64,000 nt of DNA, from IMG/VR virus record IMGVR_UViG_3300007352_000001, positions 177,427-241,426 of that record; one strand, given 5' to 3'. This document shows, one piece after another, positions 1 through 64,000 of the stretch. The translations under genes were made by a program, and so were the position numbers. Position 1 is the stretch's first letter. Each line of letters starts with the position of its first letter. The notes beneath the pieces were generated by a model, which ran no database searches, was not told the DNA's origin, and saw only the letters and a program-made list of their open reading frames with translations.

Positions 1-348
1 CTGCCGCGACGCTTTCCGCTCAGCCTTCTGTCGCTTGGCTTCGCGATCGGACTCCCAGCGCAAGATGTCAGCGGGTTCGATCCCACAAGCACGAATCAGG
101 TTGTTGACGATGGCCAGGACGGTGCGCGCATCTTCCTTGCCGAGCAGGTTGTAGAGGTAGGCCTCACTGAAAAACGGTGCGTCCTCGTCGCCTTTCGCGT
201 AGCCTCTGCTCTTCGAGAAGAAGCCGGCGTGCGGGCGATCTTCCAGCTTCACCGTGAACAGCTGGCTGATCGCACGCTTGAGCGTGCGGCTGCAGACGTG
301 CGTGAGGCGCTGCTTGCACCGGTCGCAGCGGATGCTCAGTTGTTCCAT
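1..348 (-). CDS. hypothetical protein with N-terminal CxxC, 3' end beyond window edge
   Basis: ATG at 348 preceded by GGAGG; open frame MEQLSIRCDRCKQRL... to position 1. Confidence 0.65.
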   Translation of the reverse strand, partial: MEQLSIRCDRCKQRLTHVCSRTLKRAISQLFTVKLEDRPHAGFFSKSRGYAKGDEDAPFFSEAYLYNLLGKEDARTVLAIVNNLIRACGIEPADILRWESDREAKRQKAERKASRQ

Positions 349-351
349 GCG

Positions 352-840
352 TTACCTCCGAAGTTGAAACACGACAGGGAAACGACTGCGCGAGACGCCG
401 TCGGCGTAGGTCACCGCCGACTCCTCGTCGAGGAAGAGACGGTGCGTGGCGAGCGCGGGCTTGCGCTCGTCGAGGCAGAGGATGACGAAGCCGGCTGGAC
501 GGTCGTGTTTCTTGATGCGATCGACGGGGATGGCCTGCCCTTCGCGCTGGTGGCGTTCGTAGGCGATCCGACACTCGCGGATCGCGAAGAGCGTCATCTC
601 AGGATAGCCGGCACGGCGGTAAGCGCGCAGCCGCACGTAGTCGTCGTGCCCGTCGAGCTGGGTCTGGCAGTTGTCGCAGATTCGCTGACGCTTCCCGAGA
701 TGAACGCGCCGGCTGCTGCACGACGTGCACACGGGCTCACCACAGTGCCCGCACGTGCCGACGGGCTGGTAGTAGTCGAACCCGGCCGGCGCGCGGCACC
801 CTTGGTTGACCACTGTGCAGGAATCGAAGTCTCCGCTCAT
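352..840 (-). CDS. Cys-rich zinc-finger hypothetical protein
   Basis: CGHC, CTSC and CDNC motifs; coupled to upstream ORF. Confidence 0.65.
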   Translation of the reverse strand: MSGDFDSCTVVNQGCRAPAGFDYYQPVGTCGHCGEPVCTSCSSRRVHLGKRQRICDNCQTQLDGHDDYVRLRAYRRAGYPEMTLFAIRECRIAYERHQREGQAIPVDRIKKHDRPAGFVILCLDERKPALATHRLFLDEESAVTYADGVSRSRFPVVFQLRR

Positions 841-1121
841 GTGCGCAGCTTGCTGAACGGCAACGGCCCGTCGCTCTCGCCGAGAATCGCGTTCAAGGCG
901 TAGATCACGTACTCCTCGGCCTCGCGGACCGTCGCGTGCGCGTCGTACCGCGCGCGGTTCCAGAAGGTCTCGCGGACGTCATGCGGCACTGCGGCTTGCC
1001 AGAAGGTCGCCCAAGTGTCGAGCTGTTCGCAGTAGAGGCGCCACACGAGCGCGAACTCGCCGCGCGGAAGCTCGTGCAACGGTCGTGGTGGTGTACCACC
1101 GGTCCAGGCGATCGTGTTCAT
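837..1121 (-). CDS. hypothetical protein
   Basis: MNTIAWTGG... start overlaps stop of 1118..1555 (ATGA). Confidence 0.6.
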   Translation of the reverse strand: MNTIAWTGGTPPRPLHELPRGEFALVWRLYCEQLDTWATFWQAAVPHDVRETFWNRARYDAHATVREAEEYVIYALNAILGESDGPLPFSKLRT

Positions 1122-1555
1122 ACGGTCCACGTTTCCAGCGGCGTGACGGCGCCGGGCTTGAAGATCAGCGCGTCCTGTTGCTCGTAGTCGAACTCGTACC
1201 AGGCGTCGTCGCCGGCCTTGGCGACCTCGGCTTTGATCCGCCGGCTGCCGCCATCGCTGACTTTGAGAGACAGTCCCTGACCGCCGACCCGCACGGCGAC
1301 GTGGAACCGCTTCACCAACTTGGGCGTGGCGACCTCGATCTCGTCGACGCGGGTGAGGATGCGTGTTGGCTCCGGTGGGCAACTCCAGTGCGGCCGGGCG
1401 ACACGCGCCCCGTCGGCATCGTTGAGCGGCGTGAGTCGTTCGGTGGACGGGTCGGATAGGTTCAGCGAGCCCCAGACCTGCACCCCGCCACGCTTCTCGA
1501 TCCACTGGCGGATCAGTTCCGCGTTCGAGGCCTTGATGCGGTATCGTTCGCTCAT
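1118..1555 (-). CDS. hypothetical protein
   Basis: 145 aa ORF with GGAGG SD, coupled on both sides. Confidence 0.7.
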   Translation of the reverse strand: MSERYRIKASNAELIRQWIEKRGGVQVWGSLNLSDPSTERLTPLNDADGARVARPHWSCPPEPTRILTRVDEIEVATPKLVKRFHVAVRVGGQGLSLKVSDGGSRRIKAEVAKAGDDAWYEFDYEQQDALIFKPGAVTPLETWTV

Positions 1556-1965
1556 GTTGGGGTGCCTCCTCCAAGCTGCGGACGCAGCTCGTGGCGAATG
1601 ACGTTGTACACGCTGAGCAACTCAGAACGGCGCGGCTTGCCGGTGCGATAGCGTTCCAGCTCGTCGAAGAGTCGCAGGAGCAGGACACGCTGGCGATTGG
1701 TGATCACGGTTCGCTGCCGTCGGTGTCGGCGTTGCCTGAGTGCTGTGCTCGCGACTTTGGCGATCTCCGTAACGCCTGCGTCGAAGACCTCGAACTCGCG
1801 CGCCATGTCATCGAGCACGGTCCGCGCGATGCGTTGCGGCGACGTGTGGCCACCTTCCCAGCGGTTCACCGTCGCGAACGAGACGCCGACTCGCGCTGCG
1901 AACTCTTCCTGGGTCAGGTCGAGGCGAGCCCGGAGTCTGAGCACCAGCGTTTTGTAGTCGGGCAT
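1552..1965 (-). CDS. XRE/Cro-family helix-turn-helix protein
   Basis: LRARLDLTQEEFAARVGVSFATVNRWEGG is a canonical HTH_3 motif. Confidence 0.85.
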   Translation of the reverse strand: MPDYKTLVLRLRARLDLTQEEFAARVGVSFATVNRWEGGHTSPQRIARTVLDDMAREFEVFDAGVTEIAKVASTALRQRRHRRQRTVITNRQRVLLLRLFDELERYRTGKPRRSELLSVYNVIRHELRPQLGGGTPT

Positions 1966-2765
1966 CACGCTGCCAGGCGGTCGATCTTCGGGTAGGGCAA
2001 GCTCGTCGGCAGGCGCTTGCGATCGGCCTTCTGGAAGGCCCAGGCGTACTTGTGGTTGCCGACATGGCGCAACGGGCGGGTGAGCAGCGCCAGGTGCGTC
2101 TGGAGCCACGCGAGACGCTCCTGCGCATCCTCCGGGGCCTTCGGCGCGCCGAACGCTTCCAGGATCTCGGCCGAGTAAACCCAGCCCTGCTCGCCCGCGC
2201 GGATCTTCTGGATCGCGCGATCGCTGAACACGGTGCCGTTCGGCAGGATGCGCAGCGTGCGCGCCGTGCCGCGACCGAGGTAGACGCCATTGGACGCCTG
2301 GTAGATCGTACCGACGTGGCCGGGAAAGATGGTCTGCCCTTCGTCGTCGGTGCGGGCGATCGGGTCGGAGAACGACACGACGCCGCGCAGGCCTTCACCA
2401 CGCAGCTGCTCGAAGCAGCGCGCCAGGAACCAGGTCTCGCCGTTGCCGGCGACGTTGTCGAGGAGCACGAAACGGCCCAGCTCGACCGATTCCTTGGCCT
2501 CGCCGGGGAACACCGAGGTCAGCACCTTGTTCGAGCACGGGTGGCTGAACACTGCCACGCCGGCCAGGTCGCCACCGCGGTAGAGCCCGAAGCGGAAGCG
2601 GGCCGCGGGGTAGGTCGCCGAGTAGTGGTGTTGGACGACGAAGGCCTTGGCGACGCGGTCGGTGTCGATTGCGGCGACCTCGAACTCGGCCGTGTTGATG
2701 GTCTCACCAGCCGGGCGGTAGGTGTCCCGGCGGTCACGCCAGCGCTGGTTCACGGTGGTCAGCAC
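1965..2765 (-). CDS. mom: Mom-family DNA adenine-modification protein (GNAT fold)
   Basis: HHYS, GVAVF, VELGRFVL, ETWFLARC, VVSFSDP and GHVGTIYQASN..YLG motifs; likely GTG start at 2765 (ORF open to 2786). Confidence 0.8.
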   Translation of the reverse strand: MLTTVNQRWRDRRDTYRPAGETINTAEFEVAAIDTDRVAKAFVVQHHYSATYPAARFRFGLYRGGDLAGVAVFSHPCSNKVLTSVFPGEAKESVELGRFVLLDNVAGNGETWFLARCFEQLRGEGLRGVVSFSDPIARTDDEGQTIFPGHVGTIYQASNGVYLGRGTARTLRILPNGTVFSDRAIQKIRAGEQGWVYSAEILEAFGAPKAPEDAQERLAWLQTHLALLTRPLRHVGNHKYAWAFQKADRKRLPTSLPYPKIDRLAA

Positions 2766-2959
2766 GGGCGGAAGTCCTCCAGCCACGAGGGGCCGAAGTT
2801 GTTGCGGACACGCTGCAGGCTCGCCGCCAGGTCGCCGACGTCGAGCCCTTCGCGGCGGTAGTTGCCGCTGAGCCAGGCGTTGCGGATGGCTGCCTTGTAC
2901 TCTCTGCCGAGAAGGTTGCGCGCCCGCTCGACGGCCGCTCGTGCTTCCTGTTCAGTCAT
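2759..2959 (-). CDS. hypothetical protein, apparently leaderless
   Basis: ATG directly follows a repeated promoter element. Confidence 0.65.
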   Translation of the reverse strand: MTEQEARAAVERARNLLGREYKAAIRNAWLSGNYRREGLDVGDLAASLQRVRNNFGPSWLEDFRPC

Positions 2960-2988
2960 ACCGGTACAAAGGTGCGAGAACTATGCCA
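2960..2988 (-). promoter_or_regulatory. sigma54-like repeated promoter element, copy 1
   Basis: minus strand TGGCAT-AGTTC-TCGCA-CCTTTGTACCGGT-ATG. Confidence 0.75.
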
Positions 2989-3154
2989 ACGTGTACGTGT
3001 GGCCTTTGGTGGCGCTCACGTACTTGTCGGCGCCGTACCATTTGACATGGTCGATCTCACCGTCGTCCGAGACGATGGTGGACCAGTGGGCCACCGTGTC
3101 GACCTTGAAGCGTTTCCTGTCCCCGTCACGGACTAGGGTGTCACCGGGTCGCAC
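2981..3154 (-). CDS. small hypothetical protein
   Basis: GTG start after GAGGG; MRPGDTLVRDGDRKRFKV... Confidence 0.55.
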   Translation of the reverse strand: MRPGDTLVRDGDRKRFKVDTVAHWSTIVSDDGEIDHVKWYGADKYVSATKGHTYTLA

Positions 3155-3565
3155 GGCGCCCCTCAAACCACCGTGCCCACCTCGGTAGCTTGGCCTTGAT
3201 CCCGTCCAGCTGCTCATGGATTCGCGTCTCGTCACCGCGTCCGTGGTCGGCCGCGTCGTAGCAGAGCAAGCAGTAGAGCCCGAGCTGCCGCAGGACGGTG
3301 ATCTTCCGTTCCTCCCCGGCGGTGACGTCAGGCCAGAGTCGGGTGACTGCCAGACGGAGGGCGGACTTGCGGTGGTACTTGGCGAAGTTTCCTGCCGTGC
3401 CACAATGCTCGACCGCTGCCGCGTCCGGGTTGCGGAGGGTGTGTACGTGGCGCTCGAACTCCGGCCGGCACGTGGCGCACAGCAAGTCGGCTTCAGCGGC
3501 GCGCTCGCGGCAGTGATGACAGCGTTGGGCGTACGGGATCGGGTTCGGTTCGGTTCGTAGGGCAT
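3141..3565 (-). pseudogene. zinc-finger protein gene frameshifted in a (GAACC)3 repeat
   Basis: ATG at 3565 (MPYEP) is out of frame with the protein-like downstream frame (CHHC, CATC, CLLC); removing one GAACC restores MPYEPNPIPYAQRCHHC. Confidence 0.5.
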
Positions 3566-3570
3566 CACGA

Positions 3571-4005
3571 TCACCGGCGAGCGCAGGACGGCGCAGCGGC
3601 CTTGAGGCCGGCGCGATCGAGCGCCTCGTCCACTGCTTCCTTGCGACTGCGGCAGAAGGTTGAGGACATCTTGTCGCCGATGGTGGCGGTCCAGTACCCG
3701 CCCCGTCGGCGCCAGACTGCGCCGACGTCCCCACCGTCCGAGAGGATCCGATAGCTGCTCGGGCCGTCGTACTTGAACGTGATCATCGTCACCTTGCCGA
3801 GGGTCAGCACCACGCGATCGCCCGGCTTCGACAGCCGCAGCGCGCGGCGCATCATCGCCAACGCACTCTTCGCCGCCGGGGCCATGCTCAGGTGAGTCTC
3901 TTCGAGCGTGAGCGGGTTGCGTAGGAAGTAGTGCCCGTTCTCGTGCCGGCCCAGCGTCAGGCCGTGCGAGAGTGCGAAGGCGACCGCGGTCTTGTGCATC
4001 TGCAT
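3571..4005 (-). CDS. hypothetical protein
   Basis: 144 aa ORF in minus-strand block. Confidence 0.65.
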   Translation of the reverse strand: MQMHKTAVAFALSHGLTLGRHENGHYFLRNPLTLEETHLSMAPAAKSALAMMRRALRLSKPGDRVVLTLGKVTMITFKYDGPSSYRILSDGGDVGAVWRRRGGYWTATIGDKMSSTFCRSRKEAVDEALDRAGLKAAAPSCARR

Positions 4006-4017
4006 GGTGAGTGCCCT

Positions 4018-4860
4018 TCACTTCGCCTTGCGCTGGATCTTCGGCCAGCGGGTCTTGTCGCGCGCGATCGCCTTCTCGTCGTCGACGTTGGACGCATGCT
4101 TGGTAGCCAAGGCGAGGGCGACCAGGTCGGCGCGATCGGCGTGGCTAGAGCGTATGCGCGGCGCGTCCTCACGATCGGTCTGCTCGTTCCAGTAGTCGAC
4201 GTCGCGCAGCTCGCGGGCCAGATCCTCGTACGCGGACCGCTCGGTGTTGTAGAGCACCCAGCCCTTGACGGGGTGAAGGACGGCCTTCGCCAGCTTCTCG
4301 GCGCGCTTGGTATCGCGCTCAGCCTTGCGGGCTTCCTTCGCTTCACGCGCCTCGCGGCCGACGCGCCCCTCGCCCCAGAACTTCGAGGCCGGCGCCGACG
4401 GGAAGCAGACGGTGCACATCGTCTCGCCGTATTCCTTGACCGCTTCCTCTTCGGTCGCGCCGGAGAGGGTGAACACCCATGAATACTGCGTGGTCGGGAA
4501 GCAGGTCGAGCAGCCGCGCGTGCTGTGGACGTGGCCGTTGCCGTTGGTGACCAGGTAGAAGCGTGACCAGGGGCGCCGCGCGTATTCCTCGTGCAGCGGC
4601 GCCGCCGCGGCGCGGGCGGCATCGCGCTTGCGCGTGTACGCGGCGACCTCGGCTTCCGCCTCATCGAGTCCATGGAACCGGAAGTCCGGGCCGTACCTGT
4701 CGGGATGCCGCTCGTGCAGTAGCTTCGAGTCCTCCAGCAGGCGCTCGACACGGTTGGTCAGGTAGGACAGCCGGAAGATCGCGTCGTACTCGATCCCCAC
4801 CAGGCGGGCCAACTCGGTGTCGATCTCGACCGGCGTCTGCGTGCTGAGTGGCTTCGACAT
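4018..4860 (-). CDS. hypothetical protein with HxxxxCxxC...CxxC zinc motif
   Basis: HVHSTRGCSTC and CTVCFP; ATG at 4860 abuts promoter element. Confidence 0.75.
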   Translation of the reverse strand: MSKPLSTQTPVEIDTELARLVGIEYDAIFRLSYLTNRVERLLEDSKLLHERHPDRYGPDFRFHGLDEAEAEVAAYTRKRDAARAAAAPLHEEYARRPWSRFYLVTNGNGHVHSTRGCSTCFPTTQYSWVFTLSGATEEEAVKEYGETMCTVCFPSAPASKFWGEGRVGREAREAKEARKAERDTKRAEKLAKAVLHPVKGWVLYNTERSAYEDLARELRDVDYWNEQTDREDAPRIRSSHADRADLVALALATKHASNVDDEKAIARDKTRWPKIQRKAK

Positions 4861-4889
4861 ACCGGTACAAAGGTGCGAAGAGCGTGCCA
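4861..4889 (-). promoter_or_regulatory. sigma54-like repeated promoter element, copy 2
   Basis: TGGCAC-GCTCT-TCGCA-CCTTTGTACCGGT-ATG. Confidence 0.75.
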
Positions 4890-4890
4890 A

Positions 4891-5520
4891 TCAGTCCCCC
4901 AGGAACCTGTTGCGATTGTCCATGGGGATGAGGGCGCCGTGCCCAGCGTCGACGATTGCTTGGTAGAGTCGCCTAGCACCTGCTTTGAGGTGTGCGACTT
5001 GTACCGGGTCGATGTGGGCGAGCCAGTGAACCTGGTCGACGGTGTAGCTGGCTGGATGACTCGCCGGCAGCTGCAGGACGTCGTTCAGTACCTTGCGTAG
5101 ATCGTGCGCGACCTTCAGCGGCTTCCTTGGGTCGTCAGGCTTCGCCACTGGCGGCTTGAGCCCTTGGCGGAAGAGTGCCTGGCGAAGTGCGTTGCCGCCG
5201 AAGTCGTAGTGATCCGACCGGCCGACGTAGATGTACGGCGCCGCACTCTCGAACACCCAGCGTGTCGGGTCATAGACGCGACCGTCTGGAAGGTCGATCC
5301 AGCCGTGGTTCGAGAACGGCCGGCCCGTGAAGATGTTCCCTTCGGCGATCGGGCCGTGCCAGATGCCGTACGAGAGCTGTGAACGTGCCGGCAGAAGCTC
5401 AGAACGAAAGACCTGTGACGCAACCTGGTAGCAGTGACCAGGCCATCCTTCGACCGGCCAGTTGATCAGGGCGGCAACGGTCCGCACGTCGAGTGCGCGT
5501 TTGCTGAGACGAGTCGGCAT
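4891..5520 (-). CDS. putative transglutaminase/papain-fold (Cys-His-Asp) protein
   Basis: GHCY...NHGWI....G.VYDPT pattern. Confidence 0.55.
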   Translation of the reverse strand: MPTRLSKRALDVRTVAALINWPVEGWPGHCYQVASQVFRSELLPARSQLSYGIWHGPIAEGNIFTGRPFSNHGWIDLPDGRVYDPTRWVFESAAPYIYVGRSDHYDFGGNALRQALFRQGLKPPVAKPDDPRKPLKVAHDLRKVLNDVLQLPASHPASYTVDQVHWLAHIDPVQVAHLKAGARRLYQAIVDAGHGALIPMDNRNRFLGD

Positions 5521-5551
5521 CTATCGGGACAAAGGTGCGAGAGGTATGCCA
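5521..5551 (-). promoter_or_regulatory. sigma54-like repeated promoter element, copy 3 (divergent pair with copy 4)
   Basis: TGGCAT-ACCTC-TCGCA-CCTTTGTCCCGAT-AG-ATG. Confidence 0.72.
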
Positions 5552-5578
5552 CCGATCGCGTCGATCTGCTAGAGGAGT

Positions 5579-5607
5579 TGGCACAATCCCTGCACTTTTG
5601 TCCCGGT
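5579..5607 (+). promoter_or_regulatory. sigma54-like repeated promoter element, copy 4
   Basis: TGGCAC-AATCC-CTGCA-CTTTTGTCCCGGT-ATG. Confidence 0.72.
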
Positions 5608-5775
5608 ATGGATGCATTGACCGCTGAGTTGTTGGAGGCCGCAAAGCAGGTGTTCGAGTCGACCACTGAGTGCCGGCACGGCCACTGGTTGGTGCCGAAT
5701 GCAGCGGTGCGTCGCCTGGTCGTCGCGACTGAGGCCCTCGATCCAACCTGGCGCCCGGCCTCGGAGGAAGCGTGA
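5608..5775 (+). CDS. small hypothetical protein
   Basis: MDALTAELLEAAK...; ATG abuts promoter element. Confidence 0.6.
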   Translation: MDALTAELLEAAKQVFESTTECRHGHWLVPNAAVRRLVVATEALDPTWRPASEEA

Positions 5776-5993
5776 GCAACGTCCCCATCAAACCGTTCAA
5801 CGATCGCCAGGCGATCGCGTACGCCGACCGCATCGAGAGCGGTGGAGTCGTCGTCATCATCTGCAACCGGTGCCGCGGCGAGGTGAAGCGGCACAAGGTG
5901 AAGCCGACACTGGCGAAGCTCGTGCTGTCGCAGTGGAACCTCGACAACGGCGGTTTCCCACTCGCCGCGTGCCAGCGGTGCAAGGAGCGTTGA
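5772..5993 (+). CDS. small zinc-ribbon protein
   Basis: CNRC and CQRC; coupled. Confidence 0.6.
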   Translation: MSNVPIKPFNDRQAIAYADRIESGGVVVIICNRCRGEVKRHKVKPTLAKLVLSQWNLDNGGFPLAACQRCKER

Positions 5994-6619
5994 TGCCCAA
6001 GGTCAGAGAGACGGACATTCTGCACGAAGCCGGCGACTACTGGGTGAAGCGAGTGGCCAGAGGATTCGAGGTGTACCGAAACGGCCTGACCCACGCCGTG
6101 CGTGTCGCGAGCGTCGGCGACGGCCCCGGCCCGCGCCTTGGCATTGAGCGAGCGAAGGCCGAGGCTGATCGTCTCTATGCGACAGACTTCGTCGCCACTG
6201 CGCAGCGCATCGCCACCGAGGCCCACGCCGGCCAGACCAGAGCGTTCGGCCCCCAGGCCGGGCAGCCGTACATCATCCACCCCACCGCGGTCGCCGGCCG
6301 CTTCCAGGATGATCCTGTCAAGCAAGCGATCGGTTGGCTGCACGACACCGTCGAGGACACGGCCAAGACCGATCATCCGGTAACCTTCGACGACCTCCGT
6401 GCCGCCGGTTTGCCCGAAGAGGTCGTCACTGGCGTAGACGCAATGACGCGCCGTCAGGGCGAGGCGTACCACGACTTCGTCGTGCGCTGCTCGCGACATC
6501 CGCACGCGCGGCACGTGAAGCTCGCCGACCTCGGCGACAACATGGCCACGTTGCCCGAGGGGCACGGGCTCAGGAAGCGGTACGTCAAGGCGCTCGTGCT
6601 GCTCGCGGAGGCCGAATGA
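5993..6619 (+). CDS. HD-domain hydrolase, small alarmone hydrolase (SAH/MESH1)-like, with N-terminal extension
   Basis: AHAGQTR...PYIIHP..VA...LHDTVEDT...VKLADLGDNM, RelA/SpoT hydrolase-type motifs. Confidence 0.8.
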   Translation: MPKVRETDILHEAGDYWVKRVARGFEVYRNGLTHAVRVASVGDGPGPRLGIERAKAEADRLYATDFVATAQRIATEAHAGQTRAFGPQAGQPYIIHPTAVAGRFQDDPVKQAIGWLHDTVEDTAKTDHPVTFDDLRAAGLPEEVVTGVDAMTRRQGEAYHDFVVRCSRHPHARHVKLADLGDNMATLPEGHGLRKRYVKALVLLAEAE

Positions 6620-6765
6620 GACCGCGCAAGTGTCCACGATGCAACGGTCGACTGGCTCTGCTTGGGGCGACGGCTGGATCGCAGAAGCGTTGGTACTGCA
6701 CCACGCGCGGCGGCTGCGGCCACGTGTGGAGTCGTGTCGACGGCAAGTGGGTCGCGTTGTCATGA
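6616..6765 (+). CDS. small zinc-ribbon protein
   Basis: MRPRKCPRC...WYC....GCGHVW. Confidence 0.55.
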   Translation: MRPRKCPRCNGRLALLGATAGSQKRWYCTTRGGCGHVWSRVDGKWVALS

Positions 6766-6998
6766 CCGAGCTGCAGCGCCGTGCGCTGGCTCGCGCGATC
6801 AAGGCGTATCCCGAGTCGATCATCGCGACCGGCTCTGGTGACCGAGTGACGCTGGCGTCACTCCACACCAGAGGGTTGCTGACGCGCACTGTGCGACGCG
6901 AGGCGCGCCAGGAAGCGGACCGGGCGTACGCGTACAAGGCATCCGACCTCGTCATGGAAGAGTGGCGCGCGATCTGCGCAAGAAAGGCGGCACCGTGA
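6762..6998 (+). CDS. hypothetical protein, possible winged helix
   Basis: TLASLHTRGLLTR; coupled. Confidence 0.55.
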   Translation: MTELQRRALARAIKAYPESIIATGSGDRVTLASLHTRGLLTRTVRREARQEADRAYAYKASDLVMEEWRAICARKAAP

Positions 6999-7570
6999 AG
7001 ATCACCAACACTTCACTGTATCTCACCAGGAACCTGCGACGGATCGTCGCCCGCGTCGCGGCCGAGGAGCTGACGTCCGAGCAGCGTGCCGGCATCATCT
7101 CGGTGCGCTTCGAGACGCGGAGAGGGTCACGGAAGGGGCCGTGCACGAGCGTCGCAGTCGGTCGCACCGACAACAAGACCGCGCGCTGTGCGGTCAGCCT
7201 GCCAGAGCAGAGCACGGAGCCGGAGTACGTCGCCGTCGCCCTCGCCCGCGCCTTCGCCGAAGCGAAGGGAGTGAGCCAGCGGCAGATGCAGGAAGTGAAG
7301 CGCTACGGCTTCAAGACCGGCTGGCACACCTTCTACTCGTCAGTGGTCGACATCCCGATCACGAAGCGAGCGCCGCGTATCAAGGCGCGGCCGACGTCGT
7401 TCGCCAAGCTCGTGCACGGGAAGCAGAACGCCGAGGCACGCGTGCGCGAGTGGGAGCGCAAGCAGAAGCTCGCTACGACCAAGTTGAAGGTCTGGCGCGC
7501 GAAGGTGCGTTACTACGATCGGAAACTGGAGAAGCGCAGGCCGAAAGAGGAGGCCGGTGCCACGGCCTGA
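6995..7570 (+). CDS. basic hypothetical protein
   Basis: GTG start overlapping upstream stop; C-terminal coiled coil. Confidence 0.65.
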   Translation: MKITNTSLYLTRNLRRIVARVAAEELTSEQRAGIISVRFETRRGSRKGPCTSVAVGRTDNKTARCAVSLPEQSTEPEYVAVALARAFAEAKGVSQRQMQEVKRYGFKTGWHTFYSSVVDIPITKRAPRIKARPTSFAKLVHGKQNAEARVREWERKQKLATTKLKVWRAKVRYYDRKLEKRRPKEEAGATA

Positions 7571-7664
7571 CCCACCTGCCGCCAGAGGTTAAAACAACAC
7601 CGCGCTTTTGTAACAGCACCGGGCCGGAGGCTGGCGCTGAGCATGCCGACGCGATATAGGACCG

Positions 7665-7744
7665 GGGGCTGATAGGCCCCGTGCCGGTCACCTGCCCGGT
7701 GACCTTAACCGCCCCGCACGTCCTGCCCGGACGCCGGGGCGGTT
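7665..7744 (+). repeat. cluster of three GC-rich hairpins, two with identical TGCCC loops
   Basis: GGGGCT-GATA-GGCCCC; GGTCACC-TGCCC-GGTGACC; AACCGCCCCG..CGTCC-TGCCC-GGACG..CGGGGCGGTT. Confidence 0.6.
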
Positions 7745-7749
7745 CACGT

Positions 7750-7779
7750 TTGACAACGCGACAAGATCTGGGGTATGCG
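7750..7779 (+). promoter_or_regulatory. putative sigma70-type promoter of the replication/recombination block
   Basis: TTGACA-N18-TATGCG in intergenic DNA. Confidence 0.4.
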
Positions 7780-7916
7780 ACGCATCACCTTCTAGTGGGA
7801 GACGTCTCACGACCGATGCCTTCTAGCGGGGACCGGTGGGGTGGCGCTGGGCGCTGGCCAGTAATCCTGGACGTTGACCGGCGCCGCTCCTCGGTGATGC
7901 GGTTGGATGTGGTGGG

Positions 7917-9269
7917 GTGATGACGGAGCAACGACTCTCGGCGGACCAGCAGCTAGCCGCTGATACGGTGATGACGCGACCGGGTCCGTTCTTCCTGACG
8001 GGCGCCGCAGGCACCGGCAAGAGCTATGTCATCAACCACTTGCGTCGCACCGTGCGCGGCGTCGCGGTCTGCGCGATGACTGGCATGGCCGCGCAACTGA
8101 TCCGCGGCCGGACGCTGCACTCGTACGCCTCGATCCATCCGCGTCATGGCGTCGTGCCATCGCACAAGGCCGTCGAGCGCGTGCAGGCGACGAACCTGCT
8201 CATCATCGACGAGATCTCGATGGCGGACGTGAACCTGTTCATGCAGTTGCACTCGCGCTTCGATGCCTGCGAGTGGGTGCCGAAGGTGCTGATGGTCGGT
8301 GACTTGATGCAGCTGCCGCCAGTCGAGGGCGATCAGCTGATCAACTCGCCCTGGTGGCCGGAGGTCACGACGCTCGTGCTCACCGAGCCGCACCGCCAAC
8401 ACGAGCAGCACTTCATCGACGTGCTGAACGAGATCCGCGTCGGGCACGTGACCTCGAACGTGTTGAGCTTCCTCGCCGAGCGTTACGTCGACCGGCTCCC
8501 GGAAGATTGCACGCAGCTCTACGCGCACCGGCGCTCGGTCGACGACGAGAACACCCGCCGTCTGGATGCCTTGCCGGGGCAACCAACGCGCTTCGACTGG
8601 CAGGTGTACGGCGCGGGGCACTCGCGTTTCCGCACGCGGCAGGAAGAGAAAGACTTCCTCGCGCGCTTCGTGCAGCCTGATCGCGTCCGCTTCCCGGTCG
8701 AGCTGTTCGTGAAGGAACATGCGCGCGTCGTGCTGCTCACCAACGCCGACGAGTGGCGCAACGGTTCAACTGGTGTCGTGACGCAGATCGGTGAGGACTT
8801 CCTGCGTGTGCGACTTGACTGGAATGGTCGAGAGGTATCGGTTGGCCGCACCAATGAGGAAGTGTATCACGACGACGACAAGCCCGTGGCGTACGTCCGA
8901 CAGTTGCCAGTGCGGCTTGGGTGGGCGCTCACGGTGCACAAGGCACAGGGGATGACGATCGACCGCCTGGGCGTCGATTTGAATGGTCACTTCGCGCCTG
9001 GCCAGACGTACGTGGCGCTCAGTCGCGCGGCGACGTCGAGCGGGCTCTTCGTGACGGGGAAGTTGCAACGCTTGCAGGTGAACCAGTTCGCGCGAGCGAT
9101 CGAGGAGATGTCGCGTCGCTTGCATGATGAGCGGATGGCTGCCGGCGTGGCCGGGGTTGTGGTTGATGAGGAGGATGAGGATGTCGGCTTCTTTGGAGGA
9201 AGCACGCCAGTTTCGCGCATCAGTTTCCGCTGCCGCGGTCCTCGCGTGCGACTCGACTGCGTCACCTGA
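7917..9269 (+). CDS. RecD/Pif1-like SF1B DNA helicase
   Basis: GAAGTGKS, IIDEISM, GDLMQLPPV, HRQ, WALTVHKAQGMT, GQTYVALSR. Confidence 0.92.
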   Translation: MMTEQRLSADQQLAADTVMTRPGPFFLTGAAGTGKSYVINHLRRTVRGVAVCAMTGMAAQLIRGRTLHSYASIHPRHGVVPSHKAVERVQATNLLIIDEISMADVNLFMQLHSRFDACEWVPKVLMVGDLMQLPPVEGDQLINSPWWPEVTTLVLTEPHRQHEQHFIDVLNEIRVGHVTSNVLSFLAERYVDRLPEDCTQLYAHRRSVDDENTRRLDALPGQPTRFDWQVYGAGHSRFRTRQEEKDFLARFVQPDRVRFPVELFVKEHARVVLLTNADEWRNGSTGVVTQIGEDFLRVRLDWNGREVSVGRTNEEVYHDDDKPVAYVRQLPVRLGWALTVHKAQGMTIDRLGVDLNGHFAPGQTYVALSRAATSSGLFVTGKLQRLQVNQFARAIEEMSRRLHDERMAAGVAGVVVDEEDEDVGFFGGSTPVSRISFRCRGPRVRLDCVT

Positions 9270-9597
9270 CGCGCAGATCGCCCAGGTTCTCGCCGCCGTG
9301 CTCGCGGCGGTGCCCAACGAGGTGAAGCCGCTCGGCGGCGACGTCGCCGACCACGATCTGCATCCGTTGATCGTCGCGGCCGTGAACGACTTTGCCGGGT
9401 ACTTGAGCACTCAACCGGACTTCCACGTTGGGGAGACTCGTCACCCTGAACCGCTCATCTTGCGCATGAAAGAGTGGATGGAGAAGCGCGAGCTGCGCGA
9501 CACTGCGTGGTCCGGCGATTGGTTCTCGGTGCTGCCGAAGCGCACGATTGAGCTGTACCTGCTCGTCGCGATGCTCCAGGCCCGCAAGCTCGCATGA
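9181..9597 (+). CDS. hypothetical protein
   Basis: ATG after GAGG-rich tract; stop coupled to SbcC-N start. Confidence 0.55.
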   Translation: MSASLEEARQFRASVSAAAVLACDSTASPDAQIAQVLAAVLAAVPNEVKPLGGDVADHDLHPLIVAAVNDFAGYLSTQPDFHVGETRHPEPLILRMKEWMEKRELRDTAWSGDWFSVLPKRTIELYLLVAMLQARKLA

Positions 9598-10568
9598 TCG
9601 GCTCGGTCATACTCGAAGGATTCCAGGGACACATCAGCAGTCACCTGGAGTTCAGCCCAGGCGTCAACGTCGTTGTGGGTGAAGGCGACGTCGGCAAGAC
9701 GGCGGTGATGCGCGCAGTGCGTTGGGCGTTGGAGAACCGCCCAGCGGGGGACGGCTTTGTCTACCGCGGTTCGAGGAAGAAGCTCCCTTGTCGGGTGACG
9801 ATCAAGACAGCGCGTGGCGACACCATCATCCGTGAGCGCAAGCCGAAGAACCGCTACGTGGTGAACGAGACCGAGTTCACGACTGTCGGTCGCACCGTGC
9901 CCGACGAGGTACGTGCCGTTCTCGATCTCCAACCGATCAACGTGCAAGGCCAGTTGATCGGACAGTACTTCCTCGTGCTTGACAGCCCTGGGGAGATCTC
10001 ACGCTACCTGAGTGACCTCTACCACTTCGATGCGGCGACCGTGGCGAGCCAGCAGCTGAAGGAAGGTGCCCACCGCGCGACTCGGCAACAGCAGGATCTC
10101 GTCACCAAGCAGCACCAGCTGACGCAAACGCTCACGGCGTACGAGCCGCTCAGCGAGCTGGAGGCACCGATTGAACTGGCCGAGCAGTCGATCGCGGAGG
10201 TCGAAGAGGCGAAGCAACAGCAAGTGCGCTTGCAGACCTTGCTCAATCAGTTGGACACTGCTGAGCAGGACGCGGCGGTTGCCGCGCGCCTCGCGCAGCA
10301 GGACACGTCTCGCTTGACGCAGTACGCCACCTTGCTCGACTCCACGCTCACGCGACGCACGCAACTGGCCGAGCAGCTACAGCGGTTGCAACGCAGCCGA
10401 CAACAGGCTGCGACGCAGACAACAGCCGTCGAGCAGGCGTCGCGCAACGTCACCGAGGCCGTGATGAAGTACGAAGAGATTCTACGCCGCACTGCCACGT
10501 GTCCGACGTGCCTGCGGCCGATGTCGGAAGACGTCGTCTCGCACATGGTGCACGAGGTAGCAGCGTGA
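9594..10568 (+). CDS. SbcC/Rad50-like ATPase, N-terminal half (Walker A, coiled coil, zinc hook)
   Basis: LEGFQGH..LEFSPGVNVVVGEGDVGKTAVMRA; Q-loop; coiled coil; terminal CPTC. Confidence 0.85.
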   Translation: MIGSVILEGFQGHISSHLEFSPGVNVVVGEGDVGKTAVMRAVRWALENRPAGDGFVYRGSRKKLPCRVTIKTARGDTIIRERKPKNRYVVNETEFTTVGRTVPDEVRAVLDLQPINVQGQLIGQYFLVLDSPGEISRYLSDLYHFDAATVASQQLKEGAHRATRQQQDLVTKQHQLTQTLTAYEPLSELEAPIELAEQSIAEVEEAKQQQVRLQTLLNQLDTAEQDAAVAARLAQQDTSRLTQYATLLDSTLTRRTQLAEQLQRLQRSRQQAATQTTAVEQASRNVTEAVMKYEEILRRTATCPTCLRPMSEDVVSHMVHEVAA

Positions 10569-11542
10569 AGCCCGACGGGATGTGGGACTACCTCGTCCTC
10601 ATCGGCGATCTCCATCTGCGTGCGACCGCCCCTGTCTCGCGGATCGACGACTTCGTGGAGGCGCAGGCGCAGAAGGTGCGCGCCATCGTCAACATCGTGA
10701 AGGCACGTGAGGCGATCGCGGTTTTCACTGGGGACCTCTTCGATCGGCCGGATCCGCCGTACGCGCTCGTCAACCGCTACGTGCCGATCCTCAATGAGCT
10801 GGAGAGTTGCACCAAGTACGTCGTGCCTGGCAACCATGATGTGTACGGCGGCTCGTTGGCGACGCTCGGGCGCTCAGCGCTCGGCAATCTCGTCGCCCAC
10901 CGTTCGATCAACCTGCTCGGGCCGGAGCCGATGCGCTTCCGCGGACCGAGGGGTCCAGTGGCGCTCTTCGGAACGTCGTACATGCACCCGAACTGCCCGT
11001 CTCCAGACCCCGACTGCTCGCTCAACGTCCTCGTGGCGCACGAGATGATCGTTGAGAACCAGCTGTATCGCGAACAGGAAGACTTCACCCTGGTCGATCA
11101 GATCCTCCTCGACCGGCCAGGGTGGGACATGATCGTCTGCGGGCACTACCACTACCGCTTCTTGCGCGAATCGGGGACGACGCGGATCGTGAACCCAGGC
11201 GCCGTCGTGCGTGTCAAGGCGAGCGTTGGAGACCTCGCACTGGAGCCCGCAGTGTACGGGTGGAATCTGAACACTAACGAGCTGGAGTTGATCCCGTTGC
11301 CGCATCTGCCATCGAAGCAGGTTTTCCAGCCGGTCATTGTCGACGCTGGGAAGTCGCAGGAGCCAGAGGTGCTGCAGGCGTTGATGGCGCAGTTGCAGAC
11401 GCGCAACGATCAACGTCTGAGCCTGAGTGAAGTCGCGCATCGGGTGATGGCCGAGCGTGAGACTGAGGAGCCGGTACGGGCGCGTGTCCTCGATGCGTTG
11501 GCGGACGCCGAGGCCGGCTATGGCGCGGGGAGGAAGGCGTGA
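10565..11542 (+). CDS. SbcD/Mre11-like metallophosphoesterase nuclease
   Basis: GDLH, GDLFD, GNHD, GHYH, NPGA. Confidence 0.88.
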   Translation: MKPDGMWDYLVLIGDLHLRATAPVSRIDDFVEAQAQKVRAIVNIVKAREAIAVFTGDLFDRPDPPYALVNRYVPILNELESCTKYVVPGNHDVYGGSLATLGRSALGNLVAHRSINLLGPEPMRFRGPRGPVALFGTSYMHPNCPSPDPDCSLNVLVAHEMIVENQLYREQEDFTLVDQILLDRPGWDMIVCGHYHYRFLRESGTTRIVNPGAVVRVKASVGDLALEPAVYGWNLNTNELELIPLPHLPSKQVFQPVIVDAGKSQEPEVLQALMAQLQTRNDQRLSLSEVAHRVMAERETEEPVRARVLDALADAEAGYGAGRKA

Positions 11543-11841
11543 TGGACGACATCAACACGCTGCGGGCACGTGTGGCGTCGATGCGGCAGTTGCACGCGCA
11601 GGCGCAGCAGGACGCCGCGGCGAAGACCGCGGTGGTGCACACACTCCTGGAGCAGCTGCAAACCGAGTTCGGCTGCACTAGCGTGGAAGAGGGACAGCAG
11701 CTCCTGCAGCAGCTCGATCAGAAGGCGTCGACGTTGACCACGACGCTCACGCAGCTGCTGGCGGCGGTGGAGCAACAACTGGGTGGGGTGGAACGTGCGG
11801 GAGCAAGTCACAGCGGTTCGGCGACGGTACGAGCGGCTTAG
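11539..11841 (+). CDS. small coiled-coil protein
   Basis: heptad-rich 100 aa ORF between SbcD and SbcC-C. Confidence 0.65.
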   Translation: MMDDINTLRARVASMRQLHAQAQQDAAAKTAVVHTLLEQLQTEFGCTSVEEGQQLLQQLDQKASTLTTTLTQLLAAVEQQLGGVERAGASHSGSATVRAA

Positions 11842-12415
11842 TGAACGCCAGCGGCAAGTTGCCGCGGAGTTGACCACGACCGCGGCCTCGCTCGCCGCGC
11901 TGGCCGAGCAGTCGCGCGTCGAGCAACTGGCGCACGACACGGTCACGGCGATCGACATCGTCTATCGCAAGCTCGCGCTCGATCGTGTCGAGCAGCTTGT
12001 GACCATCGGCCTGCAGGCGATCTTCGAGCACGACTACGCGTTCCGTTTCCACGTCGAGCCGAAACGTGGCCAGGCCGAGACGACGATCATCATCTCGGAC
12101 CAGGGGAAGGATCTCGACCCTACGACGGAGATGGGTGGTAGCGTCGTCGATGTCGTTTCCTTGCTGTTGCGTGTCGTGCTGTGGACGCAGATGCACGAGC
12201 GCTCGGCGCCGCTTTTCTTGCTTGACGAGCCTGCCCGCATGGTGTCGGCGCAGTACCGGCCTGCCTTGGCAGCGTTCCTCCAGCGCCTCTCGAAGGAGCT
12301 GCAGGTGCAGTTCTTCATCGTGACCCACGAGCCAGCCATCGCGTCGTCGGCGGACCGCGTCTTCGAGGTCACGAAGGACGGCCAAGGGGTAAGTCATGTG
12401 GGGATTCTGCGGTGA
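11783..12415 (+). CDS. SbcC/Rad50-like ATPase, C-terminal half
   Basis: degenerate signature MGGSVVDVVSLLLR; Walker B LFLLDEP; H-loop IVTHE. Confidence 0.85.
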   Translation: MGWNVREQVTAVRRRYERLSERQRQVAAELTTTAASLAALAEQSRVEQLAHDTVTAIDIVYRKLALDRVEQLVTIGLQAIFEHDYAFRFHVEPKRGQAETTIIISDQGKDLDPTTEMGGSVVDVVSLLLRVVLWTQMHERSAPLFLLDEPARMVSAQYRPALAAFLQRLSKELQVQFFIVTHEPAIASSADRVFEVTKDGQGVSHVGILR

Positions 12416-12451
12416 AGTGTGGTACATACGGCATGGCGGTTGGGGTGGCGG

Positions 12452-13384
12452 ATGGACGGGACGGATCAGAACGCGTTGATGACGGCGCTCGCCGAGCGCA
12501 TCGACCAACTCGTATCGACCAATCCGCGTCTGCAGGCGCTCCTGACCCAGCTCGTCGAGAGCAAGCACATCTCCTCCATGCGTCGCACGTGGCTGCCGCG
12601 TCACCGTACGTTGCGACAGGCGCACGCCACCGACCCCGCGGCGTTCGGCCAGAAGGTTCTCACAGCCACGCAGACCCAGCGTGGGCTCGCCACCAAGCTG
12701 GAGAAGCAGCTGCACGACCAGATGCAGGCATCGCTCCGCGCGATCGAGACTTTGGCCTCGCAGCGCAACAAGATCCTCACCGGCTTGCCGAAGCTCACGC
12801 GCACCAAACAGACGCACGCCCGGCAACAGTCGCACGTGCTGGCGAGCCGTCAGCTTGGGATCGCGGCGAAGTTCAAGAACGATCTGCGGCAGTCCTACGT
12901 GAACGCATTCCTCGCCGGCATGCGCGCCTCGGGGCACCCCACACGCCCGACGCAAGAGGAGCTGCGCTGGGTCGACAGTGCGTGGAAGCACGAACTGCGC
13001 TACGTGAACCGGCTGGTCGGCGAGATCAGCCAAGGCACGCCGGTCGATCGGCTGCAGCATCGCATCAAGATGTACCCGCGCGTGGTACGCGCGATGTTCG
13101 ACGCCGGCCGCGTGGCTGGAGGGCACCCAGACGCGTTGATCTACTGGGAAGTCGACCACGACGCCGAACACTGCCCGGATTGTCTCTACCTGGAGTCCCT
13201 TGCACCGTTCACTGCGAAGACGTTGCCCACGACACCGCGGGCGGGGCTCTGTCGGTGCCTTGGCAACTGCAAGTGCCGGCTCGTCACGGTGCACGCGACC
13301 AATGCCGTGGTGCGCAAGCGTAACCGCGAACTACCTACACGGGAGGCGATCGTGCGGAAGATCCAATCGGCGCGGAGAGCCTGA
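12452..13384 (+). CDS. putative MuF/gp7-like minor head morphogenesis protein
   Basis: helical N-terminus; C-terminal W.....EHCPDC...P.P..G.C.CLGNCKC. Confidence 0.55.
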   Translation: MDGTDQNALMTALAERIDQLVSTNPRLQALLTQLVESKHISSMRRTWLPRHRTLRQAHATDPAAFGQKVLTATQTQRGLATKLEKQLHDQMQASLRAIETLASQRNKILTGLPKLTRTKQTHARQQSHVLASRQLGIAAKFKNDLRQSYVNAFLAGMRASGHPTRPTQEELRWVDSAWKHELRYVNRLVGEISQGTPVDRLQHRIKMYPRVVRAMFDAGRVAGGHPDALIYWEVDHDAEHCPDCLYLESLAPFTAKTLPTTPRAGLCRCLGNCKCRLVTVHATNAVVRKRNRELPTREAIVRKIQSARRA

Positions 13385-13707
13385 TGCGGCTCGTGAACCT
13401 GACCCCGGTGGCGATCGTCATCGAAACCCCGAGTGGGCAGCGCGTGCTCGAACCGTCCGGGCGCGTCGCGCGTCTGAACACCGTGCAAGAGCCTGACGAG
13501 AGCGTCGACGGCGTCGAATGCGTCCGCACCAGGATCCGTGAGGTTCTCGGACTGCCGGAGGCGACGGTGGGCGTGGTCTACGTTGTCTCGCCACTCGTCG
13601 GACAGTTCGCCCACCGCCACGACGTCGTCTGCCCGGACACCGGCCCGACGGCCATTCGTGATGCTGACGGAAAGCTGATCGCCGTGCGGCAGATGCAGCG
13701 CTTCTGA
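13384..13707 (+). CDS. conserved phage hypothetical protein
   Basis: VNLTP...PSGRVAR...GLP....V.YVVS...PDTGPTAIRD pattern. Confidence 0.7.
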   Translation: MRLVNLTPVAIVIETPSGQRVLEPSGRVARLNTVQEPDESVDGVECVRTRIREVLGLPEATVGVVYVVSPLVGQFAHRHDVVCPDTGPTAIRDADGKLIAVRQMQRF

Positions 13708-13715
13708 GGGAGATC

Positions 13716-13982
13716 ATGGGGGACAAGACACGAGGGTTGTACGGCAAGTTCTACGTCGCGCGCGTGGACGAGTCCGACATGCCTGGTGGAAAGCACCAAG
13801 GATGCGACTACTTCGTGCTCGACCTCTCTCACGACCCGTACGCTGGTCCGGCGATCCAGGCGTACATCGACGCGTGCAAAGACGAGTACCCACTGCTCGC
13901 CGAGGATCTCCGCAAGAAGCACCTCGGTGAAAAACGTCCGGCGCAGGGAGTCGCCACGGACGCCGAACCGGAGGACGCATGA
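13716..13982 (+). CDS. conserved phage hypothetical protein
   Basis: GLYGKFYV...YFVLDL.HDPYA.PA..AY pattern; SD GGAG. Confidence 0.7.
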   Translation: MGDKTRGLYGKFYVARVDESDMPGGKHQGCDYFVLDLSHDPYAGPAIQAYIDACKDEYPLLAEDLRKKHLGEKRPAQGVATDAEPEDA

Positions 13983-15136
13983 CCAACGTCAACATCAAGC
14001 TGCCAATCCTCGACATTGAGGATTACGACATCCCGCACGAACGTGCCGGCCAGGTGAGCAACGAGATCCAAGGCTCGGTGCAGTACGCGTTCATCGGTTC
14101 CGGTCAGGGTGGTTGTCGCTTGGCGCGTGAGTTCTACCACCTCGGCTACCGCAAGACGCTCTGCTTGAACACGGCGCCGCAGGACCTGCTGCTGGTCGAC
14201 TTGCCGGATACGCAGAAGCTCCTGCTCGACATCGGTCAAGGCGGTGCCGGCAAGAACATGGAGCGTGGCGAGAAGGCCGCGGTGGCGCACCGGCAGGAGA
14301 TCTACGATCTCATGCGGCGAGTCTTCGGCAAGGTCGACCACATCATCATCTGCGCCTCGGCCGGTGGCGGCTCGGGTGGCGGGAGCGTGTTCGCGCTCAT
14401 CATGGTCGCCAAGCGGTACCTGCGTTACATCGGCTACGACGATGTCGACCAGCGCGTCGGCGTGATGGTGACGCTGCCGACGCGCGGCGAAGCCAGCTCG
14501 CCGAAGGTGGCGGTCAACGCCTACGACCTAGTGCAGCGGCTCTCTGATCTCGCCGAGGCCAAGCAGGTCACGCCGCTGATCATCATCGACAATGACAAGA
14601 TCAAGCAGCTGTACTCGGGACTGCCGGTGGCGACGTTCTGGCCGACGCTCAACAAGAACGTCGCGCAACTCTTCGACGCCTTCAATCGACTCTCGACGCA
14701 GAACTCGCCGTACACCACGTTCGATCCCGAGGACTACCGTACGATTATCACTGGCGGCGGTCACTGCATCTTCGGGCTCACGACCGTGAAGGGCATGGAC
14801 ACCGAGACGGTCGAGGAGACACGGATCTCGAACGCCCTGAAGGCCAACTTGGAGAAAACACTCCTGGCCGGAGGTTTCGATATCACCACGGCGACGCACG
14901 CGGCGTGCTGCGTGGTCGGCGGCGAGCAGATGTTCGCCCAGCAGGCCGGGCTTCAGGATGCGATCGAGTACGCGTTCGACACCCTGACGCAGATGACCGG
15001 GGAGGCGATGGTGCACCGCGGCATCTACCAATCGGAGCGTGAGCTGTTGCTCGCCTACACCATCTTGAGTGGACTCAAGCGACCTGATGAGCGGTACTTG
15101 GAGTTGAGCCGGCAGGCGCAGCGCGCATACCCATGA
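13979..15136 (+). CDS. tubulin/FtsZ-family GTPase (PhuZ/TubZ-like)
   Basis: FIGSGQGGCRLA (T1), GGAGKN, SAGGGSGGGS (T4 signature variant), IIIDND, FDPED. Confidence 0.88.
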   Translation: MTNVNIKLPILDIEDYDIPHERAGQVSNEIQGSVQYAFIGSGQGGCRLAREFYHLGYRKTLCLNTAPQDLLLVDLPDTQKLLLDIGQGGAGKNMERGEKAAVAHRQEIYDLMRRVFGKVDHIIICASAGGGSGGGSVFALIMVAKRYLRYIGYDDVDQRVGVMVTLPTRGEASSPKVAVNAYDLVQRLSDLAEAKQVTPLIIIDNDKIKQLYSGLPVATFWPTLNKNVAQLFDAFNRLSTQNSPYTTFDPEDYRTIITGGGHCIFGLTTVKGMDTETVEETRISNALKANLEKTLLAGGFDITTATHAACCVVGGEQMFAQQAGLQDAIEYAFDTLTQMTGEAMVHRGIYQSERELLLAYTILSGLKRPDERYLELSRQAQRAYP

Positions 15137-15498
15137 GTGACGACGACGACTTCGCACAGCTCGTGCAGAAGACCTTGGCGCCGCTGGTACAGGTGAAGGA
15201 CTTCACCATCCAGAAGCGTCGCGTCCAGGTCGTGTTCGACTTCTTGAACATGAACTCGTTCGTCGAGAAGCAGCTCGACCAAGCGTTGCGGATCTGGCAG
15301 GCACGCTACCCGGGCGCTGGTCTGTCGATCATCCCCGAGAACGAGAACTACCGCGTCCGCTACCCGTTCCACCGTGAAGAGTTCGAGACCATGGGTAAGG
15401 CGATCCTAGTCTCGGGCCAGCACGCCAGACCAGCCCCTGGCAAGGTCACTATCAACGTTGGCGAGATTCGCCGCTTAACCGACAACGAGGAGGAGTGA
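15133..15498 (+). CDS. hypothetical protein
   Basis: coupled to tubulin gene (ATGA). Confidence 0.7.
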   Translation: MSDDDDFAQLVQKTLAPLVQVKDFTIQKRRVQVVFDFLNMNSFVEKQLDQALRIWQARYPGAGLSIIPENENYRVRYPFHREEFETMGKAILVSGQHARPAPGKVTINVGEIRRLTDNEEE

Positions 15499-15665
15499 TG
15501 TCGGACGACGATGAGTGGGAAGACGACGACTGGGAAGACGACGATGATGACGAGTTCCTGTGCGGTGGGTGCAAACAGGATCAGCCAGCCAGCTGCCGGT
15601 GCGACGAGTGCGATCTCTGCCCAGACTGTTGTGACTGCGACGACGAAGAAGATGAGGAGTGGTGA
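15498..15665 (+). CDS. 55-aa hyperacidic Cys-rich microprotein (absent from ORF track)
   Basis: TGATG coupling, GAGGAG SD; MSDDDEWEDDDWEDDDDDEFLCGGCKQDQPASCRCDECDLCPDCCDCDDEEDEEW. Confidence 0.7.
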   Translation: MSDDDEWEDDDWEDDDDDEFLCGGCKQDQPASCRCDECDLCPDCCDCDDEEDEEW

Positions 15666-15713
15666 ATAGCACGAGGCCGTGCTATGCCGCGCAACGGGTG
15701 AGGAGAGCGGACA

Positions 15714-15959
15714 GTGGTGAGGTGGTGGCGGCGAACACGGAACCGGCTCGGGCGCATCGCGCGCACGGCCGTCGAATCCCTCGTGGTCGTTTCGTCGATC
15801 GCGTTGCGCGCCTGGTTGTCGCGGCAGTGGCGCGACGCGATCGCCTACCACATCATCGTCGCCCTTGGGTATCGCGTACCGGTGTGGAACGGTGACGTCC
15901 ACGAGGAACGTGACAGTGAGCGAAGCATCCGCATCACCACAATCGAACTTCGGGACTGA
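15714..15959 (+). CDS. hypothetical protein
   Basis: 81 aa ORF with upstream AGGAG. Confidence 0.4.
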   Translation: MVRWWRRTRNRLGRIARTAVESLVVVSSIALRAWLSRQWRDAIAYHIIVALGYRVPVWNGDVHEERDSERSIRITTIELRD

Positions 15960-15972
15960 GGGGAGTTGGGGG

Positions 15973-16710
15973 ATGGTAGAAGGGCAAGAGGTCGAGATCT
16001 ACCGGTCTATGTTGCAGCCGTTCGCGCTGCAGAAGTGCAGCGTGCAGAACCTGTACTTGGCGCCGGGTAACTCTACGCAAGGGCTCGACCGATCACTGCT
16101 CGGTGCGCTCTTCGACCGCCGCGTCCCGTTCTGGACCAACGTCAAGCGTCGTGGCCGTGACCTGTTGCTGGAGTTCGAGCGCATCTCCCTGCTCATCCGC
16201 GGCGGTTTCACTGTGCATGTGAACGAGCCCGCGTCGAAGGACGATGTGGTGCGGCTCTACTTGGGGCACACCGCGGACACCAGCCGTCCACCGCAGGCGC
16301 GAGCGCAGCGCATTGCCGTGCGCCCAAACGGCAAGATGCGGGTGACGTTGCTCTCGCCGGAAATGTACGCCGCGATCTATCGACGCTTCGGGAGTGACGT
16401 GCTCTCGCAGGCGGTCGACGTGCCCCAGCTCTACGACGACAGCCGTGAACTGGGGAAGCCGATCGGGGCGTACCTGCTCGATCAGAACAACGTCGCCGGG
16501 ATCGGCCCGCGGACCGCGGTAGAAGCGATCGTGGTGATGGCGCAGTGCGACTTGTCCACGCCTGTGCGGGAGCTGACACCAGAACAGTTTGGGACGTGCG
16601 TGTTCGGCGCACAGCTTGTGGCGATCACCGCGCTCGTCCAGCAGGTACGGAAGGGAGAGGCATACCCCTACCGCTTGCCAGCGGAGACCGAGACAGCAGA
16701 CCGGCAATGA
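15973..16710 (+). CDS. Fpg/Nei-like DNA glycosylase, divergent (Val2, no C-terminal zinc finger)
   Basis: N-terminus MVEGQEVE (cf. MPEGPEV); V.RRGR.L; H2TH LLDQNNVAGIG. Confidence 0.7.
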   Translation: MVEGQEVEIYRSMLQPFALQKCSVQNLYLAPGNSTQGLDRSLLGALFDRRVPFWTNVKRRGRDLLLEFERISLLIRGGFTVHVNEPASKDDVVRLYLGHTADTSRPPQARAQRIAVRPNGKMRVTLLSPEMYAAIYRRFGSDVLSQAVDVPQLYDDSRELGKPIGAYLLDQNNVAGIGPRTAVEAIVVMAQCDLSTPVRELTPEQFGTCVFGAQLVAITALVQQVRKGEAYPYRLPAETETADRQ

Positions 16711-16723
16711 AGGGGGTAGTCCA

Positions 16724-16999
16724 GTGGCACAGTCGAAGGGAGTAGATCGTGGGTTCATCGACCCCAACGACAGCTCACGGTACGTGATGCACGGGCATCG
16801 GGAGCTGAAGATCCCCAAGCGGTGGGAGGAACTCACGCCGGGGATGTTCTTGGCGATCATGGACGACATCGCCAATCGCTACCCGTTCTTGAACACGAAG
16901 GATCTGAAGTCGACGCTCGAAGGGATCCGCGAGGAGATGGCGCAGATGCGCAAGCTCATGCAGCAGCTCGTCGACTTGGAAACAGAGCTGGGCGACTAG
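16724..16999 (+). CDS. hypothetical protein
   Basis: GTG after AGGGGG; C-terminal coiled coil. Confidence 0.6.
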   Translation: MAQSKGVDRGFIDPNDSSRYVMHGHRELKIPKRWEELTPGMFLAIMDDIANRYPFLNTKDLKSTLEGIREEMAQMRKLMQQLVDLETELGD

Positions 17000-17065
17000 C
17001 CGATCTGTTCCGCGACCGTCACGTTTCGCGACCGTCGGCAACGTCGCCCAACAACCCCATGGGAG

Positions 17066-17437
17066 GTGGCTGTGGATGCGGTAGATGTGGAGGGGCGGCT
17101 GTACGTGCAGATGCAACGTGCCGCCAGGCTCGCGCGACGCGCGTGGCCAGAGGAACAGGACCGACCGGTCGAGGGGCTTTGCAAAGAGCTTCTCGCACAC
17201 CTGCTCGAAGAAGGCGGCGAACTCGCCGGGGCGATTCGCAGCTATCACGGCCGGCGTCTGCGGCCGGAGGTGAGCGGCTCGCACAAAGAAGTCACGCTGG
17301 AGATGGGCGACGTGCTGATCGTGTGCTTGCGCATCGCGTTTCTGCAGCAGGTGGATCCATACTTGGCCATCGACTTGAGCCTCGACAAGTTCGAGCGCCG
17401 GGTCGAAGCACTCGAACGTACGCTGGCAGGAGGGTGA
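17066..17437 (+). CDS. MazG-like nucleotide pyrophosphohydrolase
   Basis: LLEEGGELAGAI...EMGDVL (EExxE...ExxD). Confidence 0.75.
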   Translation: MAVDAVDVEGRLYVQMQRAARLARRAWPEEQDRPVEGLCKELLAHLLEEGGELAGAIRSYHGRRLRPEVSGSHKEVTLEMGDVLIVCLRIAFLQQVDPYLAIDLSLDKFERRVEALERTLAGG

Positions 17438-17438
17438 G

Positions 17439-17798
17439 ATGGGGATGGATGTGGAGGGGTACGAAGAGCTGCGCGCAGTCCTCGAAGGTGCCTACGATCA
17501 GGCCGCGCGCGGCAAGGGGAAGGAGCGGCACGCTGGTGGGCAAGTCTACACCAGACAGCCGATCTTGATGATCCCGGCACTGATCGCCGACGAGACCGAC
17601 GACAGCTTGCGCTATCAGGCGATCAAGAAGCTGACCGAGTCGAAGCGGCTCCCAACCGAGCGTGCGATTGCCGAGTGCTACGGCGCCATCATCTACACGG
17701 CGACCATGATCATGCGCATGAAGGACCGGCTCCTACCAGTCCAGGACACGGTCGCACCTTCCCGGCCGCGAGTCTCTAGGAAACGCCGCGCGGCGTAG
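17439..17798 (+). CDS. conserved phage hypothetical protein
   Basis: AYDQAARGKGKERHA...QAIKK..ES pattern. Confidence 0.7.
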   Translation: MGMDVEGYEELRAVLEGAYDQAARGKGKERHAGGQVYTRQPILMIPALIADETDDSLRYQAIKKLTESKRLPTERAIAECYGAIIYTATMIMRMKDRLLPVQDTVAPSRPRVSRKRRAA

Positions 17799-17805
17799 AA
17801 GCGCA

Positions 17806-17835
17806 TTGACGCTTTTTCAAGATCTATGCTAGCGT
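17806..17835 (+). promoter_or_regulatory. putative sigma70-type promoter
   Basis: TTGACG-N15-TGC-TAGCGT (extended -10). Confidence 0.45.
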
Positions 17836-17843
17836 TCGCCGGC

Positions 17844-18074
17844 ATGGATCTGGTGTTGTCCTACCTGTTCACGGGCGCGGTCGTCGGCGTCGTCCAGTGG
17901 CCGTACGTCGAGCTACTGGCCGACGAGGCGATCCGTGCCCGGAACGCTGCACCGCAGCTGCGCCGGCCACTTCTGGTCGTGACCTTCACCTTGGTCGTCA
18001 TCTTCTGGCTTCCGGCCGGCCTTTGGTACGTCTACCGGCGCGTTGGCACGCTCCTCGCACGTTTGCACCGGTAG
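17844..18074 (+). CDS. small membrane protein
   Basis: two hydrophobic segments. Confidence 0.55.
   Translation: MDLVLSYLFTGAVVGVVQWPYVELLADEAIRARNAAPQLRRPLLVVTFTLVVIFWLPAGLWYVYRRVGTLLARLHR
18044..18072 (+). promoter_or_regulatory. sigma54-like repeated promoter element, copy 5
   Basis: TGGCAC-GCTCC-TCGCA-CGTTTGCACCGGT, followed by an SD-containing leader to ATG 18109. Confidence 0.7.
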
Positions 18075-18108
18075 GCAGATCAACCCAACTGAGGGAGGTA
18101 TTGAGGTT

Positions 18109-18693
18109 ATGGCACTGGTGAATACCCGCAGGGCGGTCGCAGAGCAGCGGACGTTCTCGAAGCGCTTGCTCGACGCGGCGCGTGAGTGCGCCCGGCTCTC
18201 GCACCTGAAGCACTTCTTCGAGGATCGGCACGACGCGGCCAAGACCGTCCTGTTCGCTGCTGTCGAGGCCGAGCCGGGCGTGGTCGTCGGGCCGGGCAAC
18301 TCCCTCGGCAAGAAGCAGGGCTTCGAGTTGGGCTCGATTCAGCGCAACGAGAAGTACACCTACAAGCTCGACAGCGACGCGCTGTTCGACGCGGTCAAGC
18401 GCGGCAAGATCTCGAAGGCGGACTTCGGGGCGTTGGTCAGCGGCGTGAACTCCGAGCTGTGCGCGCAGCTGTTCAACGGCGACACGCTACCGGTCATCCT
18501 CACCAAGGAACAAGAGAAGGATGACAAGGGGAATCCGCTGACGATCGACAAGTTCGTCCCAAGCACGCTGGCGCTCGCGCCGTTCATCGCGTTGGCCGAC
18601 GACATCACGCGTGTGGACGACGAGATCTTCGCGCCGCTGCTCCTGCCCGACCTGCACGTGGCGCCGAAGCGTAAGAAGGCGGCGGCGTCGTAA
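18109..18693 (+). CDS. hypothetical protein
   Basis: GAGGT SD; followed by terminator-like hairpin. Confidence 0.75.
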   Translation: MALVNTRRAVAEQRTFSKRLLDAARECARLSHLKHFFEDRHDAAKTVLFAAVEAEPGVVVGPGNSLGKKQGFELGSIQRNEKYTYKLDSDALFDAVKRGKISKADFGALVSGVNSELCAQLFNGDTLPVILTKEQEKDDKGNPLTIDKFVPSTLALAPFIALADDITRVDDEIFAPLLLPDLHVAPKRKKAAAS

Positions 18694-18710
18694 GACGACC
18701 GCGGTCACAG

Positions 18711-18750
18711 CCGCACCGCCAGTCGGTTCCCCCTACTGGCGGTGCGGTTT
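18711..18750 (+). terminator. putative intrinsic terminator
   Basis: CCGCACCGCCAGT-loop-ACTGGCGGTGCGG-TTT, 13-bp stem. Confidence 0.6.
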
Positions 18751-18768
18751 CCTGGGGGAGGTGTGGGG

Positions 18769-19026
18769 ATGCTGCGGAAGCAGGTTCGAGTCGGCCGGAC
18801 CGTGGTCACCATGGTGTTCGACACCGTCACGCAATGCTGGTGGTCTGATCAACAACAGATTCCCACTGCCGCAGAACGCATTTCCGCTCGTTTGCGCGGC
18901 GAGGGTACGTACAAGGCAGGCATGCTCCGTGCCGGCAGCGAGCCTGAGAAGCGAGCCCCGATCGCGAAGCCTGGCACGTACCATCGCCGGCTGCACATGT
19001 ACAAACCGCGTGTGCGCCGTCGATGA
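18769..19026 (+). CDS. basic hypothetical protein
   Basis: GGAGG SD; coupled to next gene. Confidence 0.55.
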   Translation: MLRKQVRVGRTVVTMVFDTVTQCWWSDQQQIPTAAERISARLRGEGTYKAGMLRAGSEPEKRAPIAKPGTYHRRLHMYKPRVRRR

Positions 19027-19781
19027 TCATCAACGACCGTATCGTTCGGCGGAAGTTGCTGGACATCGCTTGGAGTGTGCTCGATGCCACCCAGGCGCGC
19101 CCTACGTGGCCTCCAGAAGTCCAGCCGATCAGCCAGGTGTTCAGCCGCTCGTACTTCGTCGGCCGTGTCTTCGAGGATCTCGATGTCTGCCACGCCTGCC
19201 AGGTGGCGCGCTCAACGCCGTGCTGGCTCGATCAGCGCGACCAGAAGTGCACCGGCAGTGTCTGTTGCGGCCTGTGTCTCTCGGCGAGCTACTTGGTGCA
19301 GGTCAACACCGAGCTGGCCGCGGTGCCGGCTGGTGCGTTGCCGGCGGAACGCTCCGACGGAGTCGGCTACCATCTGGGCCAGTGGTGGTGGCTCACCAGG
19401 CGCACGCAGAATCAGTACGTGTGGGCGGTCGAGCCTGCCGATGGGACGACGCTGCGCGTCCCGAAGATCAAGCGCACGCTGACGGTGATCGAGCAGTTGC
19501 GCGGGCCGGGCGGCGGTGGGGCACTCACCTGGAAGCTGTGCGACGCGCAGCATGCCCGTCTGGCGAACGACTCGGACCTTTTTTGCGGAGCGCAGCACTA
19601 CGCCAAGGGCGGGTGCCCGATCAGCATGGTGACGCCCGATCTCAAGAACGTCGAGACCGTTTTGGCAGCTCAGGCCGAGTCGATCGTGACGCGATGCACC
19701 GACTTCGTTCGGCAGGTCAGTATCGCCAACTTCTCCCGGCTCAAGTACCAGGCCAATCTTTTCGTCACACCCCAGGTCTGA
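19023..19781 (+). CDS. Cys-rich hypothetical protein
   Basis: CHAC and CCGLC motifs. Confidence 0.65.
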   Translation: MIINDRIVRRKLLDIAWSVLDATQARPTWPPEVQPISQVFSRSYFVGRVFEDLDVCHACQVARSTPCWLDQRDQKCTGSVCCGLCLSASYLVQVNTELAAVPAGALPAERSDGVGYHLGQWWWLTRRTQNQYVWAVEPADGTTLRVPKIKRTLTVIEQLRGPGGGGALTWKLCDAQHARLANDSDLFCGAQHYAKGGCPISMVTPDLKNVETVLAAQAESIVTRCTDFVRQVSIANFSRLKYQANLFVTPQV

Positions 19782-19783
19782 TC

Positions 19784-19812
19784 TGGCACAGATCTCGCAC
19801 CTTTGTCCCGGT
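19784..19812 (+). promoter_or_regulatory. sigma54-like repeated promoter element, copy 6
   Basis: TGGCAC-AGATC-TCGCA-CCTTTGTCCCGGT-ATG of ardC. Confidence 0.78.
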
Positions 19813-20760
19813 ATGAGCAACGCTGACGTGTACAAGAAGGTGACCGAGCGGGTCGTGGGCCTGCTCGAACAGGGAACGGTGCCGTGGCACAAGCCGTGGG
19901 TCGGCGGGCAGCGAGGCCTGCCCCGCAACCTGATCTCGAAGCGGCCGTACCACGGCTGCAACGTGTTCTTCCTCGCCGTGCAGCAGTACGAGTCGCCCTA
20001 CTGGCTGACCTTCCACCAGCTCAAGCAGCTCGCCGGCTGCGACCAGCCCTTCTGCAAGAAGCCGCACGAGCACGGGCTCGTGATCAAGGGCGAGAAGGGT
20101 ACCCCGATCGTGTTCTGGCGGACGCGGCAGTTCACGCAGGTCAACCAGGCGACGGGCGAGGATGAGACGGTCAACGTGCCGCTGGCGCGCATCTACACCG
20201 TCTTCAACGTCGCGCAGGTGACCGGCATCGAGGACAAGCTGCCCGATCGCGCCGCGCTGCCAGACAACGACCTCGCCCCGCTCGACGCGTGCGAGCGCAT
20301 CATCCACAACATGCCACAGCGCCCGGAGATTCGGCACCAGGAGCAGCGCGCGTACTACCGACCGCTTGCCGACTTCGTGAACCTGCCGCTCTTCGACACG
20401 TTCGAGTCGGCCGAGGCCTACTACTCGACGGCCTACCACGAGCTGGGCCACGCGACCGGTCACAAGTCGCGGTTGAACCGCGCGACGTTGAACGACCTCG
20501 TCGACTTCGGCGACACGAACTACTCGCAGGAGGAACTGGTCGCTGAGTTCACCGCGGCCTTTCTCTGCGGCATCGCCGGCATCGAGAACACGACGGTCAA
20601 CACGTCCGCGGCCTACCTGAAGGGCTGGATCAGTCGACTGCAGGCGGATCCGCAGCTGCTGACGCGCGCAGCGTCGCAGGCGCAGGCTGCCGCCGACTAC
20701 ATCTTGCACGTGCAGCCCGAGCAGGCGGTGGAGGGGGAGTCGGATGCCGTCGCGGAATAG
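19813..20760 (+). CDS. ardC: ArdC-family antirestriction/ssDNA-binding protein (DUF1738 plus zincin-like domain)
   Basis: GTVPWHKPW, PRN..S.RPY.G.N, WLTF.Q, KGEKG, VFNVAQ, HELGHATGH, YSQEELVAE, SAAYL.GW. Confidence 0.92.
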   Translation: MSNADVYKKVTERVVGLLEQGTVPWHKPWVGGQRGLPRNLISKRPYHGCNVFFLAVQQYESPYWLTFHQLKQLAGCDQPFCKKPHEHGLVIKGEKGTPIVFWRTRQFTQVNQATGEDETVNVPLARIYTVFNVAQVTGIEDKLPDRAALPDNDLAPLDACERIIHNMPQRPEIRHQEQRAYYRPLADFVNLPLFDTFESAEAYYSTAYHELGHATGHKSRLNRATLNDLVDFGDTNYSQEELVAEFTAAFLCGIAGIENTTVNTSAAYLKGWISRLQADPQLLTRAASQAQAAADYILHVQPEQAVEGESDAVAE

Positions 20761-21076
20761 CACGGCGAAGGACCTGGTCACGCTCTCGTTCCGTGCGCTC
20801 GTTGCGCGCGTCAACGAGCGTGTACGCCTCTCCGAAGCGGATCTGCTCGGCGCCGCACAGCGCGTGAACGCCACCAATGTCGTGCTCTGCGAGAACATCG
20901 ACATCAAGAGCCGCATCTTTGGTGAGCGCGCGGTCGTGCTGGTCGGTGGAGAAGCGCCATACGCCGACGTCGACGCGGTGAAGCCGTTGCTGCGGACGGT
21001 GAGGGGTGTCTCGTGCACGCTGGTGCCGCGATACACCGCCACCGTTCCGCTCAACCGCACCGAGAGGCACGCATGA
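20744..21076 (+). CDS. hypothetical protein
   Basis: SD, coupled. Confidence 0.6.
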   Translation: MPSRNSTAKDLVTLSFRALVARVNERVRLSEADLLGAAQRVNATNVVLCENIDIKSRIFGERAVVLVGGEAPYADVDAVKPLLRTVRGVSCTLVPRYTATVPLNRTERHA

Positions 21077-21357
21077 AGCGCCCGCTCGCGACGCGGACAC
21101 GCCGCCCGCCGTTGGCCGGCCCGTTCGCCGTGCTCATCGTCCCCGAAGAGAAGTTCATCCTGACTCAGGATGTGGTCCCGCCGGTGCCAGTGCATCCGCG
21201 CTCGCACCGGCTCACGCAGCTGCCAGTGGTGGCGTCGCTCACGAGCGAGCAGGCTGCGCTGTGCGTCTGGGCGTTCCCCAAAGGTGGACTCGCCGACGTC
21301 GCTAAGCGATTGCGTCAGCTCGCTGCGGTGCTCGAAGGTACTCAGGAGCTGCTCTAG
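21073..21357 (+). CDS. hypothetical protein
   Basis: ATGA coupling. Confidence 0.55.
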   Translation: MKRPLATRTRRPPLAGPFAVLIVPEEKFILTQDVVPPVPVHPRSHRLTQLPVVASLTSEQAALCVWAFPKGGLADVAKRLRQLAAVLEGTQELL

Positions 21358-21386
21358 GCACGGCATTCGCATGTCTGTGCCGATAG
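21356..21386 (+). promoter_or_regulatory. sigma54-like repeated promoter element, degenerate copy 7
   Basis: AGGCAC-GGCAT-TCGCA-TGTCTGTGCCGAT-AG. Confidence 0.55.
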
Positions 21387-21408
21387 AGAAAGGACCACAT
21401 GGTGCACG

Positions 21409-21597
21409 ATGGACTCAGAGTGGATCGGAATCCGGCATTTGCTGGGAGGTACGTTCTCGCCATTGTGCGGAGACTTCCCAGGTTTCATCACAGGCAAAGT
21501 CGCCAACTGCAACTGCCCGACGTGCCTCTCGTTGTGGGATGCACGGGGCGGCGCCAGGCACTTGACGGCCGATGACGTCGAGATTGTGGGTCACTAG
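21409..21597 (+). CDS. small zinc-binding hypothetical protein
   Basis: H...LCG...CNCPTC. Confidence 0.5.
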   Translation: MDSEWIGIRHLLGGTFSPLCGDFPGFITGKVANCNCPTCLSLWDARGGARHLTADDVEIVGH

Positions 21598-21606
21598 GAG
21601 GATCAC

Positions 21607-22149
21607 ATGACCAAGATCGGACGAGGGTTGATCACGGCACTCGCAGTGATCGCGTTGCTCTGCGCGGTGGAGTCGGCGCAGGCGCAGCGTCACGGACGGA
21701 ACGGCAACCAGACGTTCACGTTCAACCAGAACTACAGCTACGGGCCGAACAACAACGGCCGCGACCTCGGCTACGCGAATCTCGGGCTCACCGCGTTCCT
21801 CGCGCTCCTCGACTCCGGCACCGGCGTTCGCCAGAACGGCGTGCCGGCGCCTGGCTACGACACCTACCCCGGTGGTGGTGTCGGCGGGGCCTGGGCCGGT
21901 GGTGTGGTCGTCGGCGGGGCACCCGTCGTCGTGACCGGTGTCGGACCGGTTGTGGTCTGTGACAACCCGAGCTGGTGCACGTGGCCGTCGCCGCTCGGAC
22001 CTGGTCCGGGCTCCAACGGCTTCGCGGCCGGCGTGCGGGCCGGTCAGCAGATCGCGCGTGAGCGGCGCATCGCCGGCTCGGTCGCCTACCACCAGAACTA
22101 CGCGGCCGGCTTGGAGCTGGGCGCGGCCGGGGGTGCGTACGCGCCGTGA
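21607..22149 (+). CDS. Gly-rich secreted protein
   Basis: AGGAGG SD; signal peptide ending AQA; GV-rich. Confidence 0.7.
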   Translation: MTKIGRGLITALAVIALLCAVESAQAQRHGRNGNQTFTFNQNYSYGPNNNGRDLGYANLGLTAFLALLDSGTGVRQNGVPAPGYDTYPGGGVGGAWAGGVVVGGAPVVVTGVGPVVVCDNPSWCTWPSPLGPGPGSNGFAAGVRAGQQIARERRIAGSVAYHQNYAAGLELGAAGGAYAP

Positions 22150-22448
22150 CCTCGCCGGCTCCCACTCGGCGCCGGTCCGGACTCGCAGGTGATGTCCGGG
22201 CCGGCACCCTCGGTTCACTGATAGCCAGCGCAGTGGTGGTGCTTGCACTCCTCTGCGCTGGCCACGTGTTGGCCGCGGCGTTCGCGGCCGTGTGCGCGTA
22301 CATCGGGTACCGCATTGCCCGATGGATCTTCGTCGACATCGTCGCGCCGGTGGTGGAGACCACCGCGCGCATTATCACACGAGCTGCAGGAGGAGGGGTG
22401 GCTGATGGGAGCGAAGTGGTACGGAACAGCGAAGAGCGCGCAGACTAA
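22146..22448 (+). CDS. membrane protein
   Basis: hydrophobic segments; GTGA coupling. Confidence 0.5.
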   Translation: MTSPAPTRRRSGLAGDVRAGTLGSLIASAVVVLALLCAGHVLAAAFAAVCAYIGYRIARWIFVDIVAPVVETTARIITRAAGGGVADGSEVVRNSEERAD

Positions 22449-22851
22449 CCTGCTCGCGCTTTATCGCTACGAACAAGGCGACGATGACACCGTCCAGGCA
22501 CACAAGATCGAGACGCGTGGCCTCGACACTGACCGAGTGGGGCACCGTGCTACCGCGGACGTCGCCAACGCCAAGGTGCTCGCGTTGGCGATTCTCCACG
22601 ATCTGCTCAACGAGGATCCACAGGAGTACCCGCACACGCGTGCGACGCCCCTGGCCGAACAACTGTACGCGACGTTCTGGGGCACGCAGCTCGAACGGCT
22701 GCACGTAACGCAGGACGAGCTATGGGAGTGGGTGCGATCACAAGGCGAAGCGGGCGGGCCGTTGCGTGTCGGCGACTCGTCCGTGCCGGATGGCACGCCG
22801 TCGACCCCGCGCGCCATCGTGCGCATCACGACCGAGAAGGTGTCGCGATGA
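22405..22851 (+). CDS. hypothetical protein
   Basis: GGAGG SD. Confidence 0.6.
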   Translation: MGAKWYGTAKSAQTNLLALYRYEQGDDDTVQAHKIETRGLDTDRVGHRATADVANAKVLALAILHDLLNEDPQEYPHTRATPLAEQLYATFWGTQLERLHVTQDELWEWVRSQGEAGGPLRVGDSSVPDGTPSTPRAIVRITTEKVSR

Positions 22852-23570
22852 TCACCAGCGTCGCGAACCTCCGGTACGGCGCTACGTACGACGTCTACTG
22901 CGGGCGGGCGATGCCGGACCGCAACCTGCCAGAATCACCGTGGGCCAACCCGTTCCGCATCGGATCGGACGGCGACCGTGACGAGGTGATCCGCAAGCAT
23001 CGTGTCTGGCTCTTCGAGCACCCCCAGCTCGCCGCGCGCGTGAAGGAAGAGCTGTACGGCAAGATCCTCGGCTGCTGGTGCGCTCCGCAGCGCTGTCACT
23101 GCGACACCTATGTCGAGCTAGCTGAGGCACACGAGATCCTGATTTCTGGCGGACGCGAGTGGGTCAACGACACGATCATCCGCAAGGCGCTCGCGCGTGT
23201 TCCGGCTGGTACGATCATCATCCACGGCGGGCAGCGCGGCGCTGACACCGTCGCCGATCGCGTCGCCAAGGAACTCGGATTCGACACGATTGCGTTCCCG
23301 GCCTGGGGAGCTGGGGCTGACCAGCGACTGGCGCGGTCCGGCAAGGGTGCCGGGAATCTTCGCAACCTCCGCATGCTGCTGCGCTCCCCAAAGCGCGTGC
23401 TCGCGTTCCATGACGATCTCGAAAACCAAAGCCGCGGTACCAAGCACTGCGTCACTGCGGCGCAGTTCGCCGGCATCACCGTCGAGCTGTTCACCTCAAC
23501 CGGCGCGGAGATTTTGCTCACGCCGTTCAGTCGAGAGGAGAGTCTCAATGCGCTCGCTTCTACTCAGTAG
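22848..23570 (+). CDS. DUF4326 plus SLOG (YspA/DUF2493-like) fusion protein
   Basis: YCGR..SPWANPF...LGCWCAP..CH.D, then ILISGGR..IIHGG.RGAD..RN..M..VLAF..S.GT. Confidence 0.8.
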   Translation: MITSVANLRYGATYDVYCGRAMPDRNLPESPWANPFRIGSDGDRDEVIRKHRVWLFEHPQLAARVKEELYGKILGCWCAPQRCHCDTYVELAEAHEILISGGREWVNDTIIRKALARVPAGTIIIHGGQRGADTVADRVAKELGFDTIAFPAWGAGADQRLARSGKGAGNLRNLRMLLRSPKRVLAFHDDLENQSRGTKHCVTAAQFAGITVELFTSTGAEILLTPFSREESLNALASTQ

Positions 23571-23823
23571 TCTCACCATCCTGCTGACGTCGACGGCGGC
23601 GCTGGCGGGCAGTGTCACCTTCGAGAACGTGCCCGGCACCGAGAACTACCAGGTGCGCAACCAGCTCGGGCAGATCCAAGGGACGCTCGAACGGCAGTAC
23701 GATCCGAACGCCCGCGCCTACCGCTTCCGCGACGGGTCGAACGGCCAGCTCTCGGACTGGAAGCTGGAGGACAAGGGCGGCAAGACCGTGCTCGTGCCGA
23801 GCCCGTTCCGCCCACACAACTGA
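23548..23823 (+). CDS. small secreted protein
   Basis: signal peptide MRSLLLSSLTILLTSTAALA. Confidence 0.65.
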   Translation: MRSLLLSSLTILLTSTAALAGSVTFENVPGTENYQVRNQLGQIQGTLERQYDPNARAYRFRDGSNGQLSDWKLEDKGGKTVLVPSPFRPHN

Positions 23824-23885
23824 ACCTTGCAATCGCGGACATACTGTGAAAACTTCTGCGCCCGTGAGTCAGGTGAGGGTGCAAG

Positions 23886-24476
23886 ATGCGGCTGCTTGAG
23901 GATACGGATCGTCCCCACGTCATGTTCGACTTGGAGGCGCTCGGCAACCCGCCGCAGGGCGCGATCGTCGCCATCGGGGCGTGCAAGTTCCGCATGTTCG
24001 GCGACGGGCCAGAAGGCGAGCCGTTCTATGCCACGATCAAGCCAGACTCGTGCGTCAAATACGGACTGCGCCTCGACCCGAGCAACATCAACTTCTGGCT
24101 GAAGCAGCCAGATGAGGCACGCCTCGCGCTGTTCCAGCCGCCGCAGCGCTCGCTGCTCGACGTCCTGATTGACTTCCGCACGTGGTACGAGGGCTCAGCA
24201 ACAATCTGGTCGCACGTGACGTTCGACAGCCGTCTGCTCGACGATGCGTTCGATGCAGTCGACCGGCAGTTTCCGTACTCAAAGCGTGACCATCGCGACC
24301 TGCGCACGCTGTTCGACCTCGCCTACGGCTACGGCAAGCAGCCGCGCAAGGTCATGCCGGAAGCGGTGCGTCACCACGCGCTGCACGACGCCACCAAGCA
24401 AGTCTACCAAGTCCAGGCAGCGCTCAAAGTGCTGCGCGGCGATCCGGAACCGAGGAGGGCAGATGGCGACCAATGA
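23886..24476 (+). CDS. DEDDh 3'-5' exonuclease (exonuclease VIII/RNase AS-like)
   Basis: HVMFDLEALG, IVAIGA, FD..LL, RDLRT, HHALHDA..Q. Confidence 0.88.
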   Translation: MRLLEDTDRPHVMFDLEALGNPPQGAIVAIGACKFRMFGDGPEGEPFYATIKPDSCVKYGLRLDPSNINFWLKQPDEARLALFQPPQRSLLDVLIDFRTWYEGSATIWSHVTFDSRLLDDAFDAVDRQFPYSKRDHRDLRTLFDLAYGYGKQPRKVMPEAVRHHALHDATKQVYQVQAALKVLRGDPEPRRADGDQ

Positions 24477-24957
24477 CGTGCCGGGCGCGAACCCGGCGAA
24501 CAACGACACTTTGCACGAAGGGTGTTGGGCCGAGCACGAGGACGGCTCACTAATCCTCGTGCAGGGCATGCAGCCCGAGGACAACCGCGTCATCTTCTCG
24601 GTGTTCGATCTCGCCAAGGGCTTGGAGTACCGCACGGCGATGCCGGAGAACAACTTCAAGAGCCGCTTCTCGTGGAAGCCGAGCGATCCGAAGTCGGCGA
24701 AGTGGACCTGGCACGACAAGACCGCCTTTCCGTGGGATCGCATCATGCAGTCCTTCCCGCCCGGCGAGCGCCCACCGTTCGCTGAGCACACGATCTCACA
24801 GGCCGAGCGCGTGAAGCGAGATCTGCGCCGCCGCGGGATCGAGGTGAAAGAGAGCAAGCTCGCGGACGTCGGCAGCGTGGCGTACGAGCGCACGACCAGC
24901 GTGATCGCCATCATCGGTGACAAGATCACCCGCGCGTTCAACGAGCTGCGCAAGTAG
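24463..24957 (+). CDS. hypothetical protein
   Basis: GAGGAGG SD. Confidence 0.7.
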   Translation: MATNDVPGANPANNDTLHEGCWAEHEDGSLILVQGMQPEDNRVIFSVFDLAKGLEYRTAMPENNFKSRFSWKPSDPKSAKWTWHDKTAFPWDRIMQSFPPGERPPFAEHTISQAERVKRDLRRRGIEVKESKLADVGSVAYERTTSVIAIIGDKITRAFNELRK

Positions 24958-24961
24958 GCCG

Positions 24962-25321
24962 ATGGCGCGTGGCAAGAAAGCAGAGGCTGCGGCCGAGGCC
25001 TCGATCCCCGAACCACCGGCGCCACCGCCCAGCTCGAACGTGCGGACGGACATGTACTGTACCGAGTGCAGCAAGCGGTTCATTGCAAAGCTCGATCTCG
25101 GGCTCGACGGCAACCACGTGATCGAGTGCCCGTGGTGTGGGCACGAGCACTGTCGCGTGGTGAAGGACGGCAAGGTCACCGAAGATCGCTGGAGTACTCG
25201 CGCACAGAACACCCACCGCGTCGAGCGTCGGCACGTCTGGAAGCACGACTCGCTGCCGGCGCAGACCTCCTCGGCCTCGTGGTTCATTCACGAGATGTGG
25301 CTCGATCGGATGACGCAATGA
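24962..25321 (+). CDS. zinc-ribbon protein
   Basis: CTEC...CPWCGHEH. Confidence 0.65.
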   Translation: MARGKKAEAAAEASIPEPPAPPPSSNVRTDMYCTECSKRFIAKLDLGLDGNHVIECPWCGHEHCRVVKDGKVTEDRWSTRAQNTHRVERRHVWKHDSLPAQTSSASWFIHEMWLDRMTQ

Positions 25322-26091
25322 TGATCGACAACAAGGGATGGGGCTGGACGGACGACGATGATGACGGTGGCACCGGCTGCCGGCACAGCAACAGGAAACA
25401 CGGGTGGATCACGCAGATGTGGCCAGACTCGGGGACCTACAACAATCAGCCAACGACGCAGACCTCCGGCAACTACTATCGGTTCGTGCTGAACTCGATC
25501 ACATCGGCGACGAACAACTCGATGACGGTACAGTACGGCGGTCTGCAGCAGACACAGATTCAGTACGTGTCGCCGCGCATGCAATGGACCACTGGCATCA
25601 GGGAAGTGCCGGCGCGTGGTCGCAATGACCACATGAAGCTCGAAGCCGGTGAGAAGATGCGGATCGAGCTGCCCGACGGCGCAGTGCTCGTCGTTGAGGA
25701 GAGCGGGGCGTACACCTTGGTCGACAAGGACGCGAAGCTCACCTACAGGGCCAACCGCATCCGCGACTGGAACCCGTACCTGAACGCATCGGATCTGCTC
25801 GCCGAGTTCGTGCAGTATCTCGGCTCGCTCGGACTCTCGCGCAGCGATGCGAAGGCGATCCCCATCGAGCTGTTCATCAACTGGTTGGTGATCGAGGCCG
25901 CACGGGTGGATGGCGAAGAGGCGCCGCCGGACGTGCGAGTGCTTGACCACCCAGCGCTGCCAGCGCCGACCAACCCTCGCTGGAACATGCGCTGCATCCA
26001 GTGCCGGCGCTTCATCCCGCGCCGGCTTGCCGAGAAGCAGATCATGGTCTGCAGCCCGGAGCACATGCAAAGGTTCCTGGAGGCGGCGTGA
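25318..26091 (+). CDS. hypothetical protein with C-terminal zinc finger
   Basis: CIQC...CS..H; coupled. Confidence 0.65.
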   Translation: MMIDNKGWGWTDDDDDGGTGCRHSNRKHGWITQMWPDSGTYNNQPTTQTSGNYYRFVLNSITSATNNSMTVQYGGLQQTQIQYVSPRMQWTTGIREVPARGRNDHMKLEAGEKMRIELPDGAVLVVEESGAYTLVDKDAKLTYRANRIRDWNPYLNASDLLAEFVQYLGSLGLSRSDAKAIPIELFINWLVIEAARVDGEEAPPDVRVLDHPALPAPTNPRWNMRCIQCRRFIPRRLAEKQIMVCSPEHMQRFLEAA

Positions 26092-26588
26092 AGCGGAAGG
26101 ATGCGCTGCGACTGCTTGACTTGGTCGAGGTCACCATCGACGGCCAGCAGCACGTGATGCCGCGGGTGTTCAACGAGGTCTGCGTCGTGAACGCACTGCC
26201 CACCGACGATCTGCGATCGTATGTTGGCGCGCACAGTACGCCACCGTACCCGTCGCATCCCGAGCCACGTATTAGGGAACTCGCCCGTGGCGTTGTCGAA
26301 GGTCGCGTGTTCTGCGATCGCATGGTCTGCGATCGCGGCAATCTCGACATGATCTTCATGCCGCTTGTGTTCGATACCGCGATCGCGCGAGCCAGGCTCG
26401 TGATGCGCGGTGGCGCATTGTACGCCAACATGACCGACACGCTGGGCTCGTACGGCGTCAACGGCTACCCGACCTTTCACACGGTTGGCATTATGAACCG
26501 CGAGGATGGTGAACGGTTCTACCGACTCATCGAGTCGATGCAGGAGACTTTGCGCGCCATGGAGAGCGCGCCACTTGAGGGAGGATGA
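26088..26588 (+). CDS. hypothetical protein
   Basis: GGAGG SD, GTGA coupling. Confidence 0.6.
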   Translation: MKRKDALRLLDLVEVTIDGQQHVMPRVFNEVCVVNALPTDDLRSYVGAHSTPPYPSHPEPRIRELARGVVEGRVFCDRMVCDRGNLDMIFMPLVFDTAIARARLVMRGGALYANMTDTLGSYGVNGYPTFHTVGIMNREDGERFYRLIESMQETLRAMESAPLEGG

Positions 26589-26914
26589 GGACCATGCCCA
26601 AACGAGCCACGATCCACACGCTGAAGGAGCTGGAGCAGCGACGCGACGCTCGCACTGCCAAGCCGGACGCCTGTGATCTTCGCTGTGAGAACTCGAACCC
26701 GTTGAACCCGTGCACCTGCCGCAAGTGCGAGGGCCGGTGCCACGGGTCGCGCAAGATCACGCCGCAGCATCTCGAAGCCCTCTGCGATCGCAAGCTCCGC
26801 GACCCAGAGCTGTCGTCGGCCGAGAACCGTTTCTGGATGCATCAGCTACGAGCGCTCATGTCCTACGAGGCCGAGCAGCAGCACCGTCGCCGCAGACGGA
26901 AGCGCGCCGCCTGA
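26585..26914 (+). CDS. Cys-rich hypothetical protein
   Basis: CDLRC...CTC..CEGRCHG. Confidence 0.6.
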   Translation: MRTMPKRATIHTLKELEQRRDARTAKPDACDLRCENSNPLNPCTCRKCEGRCHGSRKITPQHLEALCDRKLRDPELSSAENRFWMHQLRALMSYEAEQQHRRRRRKRAA

Positions 26915-27168
26915 TGGACGAGAACAAGAAACGCCGGCTGGTCGAGCTGCTCTATCGGATCCGACCGTGTTGTGGGTTGTGCAAACACGGGTCGTTCCGG
27001 CCGGGACAGTACTTCGGCATGTGCGGGAAGAACACCTACGAGCATGGCAAGCACACCGGTCCGCCGCGGCAGCTCTCAATCTCGCGCTATGGCGTCTGCC
27101 TTGCGCCTGAGCTAGACGAGTCCAGGCTGCAGACTCTTGAAGGGTTTGGCGAGTTTGTCGACGGCTGA
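26914..27168 (+). CDS. Cys-rich small protein
   Basis: CCGLCKH...C...C; TGATG coupling. Confidence 0.6.
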   Translation: MDENKKRRLVELLYRIRPCCGLCKHGSFRPGQYFGMCGKNTYEHGKHTGPPRQLSISRYGVCLAPELDESRLQTLEGFGEFVDG

Positions 27169-27197
27169 TGGCACGGTCCTCGCACCTTTGGCCCGGT
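27169..27197 (+). promoter_or_regulatory. sigma54-like repeated promoter element, copy 8
   Basis: TGGCAC-GGTCC-TCGCA-CCTTTGGCCCGGT-ATG. Confidence 0.75.
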
Positions 27198-27207
27198 ATG
27201 ACTGGGA

Positions 27208-27474
27208 GTGCAAGTGTTTGAACTGGGAGACCAGGTGGTCGTCGTCGGGCCGGGCTCGAATCCGTGGGTTGGTCGCACTGGGACCGTTGTCCAGGTCCTC
27301 GGCGACGACGGGCCGTTCCCGTATGTTGTGAGCGTCGACGACACGCAGATCGTCGCGCAGGTGGCTGATCTGCAGCTGCATGCGCGGCCGTTGCCGGCGC
27401 TCGATCCGGACGACGATCTCCCGTGGGACCGTTGGCAAGCTGAGTGGGAGGCGCAATGCCGCGTAAGAACGTGA
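27208..27474 (+). CDS. small SH3/KOW-like beta-barrel protein
   Basis: FELGDQVVV..G....GRTGTVVQV pattern. Confidence 0.55.
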   Translation: MQVFELGDQVVVVGPGSNPWVGRTGTVVQVLGDDGPFPYVVSVDDTQIVAQVADLQLHARPLPALDPDDDLPWDRWQAEWEAQCRVRT

Positions 27475-28106
27475 AGGCCCAACCGACCGACGAGCTGGAA
27501 GACGTCGCCGCGGAGAATCCGGAGGGTGAGGAGGCCGAGGTCGAGGAGAAGGCCAAGCCGATCTTTCGCAGCGCGCTCTCAGCTAGCGTCGCCGATCAGA
27601 TCTGGAACGAGTTCACGGCAAGTGGTGGACGGACGCAGTTCGGTCCGGATGACAAGGAAGTCATCGTCGAGGTCACGCCCGACGAGAAGAGCCTCGTGAT
27701 CCGTGCACGGGCGAGCCGACCGGCGTACGCCGATCAGCCGAAAGAGTTCATCAAAAAGGTGGCGGGCCGCGTCGAGTCGACGGCCAAGCGGGCGATCGAG
27801 GAAGTGTACCTGCGAGCACTCAGCGAGGCCCAGCGTTTGATGCTGATCGCCGAGCTGTTCGATCTCTTCGAGCGCAAGCTCGTGATCGGCGACAACGAGG
27901 AAGCACTGGCGCGCATCGAGGCTATCGCCTCGCGCACCAAGCGCACGCTCTTCTACGAGCAGATGACCGAGGACGACGTCGTGTTCTGGCTCGACGAGGC
28001 GCGCATCGTGTACGAGGAGTTGGGGCCGTGGGTGCCGAAGCCGAAGGTTCCGCCGTTGGATCCGCCGAAGCCAGAGGTCGACAAAGAGGACGAGGACGAA
28101 GAGTGA
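27456..28106 (+). CDS. hypothetical protein with acidic termini
   Basis: GGAGG SD. Confidence 0.7.
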   Translation: MPRKNVKAQPTDELEDVAAENPEGEEAEVEEKAKPIFRSALSASVADQIWNEFTASGGRTQFGPDDKEVIVEVTPDEKSLVIRARASRPAYADQPKEFIKKVAGRVESTAKRAIEEVYLRALSEAQRLMLIAELFDLFERKLVIGDNEEALARIEAIASRTKRTLFYEQMTEDDVVFWLDEARIVYEELGPWVPKPKVPPLDPPKPEVDKEDEDEE

Positions 28107-28259
28107 CCATCGTGGTGTGGTTTGCCCGCGTCGGTACCATGGCGCTTGGGTTCAGCTGCACCACGGTGGGCGCCGCGTGGATGGACGCGTCGCTGATTGT
28201 CTGCGGGGTCCTGATCGTGCTACTGAGGGGCCTCGCGTTGTGGTGGTGGGAGGTGTGGG

Positions 28260-28733
28260 ATGGGGCAGTATGCGGTCAACACGTCAGTCTCGATCGAACG
28301 GTCACGGGGCGAGATCGAGTCCACGCTCATGAAGTACGGCGCGTCACGGTTCGCGTACCTGAACGATGCCGAGCATGGGCGAGTCGTCATCGGCTTCACA
28401 GCTAACAATCGGCTGCTCCGCTTCGAGCTGCCGGTTCCGCGGCGTGATGATCCCAAGTATCAGCGTGACGGCCGCAACGCGAAGCGATCGGCCGACGCGC
28501 AGTACAAGGCGTGGGATCAAGAGTGTCGCTCGCAGTGGCGTTCGCTCGCGCTCTCGATCAAGGCGAAGCTGGAGTCCGTCGCCGCCGGTATCGAGACGTT
28601 CGAGACCGCCTTCCTCGCGCACATCGTCGTGCCGGGTGAGAACAAGACCATGGGCGAGTGGGCGATCCCACAGCTCGCCAAGGCATACGAGACGCAGAAG
28701 CGGATGCCTGCGCTCATCCCGGACTTGCGGTGA
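28260..28733 (+). CDS. conserved phage hypothetical protein
   Basis: YA..TSVS.ERS..EIE..L..YGA..F...WR.L.L.IKAKLE.V..GI..FE..FLAHIV. Confidence 0.75.
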   Translation: MGQYAVNTSVSIERSRGEIESTLMKYGASRFAYLNDAEHGRVVIGFTANNRLLRFELPVPRRDDPKYQRDGRNAKRSADAQYKAWDQECRSQWRSLALSIKAKLESVAAGIETFETAFLAHIVVPGENKTMGEWAIPQLAKAYETQKRMPALIPDLR

Positions 28734-28737
28734 CGTC

Positions 28738-29412
28738 ATGACACTGCAGGAGCGGGTGTTCAGGTTCATTGACTCGACGGCACTGCACGGCGCCACCGAC
28801 GACGAGATCGCGGCAGCATTGAAGCGCCAGCCTCAGAAGGCGAGCGCGAAGCGACAGGCGTTGTGGGTTCTCAACCAGCTGACGCAGGACGGGCGCACAC
28901 GTACTTCACGGACTGGGCAGCAGGAAACCGTCTGGGTAACGAAAGATGCGGTGCGCCGAGCATACGGACTGGCACCGCTGGTTCCGCTGCAGGGTACCTC
29001 TCGGCGCACTGATCTCGCCTCACGCCTCTCGTACGCCGCGGTCAAACCGACCTTGGCGAAGAGACACATGAGTACGCTCATGGCGCTCGCCGAGTACATC
29101 GCGGCGACGGGATCGAAGCCGACGGGATATGAGCTGCTTGAATATATCAAGGCACGCAGTGGTGCGCCGCTGCTGCTGGATGTGAACAGCGTGCGGCCGA
29201 ATCTCACCGGATTGAAGGATAGAGGGCTCGTCAAGAAGGTCGGGCCGCTTCGCCATTGCACGAAGTCTCCGACAGGCAAGCGAGCGAACGAGTGGCAGTT
29301 GACGGACAGTGGGCGCGCGATGCTGCAGAACGTCGCGCAAACGGATGAACCGGTTGTGGTTGAGGAGGTGGGGCATGCAGTTGGTGGAACCAAGGGTGCA
29401 TCTGATCGGTAA
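28738..29412 (+). CDS. putative DNA-binding protein with two winged-helix domains
   Basis: GATDDEIAAAL...; TDLASRLS..; TGYEL...SVRPNLTGL..RGLV. Confidence 0.6.
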   Translation: MTLQERVFRFIDSTALHGATDDEIAAALKRQPQKASAKRQALWVLNQLTQDGRTRTSRTGQQETVWVTKDAVRRAYGLAPLVPLQGTSRRTDLASRLSYAAVKPTLAKRHMSTLMALAEYIAATGSKPTGYELLEYIKARSGAPLLLDVNSVRPNLTGLKDRGLVKKVGPLRHCTKSPTGKRANEWQLTDSGRAMLQNVAQTDEPVVVEEVGHAVGGTKGASDR

Positions 29413-30172
29413 GCCGCAGTTGCAATGGGACGCAGTCAACAACTACCTGCACGACATTGGGGGTGAGGCGTGGTTCGATCGCATCGAACCGTTGTACCAG
29501 GCTGGCGACATCACCGACGCCGAGGCGATGGTCGAGTTCGCTGGTCGGCTCTGTTACCGCGCGTGGGCACCGGGCTTGAACGCGAACGTGACCAAGGTGC
29601 GCGAGGACAGCGGCGTGTACCTGCGCAACATCCTGCAGCAACGCCACGGCTCGGTGCTGGAGCACGCATACTGGATCTTCATCTTCCAAGACGTCAGCCG
29701 GGTCTGGACGCACGAGTGGGTGCGCCACCGCATGGGCGTCTCGATCAGCCAGGAGTCGCTGCGCTACGTGCGGCTCGACAAGCTGAAGATGTGGATCCCA
29801 CCATGGGCGCAGCAGGATCTGGAGTTCTTCAACCGCGCCGTCGCACTCGTCGAGGACATGGAGGCTTTCCAGGTCTGGATGGCCGAGCACTTCAACCTCG
29901 ATCGCGAGGGCATGCCCTTCGACGAGAAGAAGGCCAAGACGTCGTTCATGCGCCGCTTCGCGCCAGAGGGATTGGCGACGTCGATGGTGTGGGGCGGCAA
30001 CACGCGAGCGGTGCGCCACGTGCTGGAGATGCGCAGCGACACCGCGGCCGAGGAAGAGATGCGCCTTGTCACCGCGCAACTCGGACACATCATGCAGGAC
30101 GAAGCACCCAAGCTCTTCGGCGATTACGTCGTCGAGGACAATCACTTCAAGACGGAGTTCCGGAAGGTCTGA
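29375..30172 (+). CDS. thyX: FAD-dependent thymidylate synthase
   Basis: EFAGRLCY, HGSVLEH, SR..THE.VRHR..SISQESLRY (RHRx7S). Confidence 0.95.
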   Translation: MQLVEPRVHLIGKPQLQWDAVNNYLHDIGGEAWFDRIEPLYQAGDITDAEAMVEFAGRLCYRAWAPGLNANVTKVREDSGVYLRNILQQRHGSVLEHAYWIFIFQDVSRVWTHEWVRHRMGVSISQESLRYVRLDKLKMWIPPWAQQDLEFFNRAVALVEDMEAFQVWMAEHFNLDREGMPFDEKKAKTSFMRRFAPEGLATSMVWGGNTRAVRHVLEMRSDTAAEEEMRLVTAQLGHIMQDEAPKLFGDYVVEDNHFKTEFRKV

Positions 30173-30187
30173 CCACAGGAGGACGGT

Positions 30188-31225
30188 ATGCCTGACACGG
30201 AAGCGATGGAGGCGGTCAACGGCGTGAAGGAAGTGCCTATCACGATCGAGGACGCGCAGGAGTGGGTGAGAACGTCCGACGACCTCGGGCTGGTTGGCAT
30301 GGCCGGCCCGCCGCGGCCGTTCGTTCATCTCTTCTTCACCGTGTTGGAGTACCGGCACTTCCCACCTGACAATCGCGTGCTCAACGACGAGTTCAAGCTC
30401 GCCTCGATCAAGTGGGGCGACGTCGTGTGGATGTTCGTCCGCGTGCCGGCGTCGTACCGGCCGCAGGTCGAGGCGGTCGCTGCCGAGATGGGGCTGCGCC
30501 TCGGCGATGGGTTGCCCACGATGCTCGGCGGGCCAGACGGCCCGCAACGGTTCCCGATCGACGGCGACAACGTGTACACGTTGGAGAACGTCGGCGGTTC
30601 ACAGGTCTACCAGTGGACACCGCAGGAACGCGACCTGGCGCTCAAGGACGAGCTGGCGCGCATCCAGCGCATCGTCGACACCAAGCGGGTCTCTCCCGAC
30701 GACGTCAAGGCGAGCTTGGCGCCGGTCGATGGACGGGTCGGCCACGCGAGTCATCCAGACACCAAGCGCAAGCCGCCACCCGCGGCCGAGCTGCTCGTGC
30801 GGCTGCGTGCGAATCCAAACGAGCGTATTCGGCTCGGCACCATCGGCCAGTTCGAGGCCGAAGATCTGATGGTGCTCGCTGGCGCGTTGGCGCCCGAGTT
30901 CACCGTCGTGTTCGACAAGGACCAGGAGATCTACGCCGGCAAGATGCCGGTGCGGATCTCCATGAGTCCTGGCGCCCGCCAGCTGATCGCCCGCTACCCA
31001 AACCGCGAGCAGGCGATTCTGCACTACGTCACGGCTGCATTCTCGGCCTTCGACAAGGACGCCGTCGAGGCTGGTGGCTACGTCAAGGCGCTCGAAGATT
31101 CGCCCAACGACGTGCGGTTGATGTGCGTCTTCACGCCTGGCGACGGAGTCTTGGCCGAGGCTGAGATCATCAGCGTCGAGGAGTTTGAGCGCACACACGG
31201 CGCCGACCAGGGCCAGGGCAGCTAG
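30188..31225 (+). CDS. hypothetical protein
   Basis: AGGAGG SD; 345 aa. Confidence 0.75.
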   Translation: MPDTEAMEAVNGVKEVPITIEDAQEWVRTSDDLGLVGMAGPPRPFVHLFFTVLEYRHFPPDNRVLNDEFKLASIKWGDVVWMFVRVPASYRPQVEAVAAEMGLRLGDGLPTMLGGPDGPQRFPIDGDNVYTLENVGGSQVYQWTPQERDLALKDELARIQRIVDTKRVSPDDVKASLAPVDGRVGHASHPDTKRKPPPAAELLVRLRANPNERIRLGTIGQFEAEDLMVLAGALAPEFTVVFDKDQEIYAGKMPVRISMSPGARQLIARYPNREQAILHYVTAAFSAFDKDAVEAGGYVKALEDSPNDVRLMCVFTPGDGVLAEAEIISVEEFERTHGADQGQGS

Positions 31226-31227
31226 CT

Positions 31228-31256
31228 TGGCACAGTCCTCGCACCTTTGAGCCGGT
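31228..31256 (+). promoter_or_regulatory. sigma54-like repeated promoter element, copy 9
   Basis: TGGCAC-AGTCC-TCGCA-CCTTTGAGCCGGT-ATG. Confidence 0.75.
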
Positions 31257-31430
31257 ATGATCCTGTGGTGCTACACGTGCCGGACGATCAGCACGCATGA
31301 GCAGGCGTTGACGCCGGCCGCGACGGTGTACACCTGCACCGACTGCGGCCGGCAGGAGACGTTCACCGCGGCTCCTTGTCGCACGCCGTCGCCGCTGCCG
31401 CGTACGCCTCTCGGTTGTCGGTCCACGTGA
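31257..31430 (+). CDS. 57-aa zinc-ribbon microprotein (absent from ORF track)
   Basis: MILWCYTC...YTCTDCG; ATG abuts promoter element. Confidence 0.55.
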   Translation: MILWCYTCRTISTHEQALTPAATVYTCTDCGRQETFTAAPCRTPSPLPRTPLGCRST

Positions 31431-31530
31431 GCCCGTGGGCTGAGCCCCAGATCATGATGCCGCAGCGCTCGCAGCACCCGGCGCTCGCTGCCGTACTCGG
31501 CGATCGTCTGCCGCTGCTCGTCGGTGAGCA

Positions 31531-31785
31531 TCAGTCTTTGCGAACCCGCTGCAGTGCTGGGGTCGTCAGCTCACGGAAGTGCATCCGGCGATCGTTCATC
31601 GAGCCCACTAGCTGGCCAGCTTTGCGCTCGTTGACCGCCCAGCGCAGAAGGCCAACGGCCTCCTCGAACAGCTGCCGCTTCGAGCGCAGCCCGAGATCGG
31701 TCATCAGTGCTTCGAGCTGCTCGAAGTCTTCCGCGGCGACGTCGCAGTTGAAGCGACGCGTTTCTTCACTCGTCCCCATCCTCAT
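31531..31785 (-). CDS. ribbon-helix-helix-like DNA-binding protein
   Basis: RFNCDV...FEQLEALM...SKRQLFEEAV.LL.W. Confidence 0.55.
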   Translation of the reverse strand: MRMGTSEETRRFNCDVAAEDFEQLEALMTDLGLRSKRQLFEEAVGLLRWAVNERKAGQLVGSMNDRRMHFRELTTPALQRVRKD

Positions 31786-32383
31786 CCTCCTCCTCCACTG
31801 TCACCGGTTTGCCCACCATCAGAGCAGGCGTGATCAACGGATCGCTCCGCGACGCGTCACCGACGCGTAGCTTGCCGAGCGGCCGAAGGTGTCGCACCGT
31901 GCCCTGCTGAATGAAGTAGCGGCTGTGCGTGACGCAGACTGCGAAGCGCACGCGGCTGGTCTTGTGCTCGACGAGCTGCGTGGCGATCTCACCACACGGC
32001 ACGGTGTCAGCCGCTCGCACGGCCGCACACGTCATCCGCTTTTTCCGATGCTCTCCCATTGGTTGCGCCAGCTCTAGGGTCATCTGCGTCATATCGACGC
32101 GGCACCCGCCCTCGACGGCGACTGCGAGTAGCTCGACCAGTGGCATCGGCGACTGGCCATTGGCGTCGACGTCGCCCTTCACGATCACGTGCGCCGACCC
32201 GCTGCGCACGCCGTAGAGGCGGACGGTGTTCGGGTGGTCGGGAGACTGCTCGGCGCGGACGACGTTCGGCGCCGTGCTCTCGATCACCAGGTTGTCGAGT
32301 TGAACGGGCCGACCGTGAGAGTCGTATGCGTCGACTGTGACTTCTCGCAGCCGGCCCTGTTCGATCTTGAGGTCTTTGCTCAC
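31766..32383 (-). CDS. Ig-like domain protein with C-terminal zinc motif
   Basis: VTVDAYDSHGRPV...STAPNVV...G.RSGSAHVIV, similar to 49533..50015. Confidence 0.55.
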   Translation of the reverse strand: MSKDLKIEQGRLREVTVDAYDSHGRPVQLDNLVIESTAPNVVRAEQSPDHPNTVRLYGVRSGSAHVIVKGDVDANGQSPMPLVELLAVAVEGGCRVDMTQMTLELAQPMGEHRKKRMTCAAVRAADTVPCGEIATQLVEHKTSRVRFAVCVTHSRYFIQQGTVRHLRPLGKLRVGDASRSDPLITPALMVGKPVTVEEEDEDGDE

Positions 32384-33039
32384 GTAGCCAACGCAAACTC
32401 CGCGGCATCGACCGGTTGTCGCTTCACCGGCGGACTCGCCGCGCGATCATCATCCGAATACGTCCAGCGAGACAGCTGGCGCCACTGCCTCTCCTCCTCA
32501 TCGAAGGCGAACATCATGTTCATCTGCGCCCGGCCAATGCCTTGGATCTCGATCAACGTCTCCGCGATGCGCTGCGCGAGCCACGAGTCGTCCGGAAACT
32601 GCTCGATCGTCAACCCTTTCAGGATGAGGATCGTACCACGGGCTTTCTGCAGCGTCTTGCGCAGCTCGTTGACCTTCTCGGCGCTGTAAACGCGCGGGGT
32701 GCTGAGGGCATCGGCGTGTTTGATCGGCTCTCGCACCGCGTGGCCGGCGGCGAGTAGCGTACGAATCCGATCACGCAGCCGCTCTTCGAGGAGCTTCACG
32801 CAGAGGCGGTGGCTGTTGCGGTGCTTCACGTTGACGCCCAGCTCGGGGATAGAGCCGACCCAGCTGAGCTTGCCGTCGGGCCAGAAGTGGCGGTGGTAGG
32901 GCTGCGTCGCCAAGCGTTCGACTTCGGCCTCGTCGACCTGGACGCGTGTCGGTGATGTGCCGGCGAGTGGTGGCTTGGAAGCGCTGCGTCGCGCGGGAGG
33001 CTTCTTCGTCGCGTGTCTCTTCTTCATCGGCATGCTCAT
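32380..33039 (-). CDS. hypothetical protein
   Basis: 219 aa, coupled; weak HicB-like segment WVGSIPELG. Confidence 0.6.
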   Translation of the reverse strand: MSMPMKKRHATKKPPARRSASKPPLAGTSPTRVQVDEAEVERLATQPYHRHFWPDGKLSWVGSIPELGVNVKHRNSHRLCVKLLEERLRDRIRTLLAAGHAVREPIKHADALSTPRVYSAEKVNELRKTLQKARGTILILKGLTIEQFPDDSWLAQRIAETLIEIQGIGRAQMNMMFAFDEEERQWRQLSRWTYSDDDRAASPPVKRQPVDAAEFALAT

Positions 33040-33590
33040 CCCTTGAACGCTTTGCTGGAGCGCTCACCAACTTGCTGCTGCCAGTCGTCACGGAGCAGGC
33101 CGAAGAGCACCCGGTCGTAGAACTGCCCACCAACTTTGACCGCACTGCGTTGGCGCCCTTCTTCGTGCATGCCGCCCTTGTGCATCGCGAGCGAGGCTTC
33201 ATTGCCACTGACCACGGTGCTCTCGCATCGGTGCACGCCGAGCTTCTCGAACGAGTAGCGCAGCAGAGCGCGAGCGGCGAAGCGGCCGATGCCCTTGCGG
33301 CGGTGCTGCGGCAGAACCCCCAGGCCGATGTCGGCGGTGTCGGCGTGGTGGTGCCGCTCGATCCAGGCGACGCCGACGGGCGTCGAGCCCTCGTGAATGA
33401 TGAACTCGATACGACCGTAGTCGGTTTTGCGATCCTCCCCGAGCAGGTGGAACGCGCCGAATGACATGAAGCGGCCCTGGTCCTGCAGCAGGATGTGCCA
33501 GATCTCAGACATCCGCTTTGCGGTGTGGGGGGTGACTGTCTCCAGCGTCACGATCCCGGTCTTCGACTTCTTTTTCTTGTCCTTTGCCAT
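33036..33590 (-). CDS. GNAT acetyltransferase (RimJ/RimL-like)
   Basis: IGLGVLPQHRRKGIG, N.AS, EG..R, D...FGLL. Confidence 0.85.
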   Translation of the reverse strand: MAKDKKKKSKTGIVTLETVTPHTAKRMSEIWHILLQDQGRFMSFGAFHLLGEDRKTDYGRIEFIIHEGSTPVGVAWIERHHHADTADIGLGVLPQHRRKGIGRFAARALLRYSFEKLGVHRCESTVVSGNEASLAMHKGGMHEEGRQRSAVKVGGQFYDRVLFGLLRDDWQQQVGERSSKAFKG

Positions 33591-33592
33591 CC

Positions 33593-33793
33593 TCAACTCT
33601 CCTCATGTTCGGGTCGCCCTCGGTTGCCGGTGATCTTCGCCGCCGGGCAATCCGTGGCGCAACCGTGGTGGCGCATCTCTCCGCAGCCGGCACAACTTGG
33701 CGCACCGTTGTAGATCGGCTGTACCCACTGCATGTCCTCGATCACTTCTCGCAACCGCTTCACGCGGCGCTGGTAGGTCCTGATGCTGGTCAT
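33593..33793 (-). CDS. small zinc-binding protein
   Basis: CAGC....HGCATDC. Confidence 0.55.
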   Translation of the reverse strand: MTSIRTYQRRVKRLREVIEDMQWVQPIYNGAPSCAGCGEMRHHGCATDCPAAKITGNRGRPEHEES

Positions 33794-34599
33794 TTGGGGA
33801 AGTGCCCCGCGTGTGCGAGTCGCTCTTTGAGTTCCTGCAGCAGCGCGCGGATTGGCCCGTAGCTGCGCGGGCCGAAGGTGTCCTCTTGCGCGATCACGGT
33901 CTCGACGACGAGGTCAATGTGGTGCCCGCAATCACACACATGCGCCCTGGGCGTCGTCCAGACATCTAGTGCACGCTGCTCCACAGCGATGAGCATCTGC
34001 AGCCGCTCAGGTTCGGTGCCTTGTGCGATGCCCAGGAGTCGGCCGAGTGCAGCCTGCATGTGCGTTTTCAACAGCGCGTACTCTTCGGCGAGCCGTTCGT
34101 ACTGGCCTGTCAGGTCCATGAGCTGCGTTTGCTGCAGCTCGTAGGCGCGTTCCCACACCGCTTCGAGCGGTTCGAGCTGCTCTGTGGCAATGGGGCTGCC
34201 AAAGTCGAGATCAGGGTCTTTGAGCCAAACGATCACGTCACGGATCAGTCGCCGGTGGGCAAGATCACGCCAACTCTCACTGGCTGCCAGCCCTTCGAGT
34301 TTCTGGACGAGTTCGAGATGAGCGTGGACAGCAGCCACATCAACGGCCTTTTCGCGGTCGTCTTCGTCCTCTTCGTCATGGGTTGCGATGCGCTGAAGTT
34401 GTCGCGCGATCGGCGGCTCGGTGAAGTACTTGAGGTAGAGTCGCTGCCCCCACGCGGGCAGGATCAGGTAAGTGATCCCGCTGTAGTGCCCCAGGCGAAT
34501 GCAGAGGATCGCTAGGAGAGCGTAGATCGTCACGATCAGCATGTGGACTGCCCAGAGAGCGCGGTCTGGAGTCGCCCACGAAAGATACTGCTCGATCAT
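33790..34599 (-). CDS. membrane-anchored coiled-coil protein
   Basis: N-terminal TM helix. Confidence 0.6.
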   Translation of the reverse strand: MIEQYLSWATPDRALWAVHMLIVTIYALLAILCIRLGHYSGITYLILPAWGQRLYLKYFTEPPIARQLQRIATHDEEDEDDREKAVDVAAVHAHLELVQKLEGLAASESWRDLAHRRLIRDVIVWLKDPDLDFGSPIATEQLEPLEAVWERAYELQQTQLMDLTGQYERLAEEYALLKTHMQAALGRLLGIAQGTEPERLQMLIAVEQRALDVWTTPRAHVCDCGHHIDLVVETVIAQEDTFGPRSYGPIRALLQELKERLAHAGHFPK

Positions 34600-35003
34600 C
34601 GTCTTCGCCGCGGCGCGTTCGTTTTCTGGCGTCGTCCGTTCGAGCCATCGAGTGCGGTCTCCATCATTTCATCAACCGAGTCAAAGACCTGGCCGACGTA
34701 CTTGGACTGCATCACCTTCGCGGCGTCGTACATGCCGAGTCGCTCAGCGATGCGCGTCATCTGCGTGGCGATCTCGTGCTTCTCCGAGAAGATCAAGGCG
34801 CCGAGGCAGTGGAGGTCTCTGCGCTCCTTCCGTACACGGTTGCCCATCGCGCCGGTGGTCTTGTGGCAAGCGAAGGTTGCCCCTTGGTGGTCGAGGAGGC
34901 CGTCAGTGATCTCGGTGATGCGGCCGGACATGAGCCGGATCCCGCCCTCACGTTTGAACGGGCAGTCGTGGCAGAGCACAGTGACATGGAACGGCCGAAC
35001 CAC
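34596..35003 (-). CDS. conserved phage Cys-rich protein
   Basis: CHDCPF...FACHKT...HCLGA. Confidence 0.7.
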   Translation of the reverse strand: MVRPFHVTVLCHDCPFKREGGIRLMSGRITEITDGLLDHQGATFACHKTTGAMGNRVRKERRDLHCLGALIFSEKHEIATQMTRIAERLGMYDAAKVMQSKYVGQVFDSVDEMMETALDGSNGRRQKTNAPRRRR

Positions 35004-35341
35004 TAGCAGCCTCGCCTGAGTCGCTGGATCGAGGCCAACAGATCGACCAGCTCGGGACGAGCCATGAACTCAGCCAGCTCATCAGCGGTAGCAGCGCGGC
35101 GCTCGCTATTCTCCATGAACACAATCACGACCCCACACTCCGCGCAGAGACCCCAATCACCTGGCTTCGGTCCTTCGACAGGTTTCTTCAGCATCGCTTC
35201 GAGCGAATCGCCTCGCTGAATGTCGATGTTGGTATCGCCGTCGAGTAGGGCTCCACACCCTGGGCATCCGCGTTTGGTGCCACGGAAGCTCTTGACGCGC
35301 ACGAGCCCGACCACTCCCAGCTTCGGGTCAGTGTGGGGCAT
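35003..35341 (-). CDS. zinc-ribbon protein
   Basis: CPGCG...PGD..LCAECG. Confidence 0.6.
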   Translation of the reverse strand: MPHTDPKLGVVGLVRVKSFRGTKRGCPGCGALLDGDTNIDIQRGDSLEAMLKKPVEGPKPGDWGLCAECGVVIVFMENSERRAATADELAEFMARPELVDLLASIQRLRRGC

Positions 35342-35594
35342 GCGCCACTGGGTTCGAGCTGATGTCGTAGACAACGCGTCGGATGTTCAGCGCGTCGATG
35401 CACGCGTTACCGAACGCGCACAAGCGGTCCCACGGTGGTGCATCCTCGATCGGATCGCCCGCCGTGAGGCGTAGCACGAGCAGCCGCTCGTACGGGCTCG
35501 TGTCCTCGTGCGTGCGCACGGTGACAAAGCTGCCGTGGACTCGCGACAGTTGGTAGTGCGTGAGCAGGTGTTGGAGCAACGCTTCCTCATCCAT
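35328..35594 (-). CDS. hypothetical protein resembling GMP synthase C-terminal domain
   Basis: YERLLVLR...IRRVVYDISSNP (cf. INRVVYDITSKP). Confidence 0.45.
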   Translation of the reverse strand: MDEEALLQHLLTHYQLSRVHGSFVTVRTHEDTSPYERLLVLRLTAGDPIEDAPPWDRLCAFGNACIDALNIRRVVYDISSNPVAHAPH

Positions 35595-35606
35595 CGGGCG
35601 AACTCC

Positions 35607-35828
35607 TCAGAGCCAGCCGTTGTCCTTCATGCCTTGGCACGGATCGCAGAACCGCTTCGGTGGGGTGGTGTACGATTCCGGCTTTGTGTCAGCCAGCAGT
35701 CCGCACCCTTGGCAGTAGAAGTACATCGGCGAGCCGGCGTAGAGCTTCGAGTTGTCAATCCGACCGTCTTTCTTGGCTTGTGCCTTGCGCGTGGCGAGCG
35801 CGGCTTCGGCCTGCTCGCGCTCACTCAT
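35607..35828 (-). CDS. small zinc-binding protein
   Basis: IDNS.LYAGSPMYFYC..CG...C..C. Confidence 0.6.
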   Translation of the reverse strand: MSEREQAEAALATRKAQAKKDGRIDNSKLYAGSPMYFYCQGCGLLADTKPESYTTPPKRFCDPCQGMKDNGWL

Positions 35829-36048
35829 CGGGATCGGACTCGACGCCATCGCGTGCACGCGACCAGGCCAATCCGACCTGCGTGCTGAGGCGCGCAAGGA
35901 ACTGCGACGGGACCGTGAAGCCGACGAGCAGAAGGCCACGGCTCAGGAGCGTCAGCGGGCGCGGCGCCATCCACACGAACATCGGTGTCAGGAGCGTCCA
36001 GAAGACACCGAAGATTGCCAGATCGAAGAGAAAGATCATCCACACCAT
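35821..36048 (-). CDS. small membrane protein
   Basis: hydrophobic; AAGGA SD. Confidence 0.5.
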   Translation of the reverse strand: MVWMIFLFDLAIFGVFWTLLTPMFVWMAPRPLTLLSRGLLLVGFTVPSQFLARLSTQVGLAWSRARDGVESDPDE

Positions 36049-36085
36049 CCTTTCATTTCAGAGCCGGTGTGTGCCCGGCTGGGGG

Positions 36086-36265
36086 TTACAGTTTCGCTTG
36101 GGCCTTGCTCCACTCCATCAGTTCGAGCACTGAGGCCGTCGACGGCAGCATCGACGTGCTGTCGACCATGCACGCGACCAGCTCATCGAGCCCTCGATGC
36201 AGCTCGCGATGGCGGTCTGTGCAGCGACACGGCGAGCCACCGTGCGTCCGCGCGTCTGTACTCAT
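36086..36265 (-). CDS. small hypothetical protein
   Basis: RHRELHRGLDELVAC...LELMEWS; coupled. Confidence 0.55.
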   Translation of the reverse strand: MSTDARTHGGSPCRCTDRHRELHRGLDELVACMVDSTSMLPSTASVLELMEWSKAQAKL

Positions 36266-36498
36266 GCGCGACCTGCCTTGAGGTCTTCGGTGAACTGCGC
36301 CAGTTCGCGCACGAGTGCGTCCATGAAGATGAGATCGTTGTCGGTCGGTTCCGCACCGGGTTCGAGTATCGTCATCACGTTGCTGAAGAGCGCTTGCGCC
36401 CCAGCATAGAACGCGCGGCGGGTCTCCTGGATCTGGACCGCTGGGGCGTCTTTCGGCAGCAGGGTCTGGTAGCTGTCCCACAACTCTTTGAGTGTCAT
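36262..36498 (-). CDS. conserved phage hypothetical protein
   Basis: Q..ETRRAFYAGA motif. Confidence 0.65.
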   Translation of the reverse strand: MTLKELWDSYQTLLPKDAPAVQIQETRRAFYAGAQALFSNVMTILEPGAEPTDNDLIFMDALVRELAQFTEDLKAGRA

Positions 36499-36731
36499 GA
36501 TGGGGTCTTCGCCTCCGAGTGGTGATAGCCGCCGAACTGGATCTCGACAGCATCGCTGTGATGGCGCACGCCAAGGAAACGGACTGCCGGCCACTTGCCT
36601 CGCCACATGGCGTGGTTGGGTTCGAGGCCGCTGTTCAGCTCGGTGAGCAGGTCGTGCACGAAGGCGTACGGGTCCTGCCGAATCGCGCTGATGAAGTCGT
36701 GGTTGAACTCGACGAGCGTGCGTGTGCTCAT
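36495..36731 (-). CDS. hypothetical protein
   Basis: MSTRTLVEFNHD...RHHS; coupled. Confidence 0.6.
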   Translation of the reverse strand: MSTRTLVEFNHDFISAIRQDPYAFVHDLLTELNSGLEPNHAMWRGKWPAVRFLGVRHHSDAVEIQFGGYHHSEAKTPS

Positions 36732-37105
36732 TTGGCCTCCATCATCGAGCGGGCGGTGCGGATCTGGGTCACGACGTCGCAGACGTTGTAGCGCCAGCCC
36801 CAGCACGACCACCAGCGCAGGGTGCTGTAGGTGACCGTGACGCGCTCCCCGGTCTCCTCGGCGCGTCGTGCCAGCTCGACCAGGCCCTTGCCCGGCTCGA
36901 TCGAGAAGCGCTCGCTCTGCTTCTCGCCGACGTCCGTGCTGCCGTGCAGCAGGTAGAGGTCCCACGTCAGCACGGTCTTGCCGGCCTCGCTCACGTTGAC
37001 GATCGTTCCCGAAGACTGGTTGCGTGTGGGCGTCACCATGTAGCTGTAGCTGAACCAGCCAATGGCGAGGACAAGGACGACGGCGGCGGTGATGAGCTTA
37101 CCCAC
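36728..37105 (-). CDS. membrane-anchored protein
   Basis: N-terminal TM helix; AGGAG SD. Confidence 0.6.
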   Translation of the reverse strand: MGKLITAAVVLVLAIGWFSYSYMVTPTRNQSSGTIVNVSEAGKTVLTWDLYLLHGSTDVGEKQSERFSIEPGKGLVELARRAEETGERVTVTYSTLRWWSCWGWRYNVCDVVTQIRTARSMMEAK

Positions 37106-37466
37106 GGGTGGTCTCCTGTGTTGGGCGGGAAGGCAGACGACGCCACCAGAGCACGCCCTCGTTCGGCACCGAGGTGTAGCCCCAGAAGGTGTCGTTCTCT
37201 GCGGTGGGGATGGCAGGGATGTAGGAGCCGATCTGGTCGGTGGGGCCGAACTCGCCTGTGTGCCGGCCGTGCTCGTCGAGATCGTCGATCGGCACCTTAC
37301 TGTCGGTGGATGCGCAGATCGCGCAGAGCAGCGTCTGGTTGTCGAGGAACGCGTTGTAGTAGCGCCACAGCTTGCAGTCGCTCGCGCCGCAAGGTTGGCA
37401 GCGGTAGCTGGTGGGCGCCGCGTCACTGGCGTAGTCGACGGGCTGTGTCGGGTCGACGAGGCTCAT
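37098..37466 (-). CDS. zinc-finger hypothetical protein
   Basis: CQPCG..CKLWR...LLCAICA...FWGYTSVP. Confidence 0.65.
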   Translation of the reverse strand: MSLVDPTQPVDYASDAAPTSYRCQPCGASDCKLWRYYNAFLDNQTLLCAICASTDSKVPIDDLDEHGRHTGEFGPTDQIGSYIPAIPTAENDTFWGYTSVPNEGVLWWRRLPSRPTQETTRG

Positions 37467-37858
37467 GCGGCACGCGTGGTGTTGGCCGGGTGCATGTAGT
37501 TCTCGAAGTCGATGTTCATCACGTTGACGTTGTGCCGTTCACACCAGACTTGGAAGCCGCGCTGGGTGTGCGCCACAGACAGCCGCGCCCAGTCCATGGC
37601 TGAGATGGTGCGCGGGCGCTCTTGCAGGCAGAGCCCGCAGTGGATGAACATCTCTTGCTGGCGCGCATTGCTGATGGGTGCCGGTGGGTTGACCAGCGGC
37701 CCCTCACTGTCGAAGTGCCCGTCCGGGGTGAAGATCCATTGGCGGGTGCGTGCATCGGTGAGCACGTTGGCGTCCGCGCCATCGAAAATACGGTACGCGC
37801 CCGGTGGGATGTCGACCTCGACGGAGGCGCCGTCGGCCGCTCTCACGTGAACCTTCAT
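37463..37858 (-). CDS. hypothetical protein
   Basis: HCGLC...QVWC.RH. Confidence 0.6.
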   Translation of the reverse strand: MKVHVRAADGASVEVDIPPGAYRIFDGADANVLTDARTRQWIFTPDGHFDSEGPLVNPPAPISNARQQEMFIHCGLCLQERPRTISAMDWARLSVAHTQRGFQVWCERHNVNVMNIDFENYMHPANTTRAA

Positions 37859-37862
37859 GACC

Positions 37863-38249
37863 TCACCACGGTCCGCAGCGTTCGGCGGGGCCGTGGACGA
37901 AGCCGCACCCGCACATGACGCGCTTTGCAGGGTCGACGTGCTCAGCGAGCAGCGCGCCGAACATCCCTTGCGCCAGCCGTCGGCGCTCTGCGTAGTGTTC
38001 GCTGCCGGGCGCATCGTCACCGACGTAGGCTTGCGGATCCCGATGGAGCGCCGCCGTGTGCCGCGTCATGGCCTTGTGGACGACCTCGCTCAGGTACTGG
38101 TCACCTGGGGCGCGCCGTTGGAGTGCACGCAGCTCGACGGCGAGCCACGCGCTCATGTGGTCGAACGCGAGCATCGCCCAGTAGCACTCGTCGTGTGTCG
38201 GCTGCTTGCCGTTGCGGGCGTCGGTCAGAATCTCGGCTGTGGTCCGCAT
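37863..38249 (-). CDS. hypothetical protein
   Basis: TGATG coupling. Confidence 0.55.
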   Translation of the reverse strand: MRTTAEILTDARNGKQPTHDECYWAMLAFDHMSAWLAVELRALQRRAPGDQYLSEVVHKAMTRHTAALHRDPQAYVGDDAPGSEHYAERRRLAQGMFGALLAEHVDPAKRVMCGCGFVHGPAERCGPW

Positions 38250-38797
38250 CAGGGCTCCTGGATGAACTCGTACTGGGCGCGGAACTCGCCGTCGTGCTGC
38301 CCGCGCGTGGTGATCTCCTTGACGCCCTCGGTCGGTACGTCGGCGACGCGGAACGTGAAGCCGCAGGCAGTGCACTCGTGGCTGCGATGCGGTGGGTTAT
38401 CCCAGTCGCGCTCGGGTGCCGGGGCGTCGATGTGTTGGGTGCGACAGTTCGGGCAGAAGATCACCACCGGCAACGGCGGCAGTGCATGCAGGTCTGGGGC
38501 AGTACAGCTCTCGACGATGTGCTCGAAGAGCCGGAGCATGTTGAGCGGTGGCAGGCTACCATCTCGCCCGACACTGGCCGCGCGTTGGATCACGTTCAGG
38601 CGTAGGAGGACCCGGCACAGCGGGCAGCCGAGACGCCGCTCGAACTCGATCTCGACGTGCCCATTGTCGCAGATCGTCATCGCCGCTTCCTGCTGGCGCA
38701 TCACCGCATCCAACTCCGCGTGCCGTCGCTCGTGCTCGGCCAGCCGTTGGAGCAGCACCGAGCGCCGTGTCTGCCAGCGCGCGATCAGCCGACGCAT
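38249..38797 (-). CDS. zinc-finger hypothetical protein
   Basis: FCPNC..QHID...W.NPPHRSH.C..CG...ADVPT.GV. Confidence 0.6.
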   Translation of the reverse strand: MRRLIARWQTRRSVLLQRLAEHERRHAELDAVMRQQEAAMTICDNGHVEIEFERRLGCPLCRVLLRLNVIQRAASVGRDGSLPPLNMLRLFEHIVESCTAPDLHALPPLPVVIFCPNCRTQHIDAPAPERDWDNPPHRSHECTACGFTFRVADVPTEGVKEITTRGQHDGEFRAQYEFIQEP

Positions 38798-39045
38798 CAG
38801 TGCCAGGCTCCGCACGCGCACGGACCGCTGCTCACGTCGCACCGCACGCCGCCGTTGGTTCCGAACGACGCGTACTCGCTGTGGAGGTCCATCAAGTGGA
38901 GCACCATCACGCCGTCGACCAGGCAGCAGGATTGCAGCCCGATGAAGTCGTGGCGGTGATTCTCGGGGTGCTCCTTGATGTCTCGCTCCCGCTCGCTCAC
39001 GCGCTGGCGGTGCAGCGCGTCGCGATCGGTCGTGCTCTGTGGCAT
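38797..39045 (-). CDS. small Cys-rich protein
   Basis: CDV..GPCACGAWH. Confidence 0.6.
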   Translation of the reverse strand: MPQSTTDRDALHRQRVSERERDIKEHPENHRHDFIGLQSCCLVDGVMVLHLMDLHSEYASFGTNGGVRCDVSSGPCACGAWH

Positions 39046-39266
39046 CACGGCCTCCTTCCTCGATGTTGCTCGATGAGTTGTCGACCCGCGACGGTGCGCA
39101 CAAAGTACGCGCCCACGCGGTCGTCGTAATGATCGACGCGCGCCAGCTGGCGCCGTTCCAAGCTCCATGCGGTGCGCAAGGGGCCACCGGAGCAATAGGT
39201 GGCCGACTGCCCTTCGTCGGCCAGCTGGTGCAGCACCACCCACTGTGCGAGCGTGAGCCGGCTCAT
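39045..39266 (-). CDS. hypothetical protein
   Basis: coupled. Confidence 0.5.
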   Translation of the reverse strand: MSRLTLAQWVVLHQLADEGQSATYCSGGPLRTAWSLERRQLARVDHYDDRVGAYFVRTVAGRQLIEQHRGRRP

Positions 39267-39577
39267 TCGACGTGCCAGAGCGTGCCGTAGATCGCCTCAC
39301 GGCTGACCCACCCGTTCACATGACCATGGTTGTTGCTGATCTGGTAGCGCTCGCCGCGCTTGGAGCTGACCAGGTGCAGGTAGTGGGAGCGTCCCACCTT
39401 GCAGAGCACGATGTCGCCGACGTGAATCGGTCCCCGCACTGGCCGCACCGTGCAGAGGTCCCCCGAGTCGATCCGTGGCGTCATCGAGTTGCCCCGTGGA
39501 CGGAACTGCACTGTCTCGCCGGCCAGCAGCTTCGCGATGTGCCCCGTGGCCCAGCTCATGACGACGGGAGCATCCAT
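39263..39577 (-). CDS. S24/S26 peptidase-like protein
   Basis: RPRGNSMTPRI.SGD...VGDIVLC. Confidence 0.65.
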   Translation of the reverse strand: MDAPVVMSWATGHIAKLLAGETVQFRPRGNSMTPRIDSGDLCTVRPVRGPIHVGDIVLCKVGRSHYLHLVSSKRGERYQISNNHGHVNGWVSREAIYGTLWHVE

Positions 39578-39795
39578 TCATCAGGTTTCACTTTGCGAAG
39601 CAGCCGTTGCCGGAAGCGCAGCACGATGCGGAGGTCTGACGCATCGACATCCGGCCAGAGTGCCATCGCCTGCCGCACGAGCTGGTTGGTGGTGAACGTG
39701 GCGGCGCCTTCTTGGGTCAGGTGGAGCGCCGCGCGTTCGAGCACGCCGACGATCGCTTCGAGGTCGGTTGGGTTCTCTAGATCGCGCAGCGTCAT
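39556..39795 (-). CDS. hypothetical protein
   Basis: TGATG coupling. Confidence 0.5.
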   Translation of the reverse strand: MTLRDLENPTDLEAIVGVLERAALHLTQEGAATFTTNQLVRQAMALWPDVDASDLRIVLRFRQRLLRKVKPDEWMLPSS

Positions 39796-40058
39796 CAGAG
39801 CCGCCGTTTCTCTTCGATCAGCGACCAGAGTTGCTGCCCGTCCGCGTGCCCGAGCGCGTTCTCCAGCAGCCCGCCGATCTGCCGCGGGATGTCTTCCTCG
39901 GGGTTGGCGAAGGTGCGCCCGGCGCGCATCTCGTCGTAGAGCGCCACGGCGAGGGTATGCACCAGCTCGCCGATCGCCTGGTCGGTGTGTTGGCGGACGA
40001 TGCCCCCAACCAGGCCGCAGTGGCGGATGCGCTCCGCAGCTGGCGTCTCGAAGCACAT
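39795..40058 (-). CDS. hypothetical protein
   Basis: TGATG coupling. Confidence 0.55.
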   Translation of the reverse strand: MCFETPAAERIRHCGLVGGIVRQHTDQAIGELVHTLAVALYDEMRAGRTFANPEEDIPRQIGGLLENALGHADGQQLWSLIEEKRRL

Positions 40059-40597
40059 CAGGCGTCCTCACCGACCCGGCCGAGCCGGATCGACATCTGC
40101 GCGGGCGAGAGTGTGTACCAGGTCGTCCACACGTCCATGGCTCTGGCGAACCCAGCGTCGTACTCGCTCGGGAACGGCGTGAAGCCTTCACTGTGCTCGT
40201 GGATCGCCCCTTGGATCGCCGCGCGGATCGTGGCGAGCACGCGTAGCGGCGGCTTGCCGCGGGGATCAGTGTGCGTGATCAGCCAGTCCACCATGCGGCT
40301 GAGCGCCTTGTTGTAGCGCCGGTGCGCATCGAGCCACAGTTGGCCCGCGGCCACCGGCCCCAGGTCTTCCGCGATGCGCTGGACATCCGCCTCGCACGGG
40401 AGGCCGGGGAAGCTCGCCGGGTCCGTGGTGTCGTTGGCGACCTTCGGTGCGGCCAGCAGCAGCTCGCGCACGATCTCCTCGACCTGGTCGAGTGCGGCTT
40501 GGAGCCGGTAGACCTCGTGCGTCTTGGCGTGCGCCACCAGCGTCGCTTGGGTCAACGGGTCCGGTGCGGTCTGTTCCTCCATCCCATCCTCCTCCAC
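40058..40597 (-). CDS. hypothetical protein
   Basis: ORF in coupled block. Confidence 0.6.
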   Translation of the reverse strand: MEEDGMEEQTAPDPLTQATLVAHAKTHEVYRLQAALDQVEEIVRELLLAAPKVANDTTDPASFPGLPCEADVQRIAEDLGPVAAGQLWLDAHRRYNKALSRMVDWLITHTDPRGKPPLRVLATIRAAIQGAIHEHSEGFTPFPSEYDAGFARAMDVWTTWYTLSPAQMSIRLGRVGEDA

Positions 40598-40598
40598 A

Positions 40599-40817
40599 TC
40601 AGCGGGGTCGCCGCGGGGGTGGCCGGCGACACAGTTCGTTGATCAGGCCCTCGATCTTGTTCACCATCTCGTCGTCCATCCGGATCGGCGTGCTGCGCTC
40701 GTAGACCTGTCGGAAGGTGACGGTGCGCTGCTGGCGGGGACAGGTGCGCTCGACTTCGTTCAAGACGATCAGCGCCACCAGCAGGTGGAAGATCGTGTAG
40801 AACATCGTGTAGAGCAT
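40599..40817 (-). CDS. small membrane protein
   Basis: N-terminal hydrophobic helix. Confidence 0.5.
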   Translation of the reverse strand: MLYTMFYTIFHLLVALIVLNEVERTCPRQQRTVTFRQVYERSTPIRMDDEMVNKIEGLINELCRRPPPRRPR

Positions 40818-41098
40818 CAGTGCCGCGTCTCCTCCGTCGGCCCCGACTCGATGCGCCTATGGACTACGCGCACTCGGACTTCCTGACCTGGGTAGAGCGT
40901 CATGCCCGGTTCGTACCTCACCACCGCCGGGTACGAGCCCAGCGTCGGGTGGTGGATCATTCCATGCTCGTCAGGCTCCAGCGCCGAGGCATCTGGCCAC
41001 GCGGCCTTCCATGCCTTGTCCTCTCGCCAGCTGACCACCGCGGCGATCACGCCGCCCAACAGTAGGCAGCCACCCAGGAAGAGCATCGTGCCGGTCAT
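40817..41098 (-). CDS. small membrane protein
   Basis: MTGTMLFLGG... TM helix. Confidence 0.5.
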   Translation of the reverse strand: MTGTMLFLGGCLLLGGVIAAVVSWREDKAWKAAWPDASALEPDEHGMIHHPTLGSYPAVVRYEPGMTLYPGQEVRVRVVHRRIESGPTEETRH

Positions 41099-41601
41099 AC
41101 CTTCTTCGCCGCCAGCTGCAGCTGTGCCAGGGCCAAGAGCATGTCGCCGGGCGTGACCAGCAGTCCGCCGTCGAGCTGCTTCCGGGTGTCGGTCACCAGC
41201 TTCTCGATGCCCGCTACGAGCACACCCAGCGGGTGCTCGGGGCACTGGGCGATGTGCGCTTTCAGCACGTTGGCCTGCACCACTGGCGTGCTCTCCACCG
41301 GCCCGTAGCGGTGCCCGCAGTAGACGCAGTTCACGTACATGCCCGACTGCAGGTCCGCCACCCATTGGCGTAAGCGGACCAGCTCCTCGATCTCGTCTGC
41401 GGGCACGACCTCCAGGTGCTCCACGTGGCAGGGCAGCATGATCCCGCCCAGCCGTGGATTGCACCGGCGCTCGCCATCGCTCCGGACATCGGTCGCCTCC
41501 CGGCCGTGGCTGTGACACCACCACAGGCCGGGACTGCGCTCGCTCAGCCAGTTCATCGGCGCTCCGGTGGTGTTAGCCGGCCACCGCACCGTGGACAGCA
41601 C
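41095..41601 (-). CDS. conserved phage hypothetical protein
   Basis: LRQWVADLQSGMYVNCVYCGHRYGP...LK.HI..CP.HP. Confidence 0.6.
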   Translation of the reverse strand: MLSTVRWPANTTGAPMNWLSERSPGLWWCHSHGREATDVRSDGERRCNPRLGGIMLPCHVEHLEVVPADEIEELVRLRQWVADLQSGMYVNCVYCGHRYGPVESTPVVQANVLKAHIAQCPEHPLGVLVAGIEKLVTDTRKQLDGGLLVTPGDMLLALAQLQLAAKKV

Positions 41602-41685
41602 AGGCCACGGACCGGCCCACGCTCGGTCCGCCCGCAGCCGGCGGCGTAGCAGTAGCCCACCGGGTCCTCACGGTCATCGTTCATC

Positions 41686-42063
41686 TCAGCTCTGCGCGCC
41701 GACGATGTCCTCGGCCATCTTCGAGTAGCGGGCGTTGGAGGCCAGGAACTGCTCGCGCCACTCCCAGTCGTCCATCACGTAGCGGGCGAAGTCGTGCTGG
41801 CTCAGCTCCACGATGTCGTCGACCGACATCTCCAGCATCTTGAGCACCCGATCGTACTCTTTGGTCTGGTCGACCGGCGCCAGCATCGACCAACTGCGTG
41901 GGATCCGCCGTCCTGCCTTGGCGTTCTCCAGCAGGCGGTCCAGCTCGGCGATCGCCTGTGCCCGGAACCCCTCCTGGGCCTCCAGGAAGATCGCCCGGTG
42001 CTTCTCGCGGTTCTCGCGCACGATGGCGAGCAACGCGGCCTTCTCAATCTTGACGGTCTGCAT
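41686..42063 (-). CDS. conserved phage hypothetical protein
   Basis: GGAGGG SD; P.D...EYDR...MLEMS......L...DF..YV.D.W.W. Confidence 0.7.
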   Translation of the reverse strand: MQTVKIEKAALLAIVRENREKHRAIFLEAQEGFRAQAIAELDRLLENAKAGRRIPRSWSMLAPVDQTKEYDRVLKMLEMSVDDIVELSQHDFARYVMDDWEWREQFLASNARYSKMAEDIVGAQS

Positions 42064-42291
42064 GGCCCCTCCCACGTCCTAGACTGGGACGTCCTAGTAG
42101 CTGGCTAGTAGGTGCGGCTGGGCACATACCGGGGGCAGGGTGGCGTGCGCGACAGCGCCGCCGCCCGTCAGCTGACTGCTGTGCGTGACTCACCACACCC
42201 ACCCGCATTGACCCACCCATGCCGTTGATTTGGAGCGCACGCTCTTAGCGCGCTTCTTACTCGCTCGTCAAGCTCAACGTCCAAACAGCCG

Positions 42292-42435
42292 GGCTAGGTA
42301 GTCCGTACCTAGCCACCAACAAAGGTCGACCACGGGTCGACAAAACGGCCGGTACGCCGTGGTTCACCCCTGTATCGCAGGGAAACCCACTTCGGGAGAG
42401 GTGTCTCCAGCCTCTCCCGCAGCCGTTTTGGAGGG
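42292..42435 (+). promoter_or_regulatory. structured leader with multiple hairpins upstream of the secreted-protein block
   Basis: GGCTAGGTA/TACCTAGCC, GTCGACC/GGTCGAC, CCCTG/CAGGG, CGGGAGAGG/CCTCTCCCG, and long-range CAAAACGGC/GCCGTTTTG next to the SD. Confidence 0.5.
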
Positions 42436-42442
42436 CCACACC

Positions 42443-42928
42443 ATGCGTCGAGTCGATCCGCTGGAAGTGGACGTGCTCCTCGACCTCGCCGCTGCTGCAG
42501 GTCCTGGTGCCGCCACCCAGCTCGCTTCAGGCCGTTCGCTGTTCGATGTCAGCGAACGCGCTCAGTTCCTCGTGTCCTCGCAGGCTCTGGCCGAGGCTCT
42601 CGCCGATGTGCAGCCGCTCGTCGACGCGATGCCGCGCCACAGTGAAGGCGATCTGGACACGGCCATCGACCTGCAGGATGCCGCCGCGCAGCTGGGCAAG
42701 GTCATCCCGCGGTTGCAGCTCGCGATCCGTGCCACCGAGAGCATGCAGGAGCGTGCGGCGATCGTCGCCGTCCTCGACGCCGCGCTCGACGCACACCGCC
42801 AGCTGAACGAGTGGTCGAGCCGTGCGGCCGAGTACAACCCGCCGCACGCCGCCGAGATCATCCAGAACTTCCACGGCCTGGTCATGATGGCGAAGGACCT
42901 GGCCCAGCTGGACCAGAACTACCGGTGA
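42443..42928 (+). CDS. helical hypothetical protein
   Basis: GGAGGG SD. Confidence 0.7.
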   Translation: MRRVDPLEVDVLLDLAAAAGPGAATQLASGRSLFDVSERAQFLVSSQALAEALADVQPLVDAMPRHSEGDLDTAIDLQDAAAQLGKVIPRLQLAIRATESMQERAAIVAVLDAALDAHRQLNEWSSRAAEYNPPHAAEIIQNFHGLVMMAKDLAQLDQNYR

Positions 42929-43515
42929 GCACCATCCGCGCCCTGGTGTGCGCCGCAGCCTTGCTGCTGAGCGCACCGGCCTGGGCAGGGGAAATCTACC
43001 TGCACGCCGCGGGCGCCCTCACCAAGGGCTCTGGTGGATGCACACGGGTGCAGAACGACGGCACCGCCGGCCCGATCGTCTCGATGCAGTGCTCGCAGAC
43101 GGGCACGCAGGAGCTGTTCTGGTGGGTGCCGATCCCGTCGGACTTCGGCAGTACGATCACGCCGACGATCACCTACCACACCGGCTCGGTGTCGGCTGGC
43201 AACCTGTGCTTCCGGATCCGGCTGACGGCGTTCGCCACCGACGGCTCGGCAGCCAACATGCTGACGGCCGCGGCAGCCACCAACACGGTGACGATCACCG
43301 ATGCCAACCTGACCGCGGTGGTGAACTCGCCGAACCAAGGGGCGGGTACCTCGCTGACGCCGCAACAGCGCACCAGCGCAGGGCTCACCAGCTGCGCGGT
43401 GCAGAGCTGCCAGAACCTCTACGGCCTGGTGCAGGTCGAGCGCATGAACGACGGCAGCTGCAGCTCGAACCTCGCGACCAATGCGCAGGTCGACATGCTG
43501 CGGCTTGCCTACTGA
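42925..43515 (+). CDS. secreted Cys-rich beta protein, paralog 1
   Basis: signal peptide AWA/GEIY; CT...C...PIPSD...Y...C; ends MLRLAY. Confidence 0.75.
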   Translation: MSTIRALVCAAALLLSAPAWAGEIYLHAAGALTKGSGGCTRVQNDGTAGPIVSMQCSQTGTQELFWWVPIPSDFGSTITPTITYHTGSVSAGNLCFRIRLTAFATDGSAANMLTAAAATNTVTITDANLTAVVNSPNQGAGTSLTPQQRTSAGLTSCAVQSCQNLYGLVQVERMNDGSCSSNLATNAQVDMLRLAY

Positions 43516-43524
43516 CGAAAGGCG

Positions 43525-44109
43525 ATGCGGATGGATGCGGAGCGGTTGCTGCTGAAGGTCCGGAAGTTCGGTGACGTTCAGGCGGAACATGTGGCCTGGA
43601 CCGAGCCGTTGTCGTGGAACTCGGCGACTCCGGCCGGTGTTGGGTTCACCGAGCACAAGCTGTCGTTCATCGACGTGCTCAACCACGCCTTCCAGCTCTA
43701 CGCGCAGGGCGACGTGGTCCCCGACGTTGGGGATGAGCTGGTTGATGTCAGCCGCAAGGTCGCGAGCCGCGACCTCGTCTTCCTCGGCGAGCGCGCCACG
43801 TTCATCATCGAGACGCTGCCGGGGTTCATCATGCACCCGCCGCAGCAGCTCGGCAGTGCGACGCGCCTCGGCCGTCTGAACGGACACTGGACGGTGGTGC
43901 GGGAGTCCGCGTTGCCGCTGAACGAGTTCATCGTGGTGCACGTGCAGCCGCAGACGCGCACGGTGTTCGCCACGCCAGGCGTGGCCGGTAAGCAAGAAGA
44001 CATCGCGGAGTTTCTCCAGCGCCGCGCCGCCTCGCTGATCCAAGCGGTGGCCTCGACCAAGGCGCCGGCCAATCGACAGGTCAATCCCCACGCATCGTGC
44101 GCTGGGTGA
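43525..44109 (+). CDS. hypothetical protein
   Basis: 194 aa ORF interrupting the paralog array. Confidence 0.65.
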   Translation: MRMDAERLLLKVRKFGDVQAEHVAWTEPLSWNSATPAGVGFTEHKLSFIDVLNHAFQLYAQGDVVPDVGDELVDVSRKVASRDLVFLGERATFIIETLPGFIMHPPQQLGSATRLGRLNGHWTVVRESALPLNEFIVVHVQPQTRTVFATPGVAGKQEDIAEFLQRRAASLIQAVASTKAPANRQVNPHASCAG

Positions 44110-44118
44110 CGAGGTCTC

Positions 44119-44706
44119 ATGGGCGGGTGGCGGTGGTGGAGTGGAGTGGTTGTGGCCGTGGCACTGGGTGCTGCGGCGCCCGCCCATGCAGGCAAACTCG
44201 AACTGTGGGCTGACTCGGCCTACACGCTCTCGGGCTCGGGCTGCACGAAGGTCGTGAACAACGCCGCCTCGAACGAGGCGTACACGACCATCAACTGCCC
44301 GGATGCCGCGGGCGGGACCTTCGTGGTTCCGTTCGCGATCCCGGAAGTGGCCGCGGCCACGGGCTGGACCTACCGCATCCACTACGCGGTCTCGAACAAC
44401 TCGACCTCGTCGACGTGCGCCTGGGACGTGCAGCTCCAAGCGCAGACGAGCGACGGGACAGTGGTGATCACTGGCGGGCCGACGACCACGGTCACCGCGG
44501 GGCCGCGCGATCACACCGCCGGCAAGATCGACCTCTCGCCGACCAGCGCGGCGATGACCGGCATTCGCGACAGCCAAGCCGGCGCGAACTGCTCGGGATC
44601 CACCTGCACGGACACCGGGGGCGTCGCACTCGTCACGCTGAACAACACCAGCACGAGCGGCATCACCGGCACCTGCAACTTTCGGCTGTTGGAGATCACG
44701 TACTGA
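44119..44706 (+). CDS. secreted Cys-rich beta protein, paralog 2
   Basis: AHA/GKLE; CTK..TINC..GW...CAW..NCS..C..CNFRLLEITY. Confidence 0.8.
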   Translation: MGGWRWWSGVVVAVALGAAAPAHAGKLELWADSAYTLSGSGCTKVVNNAASNEAYTTINCPDAAGGTFVVPFAIPEVAAATGWTYRIHYAVSNNSTSSTCAWDVQLQAQTSDGTVVITGGPTTTVTAGPRDHTAGKIDLSPTSAAMTGIRDSQAGANCSGSTCTDTGGVALVTLNNTSTSGITGTCNFRLLEITY

Positions 44707-45290
44707 TGCGCTCACTGCTCACCACGCTGTGCTTCGCTGTGCTCGTGCTGGCTCAGCCGGCGTGGGCAGGACGGCTCTATCTCTTTGCCGAGAACGCCAT
44801 CCTGCCGTCGGGCTCGACGTGCACCAAGAACATCGAGATCCAGTCGGATCGCGCCTACACGACGATCAACTGCCCGCCGGGCGGCAACAACATCTTCGCG
44901 ATCCCGTTCCCGTTCCCAACCGATGCGCCGAGCACGGGATGGACGTTCCGCGTCCACTACCAGGTGAACCAGACCACCGCGTCGTCGCGCTGCGCGTGGG
45001 ACGTCACCATGAAGACGTTCCCCGACAACAGTGACGCCACGATCACCGGCGGCTCGGTCACCACGCTCCAGAGCACCTCGCAGACGCACACCGTCAACCG
45101 CCGGTACGTCTCCCCGGCGAGCGGCGCCATCAGCCAGATCCTCGGTCCGAGCGGCAGTCCCTGCACCGGCACGCCGTCGAACTGCGCGGATCTCAGCGCG
45201 GTGGCGAAGCTCGACATGAACGACGGATCGAGCACCAACATCAGCAACCCGAACAGCTGCAACTTCCGCATGCTGGAGGTTCGGTACTGA
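44706..45290 (+). CDS. secreted Cys-rich beta protein, paralog 3
   Basis: TGATG coupling; AWA/GRLY; ends CNFRMLEVRY. Confidence 0.8.
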   Translation: MRSLLTTLCFAVLVLAQPAWAGRLYLFAENAILPSGSTCTKNIEIQSDRAYTTINCPPGGNNIFAIPFPFPTDAPSTGWTFRVHYQVNQTTASSRCAWDVTMKTFPDNSDATITGGSVTTLQSTSQTHTVNRRYVSPASGAISQILGPSGSPCTGTPSNCADLSAVAKLDMNDGSSTNISNPNSCNFRMLEVRY

Positions 45291-45937
45291 TGCCGCGTTC
45301 GCTGTTTGCGAATAGCAAACGTGCCGGCGTCACGGGCCTTTTCTCCCTGTTGGGGTGTGCCCGTTTGCGGATTGCATACGCCGCGGCGCTGCTCGTGCTG
45401 GTCGCCACGCCGGCTCACGCCGGCCGCATCTACGTGTTCGCCGAGGCGTTCTACCTGACGACGACTTCGACGTGCACCAAGACGGTCAACTCGACCACGC
45501 AGAACTCGACGACGACGATCAACTGTCCGTCGAACGTGCTGACCACCGGCTTCCGCGCCAACGTGGCGTTCCCGCCCGATGCGCCGAACAGCTGGTCGTA
45601 CAGGGTCTGGTACACGACGCCGGACACGGCCTCGAACAAGTCGTGCAGCTGGCAGATCCAGGCGCGCTCGCGCCCCCACGACTCGCGCAACGACCTGGGC
45701 GGCGGTGAGGACACCGCTACCGTGATCGGTGGACCGATCCAACACGCCAACAACCGCCAGTACAAGACCGACATCTCGACGGCGACGGCCGTCTACAACA
45801 CGGCGACTTCGGCCAACTGTTCGAGCACGGCGTGCCAGGACACCGAGGTGCGCCTCAACATCGCGCTCATTCCGGTGCTCTTCAGTGCCGACTCCGCGAG
45901 CGAGTGCGACTTCCGATATCTGGAGATCGAGTACTGA
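45290..45937 (+). CDS. secreted Cys-rich beta protein, paralog 4
   Basis: AHA/GRIY; ends CDFRYLEIEY. Confidence 0.8.
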   Translation: MPRSLFANSKRAGVTGLFSLLGCARLRIAYAAALLVLVATPAHAGRIYVFAEAFYLTTTSTCTKTVNSTTQNSTTTINCPSNVLTTGFRANVAFPPDAPNSWSYRVWYTTPDTASNKSCSWQIQARSRPHDSRNDLGGGEDTATVIGGPIQHANNRQYKTDISTATAVYNTATSANCSSTACQDTEVRLNIALIPVLFSADSASECDFRYLEIEY

Positions 45938-46521
45938 TGCGCACGCTACGGATTCTCTTCGTCGCGCTCGCTGTACTCCTCGTGGGCTCCAAGGCTCACG
46001 CCGGCCGCATCTACGGCTGGGCTGAGGCAGCGAAGCTCACCTCATCGTCCTCGGGTTGCACGCTCACCGACAACCAGGGTGTGCGCTCGGGCGGCAACTA
46101 CGCCTACCGCACGATGAACTGCACCGACGGTGCGAACCGCGAGTTCGTGCTGCCGTTGTGGATCCCGCCCGATGCGCCCAACACGGGCTGGACGGCGCGC
46201 GTGCATTACGAGACGACCGACACCAGCGCCAGCAAGGTCTGCGCGTGGAACGTGTCGATTGGCGCCTACAAGGACGGCGCCTCGCCGCTCGGCTCGCAAG
46301 GGTCGACCACGGCGATCGCTGGTAGCTCGCGCACGCACGTGGCTGGCACGCGCTACATCACCAGCCCGTCGGCGACCTTCTCGCTCTACGATGTGCTCGC
46401 GGCTGGCGCCTGCGCCTCGACCAACTGCCTGCAGAAGACGGCCAAGGCCTACGTCACGCTCGACAGCTCGGCCACCACCGCCACGGGGTGTGACTTCCGC
46501 ATGCTGGAGGTTCGGTACTGA
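45937..46521 (+). CDS. secreted Cys-rich beta protein, paralog 5
   Basis: AHA/GRIY; ends CDFRMLEVRY. Confidence 0.8.
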   Translation: MRTLRILFVALAVLLVGSKAHAGRIYGWAEAAKLTSSSSGCTLTDNQGVRSGGNYAYRTMNCTDGANREFVLPLWIPPDAPNTGWTARVHYETTDTSASKVCAWNVSIGAYKDGASPLGSQGSTTAIAGSSRTHVAGTRYITSPSATFSLYDVLAAGACASTNCLQKTAKAYVTLDSSATTATGCDFRMLEVRY

Positions 46522-47126
46522 TGCGCACGCTGAAGCTCCTGGTCGTGCTCGCGCTGTGCCTCCTGCCAGCCACCGCGCACGCCGTCACCTACTTCGCCTT
46601 CGCCGAAGACGCCACCCTCGCCACGGCGACTGACATCTGCGCCATCACTGAGCACCAGGGCACGTCGAGCAACTACACTACGGTCGACTGCACGGGCTCG
46701 GGCGAGACGCGTGTCGCCATCCCGCTCTACCGCCCGGTGTACGACCCGAGCAGCTGGCCGAAGGCGGCGACGGTGAAGGTCCACTACGAGACGCCCGACA
46801 CCAGCTCGAACACGCACTGCGACTGGGACGTGGCGATCTACATCATCAACACGTACACCTCGTCGGGCACGGTGCAGCCGGCCCTGGTGAATGCGTCTTC
46901 GGTGTCGACGACGGCCGTCACGGGCACAACCCAGACGCACGCGGCGGACACGCGCTACATCACGCCCGCCACCTCGACGTTCAACTTGAAGGATCCAGCT
47001 GGCTCGGACTGCAGCAACGGCAATGCGGGCTGCGCCGATGGCGAGGCCGTGGTCATCATCGACTGGGACGACGCGTCGTCGACCGCGAGCGAGTGCCGGC
47101 TGCGGGCGGTGGAGGTGAACTACTGA
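46521..47126 (+). CDS. secreted Cys-rich beta protein, paralog 6
   Basis: AHA/VTYF; ends CRLRAVEVNY. Confidence 0.8.
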   Translation: MRTLKLLVVLALCLLPATAHAVTYFAFAEDATLATATDICAITEHQGTSSNYTTVDCTGSGETRVAIPLYRPVYDPSSWPKAATVKVHYETPDTSSNTHCDWDVAIYIINTYTSSGTVQPALVNASSVSTTAVTGTTQTHAADTRYITPATSTFNLKDPAGSDCSNGNAGCADGEAVVIIDWDDASSTASECRLRAVEVNY

Positions 47127-47800
47127 TGCGCTCGCACATCGCTGAGCTGCGGTTGTTCGTGAAGCAGCTGCATGAGCTGGGCCGTCTGCTCGGGATCCCG
47201 AAGCAGGCGATGCGCCAGTACATCGGCAGCCGCCTGTTCGTCGTGGCACTGGTCGCGCTCCTGGGTGGCTTCGGTGAAGCGCACGCTGGCATGATCCAGC
47301 TTGGCGCCGAGGCCGCACAGTTCGCGAGCCCCGCGCCTGCCACGTGCACCAAGGTCACGACCGCGGCAAGCAACTACACCGACACCTCGATTAACTGCAC
47401 GTCGTCTGGATCAGACGTGAAGTTCTACCTGCCGGTGGCGATCCCACCAGATTACACCGGCGGCTCGGGCATCTTCACCTCGGTGTACTACACGTCGCCT
47501 GACCCGTTCACGAACCGGCGGTGCTACTGGGCCTTGGCGCTCTCGGCCCTGCGCGACGGTGCCACCGCCGCCTCGCTCGATACCACGACGGTGTTCACGG
47601 CCGGCCCGCAGGTTCAGCACGTGGCGGGTCGACGGTACTGGGCGCAGAACAACGTGCTCCCGTACGACGTGCTAGCCGGCGCGAACTGCTCGGGCAGCAA
47701 CTGCTCGGATACTGAGGCCATTTTGGAGGTCACGTTGCGCGCCTCGCCGAACACCTCGGCGACGCAGTGCAACTTCGACTTCGTCACCCTTCGCTACTGA
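47126..47800 (+). CDS. secreted Cys-rich beta protein, paralog 7
   Basis: AHA/GMIQ; ends CNFDFVTLRY. Confidence 0.8.
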   Translation: MRSHIAELRLFVKQLHELGRLLGIPKQAMRQYIGSRLFVVALVALLGGFGEAHAGMIQLGAEAAQFASPAPATCTKVTTAASNYTDTSINCTSSGSDVKFYLPVAIPPDYTGGSGIFTSVYYTSPDPFTNRRCYWALALSALRDGATAASLDTTTVFTAGPQVQHVAGRRYWAQNNVLPYDVLAGANCSGSNCSDTEAILEVTLRASPNTSATQCNFDFVTLRY

Positions 47801-47816
47801 GAAAGGGACGTACGCC

Positions 47817-48266
47817 ATGTGGAAGGTTCTGGTGCAGGTTGTGGCTGGGGCAGCGATGCCCTTCATTTTGCTGGGGGCGACACTGGCGTATGTGCCGCCT
47901 CAGTACGTGATCGGCTCTGCCGCGCCACCGGAGTGCAAGGCGTGCAGCTGCCCCGGCGACCTGGACGGCAACGGTGCAGTGTCGGTAGGCGAGCTGATCG
48001 CGGCGGTGAACTCGCTGCTGCACGGTTGCCCAGCGCCGGCCCCGACGTTCACGCCGATCACCAAGCGCACCGCGGTCGTCTTCTGCCCAGGGGACTGCAA
48101 CGGAGATGGAGTGGTGACCATCGCAGAGAAGGACCAGGCGATCGCGATCATCAACGGGGCGCCCCTCTCGACGTGCATGGCCGCGGACGCCAACGGCGAC
48201 GGCCGTGTGCGCAGCAACGACATCACCATGATCATCCAGGCGATCAACGACGGCTGCCCGCAATGA
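47817..48266 (+). CDS. secreted or membrane protein with dockerin-like Ca-binding repeats
   Basis: CPGDLDGNGAVSVGELIAAVN, CPGDCNGDGVVTIAE, ADANGDGRVRSNDI..IIQA. Confidence 0.75.
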   Translation: MWKVLVQVVAGAAMPFILLGATLAYVPPQYVIGSAAPPECKACSCPGDLDGNGAVSVGELIAAVNSLLHGCPAPAPTFTPITKRTAVVFCPGDCNGDGVVTIAEKDQAIAIINGAPLSTCMAADANGDGRVRSNDITMIIQAINDGCPQ

Positions 48267-48700
48267 GCACATTGTCGGCTGAGTTCCGCATGTTCCCGCC
48301 GACCTACGCGGACATGTACGGGTTCCCGCGGCAGCCGCCCAGCTCGGGCTGGCAGCAGTGGCAGCAGCAACAATGGGTCGACGACCGCACCTCGGTGCAG
48401 CCGCCGTACGTGCCGTCGTACGGGGAACCCATCTGGATCGTGCAGCCGTCGGTCACGGTGCCGATGGTGCCGTACCCGCATCCGCAGAAGCTGCCGACGG
48501 TGCCGTCACCAACGCCGTTCCAGCCACAGCGGACCTACACCGTCGAGGAGCTGGAACTGATGCTGGCTGCGGCGCAGCAGCACGCTCTGCACGACGGCGC
48601 CCCGAGCGATCACGTCCCCACGCCTTTCGAGCACTTGCAGAAGGGGCAGATCGGCTACGCCTCGCGTCGCGACGTCGTCGAGCGCGACGGCGCACCGTGA
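48263..48700 (+). CDS. Pro/Gln-rich protein with HLQxGQxGYASR motif
   Basis: ATGA coupling; FEHLQKGQIGYASR. Confidence 0.6.
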   Translation: MSTLSAEFRMFPPTYADMYGFPRQPPSSGWQQWQQQQWVDDRTSVQPPYVPSYGEPIWIVQPSVTVPMVPYPHPQKLPTVPSPTPFQPQRTYTVEELELMLAAAQQHALHDGAPSDHVPTPFEHLQKGQIGYASRRDVVERDGAP

Positions 48701-48870
48701 GGATTCAGGGCCGGCTCCGTACCCCGAAGCCCGTCGTCTTCCACGATGAGGAGTGCACGGTGCGGTTCAACGAGCACCTGCAACCTGGCCAGGTCGGCTA
48801 CGCGTCACGTGAGGGAACACATGGCTGGACCGCTGCTCGATCCGACTCGCCCGCACCACCCGTCGCTTGA
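48697..48870 (+). CDS. small protein with HLQxGQxGYASR motif
   Basis: GTGA coupling; FNEHLQPGQVGYASR. Confidence 0.55.
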   Translation: MRIQGRLRTPKPVVFHDEECTVRFNEHLQPGQVGYASREGTHGWTAARSDSPAPPVA

Positions 48871-49177
48871 CGACCTAGTCGATCCGAACTGTCACCGCCT
48901 GGTTCGCCACTTCTTCGAGAAGCCGCGGACACCTAGCGCCGACGGCGTCGCCTTCGATCGTGACGGCAAGCGCCCGTTCAACTTCCACCTGCAGCGCGGG
49001 CAGGTGGGCTACGCCAGTCGCACCGTCGTCGACACGGCGATCGGCACGGTGGCGGTGAGTACGCCGGAGTGCGGGACCGTGCCGCAGCTGGTCACCAACG
49101 GACCGCCGCTCACGAACAACCCACTGCTCGACATCGCCAACCGGCGCATCCGTGCACTGACACACCGTGAGGAGTGA
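48821..49177 (+). CDS. hypothetical protein with HLQxGQxGYASR motif
   Basis: GAGGG SD; FNFHLQRGQVGYASR. Confidence 0.6.
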   Translation: MAGPLLDPTRPHHPSLDDLVDPNCHRLVRHFFEKPRTPSADGVAFDRDGKRPFNFHLQRGQVGYASRTVVDTAIGTVAVSTPECGTVPQLVTNGPPLTNNPLLDIANRRIRALTHREE

Positions 49178-49536
49178 TGAAGGATCCCAACGCACGTATC
49201 CGGCGGATCGAGCGTCTGCTGGTGAAGCTCGAACACGCCTGGACCGGTCAGGTGAAAGCGATCCGTCTCGAACTGGATCTGCTCTCGCTGGTGCTGGTGC
49301 AGGAACTGAAGATCCCCGGCGAGCGCATGGAGCACTACCGCCGCCAGGTGATCGTGATGCACTCACAACTCGAAGCCGCGGCAGCGATGTCGGAGTGTCT
49401 CCGGCCGCTCGCCGCGGCGTTGAAGACACCCTTCCTCCACGATTCGGCACAGGCTGAGTCGCCAGCAACCCCGGCGGCGGTAGGCGCCCTCCTCCCGCAG
49501 CCGGGGTTCCCGCCCGAGGAGGCTACAACAGCATGA
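49174..49536 (+). CDS. hypothetical protein
   Basis: GAGGAG SD, coupled. Confidence 0.6.
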   Translation: MMKDPNARIRRIERLLVKLEHAWTGQVKAIRLELDLLSLVLVQELKIPGERMEHYRRQVIVMHSQLEAAAAMSECLRPLAAALKTPFLHDSAQAESPATPAAVGALLPQPGFPPEEATTA

Positions 49537-50015
49537 CAGCGCTCCTCTACGTGCTGCTGGGTGTGGGTTTGACGCTCGCCCTTGGCGCTCTCTGTCCCGC
49601 ACGCCATGGGCGCCTTGGGCGACTTCGGGTGCCCATACGGATGCGGGACACCAACGACAACGGAGGAGTCGAGATCATGGTCACCATGACCACCACGCAG
49701 CAAGTCGACATCGGCCCGATCACCGCGACCGATCGTCGAGGCAACCCCGCACCGCTCGATGGCGCCCCGACCTTCGGCAGCTCGGACGAAGCCGTCTGCA
49801 CCGTCGAGGCGCATCCGTCGGGCGACCCCGCCATGGCGCTCGCCAAGGCGGTCGGTCCGACGGGCTCGGTGCAGATCACCGTCAGCGCTGACGCCGACCT
49901 CGGCGAAGGCGTGAAGCCGATTCAGGGCATCCTGCAGATCGACGTGCTCGCCGCCGAGGCCAGCACGCTGGTCATCGCCACCGGTCAGCCGACCGAGCAG
50001 GACCTGGGTGCCTGA
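49533..50015 (+). CDS. membrane-anchored Ig-like (Big_2-like) protein
   Basis: TM helix, then TATD..GNPA....TF.SSDEAVCTV...A.G..GSVQITVSAD. Confidence 0.65.
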   Translation: MTALLYVLLGVGLTLALGALCPARHGRLGRLRVPIRMRDTNDNGGVEIMVTMTTTQQVDIGPITATDRRGNPAPLDGAPTFGSSDEAVCTVEAHPSGDPAMALAKAVGPTGSVQITVSADADLGEGVKPIQGILQIDVLAAEASTLVIATGQPTEQDLGA

Positions 50016-50815
50016 TGCTCCACACTGTGGTCGATCGCCTGCTCGCATCAGGCGATGTCGAGCAGGCGATCGCCGCAGTGCTAGAGTCGGGCATGACGCG
50101 CTTGCCCGACGGTAGTGGCTTCTTCACCGGCACCGTGAAATCCCCGCACGATGTGCGGGGAAAGCGTGGTCGAATCACCGCAGAGGCCAAGGACGAAGGT
50201 GACGAGTGGGATCGTCTGGTCGGCGACAAGCGTCGCTACCGCCGCTGGCGTCGCACACGTTGGTGTGAGTGCTCGAACGGCGCGTGTCCTGCGCATCCCG
50301 GCAAGGAGCTGCACGACATCCAGGCGCGCTCGCACACGGTGATCAAGACTGAGACCGGTGAGCCGCATCGCTTCTGCGGCAACTGCGCTCGTCATGCCGT
50401 GAAGAGCGGACGTTTCCACGTGAGCGAAGCGATCGACGAAGGCGACGTGGTGAGCTTCAGCGCTGGCCAACGACGTCGGCAGATGGCGCTTCGGCCGCAG
50501 CGCCCAGCCCCGAAGCGCTCGATGAAGGACCAGTTCTTGGCGCGTATGGGCTTTCCCAAGCGCCCCATCTCGCTCGATGCGGCCCGTGAGCGTCGGGACG
50601 ATCCGGTCCGCGCGCAGTACGATCTCGCTGGCGACATCCAGCACTGGGGTGAGCGCCACCGCTACGACAAGGATCCCGAGTGGCGTGGCCCTGCCGTGGT
50701 GAGCTGGCGGGCACAGAAGGCTGCCGGCAAGGTATTCGGCGCCGCGGGGATCGAGGGCGTGAAGCTGCGCTCGGCGATGCTGCGCTCGAAGCTCAACACG
50801 TTCCGAGGTCGATGA
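50015..50815 (+). CDS. modular basic protein, possible internal head protein
   Basis: segments separated by VLE/S, TAE/A, VSE/A, IDE/G; Zn motif CEC..C..H...C..C. Confidence 0.6.
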   Translation: MLHTVVDRLLASGDVEQAIAAVLESGMTRLPDGSGFFTGTVKSPHDVRGKRGRITAEAKDEGDEWDRLVGDKRRYRRWRRTRWCECSNGACPAHPGKELHDIQARSHTVIKTETGEPHRFCGNCARHAVKSGRFHVSEAIDEGDVVSFSAGQRRRQMALRPQRPAPKRSMKDQFLARMGFPKRPISLDAARERRDDPVRAQYDLAGDIQHWGERHRYDKDPEWRGPAVVSWRAQKAAGKVFGAAGIEGVKLRSAMLRSKLNTFRGR

Positions 50816-51279
50816 ACTACGACGAGGCCCGTCAACGCCAGGGCGACGGACGCTGGGACTGGACCACGGCCAATCGACGCCTGGGCACGTTCGCCGACGG
50901 CTACTGTGCCGGCTGGTACACCTGGACGCAGGCCGACGCTGATCGGCTCGCGATTCCGCTCGATCGGCTCCTCGCTGAGCAAGAGAAGGATCACGGCGCG
51001 CACCGTGCCAAGTTCCACACCGACGGGCACGCGACCAAGGAAGACGCCGAGCGCTGCTACTACGAGTACTCGGCCGATCACCTCTACGAGTCCGGCCCGT
51101 GGTCGCCCGAACAGAAGTGCCACTACCAGGACTGCCGCGAGCTGGCGAACATGGGCCTGGAGAACCGCGGCTACGCGGGCTGCTTCAGTCTCACGCTCCT
51201 CTGCGATGCGCACCGCACCGTCGAGGTGATGCGCGAGCTGCAGCCGTTCAAGCCGGGGATGTCGCACATCCACTCGTAA
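50812..51279 (+). CDS. hypothetical protein
   Basis: coupled; Cys/His motifs. Confidence 0.65.
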   Translation: MNYDEARQRQGDGRWDWTTANRRLGTFADGYCAGWYTWTQADADRLAIPLDRLLAEQEKDHGAHRAKFHTDGHATKEDAERCYYEYSADHLYESGPWSPEQKCHYQDCRELANMGLENRGYAGCFSLTLLCDAHRTVEVMRELQPFKPGMSHIHS

Positions 51280-51282
51280 GCG

Positions 51283-51312
51283 TTGACGAGTCCGCGAGGA
51301 CTCTGCTACCAG
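51283..51312 (+). promoter_or_regulatory. putative sigma70-type promoter
   Basis: TTGACG-N15-TGC-TACCAG, same layout as 17806. Confidence 0.4.
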
Positions 51313-51321
51313 GGGCGAACC

Positions 51322-52161
51322 ATGAATCCCGAGGCACTCGCACGACACTTTAAGTCGATCGGTGCCGCGATCCAGATCACTGAGGTGCCGCGTGAGACGA
51401 CGACGCGTCGTCCGCGAGCGCGGCTGGTGCGGTGGGGTAGCGGCGAGCCGGTCAGTTCTCCCTCTCACATTCTCGACGTGCGGCCGATGCGCGAGCATCG
51501 CCAGGCCAGGCCGGTCGAGACCTTCACCCTGCGTGTGAACGAGGGGGTGCAGGTGAACGCGGTCCACATCGACCCCGAGCTGCGCCACCTGCTGCTGAAC
51601 GTCAACGACGGGACGCAGAAGGCCAAGTACCTCTGTGGGCACGACGAGCGCCACTGGTTCGTGGCTGGGGTGGCGAACAACGTCACCACCGTGCGCACGG
51701 CCATGGAGAGCTTGCAGCCGCCTCCGGTCGCCGAGAAGACGCGCCGACTGAAGACCAAGGACAAGCTCAGCCGGCGCAACGACGCCTTCGTGCGCCAGGG
51801 CGAGTGGTTCTTCGTCCCGGAGCCGAAGCTCCGGCTGCCGGCCACCGCGCAGGTCTACAAGCACGAACCGCTGCGTCGGAACACGCGCTCGAAGCCGCAC
51901 ATGGCCGAGGAGCTGACCCGCCACGGCGGCACGGTCGTCTACCTGTGCTCGCACTTTCGCACCGGTGCGACGGCCAAGCAGTGGCGGGAGCACAAGGCAA
52001 GCGGCGCGTTTTGCCACGCGAATACGGCCGTGCGCGATGCGATCGTGTACGTGCGCGGCAAGATCTCGCACGCCGATCACAAGACCGTCACGCTGAAGGG
52101 CTGGCACCGGGTGTTCATGAACAACGAGCCCTTCCGCGCCGAAGTCGCCTTCCTCGACTGA
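51322..52161 (+). CDS. conserved hypothetical protein
   Basis: LCGHDERHWFVA, RQGEWFFVP, VYVRG...H.DH....L.GWHRV. Confidence 0.75.
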   Translation: MNPEALARHFKSIGAAIQITEVPRETTTRRPRARLVRWGSGEPVSSPSHILDVRPMREHRQARPVETFTLRVNEGVQVNAVHIDPELRHLLLNVNDGTQKAKYLCGHDERHWFVAGVANNVTTVRTAMESLQPPPVAEKTRRLKTKDKLSRRNDAFVRQGEWFFVPEPKLRLPATAQVYKHEPLRRNTRSKPHMAEELTRHGGTVVYLCSHFRTGATAKQWREHKASGAFCHANTAVRDAIVYVRGKISHADHKTVTLKGWHRVFMNNEPFRAEVAFLD

Positions 52162-52292
52162 CCACGGAATGGTTGAGGGTGCCTGGCCAGACCCACGCTT
52201 ACTCTACGTTTCGCTGGCATGCGGCGTGGGGTGGGCCTTGCACTGATCGGGTGGGTGCTCTTCTTCGTGAGCACGAAACGGTGAGGTGAGTT

Positions 52293-52553
52293 GTGGAACT
52301 CGACGACGGACTGAGCGGCGCTGGACCAACCCGCGGCCCGGACATCCCGGTGAGCTTCCCACGAGCGCGTCTGCTCTGGGCACAGCTTGCCGGCCACTAC
52401 ACGGCCTGGCGCACCGGCGTCCCGTTCGACATCACCGAGCAGCTCCGGGCGAGTGCTCGGGCACTGCATGTTCCAGGCCCGGATGTCGAACAGCACGACG
52501 AGGACTACGACGGCGACTGCTACTGCGCGCTCTGCCTGTCGTACTCGGACTGA
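52293..52553 (+). CDS. hypothetical protein
   Basis: GAGGTG SD; CYCALC. Confidence 0.5.
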   Translation: MELDDGLSGAGPTRGPDIPVSFPRARLLWAQLAGHYTAWRTGVPFDITEQLRASARALHVPGPDVEQHDEDYDGDCYCALCLSYSD

Positions 52554-52816
52554 TGTTCCCGAGCCGCTTCACCAAATCGCTGCTGTGGATCTACTGGCGC
52601 ACGCTCCTGCGTCTGAGTGTGCGCCGCCAGCGGCTCACCTACGTCGACGTCCGCCTGATGCGCATCTACGGCTACCTCGAACGCCGTAAGCGGCGGGCGA
52701 ACCGCGGGCCGTTCCTGCAAACGCCGTCGCGCGTAGAGCGCGAGCTGCGGGAGATGGAAGACGAGCTGGCGCTGATCAAGCCGGTGCGGTCCGATGGCGA
52801 GGCAGGTAAGATATGA
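52553..52816 (+). CDS. basic hypothetical protein
   Basis: TGATG coupling. Confidence 0.5.
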   Translation: MFPSRFTKSLLWIYWRTLLRLSVRRQRLTYVDVRLMRIYGYLERRKRRANRGPFLQTPSRVERELREMEDELALIKPVRSDGEAGKI

Positions 52817-53040
52817 GCGGTGGCGAGACACTCGCAGAAGCGATTGCTCGACATGAGATCTGCCGTTGTGGAGATCCGCTCGGCGACGATGCTGTTGGTC
52901 TCACTGACGACCGGCGCCTCGTGATGATCGTCGCGTGCCGTGAGTGCGCCGTTGATCTGCGACTGCTTCCCAATCCTGATGGACCGGTCGACATCCCTGC
53001 AAGGTTCACGCTGGTTCTGAACGATGTCGGGGCAGGGTAA
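52813..53040 (+). CDS. small zinc-binding protein
   Basis: CRCG...CREC. Confidence 0.5.
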   Translation: MSGGETLAEAIARHEICRCGDPLGDDAVGLTDDRRLVMIVACRECAVDLRLLPNPDGPVDIPARFTLVLNDVGAG

Positions 53041-53233
53041 GTCGGTCGATGAGATCGTCGGTGAGTTGGCGGACGTCATGGCCATGTCGCTCCTCGACAA
53101 GTTCGCGCTTGCTGCGCTGCAGGGCATCCTCGCGCACGCAGGACACGACAACGATCCTGCGGACGTCGCTCGCTGGTCGTACGACTTCGCCGAGGCCGCA
53201 TTGAGGGAGCGCGGGTTCCGCGTGAAGACGTGA
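53024..53233 (+). CDS. conserved phage hypothetical protein
   Basis: MSL.D.FA.AALQGILA...A..SY..A.A.L.ER pattern. Confidence 0.6.
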   Translation: MSGQGKSVDEIVGELADVMAMSLLDKFALAALQGILAHAGHDNDPADVARWSYDFAEAALRERGFRVKT

Positions 53234-53263
53234 GTCGCCGACACCGTCGACGGTTGAACAAAG

Positions 53264-53833
53264 ATGAGCGCAACGAGCGAGACGGCGTCCGCCGCTACAA
53301 GCACCGCCGTGCTCTCCCGTGCTTGGAAGACGGCACACAGGTTCCTCGGGCACAGGCCCGCCGACACTGAACGCTGCGCGTTCGTCGACTTCCCGGTCGA
53401 GACCGACTGCGAGTGCTGCAATCGCAAGCCGTGTGGAAGCGTGTCCCTGCGCTTCGAGTTCCGCGACGATGACGGCCGCTGGGTGCGACAGTGGCTCTGT
53501 GGACGGCACCACCGTCTCGCAGGCCGCTGGGCGGACATCGACCAGCTGGAGCATCGCATGTACGATCTCCGCGGTCGGTGGTACGACGACAACAGCTTCC
53601 ACTCCTGGTGGAACGCGTGGAACTTCCTCACCGAGCTGTGGGAGCACTGGGACGAGCGCAACTTCGGCTGGGCGTGGGGCAACGGCTGCGCCGGCACCGG
53701 CCCCCGCAAGAACCACGACGGCTCGGAGTCGCTGCCGTACCGCACCTTCGGCGTCTCGGTCGACATCTGGGACCAGGCCATCGTGTTCGTCTGGAACTTC
53801 CGACTCTTCAGCGGCTACTGCTACTTCTGGTGA
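53264..53833 (+). CDS. Trp-rich hypothetical protein
   Basis: 189 aa; CECC...LCG.H. Confidence 0.6.
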   Translation: MSATSETASAATSTAVLSRAWKTAHRFLGHRPADTERCAFVDFPVETDCECCNRKPCGSVSLRFEFRDDDGRWVRQWLCGRHHRLAGRWADIDQLEHRMYDLRGRWYDDNSFHSWWNAWNFLTELWEHWDERNFGWAWGNGCAGTGPRKNHDGSESLPYRTFGVSVDIWDQAIVFVWNFRLFSGYCYFW

Positions 53834-54110
53834 GAACCGTGGAGGACAGCCGTGTTTGGATTCGACAGCGCCGTGCCGCACCTCGTGCAGTGGTGCGCCG
53901 ATACGCTCCTGCTGTTCGCCTGTCTCATCGCTGCCTTGTTGGTCGTCAGCGACGACCGGCTCGGCGCTTGACAAAACATCACGAACTCTGCCAGTGATTT
54001 GGGCGTAGGTTTCCACCACCACTCTTACTGATCATCTACCGTGGTACCGCGGACGGGTGGTGTGGGATGGTTGGTGGGCCTGCACACCCAGCGCTGGCGA
54101 GACAAGCTGT

Positions 54111-54178
54111 GCCGGCTGGCAAACCCAACCTGCGCCAGATGAGCGCAGGAGCTACGTGCAAGGCGTAGGCCGGCTCCA
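54111..54178 (+). ncRNA. candidate tRNA-like cloverleaf RNA
   Basis: GCCGGC/GCCGGC closing stem, TGG/CCA, CCTGCGC/GCGCAGG (7-nt loop), CTACG/CGTAG (7-nt loop), 3' TCCA. Confidence 0.35.
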
Positions 54179-54239
54179 GTTCACTTTTGACACAAGAACG
54201 GTGGTGTTCTTGTGGCGCTTTCGTTGTGGAGGGGTGGGG

Positions 54240-54734
54240 ATGGTGTGGCTGGCGTACTACTGGGACGGTGACTGGGAACAGTTGGTCTTCATCGGTCTGT
54301 TCACCGAGATCACCAAGGCGTTCGAGGCCGTCGACGCGCACGCGAAGCGGAAGGTGGACTTCCCCGCGGCACCGGCGTCGATGCCGACCGAGTACTCGTG
54401 GGACGGCTACCACGTGCGCTGCTTCGAGATCGACCTCGACTACGCGAACCCGCCGGTAGATCTCGCCGACGTCGTGGGCCGCGCGCTCGCCGATGACGAA
54501 GACAACGCCACGCTGCAGCTGAAGCCAGTCGCGTCGAGCAACATCGCGGCGATCGGCTACAACAAGCTCACCTCCGTGCTGCGCGTGAAGTTCCTGACCG
54601 GCGGCGTCTACGACTACAGCGGCGTCCCGCCCGTAGTGGCCGAGGAGTTCCAAGAGGCGTCCTCAAAGGGCACGTACCTCTCGCGCTTCATCCGGCCCCG
54701 CTACGCGGTGCGCAAGCTCGACGCGGCCGAGTGA
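54240..54734 (+). CDS. KTSC-domain protein
   Basis: C-terminal PVASSNIAAIGY....LRVKF..G.VY.Y..VP....F..ASSKG.Y...I. Confidence 0.85.
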   Translation: MVWLAYYWDGDWEQLVFIGLFTEITKAFEAVDAHAKRKVDFPAAPASMPTEYSWDGYHVRCFEIDLDYANPPVDLADVVGRALADDEDNATLQLKPVASSNIAAIGYNKLTSVLRVKFLTGGVYDYSGVPPVVAEEFQEASSKGTYLSRFIRPRYAVRKLDAAE

Positions 54735-54765
54735 GACTTTCGCGCATCTGAAACACGCGAAAGTC
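54735..54765 (+). repeat. 10-bp inverted repeat (possible terminator or operator)
   Basis: GACTTTCGCG-N11-CGCGAAAGTC between genes. Confidence 0.45.
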
Positions 54766-54781
54766 GCACAGAGAGGCGATC

Positions 54782-55327
54782 ATGGCTTGGACAGCCAACG
54801 AGACGGCAAAGGGGACCAGCGAGTTCACCGACAAGACGCTGGAGTTCGACCAGCTGTTGACCAGCGCCGAGGATCTCGACGCGCTGGTGCAGCCGCCTGG
54901 CGTCGAACCGGCGACGTGGGCGGTACCGCTGGACGAGTTCATCGACGTCACCACGCGCTGGCACGGGTACAACCGCGCCGCCGACGGCGATCAGTTCACG
55001 CTCTCCCGTCAGCTCGCGAAGCGTTTCACGACGCCGCCGATTCCCGACCACGTGCCGGAACGGCCCCCGTGGTGGTGGGGACTCGAACAGATGTTGGAGC
55101 GGTCGCGCTTCAATCGGCAGGAGACCACCGAGGAGTACGTCCGCTTCGTCTTGAACGACATCAGCAAGCCGCGGGCGACCGTCATCGTGTACGCCGACGG
55201 AAGCTGGCACACGATCCTCGGCGGGATGATGCACAAGGGCGCTGACACAATCGAGATGTTCCTGAAGCTCACGCGGTGGTTCCGTCAGTGGGAAACGACC
55301 GCGCGCTCGCTGGCTGAGGAGGCATGA
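54782..55327 (+). CDS. hypothetical protein
   Basis: GAGG SD. Confidence 0.65.
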   Translation: MAWTANETAKGTSEFTDKTLEFDQLLTSAEDLDALVQPPGVEPATWAVPLDEFIDVTTRWHGYNRAADGDQFTLSRQLAKRFTTPPIPDHVPERPPWWWGLEQMLERSRFNRQETTEEYVRFVLNDISKPRATVIVYADGSWHTILGGMMHKGADTIEMFLKLTRWFRQWETTARSLAEEA

Positions 55328-55836
55328 TGGCCGACACGTTCAACATCCTCCAGCACCTGCTCCCGAAGACGCTCACGCGCGCTGAGGTGCAGCGCCTGCG
55401 CAACCGTGCACGCTGTGTGCCGGGCTCGGACGAGGCGACCACACGCGCGTTCGATGCGCTCGTGGAGGCCCTCGATCAGGTCGATGCGGCGCTCGCCCGC
55501 AAGGAGCTGGACGACGAGAAGCTCGTGCGCAAGATCCTGCAGGAGCAGGAGCGGCGCCGCGAGTCGGCGCGCAAGCTGATGGTGGATCATCTGCGGCATC
55601 TCGACGCCGTGGTGAAGAGTCCAGACGAGGTCGAGCCGGTCGAGCGCGCTTTCAAGTCTGGGCGGCAGAAGCTCTTCGGTTCCGAGCTGCTCTCGCGCCA
55701 CGTGCGCGAGACCATCAACGGCGAACAGCCGACCAACTTCGTCCGCCACAACGGCCAGCCGCTGGCCTACAACGCAGGCCTGCACGATCGTCTGGTCGCC
55801 CTGGGCATCCTCCCGGCCGTCGAAGAGACCTGCTGA
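55324..55836 (+). CDS. hypothetical protein
   Basis: GAGGAGG SD, coupled. Confidence 0.65.
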   Translation: MMADTFNILQHLLPKTLTRAEVQRLRNRARCVPGSDEATTRAFDALVEALDQVDAALARKELDDEKLVRKILQEQERRRESARKLMVDHLRHLDAVVKSPDEVEPVERAFKSGRQKLFGSELLSRHVRETINGEQPTNFVRHNGQPLAYNAGLHDRLVALGILPAVEETC

Positions 55837-55892
55837 CGCTCGTGGGAGCGTCGACACTGTACGCCCGCTCGTCGTTGCGGTAGGTTCACCCT

Positions 55893-55966
55893 GCCCCGAT
55901 GGCTCAGTCTGGTAGAGCGGCTGACTTTGGATCAGCAGGTCGCTGGTTCAAATCCAGCTCGGGGTG
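55893..55966 (+). tRNA. tRNA-Gln(UUG)
   Basis: cloverleaf; anticodon arm GCTGA-CTTTGGA-TCAGC; T loop TTCAAAT; G1-U72, G73; no encoded CCA. Confidence 0.85.
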
Positions 55967-55969
55967 CTT

Positions 55970-56042
55970 GGGTCGATAGCTCAAATGGGAGAGCGCCTGT
56001 TTTGCAAGCAGGGGGTTTGGGGTTCAAGTCCCCGTCGATCCA
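55970..56042 (+). tRNA. tRNA-Ala(UGC)
   Basis: CCTGT-TTTGCAA-GCAGG; G3-U70 and A73 Ala identity elements. Confidence 0.9.
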
Positions 56043-56050
56043 CTTCTCGA

Positions 56051-56123
56051 TCCCCGGTAGCTCAGATGGAAGAGCGCTCGCCTACGAAGCGACAGGTCGC
56101 TGGTTCGACTCCAGTCCGGGGAA
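56051..56123 (+). tRNA. tRNA-Arg(ACG)
   Basis: TCGC-CTACGAA-GCGA; TCCCCGG/CCGGGGA acceptor; T loop TTCGACT. Confidence 0.85.
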
Positions 56124-56138
56124 CTGCACACACGATGG

Positions 56139-56213
56139 TCCCCGGTAGCTCAGCCTGGCTAGAGCATGCGCCCGATAAGCGCAGAGTCGTCGGTTCAAAT
56201 CCGACTCGGGGAA
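56139..56213 (+). tRNA. tRNA-Ile(GAU), atypical C33
   Basis: TGCGC-CCGATAA-GCGCA; T loop TTCAAAT. Confidence 0.8.
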
Positions 56214-56217
56214 CTGA

Positions 56218-56304
56218 TGCGGAGTACCCGAGTTGGTAGCAGGGAGCGGCCTGTTAAGCCGTTGGGCGTAAGCCCCGTCGTAGGTTCGAGTCCTACCTCC
56301 GCAG
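56218..56304 (+). tRNA. tRNA-Asn(GUU) with long variable arm
   Basis: TGCGGAG/CTCCGCA acceptor, G73; GCGGC-CTGTTAA-GCCGT; V-arm GGGC-GTAA-GCCC; T loop TTCGAGT. Confidence 0.8.
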
Positions 56305-56639
56305 CCTTTTCTCCTCCTCTGCTTTTCGTAGCTCCTGCACGCGCTTCCACAGGTGCGGGAAGCGCTGCTGTAGGTCAGGTGAGCGTTCGAGGTCCTGGAT
56401 GGCCTCGCGCACGAGGGGCGCGAGCCAGTCGCGGTCTTCAGTCATCATCATCTCCTGAGACCAGTATCTCACGAAGGTTTCCACCGCCGACCCACCAGGC
56501 TGTGGGCACGGTTACGGCGGCGTCTCTGTGCAAGAGGCGCCGCTAGATCTCTCGCTCGTCCACCAGGTGTGGAAGGAGCATCCGGTGGCGTCGTCCGAGC
56601 TATGCTTGGCGGCGCTTCCAGTCAACGTCTGGAGGACGT

Positions 56640-56957
56640 GTGCTCGAAGCGATCGACTACGACGAACTCGACCCCGGCATCCGCGACATCGTGCGGCTGT
56701 GCCGGGAGAACGGCTTCGACACCTGCGACAGCGGCGACGGGGTCTCGAAGCCGAACGTCGGTGTTGAGGACGAGCACGGCGTGATCGAGAACTGGGCCTG
56801 TCCGAACGTGGCGGTCCAAGTCGAGCGCGAGACGTTCTTCACCGAGGCCGATCGCCTCCAGCAGCTGCTCGGCACCGAGTGGCGCATCGAGGCAACCTAC
56901 TGGCCAGACGGCGGCGCGTGCATGCTGCTCGCCGTCAAGGATGGGATGCCTTCATGA
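56640..56957 (+). CDS. conserved hypothetical protein
   Basis: LDPGIR..V..L...GF.TCDSGDG; GGAGG SD. Confidence 0.7.
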   Translation: MLEAIDYDELDPGIRDIVRLCRENGFDTCDSGDGVSKPNVGVEDEHGVIENWACPNVAVQVERETFFTEADRLQQLLGTEWRIEATYWPDGGACMLLAVKDGMPS

Positions 56958-57889
56958 CCAGCGTGCGTGACATTGTCCTTGCCGAGGTCGCTCCTCCGGG
57001 TTTCAAAGGCACCGTGAAGGCGATGAAGCGCAAGCACGGCTTTTCCAACAAGAAGGCCTACGCGCTCGCCTGGTCGATGAAGAACAAGGGCGACCGCTCG
57101 CACTACAAGGCCGACGGCACGCACAAGGAGTCGGTCGACGAGGCCTTTGTCACCCGCGAGCAGCTGCTGCGCGACTTCCCGCCGAACCCAGTGGTACTGC
57201 GTCAGCTTCGTGCAGGGACGTACAACACTGAGGCTGCAGCGGCAGAACGTGATGTGGCCAAGGAACATCAGCTGAACGTCGCCCGGCGCACGCTCAAGAT
57301 GCCGGATGCGATGGCGGGAGTGATGGGCGGCATGACCAAGGACCAGGCGCGACGGATCGTGCAGAACCACGCCGGCAGCTTCGCGGCCCGAGTGCGCGGC
57401 TACCAGGAGACCGACGAGTCGCTGCGCTTGGTGCAGCCCGGCACCACCGGCTGGCGGGACAAGTCCTTCGGCGCCGCGGAGCGCCGCCAGCAGATCCGTG
57501 CGCGGGTACACCAGCAAGGCACGGTCCACGGCGTGCAGTCCGAACGCGTTTTGAAGAAGGCTGCTGCTGCGGTACAACAGGGGCGCATGAAGGAAGATGT
57601 CAACGCGACCTGGAGCCAGCTCGTCGACGAGAAGAAGGACAGTCTCACCGACCCGGTCAAGTACGAGCTGATGTACTCGGGCGGCGGGCACGGCGGGCCG
57701 TACCTCGGCGCACAGGCAGCCTACAAGGGCGCCAAGCGCATGCTGAAGGGCGGCAGCGATCGCGCGGTCACTATCGCGCGCTACGCCAAGCCGGGCGAGC
57801 AGGGCCTCTTCATCCCGCGCTTCACGGTCCGCAAGGACGGCACCTCGTCGTCAATGCGGCCGATGATGGATCCACGGTTCCGCAAGTGA
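56954..57889 (+). CDS. modular basic protein, possible internal head protein
   Basis: VLAE/VAPPGFKGTVKAMK...YALAWSMKNKG; further HKE/S, VDE/A, TDE/S, MKE/D junctions. Confidence 0.7.
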   Translation: MTSVRDIVLAEVAPPGFKGTVKAMKRKHGFSNKKAYALAWSMKNKGDRSHYKADGTHKESVDEAFVTREQLLRDFPPNPVVLRQLRAGTYNTEAAAAERDVAKEHQLNVARRTLKMPDAMAGVMGGMTKDQARRIVQNHAGSFAARVRGYQETDESLRLVQPGTTGWRDKSFGAAERRQQIRARVHQQGTVHGVQSERVLKKAAAAVQQGRMKEDVNATWSQLVDEKKDSLTDPVKYELMYSGGGHGGPYLGAQAAYKGAKRMLKGGSDRAVTIARYAKPGEQGLFIPRFTVRKDGTSSSMRPMMDPRFRK

Positions 57890-57965
57890 ACCGCCTGCTG
57901 GCCGCGCTCGTGCTGGTGCCTGCACACGCCGCGCTCGGCTGGCTCATCGTGACGCTCTTCTGGCC

Positions 57966-58226
57966 ATGATCATCAACCTCACCTGGGCCGAGTTGCTCGA
58001 AGCCGCCCGCCCAGTGGTGCACGCGCACTACCTGCAGATGATGGTCGACAAGTACCCGGTCGACGCCCCGCCGACGCGGATTGCGCAGGACATCCGGCAC
58101 CGGTTCCGCACCCACATGAAGCTGCCAGTGAAGCCCGAGCAGGTGAAGGCGACGGTATCAGCCGCATTGCGCTACCATGCGTATAACCAGCGCACGCACC
58201 GCCAGGTGATGGGAGTGCGGCCGTGA
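57966..58226 (+). CDS. hypothetical protein
   Basis: 86 aa ORF. Confidence 0.55.
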   Translation: MIINLTWAELLEAARPVVHAHYLQMMVDKYPVDAPPTRIAQDIRHRFRTHMKLPVKPEQVKATVSAALRYHAYNQRTHRQVMGVRP

Positions 58227-58304
58227 TCGAGTACGTGTTCCCGCTCACCGTTGTCGCGACCGTGTCGCTCCTGGCCTGGTTCGCCTGCCATCCGGTGGAA
58301 GACG

Positions 58305-58940
58305 ATGACCGCACTCTGTGAGTTGGCCAAGACCTACCGCACCGACAAAGGGCCGTGGGGCTTCGATGGCGACGCCTCGCCGGGCCACGGCTACACGCGC
58401 ACCTACGATGCGCTCTTCCGCTCGATGCGCCATGACGCGATCGTGCTCTTGGAGATCGGCATCGCCAAGGGCGCCTCGCTGCTCATGTGGAGCGAGTACT
58501 TCGCCGAAGGCACGATCCTCGGCCTCGACATCTCGTTGGCCAACGTCGATCGCTCCACGCTCGCCGGCACGCAGGGTGGCGGCTGGGAACAGCTGCCGCG
58601 GCACGCCGACATCCAGCTCTACGAAGGCAGCCAGGACAACACGGCGCTGCTCCGACAGATTGCCGAGGACAACGGTGGCGTGCTCGACATCGTCATCGAC
58701 GACGGCAGTCATCGCGCGGAGCACCAGGTCCAGACCTTCGAGACGCTGTTCCCGTACGTGGCGCCGGGCGGCTACTACGTGATCGAGGACATCGGCCACG
58801 GCGATGCGGTGTCCGGCAGCGTCTTCACGAGCCGGATGCTCGACGCACAGGGGCTCTTCGCCGACGTCGACGAACTGTACTGGGCGATTCGCCAGCGGAC
58901 GAGCCAGTCGGTCATTCTCCGTAAGAAGGCACGCGTATGA
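58305..58940 (+). CDS. class I SAM-dependent O-methyltransferase (MycE/TylE-like)
   Basis: TDK...H.Y...Y, LLEIGI..GASL.MW..YF, GLDI, GSQ, DIVIDDGSH, GGYYVIED. Confidence 0.85.
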   Translation: MTALCELAKTYRTDKGPWGFDGDASPGHGYTRTYDALFRSMRHDAIVLLEIGIAKGASLLMWSEYFAEGTILGLDISLANVDRSTLAGTQGGGWEQLPRHADIQLYEGSQDNTALLRQIAEDNGGVLDIVIDDGSHRAEHQVQTFETLFPYVAPGGYYVIEDIGHGDAVSGSVFTSRMLDAQGLFADVDELYWAIRQRTSQSVILRKKARV

Positions 58941-59530
58941 AGAAGACGCACGAGCGCATGCGTGAGATCGCGTACGGCTGGCACGGCGGGCAGAGTTCGC
59001 CGCTGTACTCGTTCGCGTCGACCGGCAAGATCCACGGCCCCGAGCACCGCCACGGGCTGCTGCGCGAGATCGACAGCTCGCTCAATCATCCCGACAAGCA
59101 CACGCTTTGGGATGCCGGTGAGCTGCGCGAGCTGCAATCACTGCGCAGCCACCTCGCCATTGCCCCAGACAAGCACGGCGCGTTCCCAGCGCGCGAGCAG
59201 CCGGCGATCCAAGCTGGCCGTGTCGGGGCCTGGAGCATCGGCGGCGTGAAGGAAGGGGCTGACGCCTTGCTGAACGGCGCGCCGGTGCGCAAAGTCGTCG
59301 AGACCGTCTCGTTCCGAGAGCCTCGTCGCCGGCCGCGGCAGCCGGCGCGGACCGTCACGTACGGCGATTCGACGTACAAGGTGAAAGGCAAGGTCGAGAT
59401 TCCAGACCTCACCAAGATGGAGCGTATGGACGCGCTCATCTGGCTGAACCGCAACACGCACGCACGGGGCTACTCGAAAGCCAACCCGCTCGCCGGCATC
59501 GGTGGCGTGATCAGCCTCAAGACGCGCTAG
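58937..59530 (+). CDS. modular hypothetical protein
   Basis: WHGGQSSPLYSFASTG; KE/GADALLNGAPVRKVVE/T. Confidence 0.65.
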   Translation: MKKTHERMREIAYGWHGGQSSPLYSFASTGKIHGPEHRHGLLREIDSSLNHPDKHTLWDAGELRELQSLRSHLAIAPDKHGAFPAREQPAIQAGRVGAWSIGGVKEGADALLNGAPVRKVVETVSFREPRRRPRQPARTVTYGDSTYKVKGKVEIPDLTKMERMDALIWLNRNTHARGYSKANPLAGIGGVISLKTR

Positions 59531-60486
59531 ACCGCCAGCGGCGCTGGCATCCAGTTCTGCAATGGGTGCGGCCCCGGCAACTGCACCAGGACTGGGTTCT
59601 CCGGAATCGGCCGCACGCTGGTGCTGGTCTTGTTGGTCTCGTCGGGATGCATGTGATCGACACAGCGCGGTTCGAGTCGATCGTGGGTGCCCTCGATCAC
59701 TCGCAGGAACACGCGCGCGGGGCTCGCACAGTACCCTGATCGTGGAAACGCTCGCTCGCGGCGGATGTCGCCGACGCGCAGGAGCCGGCGCGAGCGGAAG
59801 GTCGGCTCACCACCGATCGCGTCGGCGTGGCCGTAGTAGTACCAACACCGCCACGGATACTCTTGGTTCCAGGTGCGCGCCATGAAGAGTTCCTTCTGCC
59901 CGGTGAACACCGAGCATGAGCCGCCGCACCACGGGCCGAGATGGTCGATGTAGAAGAACATCGGGCTCTGGCAGCGACGCTCGCGACACTTCACCGCTGA
60001 GCGTCTAGCGGTCCACCCTGGCCACAGGCGCCGCGGCATCTGGTAGTCCGTGATCAACGCGGCGATGTCGATGGCGCGATTCCACTTCAGACGCGTTGCC
60101 GCCGGTAGCAGCAAGAGCTGCCCGCGCGCGTAGCCGGTGGCGCAGTACCGACAGAGCGCGTTCTTGGTCAGCTTGTCGATCGCTACGACGTCGGGCCGGC
60201 CGCAGCGCTCGTGCTTCCCCCAGCGCCACACGAGCTGGCAGGCGAGCGGCGTCGGTAGCGACGCGGTGTGCACCGAGCCCAGCGAGTAGAACTCCTCGCT
60301 CCACAGGTCGCGGTCGATGGCGCACGCCTCGCAGAGCGGCCACGCGCACCGCGGATCGTGATCGAGGGTGAGCTTCACGGGTGGGCCGTCGACGATCTCC
60401 GTGAACACGCTCGCTTCGTCGGTGCGGCAACTTCCGCAAACCATGCCCCGGACGTCCGTGATCTGCCCCACATGTTCCATCCGCAT
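59527..60486 (-). CDS. Cys/Trp-rich multi-zinc-finger protein
   Basis: several CxxC and CxxH motifs; GGAG SD; lone inverted gene. Confidence 0.6.
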   Translation of the reverse strand: MRMEHVGQITDVRGMVCGSCRTDEASVFTEIVDGPPVKLTLDHDPRCAWPLCEACAIDRDLWSEEFYSLGSVHTASLPTPLACQLVWRWGKHERCGRPDVVAIDKLTKNALCRYCATGYARGQLLLLPAATRLKWNRAIDIAALITDYQMPRRLWPGWTARRSAVKCRERRCQSPMFFYIDHLGPWCGGSCSVFTGQKELFMARTWNQEYPWRCWYYYGHADAIGGEPTFRSRRLLRVGDIRRERAFPRSGYCASPARVFLRVIEGTHDRLEPRCVDHMHPDETNKTSTSVRPIPENPVLVQLPGPHPLQNWMPAPLAV

Positions 60487-60566
60487 GCTCCATCAAGGGT
60501 ACTTCACCTGGGAATGCCAGAGGTGTGGGCACCGCTGCAACGGTGACCTGCCGACGAAAGAGACCG

Positions 60567-61016
60567 ATGACGGTGAACGACGCGACGATTGACCTGATCA
60601 AAGGCTTCGAGAGCCTGCGGACGCGGGCGTACCAGGACACGGGTGGGGTGTGGACGATCGGCTACGGTCATACCAGCGCCGCCGGCAACCCGAAGGTCTT
60701 CCGCGGCATGGTGGTCTCGCCGGAGTCTGCGCTGCGGATCCTGTACGATGACGTGTCGAAGTTCGCCACGGGCGTCGAGCAGCTGGTCACCGTCACCCTG
60801 AACGAGAACCAGTTCGGGGCGCTCGTCAGCTTCGCGTTCAACGTCGGGCTGGGCGCGTTCAAGGGCTCCTCGGTGTTGAAGCGCGTGAACAGCCGCCAGT
60901 TCGCCGAGGTGCCGGCCCGCTTGAATCTCTGGGTGAAGGACAACGGCAAGGTGCTGAAGGGGCTGGTGCGCCGCCGCAAGGCTGAGGGCGTGCTGTTCCT
61001 GACTCCGGTGGTCTGA
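60567..61016 (+). CDS. GH24 phage lysozyme (endolysin)
   Basis: FESLRTRAYQDTGGVWTIGYGHT (E-x8-D-x5-T); QFGALVSFAFNVG; GLVRRRKAE. Confidence 0.93.
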   Translation: MTVNDATIDLIKGFESLRTRAYQDTGGVWTIGYGHTSAAGNPKVFRGMVVSPESALRILYDDVSKFATGVEQLVTVTLNENQFGALVSFAFNVGLGAFKGSSVLKRVNSRQFAEVPARLNLWVKDNGKVLKGLVRRRKAEGVLFLTPVV

Positions 61017-61028
61017 TAGACGGGCCGC

Positions 61029-61334
61029 ATGGATGTGGTTCATGCGGACGTACCTTTAGAAGGCTGCAAGCACCTTGTCACGCCGTTCCAGTGCATCGCC
61101 TACACCTGCTTCGCGCGCACCACGCACCTCCCACTGGTGGAGCTGGTCACCCCGAAGGGCAAGCAGGTGGTCCACTTCCAGTTCGGCGCCTGCGCGCAGC
61201 ACCTCACCACGGTGCGCCTCGCGCTCAGCGACGCCCCATTCTTGCGGTTCGTCTGCGGGCTGCTCGACGTGCCGGAGGTGGGCAGCCACATCATGCGCGT
61301 CACCTTCGAGCAGGCACCGGTCGGGAGTGCCTGA
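61029..61334 (+). CDS. zinc-binding hypothetical protein
   Basis: C....C......P.......C..H, similar to next gene. Confidence 0.55.
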   Translation: MDVVHADVPLEGCKHLVTPFQCIAYTCFARTTHLPLVELVTPKGKQVVHFQFGACAQHLTTVRLALSDAPFLRFVCGLLDVPEVGSHIMRVTFEQAPVGSA

Positions 61335-61350
61335 CCGAGGAGAGTCGGTC

Positions 61351-61665
61351 ATGGACACGCCAGTGTTGGAACGGCCGCATGTCGAGATCAACCGGGTCTG
61401 CGCCCGACAGCACTGCGGCAACTTCTCGGTCTACCAGCCCGTCCTGAAGATCTTCCACACGACCTCGGCCGAGCCGTACATCCTCTTCATCGGCATGGGC
61501 ATCTGCCTGACGCACCAGCCCGACATCACCACCGACGTGCTCCTCGGCTTGCCCGAGCAGCAGGCGTTCATCCGCAACGTGTTCACCGCGCTGCACCTCG
61601 GCGAGCCCCAGTTCGAGCGCAGCCTGGTGGAGTTCGAGATGCTCGACGCTGAAGGCTCCGCATGA
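61351..61665 (+). CDS. zinc-binding hypothetical protein
   Basis: GAGGAG SD; C....C......P.......C..H. Confidence 0.6.
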   Translation: MDTPVLERPHVEINRVCARQHCGNFSVYQPVLKIFHTTSAEPYILFIGMGICLTHQPDITTDVLLGLPEQQAFIRNVFTALHLGEPQFERSLVEFEMLDAEGSA

Positions 61666-61853
61666 GCTGCTACCGCCACCGGGTCCTGCCCACAGGCGGG
61701 GAGATGCGCGGGATCGGCGACCCGGACGCGCAGCGGTACACACGCCGTCGCCGGCAGCTGTTTCTCCGTCGCTTTATCGACTGGGATCCTGTACATCCGA
61801 AGAAGCGCCAGGACCGGTCCTGGAAGCGCTTCCGAGCGACGAGGTATCGCTGA
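61662..61853 (+). CDS. small basic protein
   Basis: RSWKRFR.T.Y ending seen in small phage proteins; coupled. Confidence 0.55.
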   Translation: MSCYRHRVLPTGGEMRGIGDPDAQRYTRRRRQLFLRRFIDWDPVHPKKRQDRSWKRFRATRYR

Positions 61854-62317
61854 TGGCGTGCTCTTGGTGTCCGAATCCGATGGCTCAGACGACCCCGCTG
61901 ATTGTCACCGATCGCGGCGCTGAGGCCTCTGGTCGGAAGACCGGTGACACGGTCAATCTCTGCCCTGCGTGCGCGACGAGCGCATTGCGCCGTCGGCACG
62001 CGAAGGCGGCAACCAAGCCGCGGGAACAGATCGAGGCAGTCGCCCGCGGCATGCGGCCGGCTGACGTCCTCGCCGAGAATGATCCGAACGACGACTTTGT
62101 CGCGGACACCGACGGCTCGCCGCTGCGGATCCCACCCAAGGGTCATCCCGATCGGTGCCCGGACTGCGGTGGCAGCCGTGCGCTGCGCGTCGGGTACACG
62201 TGGTGCGGGGCGATCCCGAACACGCCGTGCAACATCCCCGGCGGCGGGGAGCCGCACCAAGACGATCTGATCAACGCGAAGATCAAAGCCCATCCGTACC
62301 GCTACCGGCGCCGCTGA
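61853..62317 (+). CDS. zinc-finger hypothetical protein
   Basis: CSWC, CPAC, CPDC. Confidence 0.6.
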   Translation: MACSWCPNPMAQTTPLIVTDRGAEASGRKTGDTVNLCPACATSALRRRHAKAATKPREQIEAVARGMRPADVLAENDPNDDFVADTDGSPLRIPPKGHPDRCPDCGGSRALRVGYTWCGAIPNTPCNIPGGGEPHQDDLINAKIKAHPYRYRRR

Positions 62318-63438
62318 TGGCTGAGTGGCACAAGCGCGGCTGGCTCGCTCCGTCGGGCACGCTGCACTCGATCGCAGCCGAAGGGACGCACACCGACTGG
62401 TTGCTCGCGCACCCGGAACACTGGGAGCCGGGCAAGCACCAGGAGGCGGTCGACCGCATCAACAAGGGCGAAGGCAAGCACTACGCGGTCCGCGACGCCA
62501 ATGCCCGCCTGCTGCGCCACGGGTGGGTGCGCCAGGCGGGCCGCGGCATGTACGAGCTGAGCGACCGTCGCCATCTGCGCCGCGTCCTCGACCACGTCAT
62601 GACGAACTACCCCGACATTGACCGGGTCACCGTCGACATCGGGGTGGACAAGCCGACCACGCACACGATCTCGGTGCACGAGGAGACGATTCCACTGGGG
62701 CAGTGCTACTCGTGGGCGACCAAGAATGCGCGCGAGGGAGACACCGTCGTGCACGGCACGGTGCAGCATCCATGGGACGGGCACAGCTTCTCGCACGCTT
62801 GGATCGAGCGAGGCGATCGCGTGCACGACTTTCAGACCTCGATCGGCCTCGGACCGGGCAAGCAGGGTTGGACGCGAGCAGCCTTCCAGGACGCCTACAC
62901 GCCGTCCCAGACGCGTCGTTATGCGCCGCACGAGGCCAAGGCCCACATGCTGCGCCATGGTCACCACGGGCCATGGGAGTGGGTGGAACGCGTGCTTGCT
63001 GGGGAGCGGCCTGCAGATGTCATCAACGAGGCCGTAGGCTTGGTGCGCAAAAGCACTCAAGACTTCCTCTTGAACGATCCTGATGGCGGCGAGACCGACG
63101 CCGAGATGTATAACTTCGGGCGTGGGCGGGAACGCTACCGGCCTCGTCACGGCAAGGTGCACGAGTTCGACATTGTCCATCGCCAGCATGGGCGGGTCGG
63201 TACGATGCACGTGGCGCACACCGATCGAACGCAGCGGACGCTCTACGTACCGTGGATCGAGATTGAGCCCGCTCATGAGCGGGCTGTGAACCCGATGAGT
63301 CTGCGCACGTCGCTGCAGGCGCACTTTCCTCGTGCGCGTGAAGTGCGCGGCTGGCGCATCACTGGCCGCAGGCCAGGCGTCCGTTCGTACACGCTGCCGC
63401 CGCCTCGCAGCAACCCGCGACAAGGAAAGCTGTTCTGA
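62317..63438 (+). CDS. modular protein with central Cys-His-Asp (transglutaminase-like) domain
   Basis: GQCY...VVHG...HAWIE....V.D; junctions VHE/E and INE/A. Confidence 0.65.
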   Translation: MAEWHKRGWLAPSGTLHSIAAEGTHTDWLLAHPEHWEPGKHQEAVDRINKGEGKHYAVRDANARLLRHGWVRQAGRGMYELSDRRHLRRVLDHVMTNYPDIDRVTVDIGVDKPTTHTISVHEETIPLGQCYSWATKNAREGDTVVHGTVQHPWDGHSFSHAWIERGDRVHDFQTSIGLGPGKQGWTRAAFQDAYTPSQTRRYAPHEAKAHMLRHGHHGPWEWVERVLAGERPADVINEAVGLVRKSTQDFLLNDPDGGETDAEMYNFGRGRERYRPRHGKVHEFDIVHRQHGRVGTMHVAHTDRTQRTLYVPWIEIEPAHERAVNPMSLRTSLQAHFPRAREVRGWRITGRRPGVRSYTLPPPRSNPRQGKLF

Positions 63439-64000
63439 TGACGATCACGGCGTACGTTGAGTCGCTCATGGGCGGCACCAAGCCGCGGACGGTCATCGAG
63501 CAGATGGTCGCCGGCCTGCGCCCTGGGCAGCATCTTCACCCGAACCAATACCCGTGGCACGACGGGCACACGCGCTACGGCCGTGGGCAGCTGCTCGAAG
63601 ACGAGCACGAGTGGAACGACCAGGCGGTGAAGGGGAGGGTTGCCGGCTATCACGACATCGCGCGCCACTTTGGACACGTGGTGCCGAACGCGGGCGCGGA
63701 CCTGAAGCACTACGACTACCGCGCCGAGCATGCCGAGAAGATCGACCGCACGCTGACAGGCCACGGCTACACCGCCTACTACGCAGGCGGGAAGTACGGA
63801 CAGCCAGCCCTGCACACCAAGAACTACGACTCGGGCCACCTCATGATCTGGAACCCAGACGAGGGCTCGGGCGGGGACTTCGGCCACCGCGCGTACACTG
63901 ACGCCTGGCGCAAGATGCACGAGCTGGCGCACGCGATCACCAAGCCGATCGTCAACGCGAAGTACGGCGAGGCGCAGCGCATCGGCAAGCTCGGCCACCA
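63438..64000 (+). CDS. protein with HExxH zinc-metallopeptidase motif, 3' end beyond window
   Basis: TGATG coupling; MTITAYVESLMGGTKPRTVIE...KMHELAHA; open to window end. Confidence 0.65.
   Translation, partial: MTITAYVESLMGGTKPRTVIEQMVAGLRPGQHLHPNQYPWHDGHTRYGRGQLLEDEHEWNDQAVKGRVAGYHDIARHFGHVVPNAGADLKHYDYRAEHAEKIDRTLTGHGYTAYYAGGKYGQPALHTKNYDSGHLMIWNPDEGSGGDFGHRAYTDAWRKMHELAHAITKPIVNAKYGEAQRIGKLGH

What the first reader, a model, noticed from the sequence alone, without database searches (positions are those of the whole stretch)
2960..31256. Phage regulon of nine sigma54-like promoters with an extended conserved core, mostly driving near-leaderless mRNAs
Seen: a 29-bp element TGGCA(C/T)-N5-(T/C)(C/T)GCA-C(C/T/G)TTTGnnCCG(G/A)T occurs at 2960-2988(-), 4861-4889(-), 5521-5551(-), 5579-5607(+), 18044-18072(+), 19784-19812(+), 27169-27197(+) and 31228-31256(+), with a degenerate copy at 21356-21386(+). 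Every copy points into a gene start. Six are followed immediately by ATG and one by AG-ATG. The copies at 18044 and 21356 lack the ATG and have SD-containing leaders. I found no copy after 31.3 kb. Known: GG-N10-GC is the sigma54 -24/-12 architecture (TGGCAC-N5-TTGC), which would put +1 about 3 nt before the ATG, and sigma54 normally needs an AAA+ enhancer-binding activator. Inference: this is a phage expression class read by host sigma54 or a phage analogue. The TCGC -12 variant and the conserved -11..+3 block may recruit a phage activator or bypass activation. Downstream units include Mom, the SAH-like hydrolase and ArdC, which suggests early, anti-defence genes.
Basis: partly seen in the sequence, partly recalled or inferred. 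Interest (0 to 1): 0.88.

Follow-up and report, generated by a model that had tools for sequence, protein, structure and literature searches.

The report
Sigma54-type promoter set in jumbo phage
A 241-kb uncultured phage drives its DNA-metabolism and anti-restriction genes from 14 near-identical 29-bp promoters whose upstream half matches the promoter type read by the bacterial sigma-54 factor, although the phage encodes no sigma-54, no activator and no polymerase of its own.

Summary
Eight exact copies and one degenerate copy of a 29-bp element lie at the stated coordinates (0.2-0.4 expected by chance). The window is part of a complete, circular jumbo phage of about 241 kb from deep-subsurface water. 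The whole genome holds 14 strong copies and 1 degenerate copy, all outside the structural genes.

Every copy points into a gene start. Nine are followed within 0-2 nt by ATG and five by a Shine-Dalgarno leader. One back-to-back pair fills an entire 87-bp divergent intergenic region, so the elements must be promoters.

The upstream half is a consensus sigma54 -24/-12 sequence, 14 of 15 bases identical to E. coli glnAp2 and including its TCGC. The downstream half (CAC-N-TTTG-NN-CCGRT) is equally conserved, is never separated from the core, and also survives in a second, diverged phage lineage.

I found no phage RNA polymerase, sigma factor, sigma54 or AAA+ activator, and no shared upstream enhancer. 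The host phylum could not be resolved, and some candidate phyla lack sigma54.

Best reading (about 0.5): an early/middle promoter class read by host sigma54 holoenzyme with an unconventional activation step. Main rival (about 0.3): an unrecognised phage specificity factor.

The parts
2960..2988 (-). 29-bp promoter element, followed directly by the ATG of a 66-aa ORF (2759-2959); the unit continues into Mom (1965-2786) and an XRE-type HTH gene
   Evidence: gene; Mom Pfam
4861..4889 (-). 29-bp promoter element, 1 nt after the previous stop codon and followed directly by the ATG of a 280-aa protein (4018-4860; phrog_15500)
5523..5551 (-). 29-bp promoter element followed by AG-ATG of a 209-aa protein (4891-5520); left arm of a back-to-back pair
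5579..5607 (+). 29-bp promoter element (CTGCA -12 variant) followed directly by the ATG of a 55-aa ORF (5608-5775); it heads the rightward unit with HD hydrolase, PIF1 helicase, SbcCD-like genes and tubulin. With the copy at 5523-5551 it fills the 87-bp divergent intergenic region
18044..18072 (+). 29-bp promoter element with a 36-nt leader that carries GAGGGAGG before ATG 18109 (194-aa protein)
19784..19812 (+). 29-bp promoter element, 2 nt after the previous stop codon and followed directly by the ATG of ArdC (19813-20760); its core is 14/15 identical to E. coli glnAp2
21356..21384 (+). degenerate copy (AGGCAC-N5-TCGCATGTCTGTGCCGAT) with a GAAAGGA leader before ATG 21409 (62-aa ORF, then a 180-aa ORF; both have homologues behind the motif in the second lineage)
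27169..27197 (+). 29-bp promoter element directly after the previous stop codon. The following ATG opens only a 7-codon ORF (27198-27221); the real gene (DUF1918-like, ends 27474) probably starts at GTG 27208 or 27214. The unit continues to a PadR-like gene and ThyX
31228..31256 (+). 29-bp promoter element, 2 nt after the previous stop codon and followed directly by the ATG of a 57-aa CxxC...CxxC zinc-ribbon ORF (31257-31430)

Best explanation
The 29-mers are the promoters of the early/middle (DNA metabolism, modification, anti-restriction) gene class of a 241-kb T4-capsid-type jumbo phage. The phage has no polymerase of its own, so host RNA polymerase must read them. The upstream half (YTGGCAC-R-N4-TCGCA) is a consensus -24/-12 element, so the most likely reader is host sigma54 holoenzyme. 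It would sit as a closed complex and start at about G27/G28 of the element. That gives mRNAs with 2-3 nt before the AUG (functionally leaderless), or mRNAs that begin right at a Shine-Dalgarno sequence. The invariant downstream half (-10 to +3: CAC-N-TTTG-NN-CCGRT, then A) is not explained by sigma54 contacts. I infer that it serves the step a classical enhancer-bound activator normally serves, or controls that step. It could be the target of an unrecognised phage protein (activator or repressor), or a melting/initiation region tuned for an activator that works from solution. Shown here: the elements exist, are non-random, are oriented and positioned as promoters, match sigma54 promoters, and the phage lacks its own polymerase, sigma and bEBP.
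For: Non-random, discrete family: 14 sites score 37-51, one scores 18, and nothing else in 235 kb exceeds 12. All sites point into gene starts, 9 of 14 with ATG within 0-2 nt, and JGI gene calls agree. Many sites sit 0-2 nt after the preceding stop codon. The pair at 5523-5607 fills a divergent intergenic region, so transcription must start inside it. The core matches TGGCAC-N5-TTGCA at 10 of 11 positions in every copy, and is 14/15 identical to the verified glnAp2 sequence, TCGC included. The flanking Y at -27 and R at -20 also fit. The poorly conserved positions are the ones sigma54 does not read. The start site predicted from the E. coli ChIP-seq rule (19 bp from the motif centre, PMC4591121) falls at positions 27-28, just before the ATG. 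No RNA structure is present, so recognition is at the DNA level. No phage RNAP, sigma70-family protein, sigma54 or bEBP was found (Pfam tables). Precedent: phage YuA has a sigma54-like promoter (PMC10914365).
Against: The host is unknown. ThyX (58% to Actinomycetota), a 3.7-kb relative binned with a Mycobacterium MAG, and the GTG or leaderless starts hint at Actinobacteria, which lack sigma54 (PMC3162934). Sigma54 has an absolute need for a bEBP (PMC4591121), yet no bEBP is encoded and no shared upstream enhancer, k-mer, dyad or direct repeat exists within 250 bp. Sigma54 does not explain the invariant -10..+3 block, which never separates from the core. One weaker copy in the second lineage has TTCAC instead of CGCAC, so it lacks the G of the GC, but is still followed by ATG. 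Near-identical multi-copy promoters in large phages are classically read by phage-encoded factors.
Confidence: 0.5

Rival explanations
1. The 29-mers are middle promoters read by host core polymerase (or holoenzyme) redirected by an unrecognised phage-encoded specificity factor: a very divergent sigma-like protein or a MotA/AsiA-like adaptor made from the ORFan-rich early regions. That factor would contact the whole -29..+1 stretch, and the resemblance to sigma54 promoters would be convergent or coincidental.
For: The whole 29 bp is conserved, including the block sigma54 does not read, and the two halves never occur apart. There is no enhancer and no bEBP. Large regions with only ORFans and no 29-mer (window 31.7-52 kb) must be expressed from other promoters and could encode such a factor. 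There is an analogy in phiC31, with about 10 near-identical early promoters and its own sigma70-family gp12. This reading works even if the host is an actinobacterium.
Against: No sigma-like protein was detected by Pfam (faint precomputed hits included), by NCBIfam (with gp12 as positive control) or by phmmer. The geometry does not fit sigma70-family promoters: there is no A at -11 with T at -7 at a proper distance, and no -35 element 16-18 bp upstream. ECF-type or sigma28-type readings would put the start inside the ORFs. A chance 10/11 match to the sigma54 consensus with exact spacing has a probability of roughly 2e-4 (my estimate).
Confidence: 0.3
2. The element is the promoter of a phage-encoded RNA polymerase, either single-subunit T7-like or a non-canonical two-barrel enzyme, which would explain contiguous conservation up to +1.
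For: The conserved block runs right up to the start point, as in T7-type promoters. Many large ORFs have no known function.
Against: No PF00940 or RNA_pol_Rpb hit appears in any called gene of the essentially complete genome. No NADFDGD-type metal-binding motif appears in any ORF of 120 aa or more. The large unknown proteins lie in the tail/baseplate module.
Confidence: 0.07
3. The 29-mer is mainly an operator or an RNA-level signal (binding site for a phage repressor or partition protein, an RNase processing site that creates leaderless mRNAs, or a translation signal), with transcription starting elsewhere.
For: It has a fixed position next to start codons. TGGCAC and TCGCAC are direct repeats one helical turn apart, as expected for a tandemly bound protein.
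Against: The divergent pair leaves no room for any other promoter. The copy that heads the replication operon lies in a divergent intergenic region. The RNA is unstructured. Five copies sit at variable distances (12-36 nt) from their start codons but always upstream of the Shine-Dalgarno sequence.
Confidence: 0.08

Closest known systems
Sigma54 (RpoN) -24/-12 promoters, e.g. E. coli glnAp2
   Same: YTGGCAC-R-N4-T(C/T)GCA with exact spacing; 14/15 identical to glnAp2 over the core; variable positions coincide with those sigma54 does not read; expected start about 12 nt after the GC.
   Different: There is no enhancer and no bEBP in sight. An additional invariant 13-nt block runs from -10 to +3. 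There are fourteen near-identical copies in one phage. The mRNAs are essentially leaderless. The host may not have sigma54.
Sigma54-like promoter of Pseudomonas phage YuA (Ceyssens 2008, as cited in PMC10914365)
   Same: A phage promoter assigned to host sigma54.
   Different: YuA has one such promoter beside sigma70 promoters and a separate phage-specific motif. Here the sigma54-type element is the only conserved promoter class found and heads at least 14 units.
Early promoters of Streptomyces phage phiC31 with phage sigma gp12
   Same: About ten near-identical promoters of roughly 21 bp in front of early genes of a high-GC phage.
   Different: The sequence is unrelated (CCGGGTTGCCGACTCCCTTAC), and our motif is absent from phiC31. 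phiC31 encodes a sigma70-family protein; this phage encodes none that can be recognised.
T7-type phage polymerase promoters
   Same: A long, contiguous, nearly invariant element that ends at the start point.
   Different: No phage polymerase gene is present (and the Pfam tables).

Membership tests
sigma54-dependent promoter | GG at -24 and GC at -12, ten bp apart, within TGGCAC-N5-TTGCW | tested here: met
   All 14 strong copies match at 10/11 positions and are 14/15 identical to glnAp2.
sigma54-dependent promoter | An RpoN protein is available (host or phage) | tested here: inconclusive
   Phage: none (Pfam tables; no RpoN box; phmmer with E. coli RpoN). Host: unknown, with conflicting gene-by-gene affinities.
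sigma54-dependent promoter | Activation by an AAA+ enhancer-binding protein, usually bound 80-150 bp upstream | tested here: not met
   There is no Sigma54_activat hit, no GAFTGA loop and no NtrC homologue in the phage. No shared k-mer, dyad or direct repeat lies within 250 bp upstream. A host activator that works from solution is not excluded.
sigma54-dependent promoter | Transcription start 11-13 nt downstream of the GC | not testable with these tools
   There are no RNA data. The geometry fits: ATG or Shine-Dalgarno begins 15 nt after the C of GC in 12 of 14 copies.
promoter for a phage-encoded sigma70-family factor | The phage encodes a sigma70-family protein | tested here: not met
   No Sigma70_r2/r4 hit, even a faint one, appears in any called gene. 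NCBIfam on 9 ORFans (8 from the early region of the window, 1 from L047) was negative, while phiC31 gp12 scored 9e-13. phmmer with gp12 gave no hit.
promoter for a phage-encoded sigma70-family factor | -35 and -10 elements 16-18 bp apart, with the start 6-8 nt after the -10 | tested here: not met
   The conserved blocks are 5 and 2 nt apart. Any -10 assignment that keeps the start at or before the ATG leaves no conserved -35.
T7-like or multisubunit phage RNAP promoter | The phage encodes its own RNA polymerase | tested here: not met
   No RNA_pol family hit appears in about 99% of the genome, and no DFDGD-type motif.

The most novel reading that the evidence does not exclude
A jumbo phage runs its main early/middle programme through host sigma54 without any enhancer or canonical AAA+ activator. 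The invariant -10..+3 block would be the landing site of a new kind of phage protein that opens (or holds shut) the sigma54 closed complex, giving natural bEBP-independent control of sigma54 transcription coupled to leaderless mRNAs.
Probability: 0.2. Interest if true: 0.88.

Novelty: new variant of a known kind. Interest (0 to 1): 0.68.

Why it matters
Sigma54 transcription is regarded as strictly dependent on enhancer-binding ATPases and is rarely used by phages. A phage that puts 14 units, including its replication machinery, under sigma54-type promoters with no enhancer would point to a new way of activating or hijacking this holoenzyme. If instead the host lacks sigma54, the same element defines a new phage-specific promoter class whose reader is still unknown. 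In both cases the 29-mer is a compact, portable 'stop codon - promoter - start codon' cassette that produces leaderless mRNAs. It is also a direct handle for identifying the host and the transcription programme of a deep-subsurface jumbo phage lineage with no cultured relatives.

Tried and rejected
(1) My recollection that phiC31 early promoters resemble -24/-12 sites. I fetched phiC31: the motif is not enriched there and its own early promoter is a different sequence, so it is only an analogy.
(2) RNA-level function. Five elements fold less well than shuffles.
(3) Upstream enhancer. k-mers of 7-10 nt and dyads or direct repeats with 0-14 nt spacers were not enriched over random regions of the genome.
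(4) Hidden polymerase, sigma or activator. I walked the whole genome with Pfam gene tables, plus regex, phmmer, PHROGs, NCBIfam and PDB searches. Nothing was found.
(5) ECF-type (GGCAC-N18-CCGRT), sigma28-type (CCGATA) and Bacteroidetes TAnnTTTG readings. The first two put the start inside the ORFs, which the ArdC N-terminus contradicts. The third explains only TTTG and is at odds with the strong Shine-Dalgarno usage.
(6) Host assignment. ThyX, tubulin, flotillin, ArdC, capsid, portal and DnaB each point to different phyla. The lysis region gave no spanin or holin clue.
(7) Sigma70-like promoters and intrinsic terminators in window 1-20000 are at chance level.
(8) Single matches in unrelated contigs (L002, L005/L054, L069-L076) match only the searched pattern and fit the number expected by chance.
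(9) Two contig look-ups failed, one from my wrong coordinates and one probably because the gene has a GTG start.
Full report
OBSERVATION. Extending it through CAC-N-TTTG gives the same eight sites (0.21 expected). Aligned with flanks, six copies are followed directly by ATG. The copy at 5551(-) is followed by AG-ATG. The copies at 18044 and 21356 (the degenerate one) have Shine-Dalgarno leaders. The ATG after the 27169 copy opens only seven codons, and the real DUF1918-like gene probably starts at GTG 27208 or 27214 behind GGGAG. The ATG after 31228 opens a 57-aa CxxC...CxxC ORF.

THE GENOME. A scan of IMG/VR showed that the window belongs to a 241,426-bp contig. The same sequence was assembled in two samples as circular permutations of equal length. 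Each assembly carries a terminal duplication of about 99 bp, so this is a complete circular genome of about 241.3 kb. The samples are deep-subsurface fracture fluid from SURF, South Dakota (PMC6121073). I walked the whole genome. About 99% of it was read, and Pfam annotation was read or run for its called genes.

It is a jumbo phage with T4-type portal, prohead protease, gp23 capsid, sheath and baseplate genes. Its replication module has PolA, DnaB, a DEAD helicase, ligase, gp32-like and RecA-like genes. It also encodes a TubZ/PhuZ-like tubulin, ThyX, RtcB, NAMPT, two PspA/IM30 genes with YqiJ and flotillin, Mom, ArdC, a Mor-family protein and eight tRNAs. No deposited phage is similar at the DNA level. 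The nearest cultured phages by capsid, portal and DnaB are 30-37% identical and infect Firmicutes or Bacteroidota.

GENOME-WIDE CENSUS. A weight matrix built from the strong copies finds 14 sites scoring 37-51 and the degenerate copy at 18.1. Nothing else in 235 kb exceeds 12, and shuffles give 0-1 hits. None lies in the roughly 75-kb structural region. The six copies outside the window head these units:
- a 162-aa gene (Shine-Dalgarno leader);
- a 534-aa gene (leaderless);
- a 113-aa gene (leaderless);
- a 156-aa gene (leader);
- the MoxR-VWA-ligase-helicase-PolA operon (leader);
- a 275-aa gene (leader).

So nine of 14 copies have ATG within 0-2 nt, and five have a leader that starts with or soon reaches a Shine-Dalgarno sequence. 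Thirteen of 14 have an A right after the 29-mer. Several copies begin 0-2 nt after the stop codon of the preceding gene, which gives a 'stop - 29-mer - start' cassette.

IT IS A PROMOTER. The two copies at 5523-5551(-) and 5579-5607(+) plus a 27-bp spacer fill the 87-bp region between two divergent gene starts, so both units must start inside them. The copy heading the replication operon, and the one at about 81 kb, also face divergent neighbours. As RNA the element is less structured than shuffled controls. The same 29-mer drives unrelated genes in a second lineage (see below). These points argue against a processing site or a translation signal.

WHAT KIND OF PROMOTER. The upstream half, YTGGCAC-R-N4-T(C/T)GCA, matches the sigma54 consensus at 10 of 11 core positions, with exact spacing, in every copy. 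I fetched the E. coli glnA upstream region. glnAp2 reads TGGCACAGATTTCGC and the phage copy at 19784 reads TGGCACAGATCTCGC, which is 14 of 15 identical. The weakly conserved positions (7-11) are those sigma54 does not read. With the rule used for E. coli sigma54 sites (start 19 bp from the motif centre; PMC4591121), the start falls at G27/G28. That leaves 2-3 nt before the AUG, or a Shine-Dalgarno sequence at +4.

Other readings fit worse. ECF-like (GGCAC-N18-CCGRT) or sigma28-like (CCGATA) assignments would start transcription inside the ORFs, yet ArdC aligns to its family model from residue 5. No sigma70-type -10/-35 pair can be placed on the element.

WHAT DOES NOT FIT SIGMA54.
(i) The downstream half, CAC-N-TTTG-NN-CCGRT (-10 to +3), is as invariant as the core. 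The other 17 genome matches to the core with up to 2 mismatches are at chance level (32 in total against 24-41 in shuffles), and none of them has the block. The core and the block therefore never occur apart.
(ii) Sigma54 has an absolute need for an AAA+ enhancer-binding protein (PMC4591121), but the phage encodes none. There is no Sigma54_activat hit in any gene table, no GAFTGA loop, and no hit with E. coli NtrC.
(iii) The 250 bp upstream of the 15 sites share no k-mer, dyad or direct repeat beyond what random regions give.
(iv) The host is unknown.

THE HOST. Gene-by-gene affinities conflict:
- ThyX is closest to Actinomycetota (about 58%).
- The tubulin is closest to Planctomycetota MAGs (about 53%).
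- Flotillin is closest to Proteobacteria (about 42%).
- ArdC is closest to Desulfovibrio and Hymenobacter plasmids (41-44%).
A 3.7-kb relative was binned with a Mycobacterium MAG. On the other hand, the phage has no WhiB and no similarity to the thousands of sequenced actinophages. Actinobacteria and Cyanobacteria lack sigma54, while most diderm phyla, many Firmicutes and some Chloroflexi have it (PMC3162934).

NO PHAGE POLYMERASE OR SIGMA. No gene table shows any RNA_pol, Sigma70 or Sigma54 family, even among the faint precomputed hits. No ORF of 120 aa or more has an NADFDGD-type motif or an RpoN box. phmmer with E. coli RpoN, NtrC and phiC31 gp12 finds nothing at E<=10 among 2,552 ORFs. NCBIfam finds no sigma among nine ORFans tested (eight from the early region of the window, one from L047), while it scores gp12 at 9e-13 as a positive control. 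PHROGs and PDB searches of candidate proteins were negative. The phage therefore depends on host polymerase. A very divergent specificity factor among its many ORFans cannot be excluded.

A SECOND LINEAGE. The metagenome and genome scans found the full 29-mer in ten places on high-GC contigs from samples Ga0187893/4 and on the 'Mycobacterium' contig. Two weaker copies turned up later. There the element is followed 1-4 nt later by GTG or ATG, mostly of a family of paralogous ~205-aa proteins. These have no homologue in our phage. They are sometimes followed by homologues of window genes 21409-21597 and 21607-22149. Shared proteins are 40-85% identical, yet the 29-mer is practically unchanged. 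All of it is therefore under selection, and its reader is conserved. No other IMG/VR contig has both halves together.

COMPARISON WITH KNOWN SYSTEMS. I recalled that phiC31 early promoters resemble -24/-12 sites, and tested that. phiC31 lacks this motif. It has its own promoter of about 21 bp in roughly ten copies and a sigma70-family gp12. That makes it an analogy, not a relative. A sigma54-like promoter has been reported for Pseudomonas phage YuA (PMC10914365). I found no report of a phage regulon of this kind in the searchable literature.

VERDICT. The elements are promoters of the early/middle class. The best-supported reader is host sigma54 holoenzyme (about 0.5), with an unexplained and probably novel activation or control step tied to the downstream block. 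The main rival is an unrecognised phage specificity factor (about 0.3). A phage polymerase (0.07) or a non-promoter role (0.08) is unlikely. This is a new variant of a known kind.

Noticed in passing
window 42925-47800 (+): Eight tandem paralogous genes of about 195 aa, each ending in a conserved ...LE(V/I)xY stop that overlaps the next ATG (a 32-nt repeat at 44678, 45262, 45909 and 46493). Two members had no Pfam hit.
   Followed up: partly
window 13979-15136 (+): TubZ/PhuZ-like tubulin. Its closest named homologues (about 53% identity) are FtsZ/tubulin-family proteins of Planctomycetota MAGs, one of them on a 2.96-Mb contig. Closer unnamed homologues sit on contigs of 58-180 kb that are probably related jumbo phages.
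   Followed up: partly
L090:8003-15311: The phage carries a membrane-stress-like cluster: two PspA/IM30 genes, RtcB, YqiJ (NfeD-like) and a flotillin. In E. coli, PspA controls the sigma54 activator PspF, and rtcBA is sigma54-dependent. This may be coincidence, but it is worth a look given the promoter type.
   Followed up: no
L047:7533-8181 vs L052:14142-14796: This is the only stretch with DNA-level similarity between the two phage lineages (86% over 662 nt). It covers the 3' part of a 225-aa ORFan and about 290 nt of apparently non-coding sequence next to three tRNA genes. There was no Rfam match.
   Followed up: partly
L050-L053, L059, L060, L065, L077: A family of paralogous ~205-aa proteins starting MPRHxDFxLHxRPDYGF, each with its own copy of the 29-mer, sometimes in tandem (L051, L052). 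Pfam gave no hit, and our phage has no homologue.
   Followed up: partly
window 27198-27221 (+): A seven-codon leaderless mini-ORF directly after a promoter copy overlaps the probable GTG start of the next gene. This may reflect translational coupling or regulation.
   Followed up: no
window 55893-56306 (+) and L047:8517-8975 (-): There are two tRNA clusters: Gln, Ala, Arg, Ile and Asn in the window, and Thr, Lys and Ser elsewhere.
   Followed up: no
L048:18603-18986 (-) (= L090:19871-20254): A Mor-family transcription activator gene sits just upstream of a probable terminase, an HU-like gene and the portal. It is a candidate late-gene activator, separate from the 29-mer class.
   Followed up: no
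window 48628-49021 (+): Three copies of a 40-nt repeat (CGAGCACYTGCA...GGCTACGC) occur within 400 nt. Their nature was not examined.
   Followed up: no
window 33036-33596 (-): A GNAT-type N-acetyltransferase (weak PseH/MshD-like hits) lies among the ORFans of the leftward block, which has no 29-mer.
   Followed up: no

What the first reader, a model, noticed from the sequence alone, without database searches (positions are those of the whole stretch)
42925..47800. Coupled array of seven diversified, secreted, disulfide-rich paralogs ending in Tyr
Seen: seven ~195-225 aa ORFs (42925, 44119, 44706, 45290, 45937, 46521, 47126). Each has a Sec-type signal peptide (AHA or AWA cleavage) and a shared scaffold: G-x-I/L-Y..AE, C-T-K, T-I-N-C, P-x-D..W..V-x-Y, C-x-W, H..RY..P, C-S...C-x-D, and a C-terminal strand C(N/D)FR.LE..Y-stop. 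Paralog 1 is the most divergent. Loops between these anchors are highly variable. The last six are chained by TGATG overlaps. Known: virion structural proteins normally lack signal peptides. Chaperone-usher/Csu pilins have an N-terminal disulfide and a terminal beta-strand with Tyr near the end, but no usher or chaperone is in this window. Inference: a phage-encoded exported repertoire on one scaffold with variable loops. It could be a pilus-like or surface polymer, receptor-masking/superinfection-exclusion factors, or a panel of inhibitors or binders. I do not recognise the family.
Basis: partly seen in the sequence, partly recalled or inferred. Interest (0 to 1): 0.85.

Follow-up and report, generated by a model that had tools for sequence, protein, structure and literature searches.

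The report
Exported copies of a tail-fibre tip
A huge uncultivated phage carries seven back-to-back genes for small, disulfide-bonded proteins with export signals. They are relatives of the tip domain of phage tail fibres, so the phage probably places fibre-tip-like binders in the envelope of the cell it infects; what they bind is unknown.

Summary
Seven ORFs (42925-47800, + strand) encode 194-224 aa paralogs (21-42% identical). Each has a Sec/SPase-I-type N-terminus (AHA/AWA then G) and ends in Tyr; P2-P7 have six matching conserved Cys, while P1 has two of them displaced. P2-P7 are chained by five TGATG overlaps.

They belong to an unannotated family: about 74 members in a profile search of 1.84 billion proteins, with no Pfam, PHROG, NCBIfam or PADLOC match. 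All informative contexts are phage, usually arrays of 2-4.

The AF2 model (pLDDT 85) is a complete 10-strand jelly-roll, not an incomplete pilin fold. Profile-profile comparison (99%, E 2e-18) and Foldseek (TM 0.75) link it to a signal-less, Cys-poor domain. That domain sits at the extreme C-terminus of tail-fibre proteins (EBPR siphovirus 2 gp74, cyanophage S-CRM01 g26, a Bcep22-type fibre).

Cys positions change in pairs, implying three disulfides and folding outside the cytoplasm. Orthologs are under purifying selection (dN/dS 0.07-0.21).

An exported dockerin-like Ca-binding protein is adjacent in four phage lineages and fused into the fold in a fifth.

Best reading: exported fibre-tip-derived envelope binders, possibly receptor masking. 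The function is inferred, not shown.

The parts
42443..42928 (+). First gene of the operon: 161 aa, no signal peptide, no family match. Its stop overlaps the P1 start (GTGA).
   Evidence: Sequence read: GGAGG lies 8 nt upstream of the ATG. No hits. Not similar to the gene at the same position in L008.
42925..43515 (+). Paralog P1 (196 aa, GTG start, signal peptide ...APAWA|GEIY). 'Type B': the third Cys is shifted by one column and the last Cys moved about 4-6 columns upstream.
   Evidence: The Cys pattern 98/177 is shared with P0009, P0029 and P0032. It groups with them in the tree.
43525..44109 (+). Unrelated 194-aa ORF between P1 and P2. No signal peptide, GC3 0.86, orphan.
44119..44706 (+). 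Paralog P2 (195 aa, ...APAHA|GKLE), type A.
   Evidence: GAGG upstream of the ATG.
44706..45290 (+). Paralog P3 (194 aa, ...QPAWA|GRLY), type A. TGATG-coupled to P2.
45290..45937 (+). Paralog P4 (215 aa, ...TPAHA|GRIY), type A. TGATG-coupled to P3. A 26-aa extension precedes the hydrophobic core.
45937..46521 (+). Paralog P5 (194 aa, ...SKAHA|GRIY), type A. TGATG-coupled to P4. This is the protein that was modelled.
46521..47126 (+). Paralog P6 (201 aa, ...ATAHA|VTYF), type A. TGATG-coupled to P5. The ortholog in L006 is 91% identical in the mature part but only 33% identical in the signal peptide.
47126..47800 (+). Paralog P7 (224 aa from the coupled ATG; 196 aa from the internal ATG at 47210; ...EAHA|GMIQ), type A. 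It carries a 30-aa insertion after MRSHI that is absent from the L006 ortholog.
47817..48266 (+). Exported or membrane-anchored dockerin-like protein (149 aa). It has an N-terminal hydrophobic segment, eight Cys and three EF-hand-type Ca loops (DLDGNG, DCNGDG, DANGDG).
   Evidence: Pfam Dockerin_1 at 37.7 bits against a cut-off of 22.9, plus EF-hand_1. The ortholog sits in the same position in L006 with dN/dS 0.14. Such repeats occur nowhere else in the window.

Best explanation
**What it is.** The seven genes encode Sec-exported, signal-peptidase-I-processed jelly-roll proteins of about 172-180 aa, each held by three disulfides. They are an exported offshoot of the domain that forms the distal C-terminal tip of many phage tail fibres.

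**How it is expressed.** They are made as one translationally coupled operon together with an exported dockerin-like Ca-binding protein.

**Proposed function (inferred).**
- During infection they fold outside the cytoplasm (in the periplasm, or on the wall or surface if the host has a single membrane).
- There they act as binding modules for envelope ligands of the kind that fibre tips recognise. They may be free or tethered through the dockerin-like protein.
- The most likely consequence is occupation or blocking of phage receptors. That would prevent superinfection and stop progeny being lost on debris, a 'receptor interference' function.
- The seven old, individually conserved paralogs (one type B, six type A) would cover different ligands or act as hetero-assemblies.

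**Shown:** the ORFs and their coupling, signal-peptide features, disulfide covariation, the fold, homology to fibre tips, purifying selection, recurrence in phage arrays, and the linkage to dockerin-like modules.

**Inferred:** actual export and cleavage, binding, the ligand, and the exclusion phenotype.
For: **Export**
- Across 74 family members the segment before the domain has a median of 22 residues (IQR 21-24).
- K/R lies in the first 8 residues in 71 of 74; Ala is at -1 in 50 of 73 and at -3 in 48 of 73; Gly is at +1 in 47 of 73.
- The signal peptide of the P6 ortholog has diverged to 33% identity yet keeps these features, while the mature part is 91% identical.

**Disulfides**
- Cys columns 41+58 and 155+160 are present or absent together.
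- Cys 97 goes with Cys 181 (31 of 31), Cys 98 with 174-178, and Cys 95 with 178.
- Fibre-type homologs have few Cys, 1-4 per protein.

**Fold**
- AF2 gives pLDDT 84.7 and pTM 0.84 for a 10-strand sandwich.
- BFVD matches reach TM 0.74-0.76 to phage proteins of 422, 213 and 388 aa, and to the ends of giant-virus collagen-repeat proteins.
- The Atlas structural neighbours are Uroviricota clusters, one of them 35% collagen-repeat.

**Homology to fibre tips**
- hhalign of exported against signal-less members gives probability 99%, E 1.9e-18 over 156 columns.
- A profile built only from signal-less members hits six of the seven paralogs (all but P6) at 1e-8 to 3e-14.
- P0081 has a PHROG tail-fibre N-terminus (E 6.5e-12) and lies next to a central-fibre-J-like protein.
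- EBPR siphovirus 2 gp74 lies in a tail module. S-CRM01 g26 has a collagen stalk and lies in a fibre cluster.
- In 18 IMG/VR contigs the domain lies within a few residues of the C-terminus of a 160-1074 aa ORF in 17 cases (L047 is the exception).

**Phage context and arrays**
- The window belongs to a 241-kb IMG/VR contig. L007 has a large terminase subunit (E 1.5e-64).
- Family genes lie beside endolysin or holin-like genes, or between PAAR and Baseplate_J.
- Arrays of 2-4 copies occur in L001, L002, L007, L008 and L026.

**Conservation:** dN/dS is 0.21 for P6 and 0.07 for P7.

**Dockerin link:** a dockerin-like gene is adjacent in the window/L006, L007 and L009/L025, and is inserted into the family fold in L008:2653-3666.

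**Precedent:** exported phage proteins that block the phage's own receptor are known. T5 Llp does this, also preventing adsorption to lysed fragments (PMC9586334).
Against: - No experiment or binding prediction supports any ligand.
- The host is unknown. If it has an outer membrane, a soluble periplasmic protein cannot reach surface receptors without a further secretion step. Signal-peptide lengths of about 22 aa look more like those of diderm hosts.
- In this window the array lies among replication, nucleotide-metabolism and orphan genes, not next to a recognisable receptor-binding protein gene. No fibre-type copy is present in the 64 kb.
- Known exclusion proteins (Llp, Cor) are lipoproteins unrelated to receptor-binding proteins. 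No phage case of a fibre-tip-derived exclusion factor is known to me.
- P4 and P7 have atypically long N-terminal extensions that might impair export.
- The model of the natural dockerin fusion gave no usable interface (insert pLDDT below 50).
- No SignalP run was possible, so the signal-peptide call rests on hand rules.
Confidence: 0.35

Rival explanations
1. Extracytoplasmic scaffold or adhesin module. The jelly-rolls are lectin/CBM-like binders that assemble with dockerin-like modules, and in some phages with very large exported proteins carrying Pro-Thr linkers. Together they would form a Ca-dependent cell-surface complex that binds or remodels polysaccharide (capsule, EPS, sheath, biofilm matrix). 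This would benefit the infected cell or help release. It is a binding function without receptor masking.
For: - PDB fold neighbours are PP2 lectin, CBM35, CBM6, CBM15 and Eph ligand-binding domains.
- Dockerin-like modules recur next to the family and are fused into it once.
- L007, L009/L025 and L026 place family genes among 486-1283 aa proteins with signal peptides and Pro-Thr linkers. One of these has a DNRLRE domain (29 bits, below its cut-off of 34).
Against: - TM-scores to lectins and CBMs are only 0.4-0.5.
- There is no sequence match to Cohesin or to any CBM family.
- No large exported enzymes flank the array in this window.
- This reading does not explain why the closest relatives are fibre tips.
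Confidence: 0.2
2. Lysis or egress accessory. The exported proteins act on the wall or outer layers at the end of infection. They would play a role analogous to spanins or LysB for an unusual envelope, or regulate lysis timing.
For: - The family lies 0-4 kb from endolysins and small membrane proteins in three lineages.
- L007: M15 endolysin, then a membrane-anchored dockerin protein, then family genes.
- L009/L025: family gene, 56-57 aa dockerin-like protein, membrane proteins, then a GH19 endolysin with PHROG 'endolysin' E 4e-31.
- L008: two small membrane proteins directly downstream.
Against: - No endolysin or holin was recognised near the array in this window. The only hint is a sub-threshold holin hit on the dockerin-like protein (17.3 bits against a cut-off of 27.8).
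- Seven diverged copies are hard to justify for a lysis step.
- There is no lipobox and no enzymatic motif.
- Late-gene neighbourhoods also commonly hold unrelated accessory genes.
Confidence: 0.12
3. Virion-associated after all. The exported tips would be added to particles outside the cytoplasm, for example captured through the dockerin-like module at or after lysis. They would serve as exchangeable host-range modules. Alternatively, the hydrophobic N-termini are not signal peptides.
For: - The family is homologous to fibre tips.
- In one myovirus the genes sit between PAAR and Baseplate_J. In L026 they follow an adaptor-like gene.
Against: - Tailed-phage particles assemble in the cytoplasm, where three disulfides would not normally form.
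- The AxA/G signature is family-wide, and the signal peptide evolves fast while keeping its features.
- No shaft or attachment domain is present.
- I know of no precedent for it.
Confidence: 0.08
4. Pilus-like polymer built by donor-strand exchange.
For: Only the N-terminal disulfide and the terminal strand that ends in an aromatic residue.
Against: - The fold is a complete jelly-roll with its own last strand.
- No Fimbrial, PapD or usher match was found, and no ORF in the window is long enough for an usher.
- The nearest folds are phage fibre tips.
- Only 38 of 74 family members end in an aromatic residue.
Confidence: 0.03

Closest known systems
C-terminal tip domain of short phage tail fibres (EBPR siphovirus 2 gp74, AEI71090.1; cyanophage S-CRM01 g26, AEC52973.1; metagenomic fibre P0081 with a Bcep22-type N-terminus). 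This domain is itself not in Pfam or PHROGs.
   Same: Homologous jelly-roll domain: hhalign 99%, E 1.9e-18. Foldseek TM is 0.74-0.76 to BFVD entries of 213 and 388 aa, the lengths of g26 and gp74. The strand order and the PxD..W..V.Y and terminal strand motifs are shared.
   Different: Fibre versions sit at the very end of 160-1074 aa proteins with shafts or collagen stalks. They have no signal peptide and few Cys. The window proteins are the domain alone behind a signal peptide, with three added disulfides, in tandem arrays.
Superinfection-exclusion lipoproteins that inactivate the phage's own receptor (T5 Llp; Cor of phi80/T1-like phages)
   Same: They are small, phage-encoded and exported. 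They act in the envelope of the infected cell to stop superinfection and adsorption to lysed fragments (PMC9586334). This is the proposed way of working.
   Different: Llp is a single lipoprotein with a lipobox that binds FhuA from the periplasm, and it is unrelated to receptor-binding proteins. Here there is no lipobox, the fold is different, seven paralogs are present, and no receptor is known. The resemblance is one of proposed function only.
Cohesin-dockerin modules of cellulosomes
   Same: A genuine Dockerin_1 match lies next to the array: two Ca-binding repeats above the Pfam cut-off, plus a third EF-hand loop. Cohesins are also small jelly-roll sandwiches (my own knowledge). A natural fusion of the two module types exists in L008.
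   Different: There is no Cohesin match at E up to 1. No cohesin appears among the 50 best PDB fold matches. No interaction was shown, because the fusion model is uninformative.
Lectin/CBM-type jelly-rolls (phloem lectin PP2, CBM35, CBM6, Eph receptor ligand-binding domain)
   Same: Same general beta-sandwich class (Foldseek E 7e-5 to 2e-3).
   Different: TM is only 0.4-0.5 with rmsd 5-9 A. No sequence relationship or shared ligand-binding residues could be shown.
Chaperone-usher / Csu pilins
   Same: Signal peptide, an N-terminal disulfide, and a C-terminal strand with an aromatic end.
   Different: The fold is complete, no chaperone or usher is present, and the structural neighbours are different.
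Receptor interference by retroviral Env-derived genes (my own knowledge, not tested here)
   Same: Conceptually the same. A copy of the virus's own receptor-binding module is routed through the secretory pathway, where it occupies the receptor.
   Different: The viruses and cells are different, and no evidence for such a mechanism exists here.

Membership tests
Sec/SPase-I secretory proteins | Positively charged n-region, uncharged hydrophobic h-region, small residues at -3 and -1 | tested here: met
   All seven read this way. Family-wide: K/R in the first 8 residues in 71 of 74, Ala at -1 in 50 of 73, Ala at -3 in 48 of 73, median length 22. These are hand rules; SignalP was not available.
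Sec/SPase-I secretory proteins | Actual export and cleavage | not testable with these tools
   Indirect support only: paired Cys covariation implies disulfides.
Bacterial lipoproteins (Llp/Cor-type exclusion factors) | Lipobox L-x-x-C at the cleavage site | tested here: not met
   The cleavage regions are AHA|G, AWA|G and AHA|V, with no Cys at +1.
Phage tail-fibre tip domain (gp74/g26 type) | Sequence-profile homology of the domain | tested here: met
   hhalign 99%, E 1.9e-18. Reciprocal HMM hits at 1e-8 to 3e-14 for six of the seven paralogs (not P6).
Phage tail-fibre tip domain (gp74/g26 type) | Same fold | tested here: met
   TM 0.74-0.76, rmsd about 3 A, to BFVD phage proteins. Atlas TM 0.76-0.77 to Uroviricota clusters.
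Phage tail-fibre proteins (virion components) | N-terminal shaft or attachment region, and no export signal | tested here: not met
   The domain starts directly after the signal peptide.
Phage tail-fibre proteins (virion components) | Gene located in the tail module | tested here: inconclusive
   Not so in this window: the neighbours are orphans and no structural hits were found. It is so in one myovirus and possibly in L026.
Chaperone-usher pilins | Incomplete Ig fold that needs a donor strand | tested here: not met
   The model is a complete 10-strand jelly-roll, pTM 0.84.
Chaperone-usher pilins | Adjacent chaperone and usher genes | tested here: not met
   No ORF above about 600 aa exists in the window. 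The ten operon ORFs scanned, including three flanking ones, gave no Fimbrial, PapD or usher hit.
Cohesin (dockerin partner) | Match to the Cohesin family or a cohesin-like fold | tested here: not met
   No Pfam hit at E up to 1. No cohesin among the top 50 PDB fold matches.
Cohesin (dockerin partner) | Ca-dependent binding to a dockerin | not testable with these tools
   No multimer prediction is available. The model of the L008 natural fusion has pLDDT below 50 in the insert.
Dockerin type I (the neighbouring gene 47817-48266) | Two Ca-binding F-hand repeats matching PF00404 above the gathering score | tested here: met
   37.7 bits against a cut-off of 22.9, with full-length profile coverage.
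Diversity-generating (DGR-type) variable proteins | Near-identical template and variable DNA repeats, with hypervariation between close relatives | tested here: not met
   Only short repeats at the conserved motifs, 60-92% identical. Orthologs are 91-94% identical with dN/dS 0.07-0.21. A reverse transcriptase was not searched for specifically.

The most novel reading that the evidence does not exclude
Phages practise 'receptor interference' with their own adsorption hardware. A fibre-tip domain was copied, given a signal peptide and disulfides, and multiplied into panels. These panels are tethered in the envelope by a phage-encoded dockerin-type Ca module, a viral cohesin-dockerin-like system. 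There they occupy the receptors of the infected cell. The B-then-A gene order and the seven conserved paralogs would reflect a multi-receptor or hetero-oligomeric device.
Probability: 0.2. Interest if true: 0.8.

Novelty: new variant of a known kind. Interest (0 to 1): 0.62.

Why it matters
Exported phage proteins that act on the envelope of the infected cell are few, and most were found by genetics in model phages.

This is a sizeable family: about 74 representatives at 50% identity. Every informative genomic context was an uncultivated phage, and the family has no annotation. Its origin can be traced to the receptor-recognition end of tail fibres.

If the proteins bind what fibre tips bind, they would be a new and bioinformatically recognisable class of superinfection-exclusion or progeny-protection factor. 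They would also be a natural source of small, stable, disulfide-bonded binding domains whose specificities mirror those of phage receptor-binding proteins.

The repeated pairing with dockerin-like modules, including one natural fusion, would also be the first hint of a phage-encoded Ca-dependent tethering system.

Even without a function, two results are directly usable for annotation. One is that the fibre-tip domain itself is an unrecognised family, found within a few residues of the C-terminus of 160-1074 aa viral ORFs. The other is the exported-type profile, which marks accessory genes rather than virion genes.

Tried and rejected
**Searches that found nothing**
- A word-indexed search of 5.8 billion proteins with P5, and with the 37-sequence profile, returned only the window's own protein plus two members. 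It lacks the sensitivity for this family. The exhaustive profile search was what found it.
- tblastn of three exported members (P5, P0029, P0008) against 50,697 GenBank phages gave no match.
- Back-translated C-terminal motif scans gave nothing. GTDB genomes returned 0 hits, then 12 chance hits that all failed the family HMM. JGI metagenome contigs returned 0 hits.
- So no cellular genome or prophage host was identified. The pattern was narrow, so absence is not shown.
In IMG/VR the motif found only the window's own contig.

**Ideas tested and weakened or dropped**
- 'The C-terminal LE motif exists only because it encodes the Shine-Dalgarno sequence of the next gene.' In the window, GGAG does lie inside the L-E codons at all five coupled junctions, and P1 and P7, which lack a coupled successor, have no Glu there. 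But the LE(I/V)xY motif is common in the family elsewhere. It is at most a secondary constraint.
- 'Variable loops, constant strands' is only weakly supported.
- A recent lineage-specific expansion is not supported. The paralogs are 21-42% identical and interleave with other phages' members in a poorly resolved tree.

**Uninformative attempts**
- The model of the L008 dockerin fusion, meant to reveal an interface, has a low-confidence insert.
- Host inference is inconclusive. ThyX is 60% identical to that of Streptomyces jumbo phages. The helicase is closest to Microbacterium and Acinetobacter phages, and TubZ to Bacillus phage G.
- Promoter and terminator scans gave nothing above background.
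- Literature searches found no description of the family.
- My recollection that a 'GGDLxGxxPxP' motif in the large L007 proteins marks tail fibres could not be confirmed with PHROGs, so I do not use it.

Full report
**1. The observation**

The seven ORFs are real and lie where stated.
- Mature parts are 21-42% identical. P1 is the outlier.
- The five junctions from P2 to P7 are all TGATG. Each has GGAG 9-10 nt upstream, lying inside the Leu-Glu codons of the preceding gene.
- P1 overlaps the stop of a 161-aa upstream gene as GTGA.
- An unrelated 194-aa ORF separates P1 from P2.
- A 149-aa gene follows P7 after 16 nt, and its own stop overlaps the next start as ATGA. The array is therefore part of a longer, tightly packed + strand operon that starts after a 367-nt divergent intergenic region at about 42076-42442.
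- A family HMM finds exactly seven copies in the 64 kb.
- DNA repeats in the region are only the conserved motifs, recurring every 584-647 nt. There are no long near-identical copies.

**2. Setting**

- The window is the last 64 kb of IMG/VR contig IMGVR_UViG_3300007352_000001, which is 241,426 bp. GC content is about 65%.
- Recognisable genes are typical of a very large phage: a PIF1-type helicase, SbcC/SbcD-like pieces, a TubZ/PhuZ-type tubulin, ArdC, ThyX, an Rv2179c-like exonuclease, a methyltransferase and five clustered tRNAs.
- Most other ORFs are orphans, and no structural gene was recognised in the window.
- The host is unknown.

**3. A real, unannotated family**

- None of the seven matches Pfam, PHROGs, NCBIfam, PADLOC or any PDB sequence.
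- An exhaustive profile search of 1.84 billion cluster representatives gave 88 hits: 30 at E below 1e-10 and 8 at E below 1e-30.
- About 74 hits are 170-240 aa proteins in which the domain starts at around residue 22.
- In these, the leading segment has K/R in the first eight residues in 71 of 74. Its median length is 22. Ala is at -1 in 50 of 73 and at -3 in 48 of 73, and Gly is at +1 in 47 of 73. This is the Sec/signal-peptidase-I pattern. There is no lipobox and no twin-arginine motif.
- In a related phage fragment (L006, 83-88% nt identity) the P6 ortholog is 91% identical in the mature part. It is only 33% identical in the signal peptide, which nevertheless keeps the same design.

**4. 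Disulfides**

On an HMM alignment of the 74 members, Cys residues come and go in pairs.
- Columns 41 and 58 are present or absent together, or are replaced together by another pair.
- Columns 155 and 160 occur together in nearly all members.
- Column 97 goes with column 181 (31 of 31). A Cys shifted to column 98 goes with one at 174-178, and a Cys at 95 goes with 178.
- This defines three bonds: C1-C2, C3-C6 and C4-C5. It also defines two subtypes: type A (97/181; P2-P7) and type B (98/175-177; P1).
- Paired conservation of this kind is expected for proteins that fold outside the cytoplasm.
- Arrays in the window, L007 and L008 all start with a type B gene followed by type A genes. The split is therefore old and both types are kept.

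**5. Fold**

- With only the seven paralogs as the alignment, AF2 gives a confident model of mature P5: pLDDT 84.7, pTM 0.84. It is a 10-strand beta-sandwich whose last strand is the C-terminal ..FRMLEVRY.
- Against the PDB only generic jelly-rolls appear, at TM 0.4-0.5: phloem lectin PP2, Eph ligand-binding domains, CBM35, CBM6 and CBM15.
- Against predicted viral structures the matches are much better, at TM 0.74-0.76 and rmsd about 3 A. They are phage proteins of 422, 213 and 388 aa, and the ends of giant-virus collagen-repeat proteins.
- The ESM Atlas gives the same picture: Uroviricota clusters, one of which is rich in collagen repeats.
- This excludes an incomplete pilin fold.

**6. Origin: a tail-fibre tip domain**

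- A minority of the profile hits lack a signal peptide and have only 1-4 Cys. They carry the domain after other sequence.
- P0081 has an N-terminus matching PHROG tail-fibre families (E 6.5e-12) and the tail fibres of Burkholderia phages Bcep22, DC1 and BcepIL02. It lies next to a protein matching central tail fibre J.
- P0066 matches a short-tail-fibre PHROG.
- A profile-profile comparison of exported against signal-less members gives 99% probability, E 1.9e-18, over 156 columns.
- A profile made only from signal-less members hits six of the seven window paralogs (all but P6) at 1e-8 to 3e-14, and hits nothing else in the window.
- In GenBank phages the signal-less domain is the C-terminus of EBPR siphovirus 2 gp74 (388 aa, just downstream of a 'similar to tail protein' gene). 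It is also the C-terminus of cyanophage S-CRM01 g26 (213 aa).
- S-CRM01 g26 has a typical fibre N-terminus and a short G-X-Y collagen stalk. It sits in a cluster of collagen-repeat genes ahead of the gp13/gp14 neck genes.
- Their lengths equal those of BFVD hits 2 and 3. I infer that these are the same proteins.
- In 18 further IMG/VR contigs the domain lies within a few residues of the C-terminus of a 160-1074 aa ORF in all but one.
- The family in the window is therefore an exported, disulfide-stabilised, stand-alone derivative of a fibre-tip domain. That domain is itself absent from the domain databases.

**7. Genomic habits of the exported type**

Every informative context is a phage.
- L007 has a large terminase subunit (E 1.5e-64). 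It carries an M15 peptidase, then a membrane-anchored 364-aa dockerin protein, then a type B and a type A gene, with further divergent copies. These are interleaved with 622- and 1283-aa proteins that have signal peptides and Pro-Thr linkers.
- L009 and L025 (49- and 106-kb contigs) place one copy after 836- and about 1100-aa signal-peptide proteins. A 56-57 aa protein follows, translationally coupled; it is a hydrophobic leader plus a single dockerin-type repeat. Then come membrane proteins and a GH19 endolysin.
- L008 (44% GC) has four copies. One of them carries two dockerin-type repeats inserted into a loop of the jelly-roll.
- A 57-62 kb myovirus has two copies between its PAAR and Baseplate_J genes.
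- L026 has two copies after an adaptor-like gene, again among other signal-peptide proteins.
- Short contigs show two or three tandem copies.
- Seven is the largest array seen.
- No exported-type member was found in 50,697 GenBank phages with three queries. None was found in GTDB genomes with a narrow motif scan.

**8. Evolutionary mode**

- Between the window and L006, dN/dS is 0.21 for mature P6, 0.07 for mature P7 and 0.14 for the dockerin-like gene. It is 0.76 for the next gene downstream.
- Each paralog is therefore individually conserved. The diversity is ancient rather than ongoing.
- A maximum-likelihood tree is poorly resolved. It places P1 with type B members of other phages, pairs P2 with P3, and interleaves the rest with homologs from other phages.
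- Sequence divergence is almost as high in the strands as in the loops.

**9. The dockerin-like neighbour**

- Gene 47817-48266 matches Dockerin_1 above the Pfam threshold and has a third EF-hand loop. It also has an N-terminal hydrophobic segment and eight Cys.
- Such repeats occur nowhere else in the window or in the fetched flanks, except beside or inside family genes.
- Adjacency in four lineages (window/L006, L007, L009/L025, plus the fusion in L008) argues for a functional link.
- The jelly-roll shows no sequence or top-ranked structural similarity to cohesins. The model of the fusion protein is uninformative in the insert.

**10. How it most likely works**

What is shown:
- A translationally coupled operon of secretory-type, disulfide-bonded, fibre-tip-derived jelly-rolls together with a dockerin-like exported protein.
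- The family is conserved and phage-specific as far as sampled.

What is inferred:
- The proteins are exported during infection and bind envelope components, as fibre tips do.
- The consequence I consider most likely (0.35) is receptor occupation. This would block superinfection and prevent progeny from sticking to debris. T5 Llp provides this service by a different structure and route (PMC9586334).

Rivals:
- A lectin/dockerin surface scaffold acting on polysaccharide (0.2).
- A lysis or egress accessory (0.12).
- Extracytoplasmic addition to virions (0.08).
- A pilus-like polymer (0.03).
- The remainder is 'something else'.

The main weaknesses are the unknown host envelope type, the absence of any binding evidence, and the array's position away from recognisable tail genes in this phage.

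**11. Novelty and verdict**

- The kind of thing, a phage accessory protein exported to the envelope, is known. So is the fold class.
- Three aspects are new: the family itself, its derivation from a fibre-tip domain, and its expansion into arrays with a type B/type A organisation. A fourth is its recurrent coupling to dockerin-like modules.
- I rate it a new variant of a known kind, with interest 0.62.
- The most novel reading not excluded is a phage 'receptor interference' device tethered by a viral dockerin system (probability about 0.2, interest 0.8 if true).

Noticed in passing
window 48263-49177 (+): Three short consecutive ORFs in changing frames (48263-48700, about 48700-48870, 48701-49177) each contain the motif LQxGQ(I/V)GYASR. 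The first is ATGA-coupled to the dockerin-like gene. Its L006 ortholog is only 51% identical (dN/dS 0.76). This is a second small paralog set of unknown function, or possibly a frameshifted gene.
   Followed up: partly
window 47141-47230 (inside P7): P7 carries a 30-aa insertion (AELRLFVKQLHELGRLLGIPKQAMRQYIGS) after MRSHI that the L006 ortholog lacks. It pushes the hydrophobic core 34 residues from the coupled start. An internal ATG at 47210 would give a normal signal peptide. P4 has a comparable 26-aa N-terminal extension.
   Followed up: partly
window 45265-45299 and 46496-46530: The P3/P4 and P5/P6 junctions share an identical 35-nt stretch (TCCGCATGCTGGAGGTTCGGTACTGATG plus flanks). This is the best-conserved DNA in the array. 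It may reflect constraint on the Shine-Dalgarno sequence and the coupling, or a local gene conversion.
   Followed up: no
window 13979-15136 (+): A TubZ/PhuZ-type tubulin (Pfam Tubulin plus TubZ-like_C). Its only GenBank phage match is Bacillus phage G, at 24% identity.
   Followed up: no
window 9594-12415 (+): SbcC-like ATPase pieces (AAA_23 and SMC_N at 9594-10568; SMC_N C-terminal part at 11783-12415) flank an SbcD-like phosphoesterase (10499-11542). The nuclease-ATPase gene looks split or rearranged.
   Followed up: no
window 55893-56306 (+): A tight cluster of five tRNA genes (Gln-TTG, Ala-TGC, Arg-ACG, Ile-GAT, Asn-GTT).
   Followed up: no
window 29309-30172 (+): ThyX is 60% identical to that of 186-kb Streptomyces phages (Satis, Kradal and others). 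This is much closer than any other gene tested. It is either a weak hint to an actinobacterial host or a horizontally shared gene.
   Followed up: partly
L007:7785-14278; L009:3433-12390; L026:5022-9172: Phages carrying the family also encode several very large proteins (486-1283 aa) with signal peptides and Pro-Thr-rich linkers. One has a sub-threshold DNRLRE domain. These phages appear to have a whole exported-protein module, of which the jelly-roll family is one part.
   Followed up: partly
L008:2653-3666: A natural fusion: a family member with a Cys-rich segment of about 130 aa, containing two dockerin-type repeats, inserted between the second and third strands of the jelly-roll.
   Followed up: partly
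window 19813-20760 (+): An ArdC-like anti-restriction protein with a zincin metallopeptidase domain (ArdcN plus MPTase-PolyVal). This is more usual on conjugative plasmids than in phages.
   Followed up: no

What the first reader, a model, noticed from the sequence alone, without database searches (positions are those of the whole stretch)
48263..49177. Three consecutive unrelated ORFs share a 12-residue HLQxGQxGYASR motif
Seen: HLQKGQIGYASR (nt 48632-48667), HLQPGQVGYASR (48775-48810) and HLQRGQVGYASR (48986-49021), each preceded by a nearby Phe, in three overlapping ORFs that are otherwise dissimilar. Codons differ synonymously (Ser TCG/TCA/AGT, Leu TTG/CTG), so conservation is at the peptide level. 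Inference: a short linear motif for docking on a common partner, a host-protein mimic, a processing signal, or RiPP-like core peptides.
Basis: seen in the sequence. Interest (0 to 1): 0.68.

Follow-up and report, generated by a model that had tools for sequence, protein, structure and literature searches.

The report
Shared peptide tag on small phage proteins
Three neighbouring small genes of an uncultivated 241-kb jumbo phage carry the same strongly conserved 12-residue peptide, which recurs in two more of the phage's proteins and nowhere else searched, and most likely serves as a common docking label whose partner is unknown.

Summary
HLQKGQIGYASR, HLQPGQVGYASR and HLQRGQVGYASR lie at the stated coordinates, each in the coding frame of a small + strand ORF. 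Third codon positions vary freely, so selection acts on the peptide. The window is the last 64 kb of a complete 241,426-bp phage genome, distantly T4-like, 65% GC. The core GQ[VI]GYAS occurs five times in it: ORF1-3, a 68-aa basic protein and a 123-aa Cys-rich protein.

A looser skeleton, G-[RQ]-V-G-x-aromatic-S, ends a tandem array of seven small genes in the head-neck module and occurs in a few further proteins. That link is suggestive, not proven.

ORF1 and ORF3 have no relatives. A profile search of 1.84 billion proteins and DNA pattern scans of three collections found only this phage. Independent metagenome contigs show the same frames without indels, so this is not one broken gene.

No RiPP enzyme, host look-alike or RNA family was found. 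My best reading (about 0.4) is a portable recognition tag on otherwise unrelated small proteins, working like the T4 capsid targeting sequence. The partner is unknown, and one co-fold gave no verdict. It is a new variant of a known kind, of moderate interest.

The parts
48263..48700 (+). ORF1, 145 aa, rich in Pro and Gln. Its ATG overlaps the stop of the upstream dockerin-like gene (ATGA). The tag lies 11 residues from the C-terminus.
   Evidence: coding score +43.6, GC3 0.88. JGI called it as a gene. It has no relatives. The Atlas model has pLDDT 0.56 and pTM 0.18.
48632..48667 (+). Motif copy 1, HLQKGQIGYASR (core GQIGYAS at 48644-48664)
48697..48870 (+). ORF2, 57 aa from the GTG at 48697, or 36 aa from the GTG at 48760, which follows GAGGAG by 6 nt. 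It fills the ORF1-ORF3 gap in the -1 frame. This is the least certain of the three genes.
   Evidence: The segment 48697-48822 scores +5.0 in frame against -22 and -25 in the other two frames. JGI did not call it. In a soil contig about 95% identical, 48748-48858 shows no listed change, and of the five changed codons in 48711-48747 three are synonymous in this frame.
48775..48810 (+). Motif copy 2, HLQPGQVGYASR (core at 48787-48807)
48821..49177 (+). ORF3, 118 aa, with the tag in the middle (residues 56-67). GAGGGA lies 4 nt upstream of the ATG.
   Evidence: score +29.2. JGI called it. It has no relatives. The Atlas model has pLDDT 0.36.
48986..49021 (+). Motif copy 3, HLQRGQVGYASR (core at 48998-49018)
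58937..59530 (+). 197-aa protein with an internal GRVGAWS at 59216-59236. It is a possible member of the looser tag family.
   Evidence: The 15-seed HMM gives 11.8 bits, E 0.0035 within the proteome.
30731..30751 (+). GRVGHAS inside a 345-aa protein (30188-31225). This is a weak match and may be chance.
   Evidence: Regex match; HMM E 0.02.

Best explanation
ORF1, ORF2 and ORF3 are real small phage genes, probably translationally coupled. Each carries one copy of an old, strongly selected peptide module: core G-Q-[V/I]-G-Y-A-S, extended to F-x(1,2)-H-L-Q-x-G-Q-[VI]-G-Y-A-S-R.

The module behaves as a portable label set in otherwise unrelated proteins that are mostly predicted to lack a confident fold. 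Two other proteins of the same phage carry it: a 68-aa basic protein in the head-neck module and a 123-aa Cys-rich protein between two glycosyltransferases.

A looser form, hydrophobic-x-P-x-G-[RQ]-V-G-x-[FY]-S-x-x-G-P-A...P-COOH, ends seven tandem small genes just upstream of the 68-aa protein.

I infer that the label is a docking peptide read by one common partner, so that a varied set of small proteins is brought to the same machine. The machine is most likely a component of virion assembly, because most carriers sit in or next to structural genes. The way it would work is that of the capsid targeting sequence shared by the diverse T4 internal proteins.

Shown: the copies, their frames, selection at the peptide level, restriction to this lineage, and conservation of the array in a relative. 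Inferred: that the two motif types are one family, that the label binds a partner, and which process it serves.
For: - Copies: five exact-core copies, all in coding frames, with a large score gap to the next hit.
- Peptide-level selection: among ORF1-3, 7 of 10 invariant residues use different codons, including TCN versus AGY for Ser. Third positions vary across all copies.
- Variable position of the tag: N-terminal in ORF5, central in ORF3, and 11 residues from the end in ORF1 and ORF4.
- Low-confidence models for ORF1 and ORF3.
- Looser family: the regex G[RQHS][VIA]G.[YFA]S matches 18 times in the proteome against 0.15 expected (500 shuffles, maximum 3). The regex was written after seeing the members, so only the three extra matches are independent. 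In 11 of 15 clear carriers the core lies 9-13 residues from the C-terminus.
- Link between the types: a type-A HMM ranks the type-B proteins 4th, 10th, 13th, 33rd and 158th among the non-seed proteins scored (206 scored in all; Mann-Whitney p 0.012). ORF4 lies about 800 nt after the array.
- Relative: a contig 81% identical in nucleotides keeps five array genes, with dN/dS 0.25 in the bodies and 0.17 in the tails.
- Context: the array lies between the major capsid gene and the neck, sheath and tube genes. The gene just before ORF1 shares an 89%-identical 44-aa stretch with a 1129-aa tail-region protein.
- Precedent: T-even internal proteins are diverse and share only a capsid targeting sequence (PMC3012670).
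Against: - No partner was identified. The single co-fold (two tail tube copies plus the ORF1 tail) gave no verdict.
- No virion proteomics or expression data exist.
- HMMs built from each motif type alone do not find the other type at a significant E-value, so the wider family and its structural-module context may not apply to ORF1-3.
- A core this strictly conserved (7 invariant residues, including Gly, Ala and Ser) is tighter than most docking motifs. It would also fit an enzyme recognition site.
- The closest structural-module relative (G001, 40% complete) has no such tags.
Confidence: 0.4

Rival explanations
1. The module is a recognition site for a modifying enzyme that acts on the invariant Ser or Tyr, for example O-glycosylation by the phage's own glycosyltransferases. 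The carriers would then be substrates rather than cargo.
For: - Gly, Gly and Ser are invariant in all 16 aligned tags, and an aromatic residue usually precedes the Ser.
- ORF5 lies between a GT2-like and a GT4-like glycosyltransferase, with another GT2-like gene 2 kb further on.
- The conservation is stricter than is usual for docking motifs.
Against: - Only one of the loci is next to glycosyltransferases.
- The glycosyltransferase matches are far below the curated cut-offs, and their targets could be DNA or host glycans.
- No known sequon resembles the motif.
Confidence: 0.15
2. The tag copies a conserved helix-loop-strand segment of the phage's own tail tube protein. It would bind whatever that segment binds (a neighbouring tube ring, the sheath, a chaperone or a host sensor), either to attach cargo to the tail or to act as a decoy or regulator.
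For: - The tube protein carries NPVT-GRIGLAS-QYKK.
- The segment is conserved in gp19-like tube proteins of relatives: GQIGLAR in G001 and IGFA or IGWA in SP-15, LIS04 and HSE3.
- The W-H/R-x-Q before it resembles the F-x-H-L-Q before the tag in ORF1-3.
- The low-confidence tube model places it in a loop after the helix.
Against: - The tag HMM scores the tube protein at only 7.0 bits, E 0.13.
- The similarity needs a 5-6 residue deletion.
- The cultured relatives have no extra copies of their tube segment.
- The co-fold gave no verdict.
Confidence: 0.12
3. The tag is a degradation or C-terminal processing signal, read by a host or phage protease, that sets the lifetime or maturation of the carriers.
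For: - The tag lies near the C-terminus in most carriers.
- The array tails have a fixed length of 12 residues after the Ser and usually end in Pro, as does ORF1.
Against: - In ORF3 and ORF5 the tag is far from the C-terminus.
- There is no L/I-x-E or S/A/G-x-E site of the kind cut by T4-like or giant-phage prohead proteases next to the tag.
- No protease is linked to the loci.
Confidence: 0.08
4. ORF1-3 are RiPP precursor peptides and the motif is their core or recognition sequence.
For: They are small tandem genes with a shared short peptide. The array of seven looks superficially like multiple precursors.
Against: - No maturase-like protein was found among the flanking genes that were scanned, and ORF1-5 themselves match no family.
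- The carriers range from 57 to 473 aa, and the tag position varies.
- In the array the variable N-terminal bodies are conserved between relatives (dN/dS 0.25), unlike disposable leaders.
Confidence: 0.03
5. The three ORFs are pieces of one decayed or mis-assembled gene that had an internal repeat.
For: ORF1 and ORF3 share a frame and are separated by a single TGA. ORF2 sits in the -1 frame between them.
Against: - Contigs from three other runs cover both junctions with no indel.
- Coding scores and GC3 are normal for ORF1 and ORF3.
- The ORF1-frame reading of the gap scores -22 to -25.
- ORF3, and ORF2 at its alternative start, have plausible ribosome-binding sites. ORF1 and the longer ORF2 instead start by overlapping the preceding stop codon.
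- No related longer protein exists.
Confidence: 0.03
6. The conserved unit acts as DNA or RNA (a binding site or structured RNA) and is only incidentally translated. Alternatively it mimics a host protein.
For: There is some nucleotide similarity in the core (GGN CAG GTN GGC TAC GC).
Against: - Third positions vary and Ser switches codon family.
- The five exact-core copies and the clear looser copies score as coding in the motif frame, and the only off-frame matches to the looser skeleton look like chance.
- No Rfam match was found.
- The strict pattern has no credible coding match in species genomes, metagenome contigs or viral contigs.
Confidence: 0.04

Closest known systems
Capsid targeting sequence (CTS) of the phage T4 internal proteins (IPI, IPII, IPIII, Alt)
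   Same: Both are short conserved peptides shared by small, otherwise diverse phage proteins, some encoded side by side, in a T4-type phage. In T4 the peptide is the only conserved part and serves as an address (PMC3012670).
   Different: The T4 CTS is an N-terminal peptide of about 10 residues that the prohead protease removes after L/I-x-E (from my own knowledge of T4). Here the tag is mostly C-terminal or internal, has no such cleavage site and shows no sequence similarity. Packaging of the carriers has not been shown.
Short linear motifs (SLiMs) of viral and cellular proteins
   Same: The module is 7-12 residues long, sits at variable positions in regions without a confident predicted fold, and occurs in unrelated proteins.
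   Different: It is conserved far more strictly than typical SLiMs. The copies probably arose by duplication within one genome rather than by convergence, and no partner domain is known.
T4 gp19-type tail tube protein, helix-loop-strand segment (NP-x-x-x-x-IG-[LFW]-A-x-x-YKK)
   Same: The phage's own tube protein has GRIGLAS, and the relative G001 has GQIGLAR. These match the tag skeleton and part of its upstream flank.
   Different: The similarity is not statistically significant by HMM (E 0.13). The carriers share nothing else with the tube fold.
Multi-copy RiPP precursor genes
   Same: Both are tandem small ORFs with a shared short peptide.
   Different: No maturase was found. The conserved part is not a leader, the variable parts are under purifying selection, and one carrier is 473 aa long.

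Membership tests
T4-type capsid targeting sequence | Conserved peptide at the extreme N-terminus of the precursor | tested here: not met
   The tag is C-terminal, internal or (in ORF5) begins at residue 14.
T4-type capsid targeting sequence | Ends in a prohead-protease site (L/I-x-E) | tested here: not met
   No shared x-E site follows or precedes the tags. Only ORF1 has V-V-E six residues downstream.
T4-type capsid targeting sequence | Carriers are packaged in the head and injected | not testable with these tools
   The phage is uncultivated and there is no virion proteome.
T4-type capsid targeting sequence | Shared by otherwise unrelated small proteins, some in tandem | tested here: met
   All-against-all BLAST finds only the motif shared among ORF1-5. 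The array of seven is shown in alignment A2.
Short linear motif | Short, in disordered context, position-independent, function by binding a folded partner | tested here: inconclusive
   The length and variable position are met. Disorder is suggested only by low-pLDDT models. The partner is unknown (one search gave no verdict).
RiPP precursor | Adjacent maturase or recognition-element genes | tested here: not met
   PHROGs and NCBIfam scans of the flanking genes that were tested found none. Not every neighbour was scanned.
RiPP precursor | Conserved leader with a short core, the rest of the peptide dispensable | tested here: not met
   The bodies of the array proteins are conserved in the relative with dN/dS 0.25. 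Carrier sizes range from 57 to 473 aa.
Repeat domain of a single gene | One continuous reading frame, or relatives that have one | tested here: not met
   The frames are confirmed by independent contigs. No longer relatives exist.
gp19 tail tube family (PF06841) | Similarity over the tube fold | tested here: not met
   Only a skeleton of 7-11 residues is shared. The tag HMM scores the tube protein at E 0.13.

The most novel reading that the evidence does not exclude
The phage runs its own addressing system. A peptide label, possibly derived from a surface segment of its tail tube protein, is attached to sixteen or more small, fast-evolving proteins with DNA-binding-like, zinc-ribbon or unstructured bodies. 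The label loads them onto or into the virion for delivery into the host with the DNA. It would be a C-terminal counterpart of the T4 capsid targeting sequence, unrelated to it in sequence.
Probability: 0.15. Interest if true: 0.8.

Novelty: new variant of a known kind. Interest (0 to 1): 0.55.

Why it matters
If the tag is an address label, it marks a whole set of otherwise unannotatable small proteins of a jumbo phage as working through one partner. These could be a cargo of injected proteins, a substrate set or a set of regulators. It would also give a second, independent example of the T4 principle of diverse proteins sharing one targeting peptide.

Such a label could in principle be used to load foreign proteins into phage particles, as the T4 CTS is. 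It also shows that reading for short in-genome peptide recurrences can organise the 'dark matter' of phage genomes where homology searches return nothing.

Tried and rejected
**Relatives and family searches**
- PHROGs on ORF1-5 and their neighbours found nothing. NCBIfam and PHROGs on the genes flanking ORF4 and ORF5 found only weak glycosyltransferase matches next to ORF5.
- Word-based search of 5.8 billion proteins with ORF3 and ORF1 found only the proteins themselves.
- A profile of five motif segments against 1.84 billion representatives returned only this phage's ORF1, ORF3 and ORF4. A foreign exact 12-mer would have scored near the E 0.001 limit, so weaker copies could be missed.
- IMG/VR searches with ORF1 and ORF3 found no relatives, and the INPHARED phage collection gave no match to the region's DNA or to ORF5.
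- A PDB profile search with the 16 tags found nothing even at E 10.
- ESM Atlas gave no usable hits.
- Literature searches for the peptide strings found nothing relevant.

**DNA pattern scans**
- IMG/VR had 0 matches for the strict motif, 1 chance-like match for QxGQ[VI]GYASR and 0 for the array-type tail.
- The metagenome and species-genome scans gave one match each. One has a stop codon inside the motif. The other has Thr in place of Ser and lies in a frame whose translation does not look like a protein.

**Other tests**
- Co-fold of two tail tube copies with ORF1 residues 96-145 scored 0.00, which is no verdict. This is not evidence for or against binding.
- AlphaFold2 of the tube protein with a two-sequence alignment gave pLDDT 42.6, too poor for a fold search.
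- Related structural-module contigs G001-G003 hold no tags, but they are 6-40% complete.
- Cultured relatives SP-15, LIS04 and HSE3 have no extra copies of their tube segment.
- Rfam and the promoter and terminator scans of the locus found nothing.
- Three off-frame matches to the loose regex (genome 23824, 55679- and 178876) were rejected on coding score.

- No alternative genetic code was used.

Full report
**Where the window lies.** The window is the last 64 kb of a single-contig virus record of 241,426 bp with 65% GC. IMG/VR classes it as complete, with direct terminal repeats. PHROGs scans identify these genes:
- a gp23-like major head protein and a head maturation protease;
- a portal, a baseplate wedge and hub, and a DNA polymerase;
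- a Dda-like helicase;
- tail tube and neck proteins.

The capsid protein's nearest cultured relatives reach only 36-38% identity (Bacillus phage SP-15, Listeria phage LIS04). The best IMG/VR relative, G001, reaches 67% capsid identity. It has 37% GC and is only 40% complete. The object is therefore an uncultivated jumbo myophage, distantly T4-like.

**The observation.**
- ORF1 (48263-48700, 145 aa) starts on an ATGA overlap with the stop of the upstream gene.
- ORF2 (48697-48870) starts on a GTGA overlap with the ORF1 stop. A second possible start is the GTG at 48760, 6 nt after GAGGAG.
- ORF3 (48821-49177, 118 aa) has GAGGGA 4 nt before its ATG.

A codon-usage score trained on the genome's long ORFs gives +43.6 for ORF1, +29.2 for ORF3 and +5.0 for the ORF2 segment before ORF3. 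The other same-strand frames score about -20 to -67. JGI's gene caller called ORF1 and ORF3 but not ORF2.

The back-translated core pattern occurs 3 times in the window against 0 in 100 shuffles.

**Selection is on the peptide.** Among ORF1-3, seven of the ten invariant residues are spelled with different codons, and Ser uses both TCN and AGY. Between ORF1 and ORF2 I count five synonymous differences in roughly eight synonymous sites. By that count the copies are old, not recent duplicates, while the flanks have diverged beyond alignment.

No Rfam family matches the locus. The five exact-core copies and all clear copies of the looser form are read in a coding frame. The only off-frame matches to the looser skeleton scored as chance.

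**It is not a broken gene or an assembly error.** ORF1 and ORF3 share a frame, separated by one TGA, and ORF2 lies in the -1 frame. That arrangement could suggest a frameshifted repeat gene.

Contigs from three other sequencing runs cover 48558-48695, 48671-48858 and 48720-48976. They carry 1-9 substitutions and no indel. In the soil contig, about 95% identical, no listed change falls in 48748-48858, which holds the ORF2 motif. Three of the five changed codons upstream are synonymous in the ORF2 frame. No longer relative exists.

**More copies in the genome.** A six-frame HMM scan finds exactly five copies at 32-40 bits, and the next hit scores 10.6 bits. The two outside the window are:
- ORF4, at genome 52993-53199: 68 aa, pI 11.6, ending ...LRRGQVGYASRGRRKRTIDDA;
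- ORF5, at genome 125720-126091: 123 aa, with zinc-ribbon-like Cys pairs, and the core at residues 14-20.

ORF5 lies between a GT2-like and a GT4-like glycosyltransferase. In G001 the gene order around ORF4 is kept, but there is no ORF4 and no motif there.

**A probable wider family.** Just upstream of ORF4, seven tandem genes of 74-116 aa (genome 50331-52194) have unrelated bodies. Each ends in ...P-x-G-R-V-G-x-[FY]-S-x-x-G-P-A-x-x-T-x-x-x-P (six of the seven end in Pro).

Similar ends or internal copies occur in five further proteins:
- a 473-aa structural-module protein (GRVGAAS);
- a 160-aa protein on the minus strand (GHVGAYS);
- a 78-aa protein at 19185 (GRVGWYS);
- window 58937-59530 (GRVGAWS);
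- weakly, window 30188-31225.

The skeleton G[RQHS][VIA]G.[YFA]S matches 18 times in the proteome against 0.15 expected from residue shuffles. I wrote the regex after seeing the members, so only the three extra matches are independent evidence. In 11 of 15 clear carriers the core lies 9-13 residues from the C-terminus, ORF1 and ORF4 among them.

The link between the array type and the window type needs caution. HMMs built from one type alone do not find the other at a significant E-value. The array HMM does rank the five window-type proteins 4th, 10th, 13th, 33rd and 158th (p 0.012). I treat the union as likely, not shown.

**Conservation in a relative.** The alignment search found a 1,705-bp Logan contig (SRR24775931), 81% identical in nucleotides, carrying orthologues of five array genes in the same order. 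dN/dS is 0.25 for the bodies and 0.17 for the last 22 codons. These small genes are therefore real, and their variable bodies are functional rather than disposable.

**Nothing like it elsewhere.** The tag was found in this phage lineage only.
- The profile search of 1.84 billion representatives returned only this phage's own proteins.
- The strict DNA pattern had no credible coding match in IMG/VR, JGI metagenome contigs or 185,579 species genomes.
- A PDB profile search, ESM Atlas and the literature gave nothing.

**A lead: the tail tube protein.** The regex also hits the phage's tail tube protein (NPVT-GRIGLAS-QYKK). That segment is conserved in gp19-like tube proteins of relatives: GQIGLAR in G001 and IGFA or IGWA in SP-15, LIS04 and HSE3. 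It aligns with a loop region of a solved T4-like tube protein (9ev2, E 0.11). In a poor model it follows the helix.

The tag may derive from or mimic this segment, but the tag HMM gives the tube protein only E 0.13. The cultured relatives have no extra copies of their tube segment. A co-fold of two tube copies with the ORF1 tail returned no verdict.

**Mechanism.** I commit, at about 0.4, to a portable recognition peptide that brings a varied set of small proteins to one partner, most likely in virion assembly. Three points of context favour this:
- Ten of the sixteen carriers lie in the head-to-neck part of the genome.
- The gene before ORF1 shares an 89%-identical 44-aa stretch with a 1129-aa tail-region protein.
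- T4 gives the precedent: its internal proteins are diverse and share only a capsid targeting sequence (PMC3012670).

The tag fails the membership tests for the T4 CTS itself, being neither N-terminal nor followed by an L/I-x-E site. The claim is 'works like', not 'is a'.

The rivals, in order:
1. An enzyme recognition site on the invariant Ser or Tyr, possibly for glycosylation (0.15).
2. A tube-segment mimic acting as anchor, regulator or decoy (0.12).
3. A degradation or processing signal (0.08).
4. DNA- or RNA-level function, or host mimicry (0.04).
5. RiPP precursors (0.03).
6. A decayed repeat gene (0.03).

**Verdict.** The tag is new in sequence and placement, and its logic has a known precedent. 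Interest is moderate: this is a clear, testable organising feature in a genome otherwise full of ORFans, but it comes from one uncultivated lineage and its partner is unknown.

Noticed in passing
window 42925-47800 (seven genes, excluding 43531-44109); also genome 25772, 26307, 72987, 151099: An eleven-member paralog family of proteins of about 190 aa. They have signal peptides, paired cysteines and a C-terminus of the form R-x-L-E-[VI]-x-Y. Seven lie in tandem just upstream of the finding and four lie in the structural regions. No PHROG or NCBIfam match was found for the members tested.
   Followed up: partly
window 47817-48266: The 149-aa protein just before ORF1 has an N-terminal hydrophobic helix and three dockerin or EF-hand-like repeats (weak Pfam Dockerin_1). 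A 44-aa stretch is 89% identical to the N-terminus of a 1129-aa tail-region protein (genome 73673-77062), which suggests recent exchange.
   Followed up: partly
window 43531-44109: A 192-aa protein inside the paralog array resembles residues 312-409 of the major capsid protein (31% identity, E 2e-10), as if an insertion domain of the capsid protein had been copied.
   Followed up: no
L003:10331-12194 (genome 50331-52194): A tandem array of seven small genes has unrelated bodies and a shared 20-residue C-terminal tail (GRVG-x-[FY]-S-x-x-GPA...P). Five of the genes are kept in an 81%-identical Logan contig (L023).
   Followed up: yes
L004:3436-4062 (genome 63436-64062): The tail tube protein carries GRIGLAS in a segment conserved across gp19-like tube proteins of relatives. 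It is a possible source or mimicry target of the tag.
   Followed up: partly
L007:4633-8722 (genome 124633-128722): A cluster of GT2-like and GT4-like glycosyltransferase genes surrounds ORF5. Their target (DNA, virion proteins or host glycans) is unknown.
   Followed up: no
L003:13192-13707, L002:695-2344, window 62317-63438: Three proteins share a module of unknown function (GW[VI]R[KQ]A..AYH...HP). The 549-aa member also has a domain that matches the C-terminal part of a solved phage portal protein (PDB 9b41, E 4e-25).
   Followed up: partly
window 19813-20760: A 315-aa protein matches a PHROG annotated as an anti-restriction protein (phrog_7245, E 2e-78).
   Followed up: no
L017 (JGI record Ga0104751_1000014): The same 241,426-bp contig is held by JGI with a different start point: ORF1 is near 51.5 kb there and at 225.7 kb here. 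This fits a terminally redundant or circularly permuted genome.
   Followed up: no
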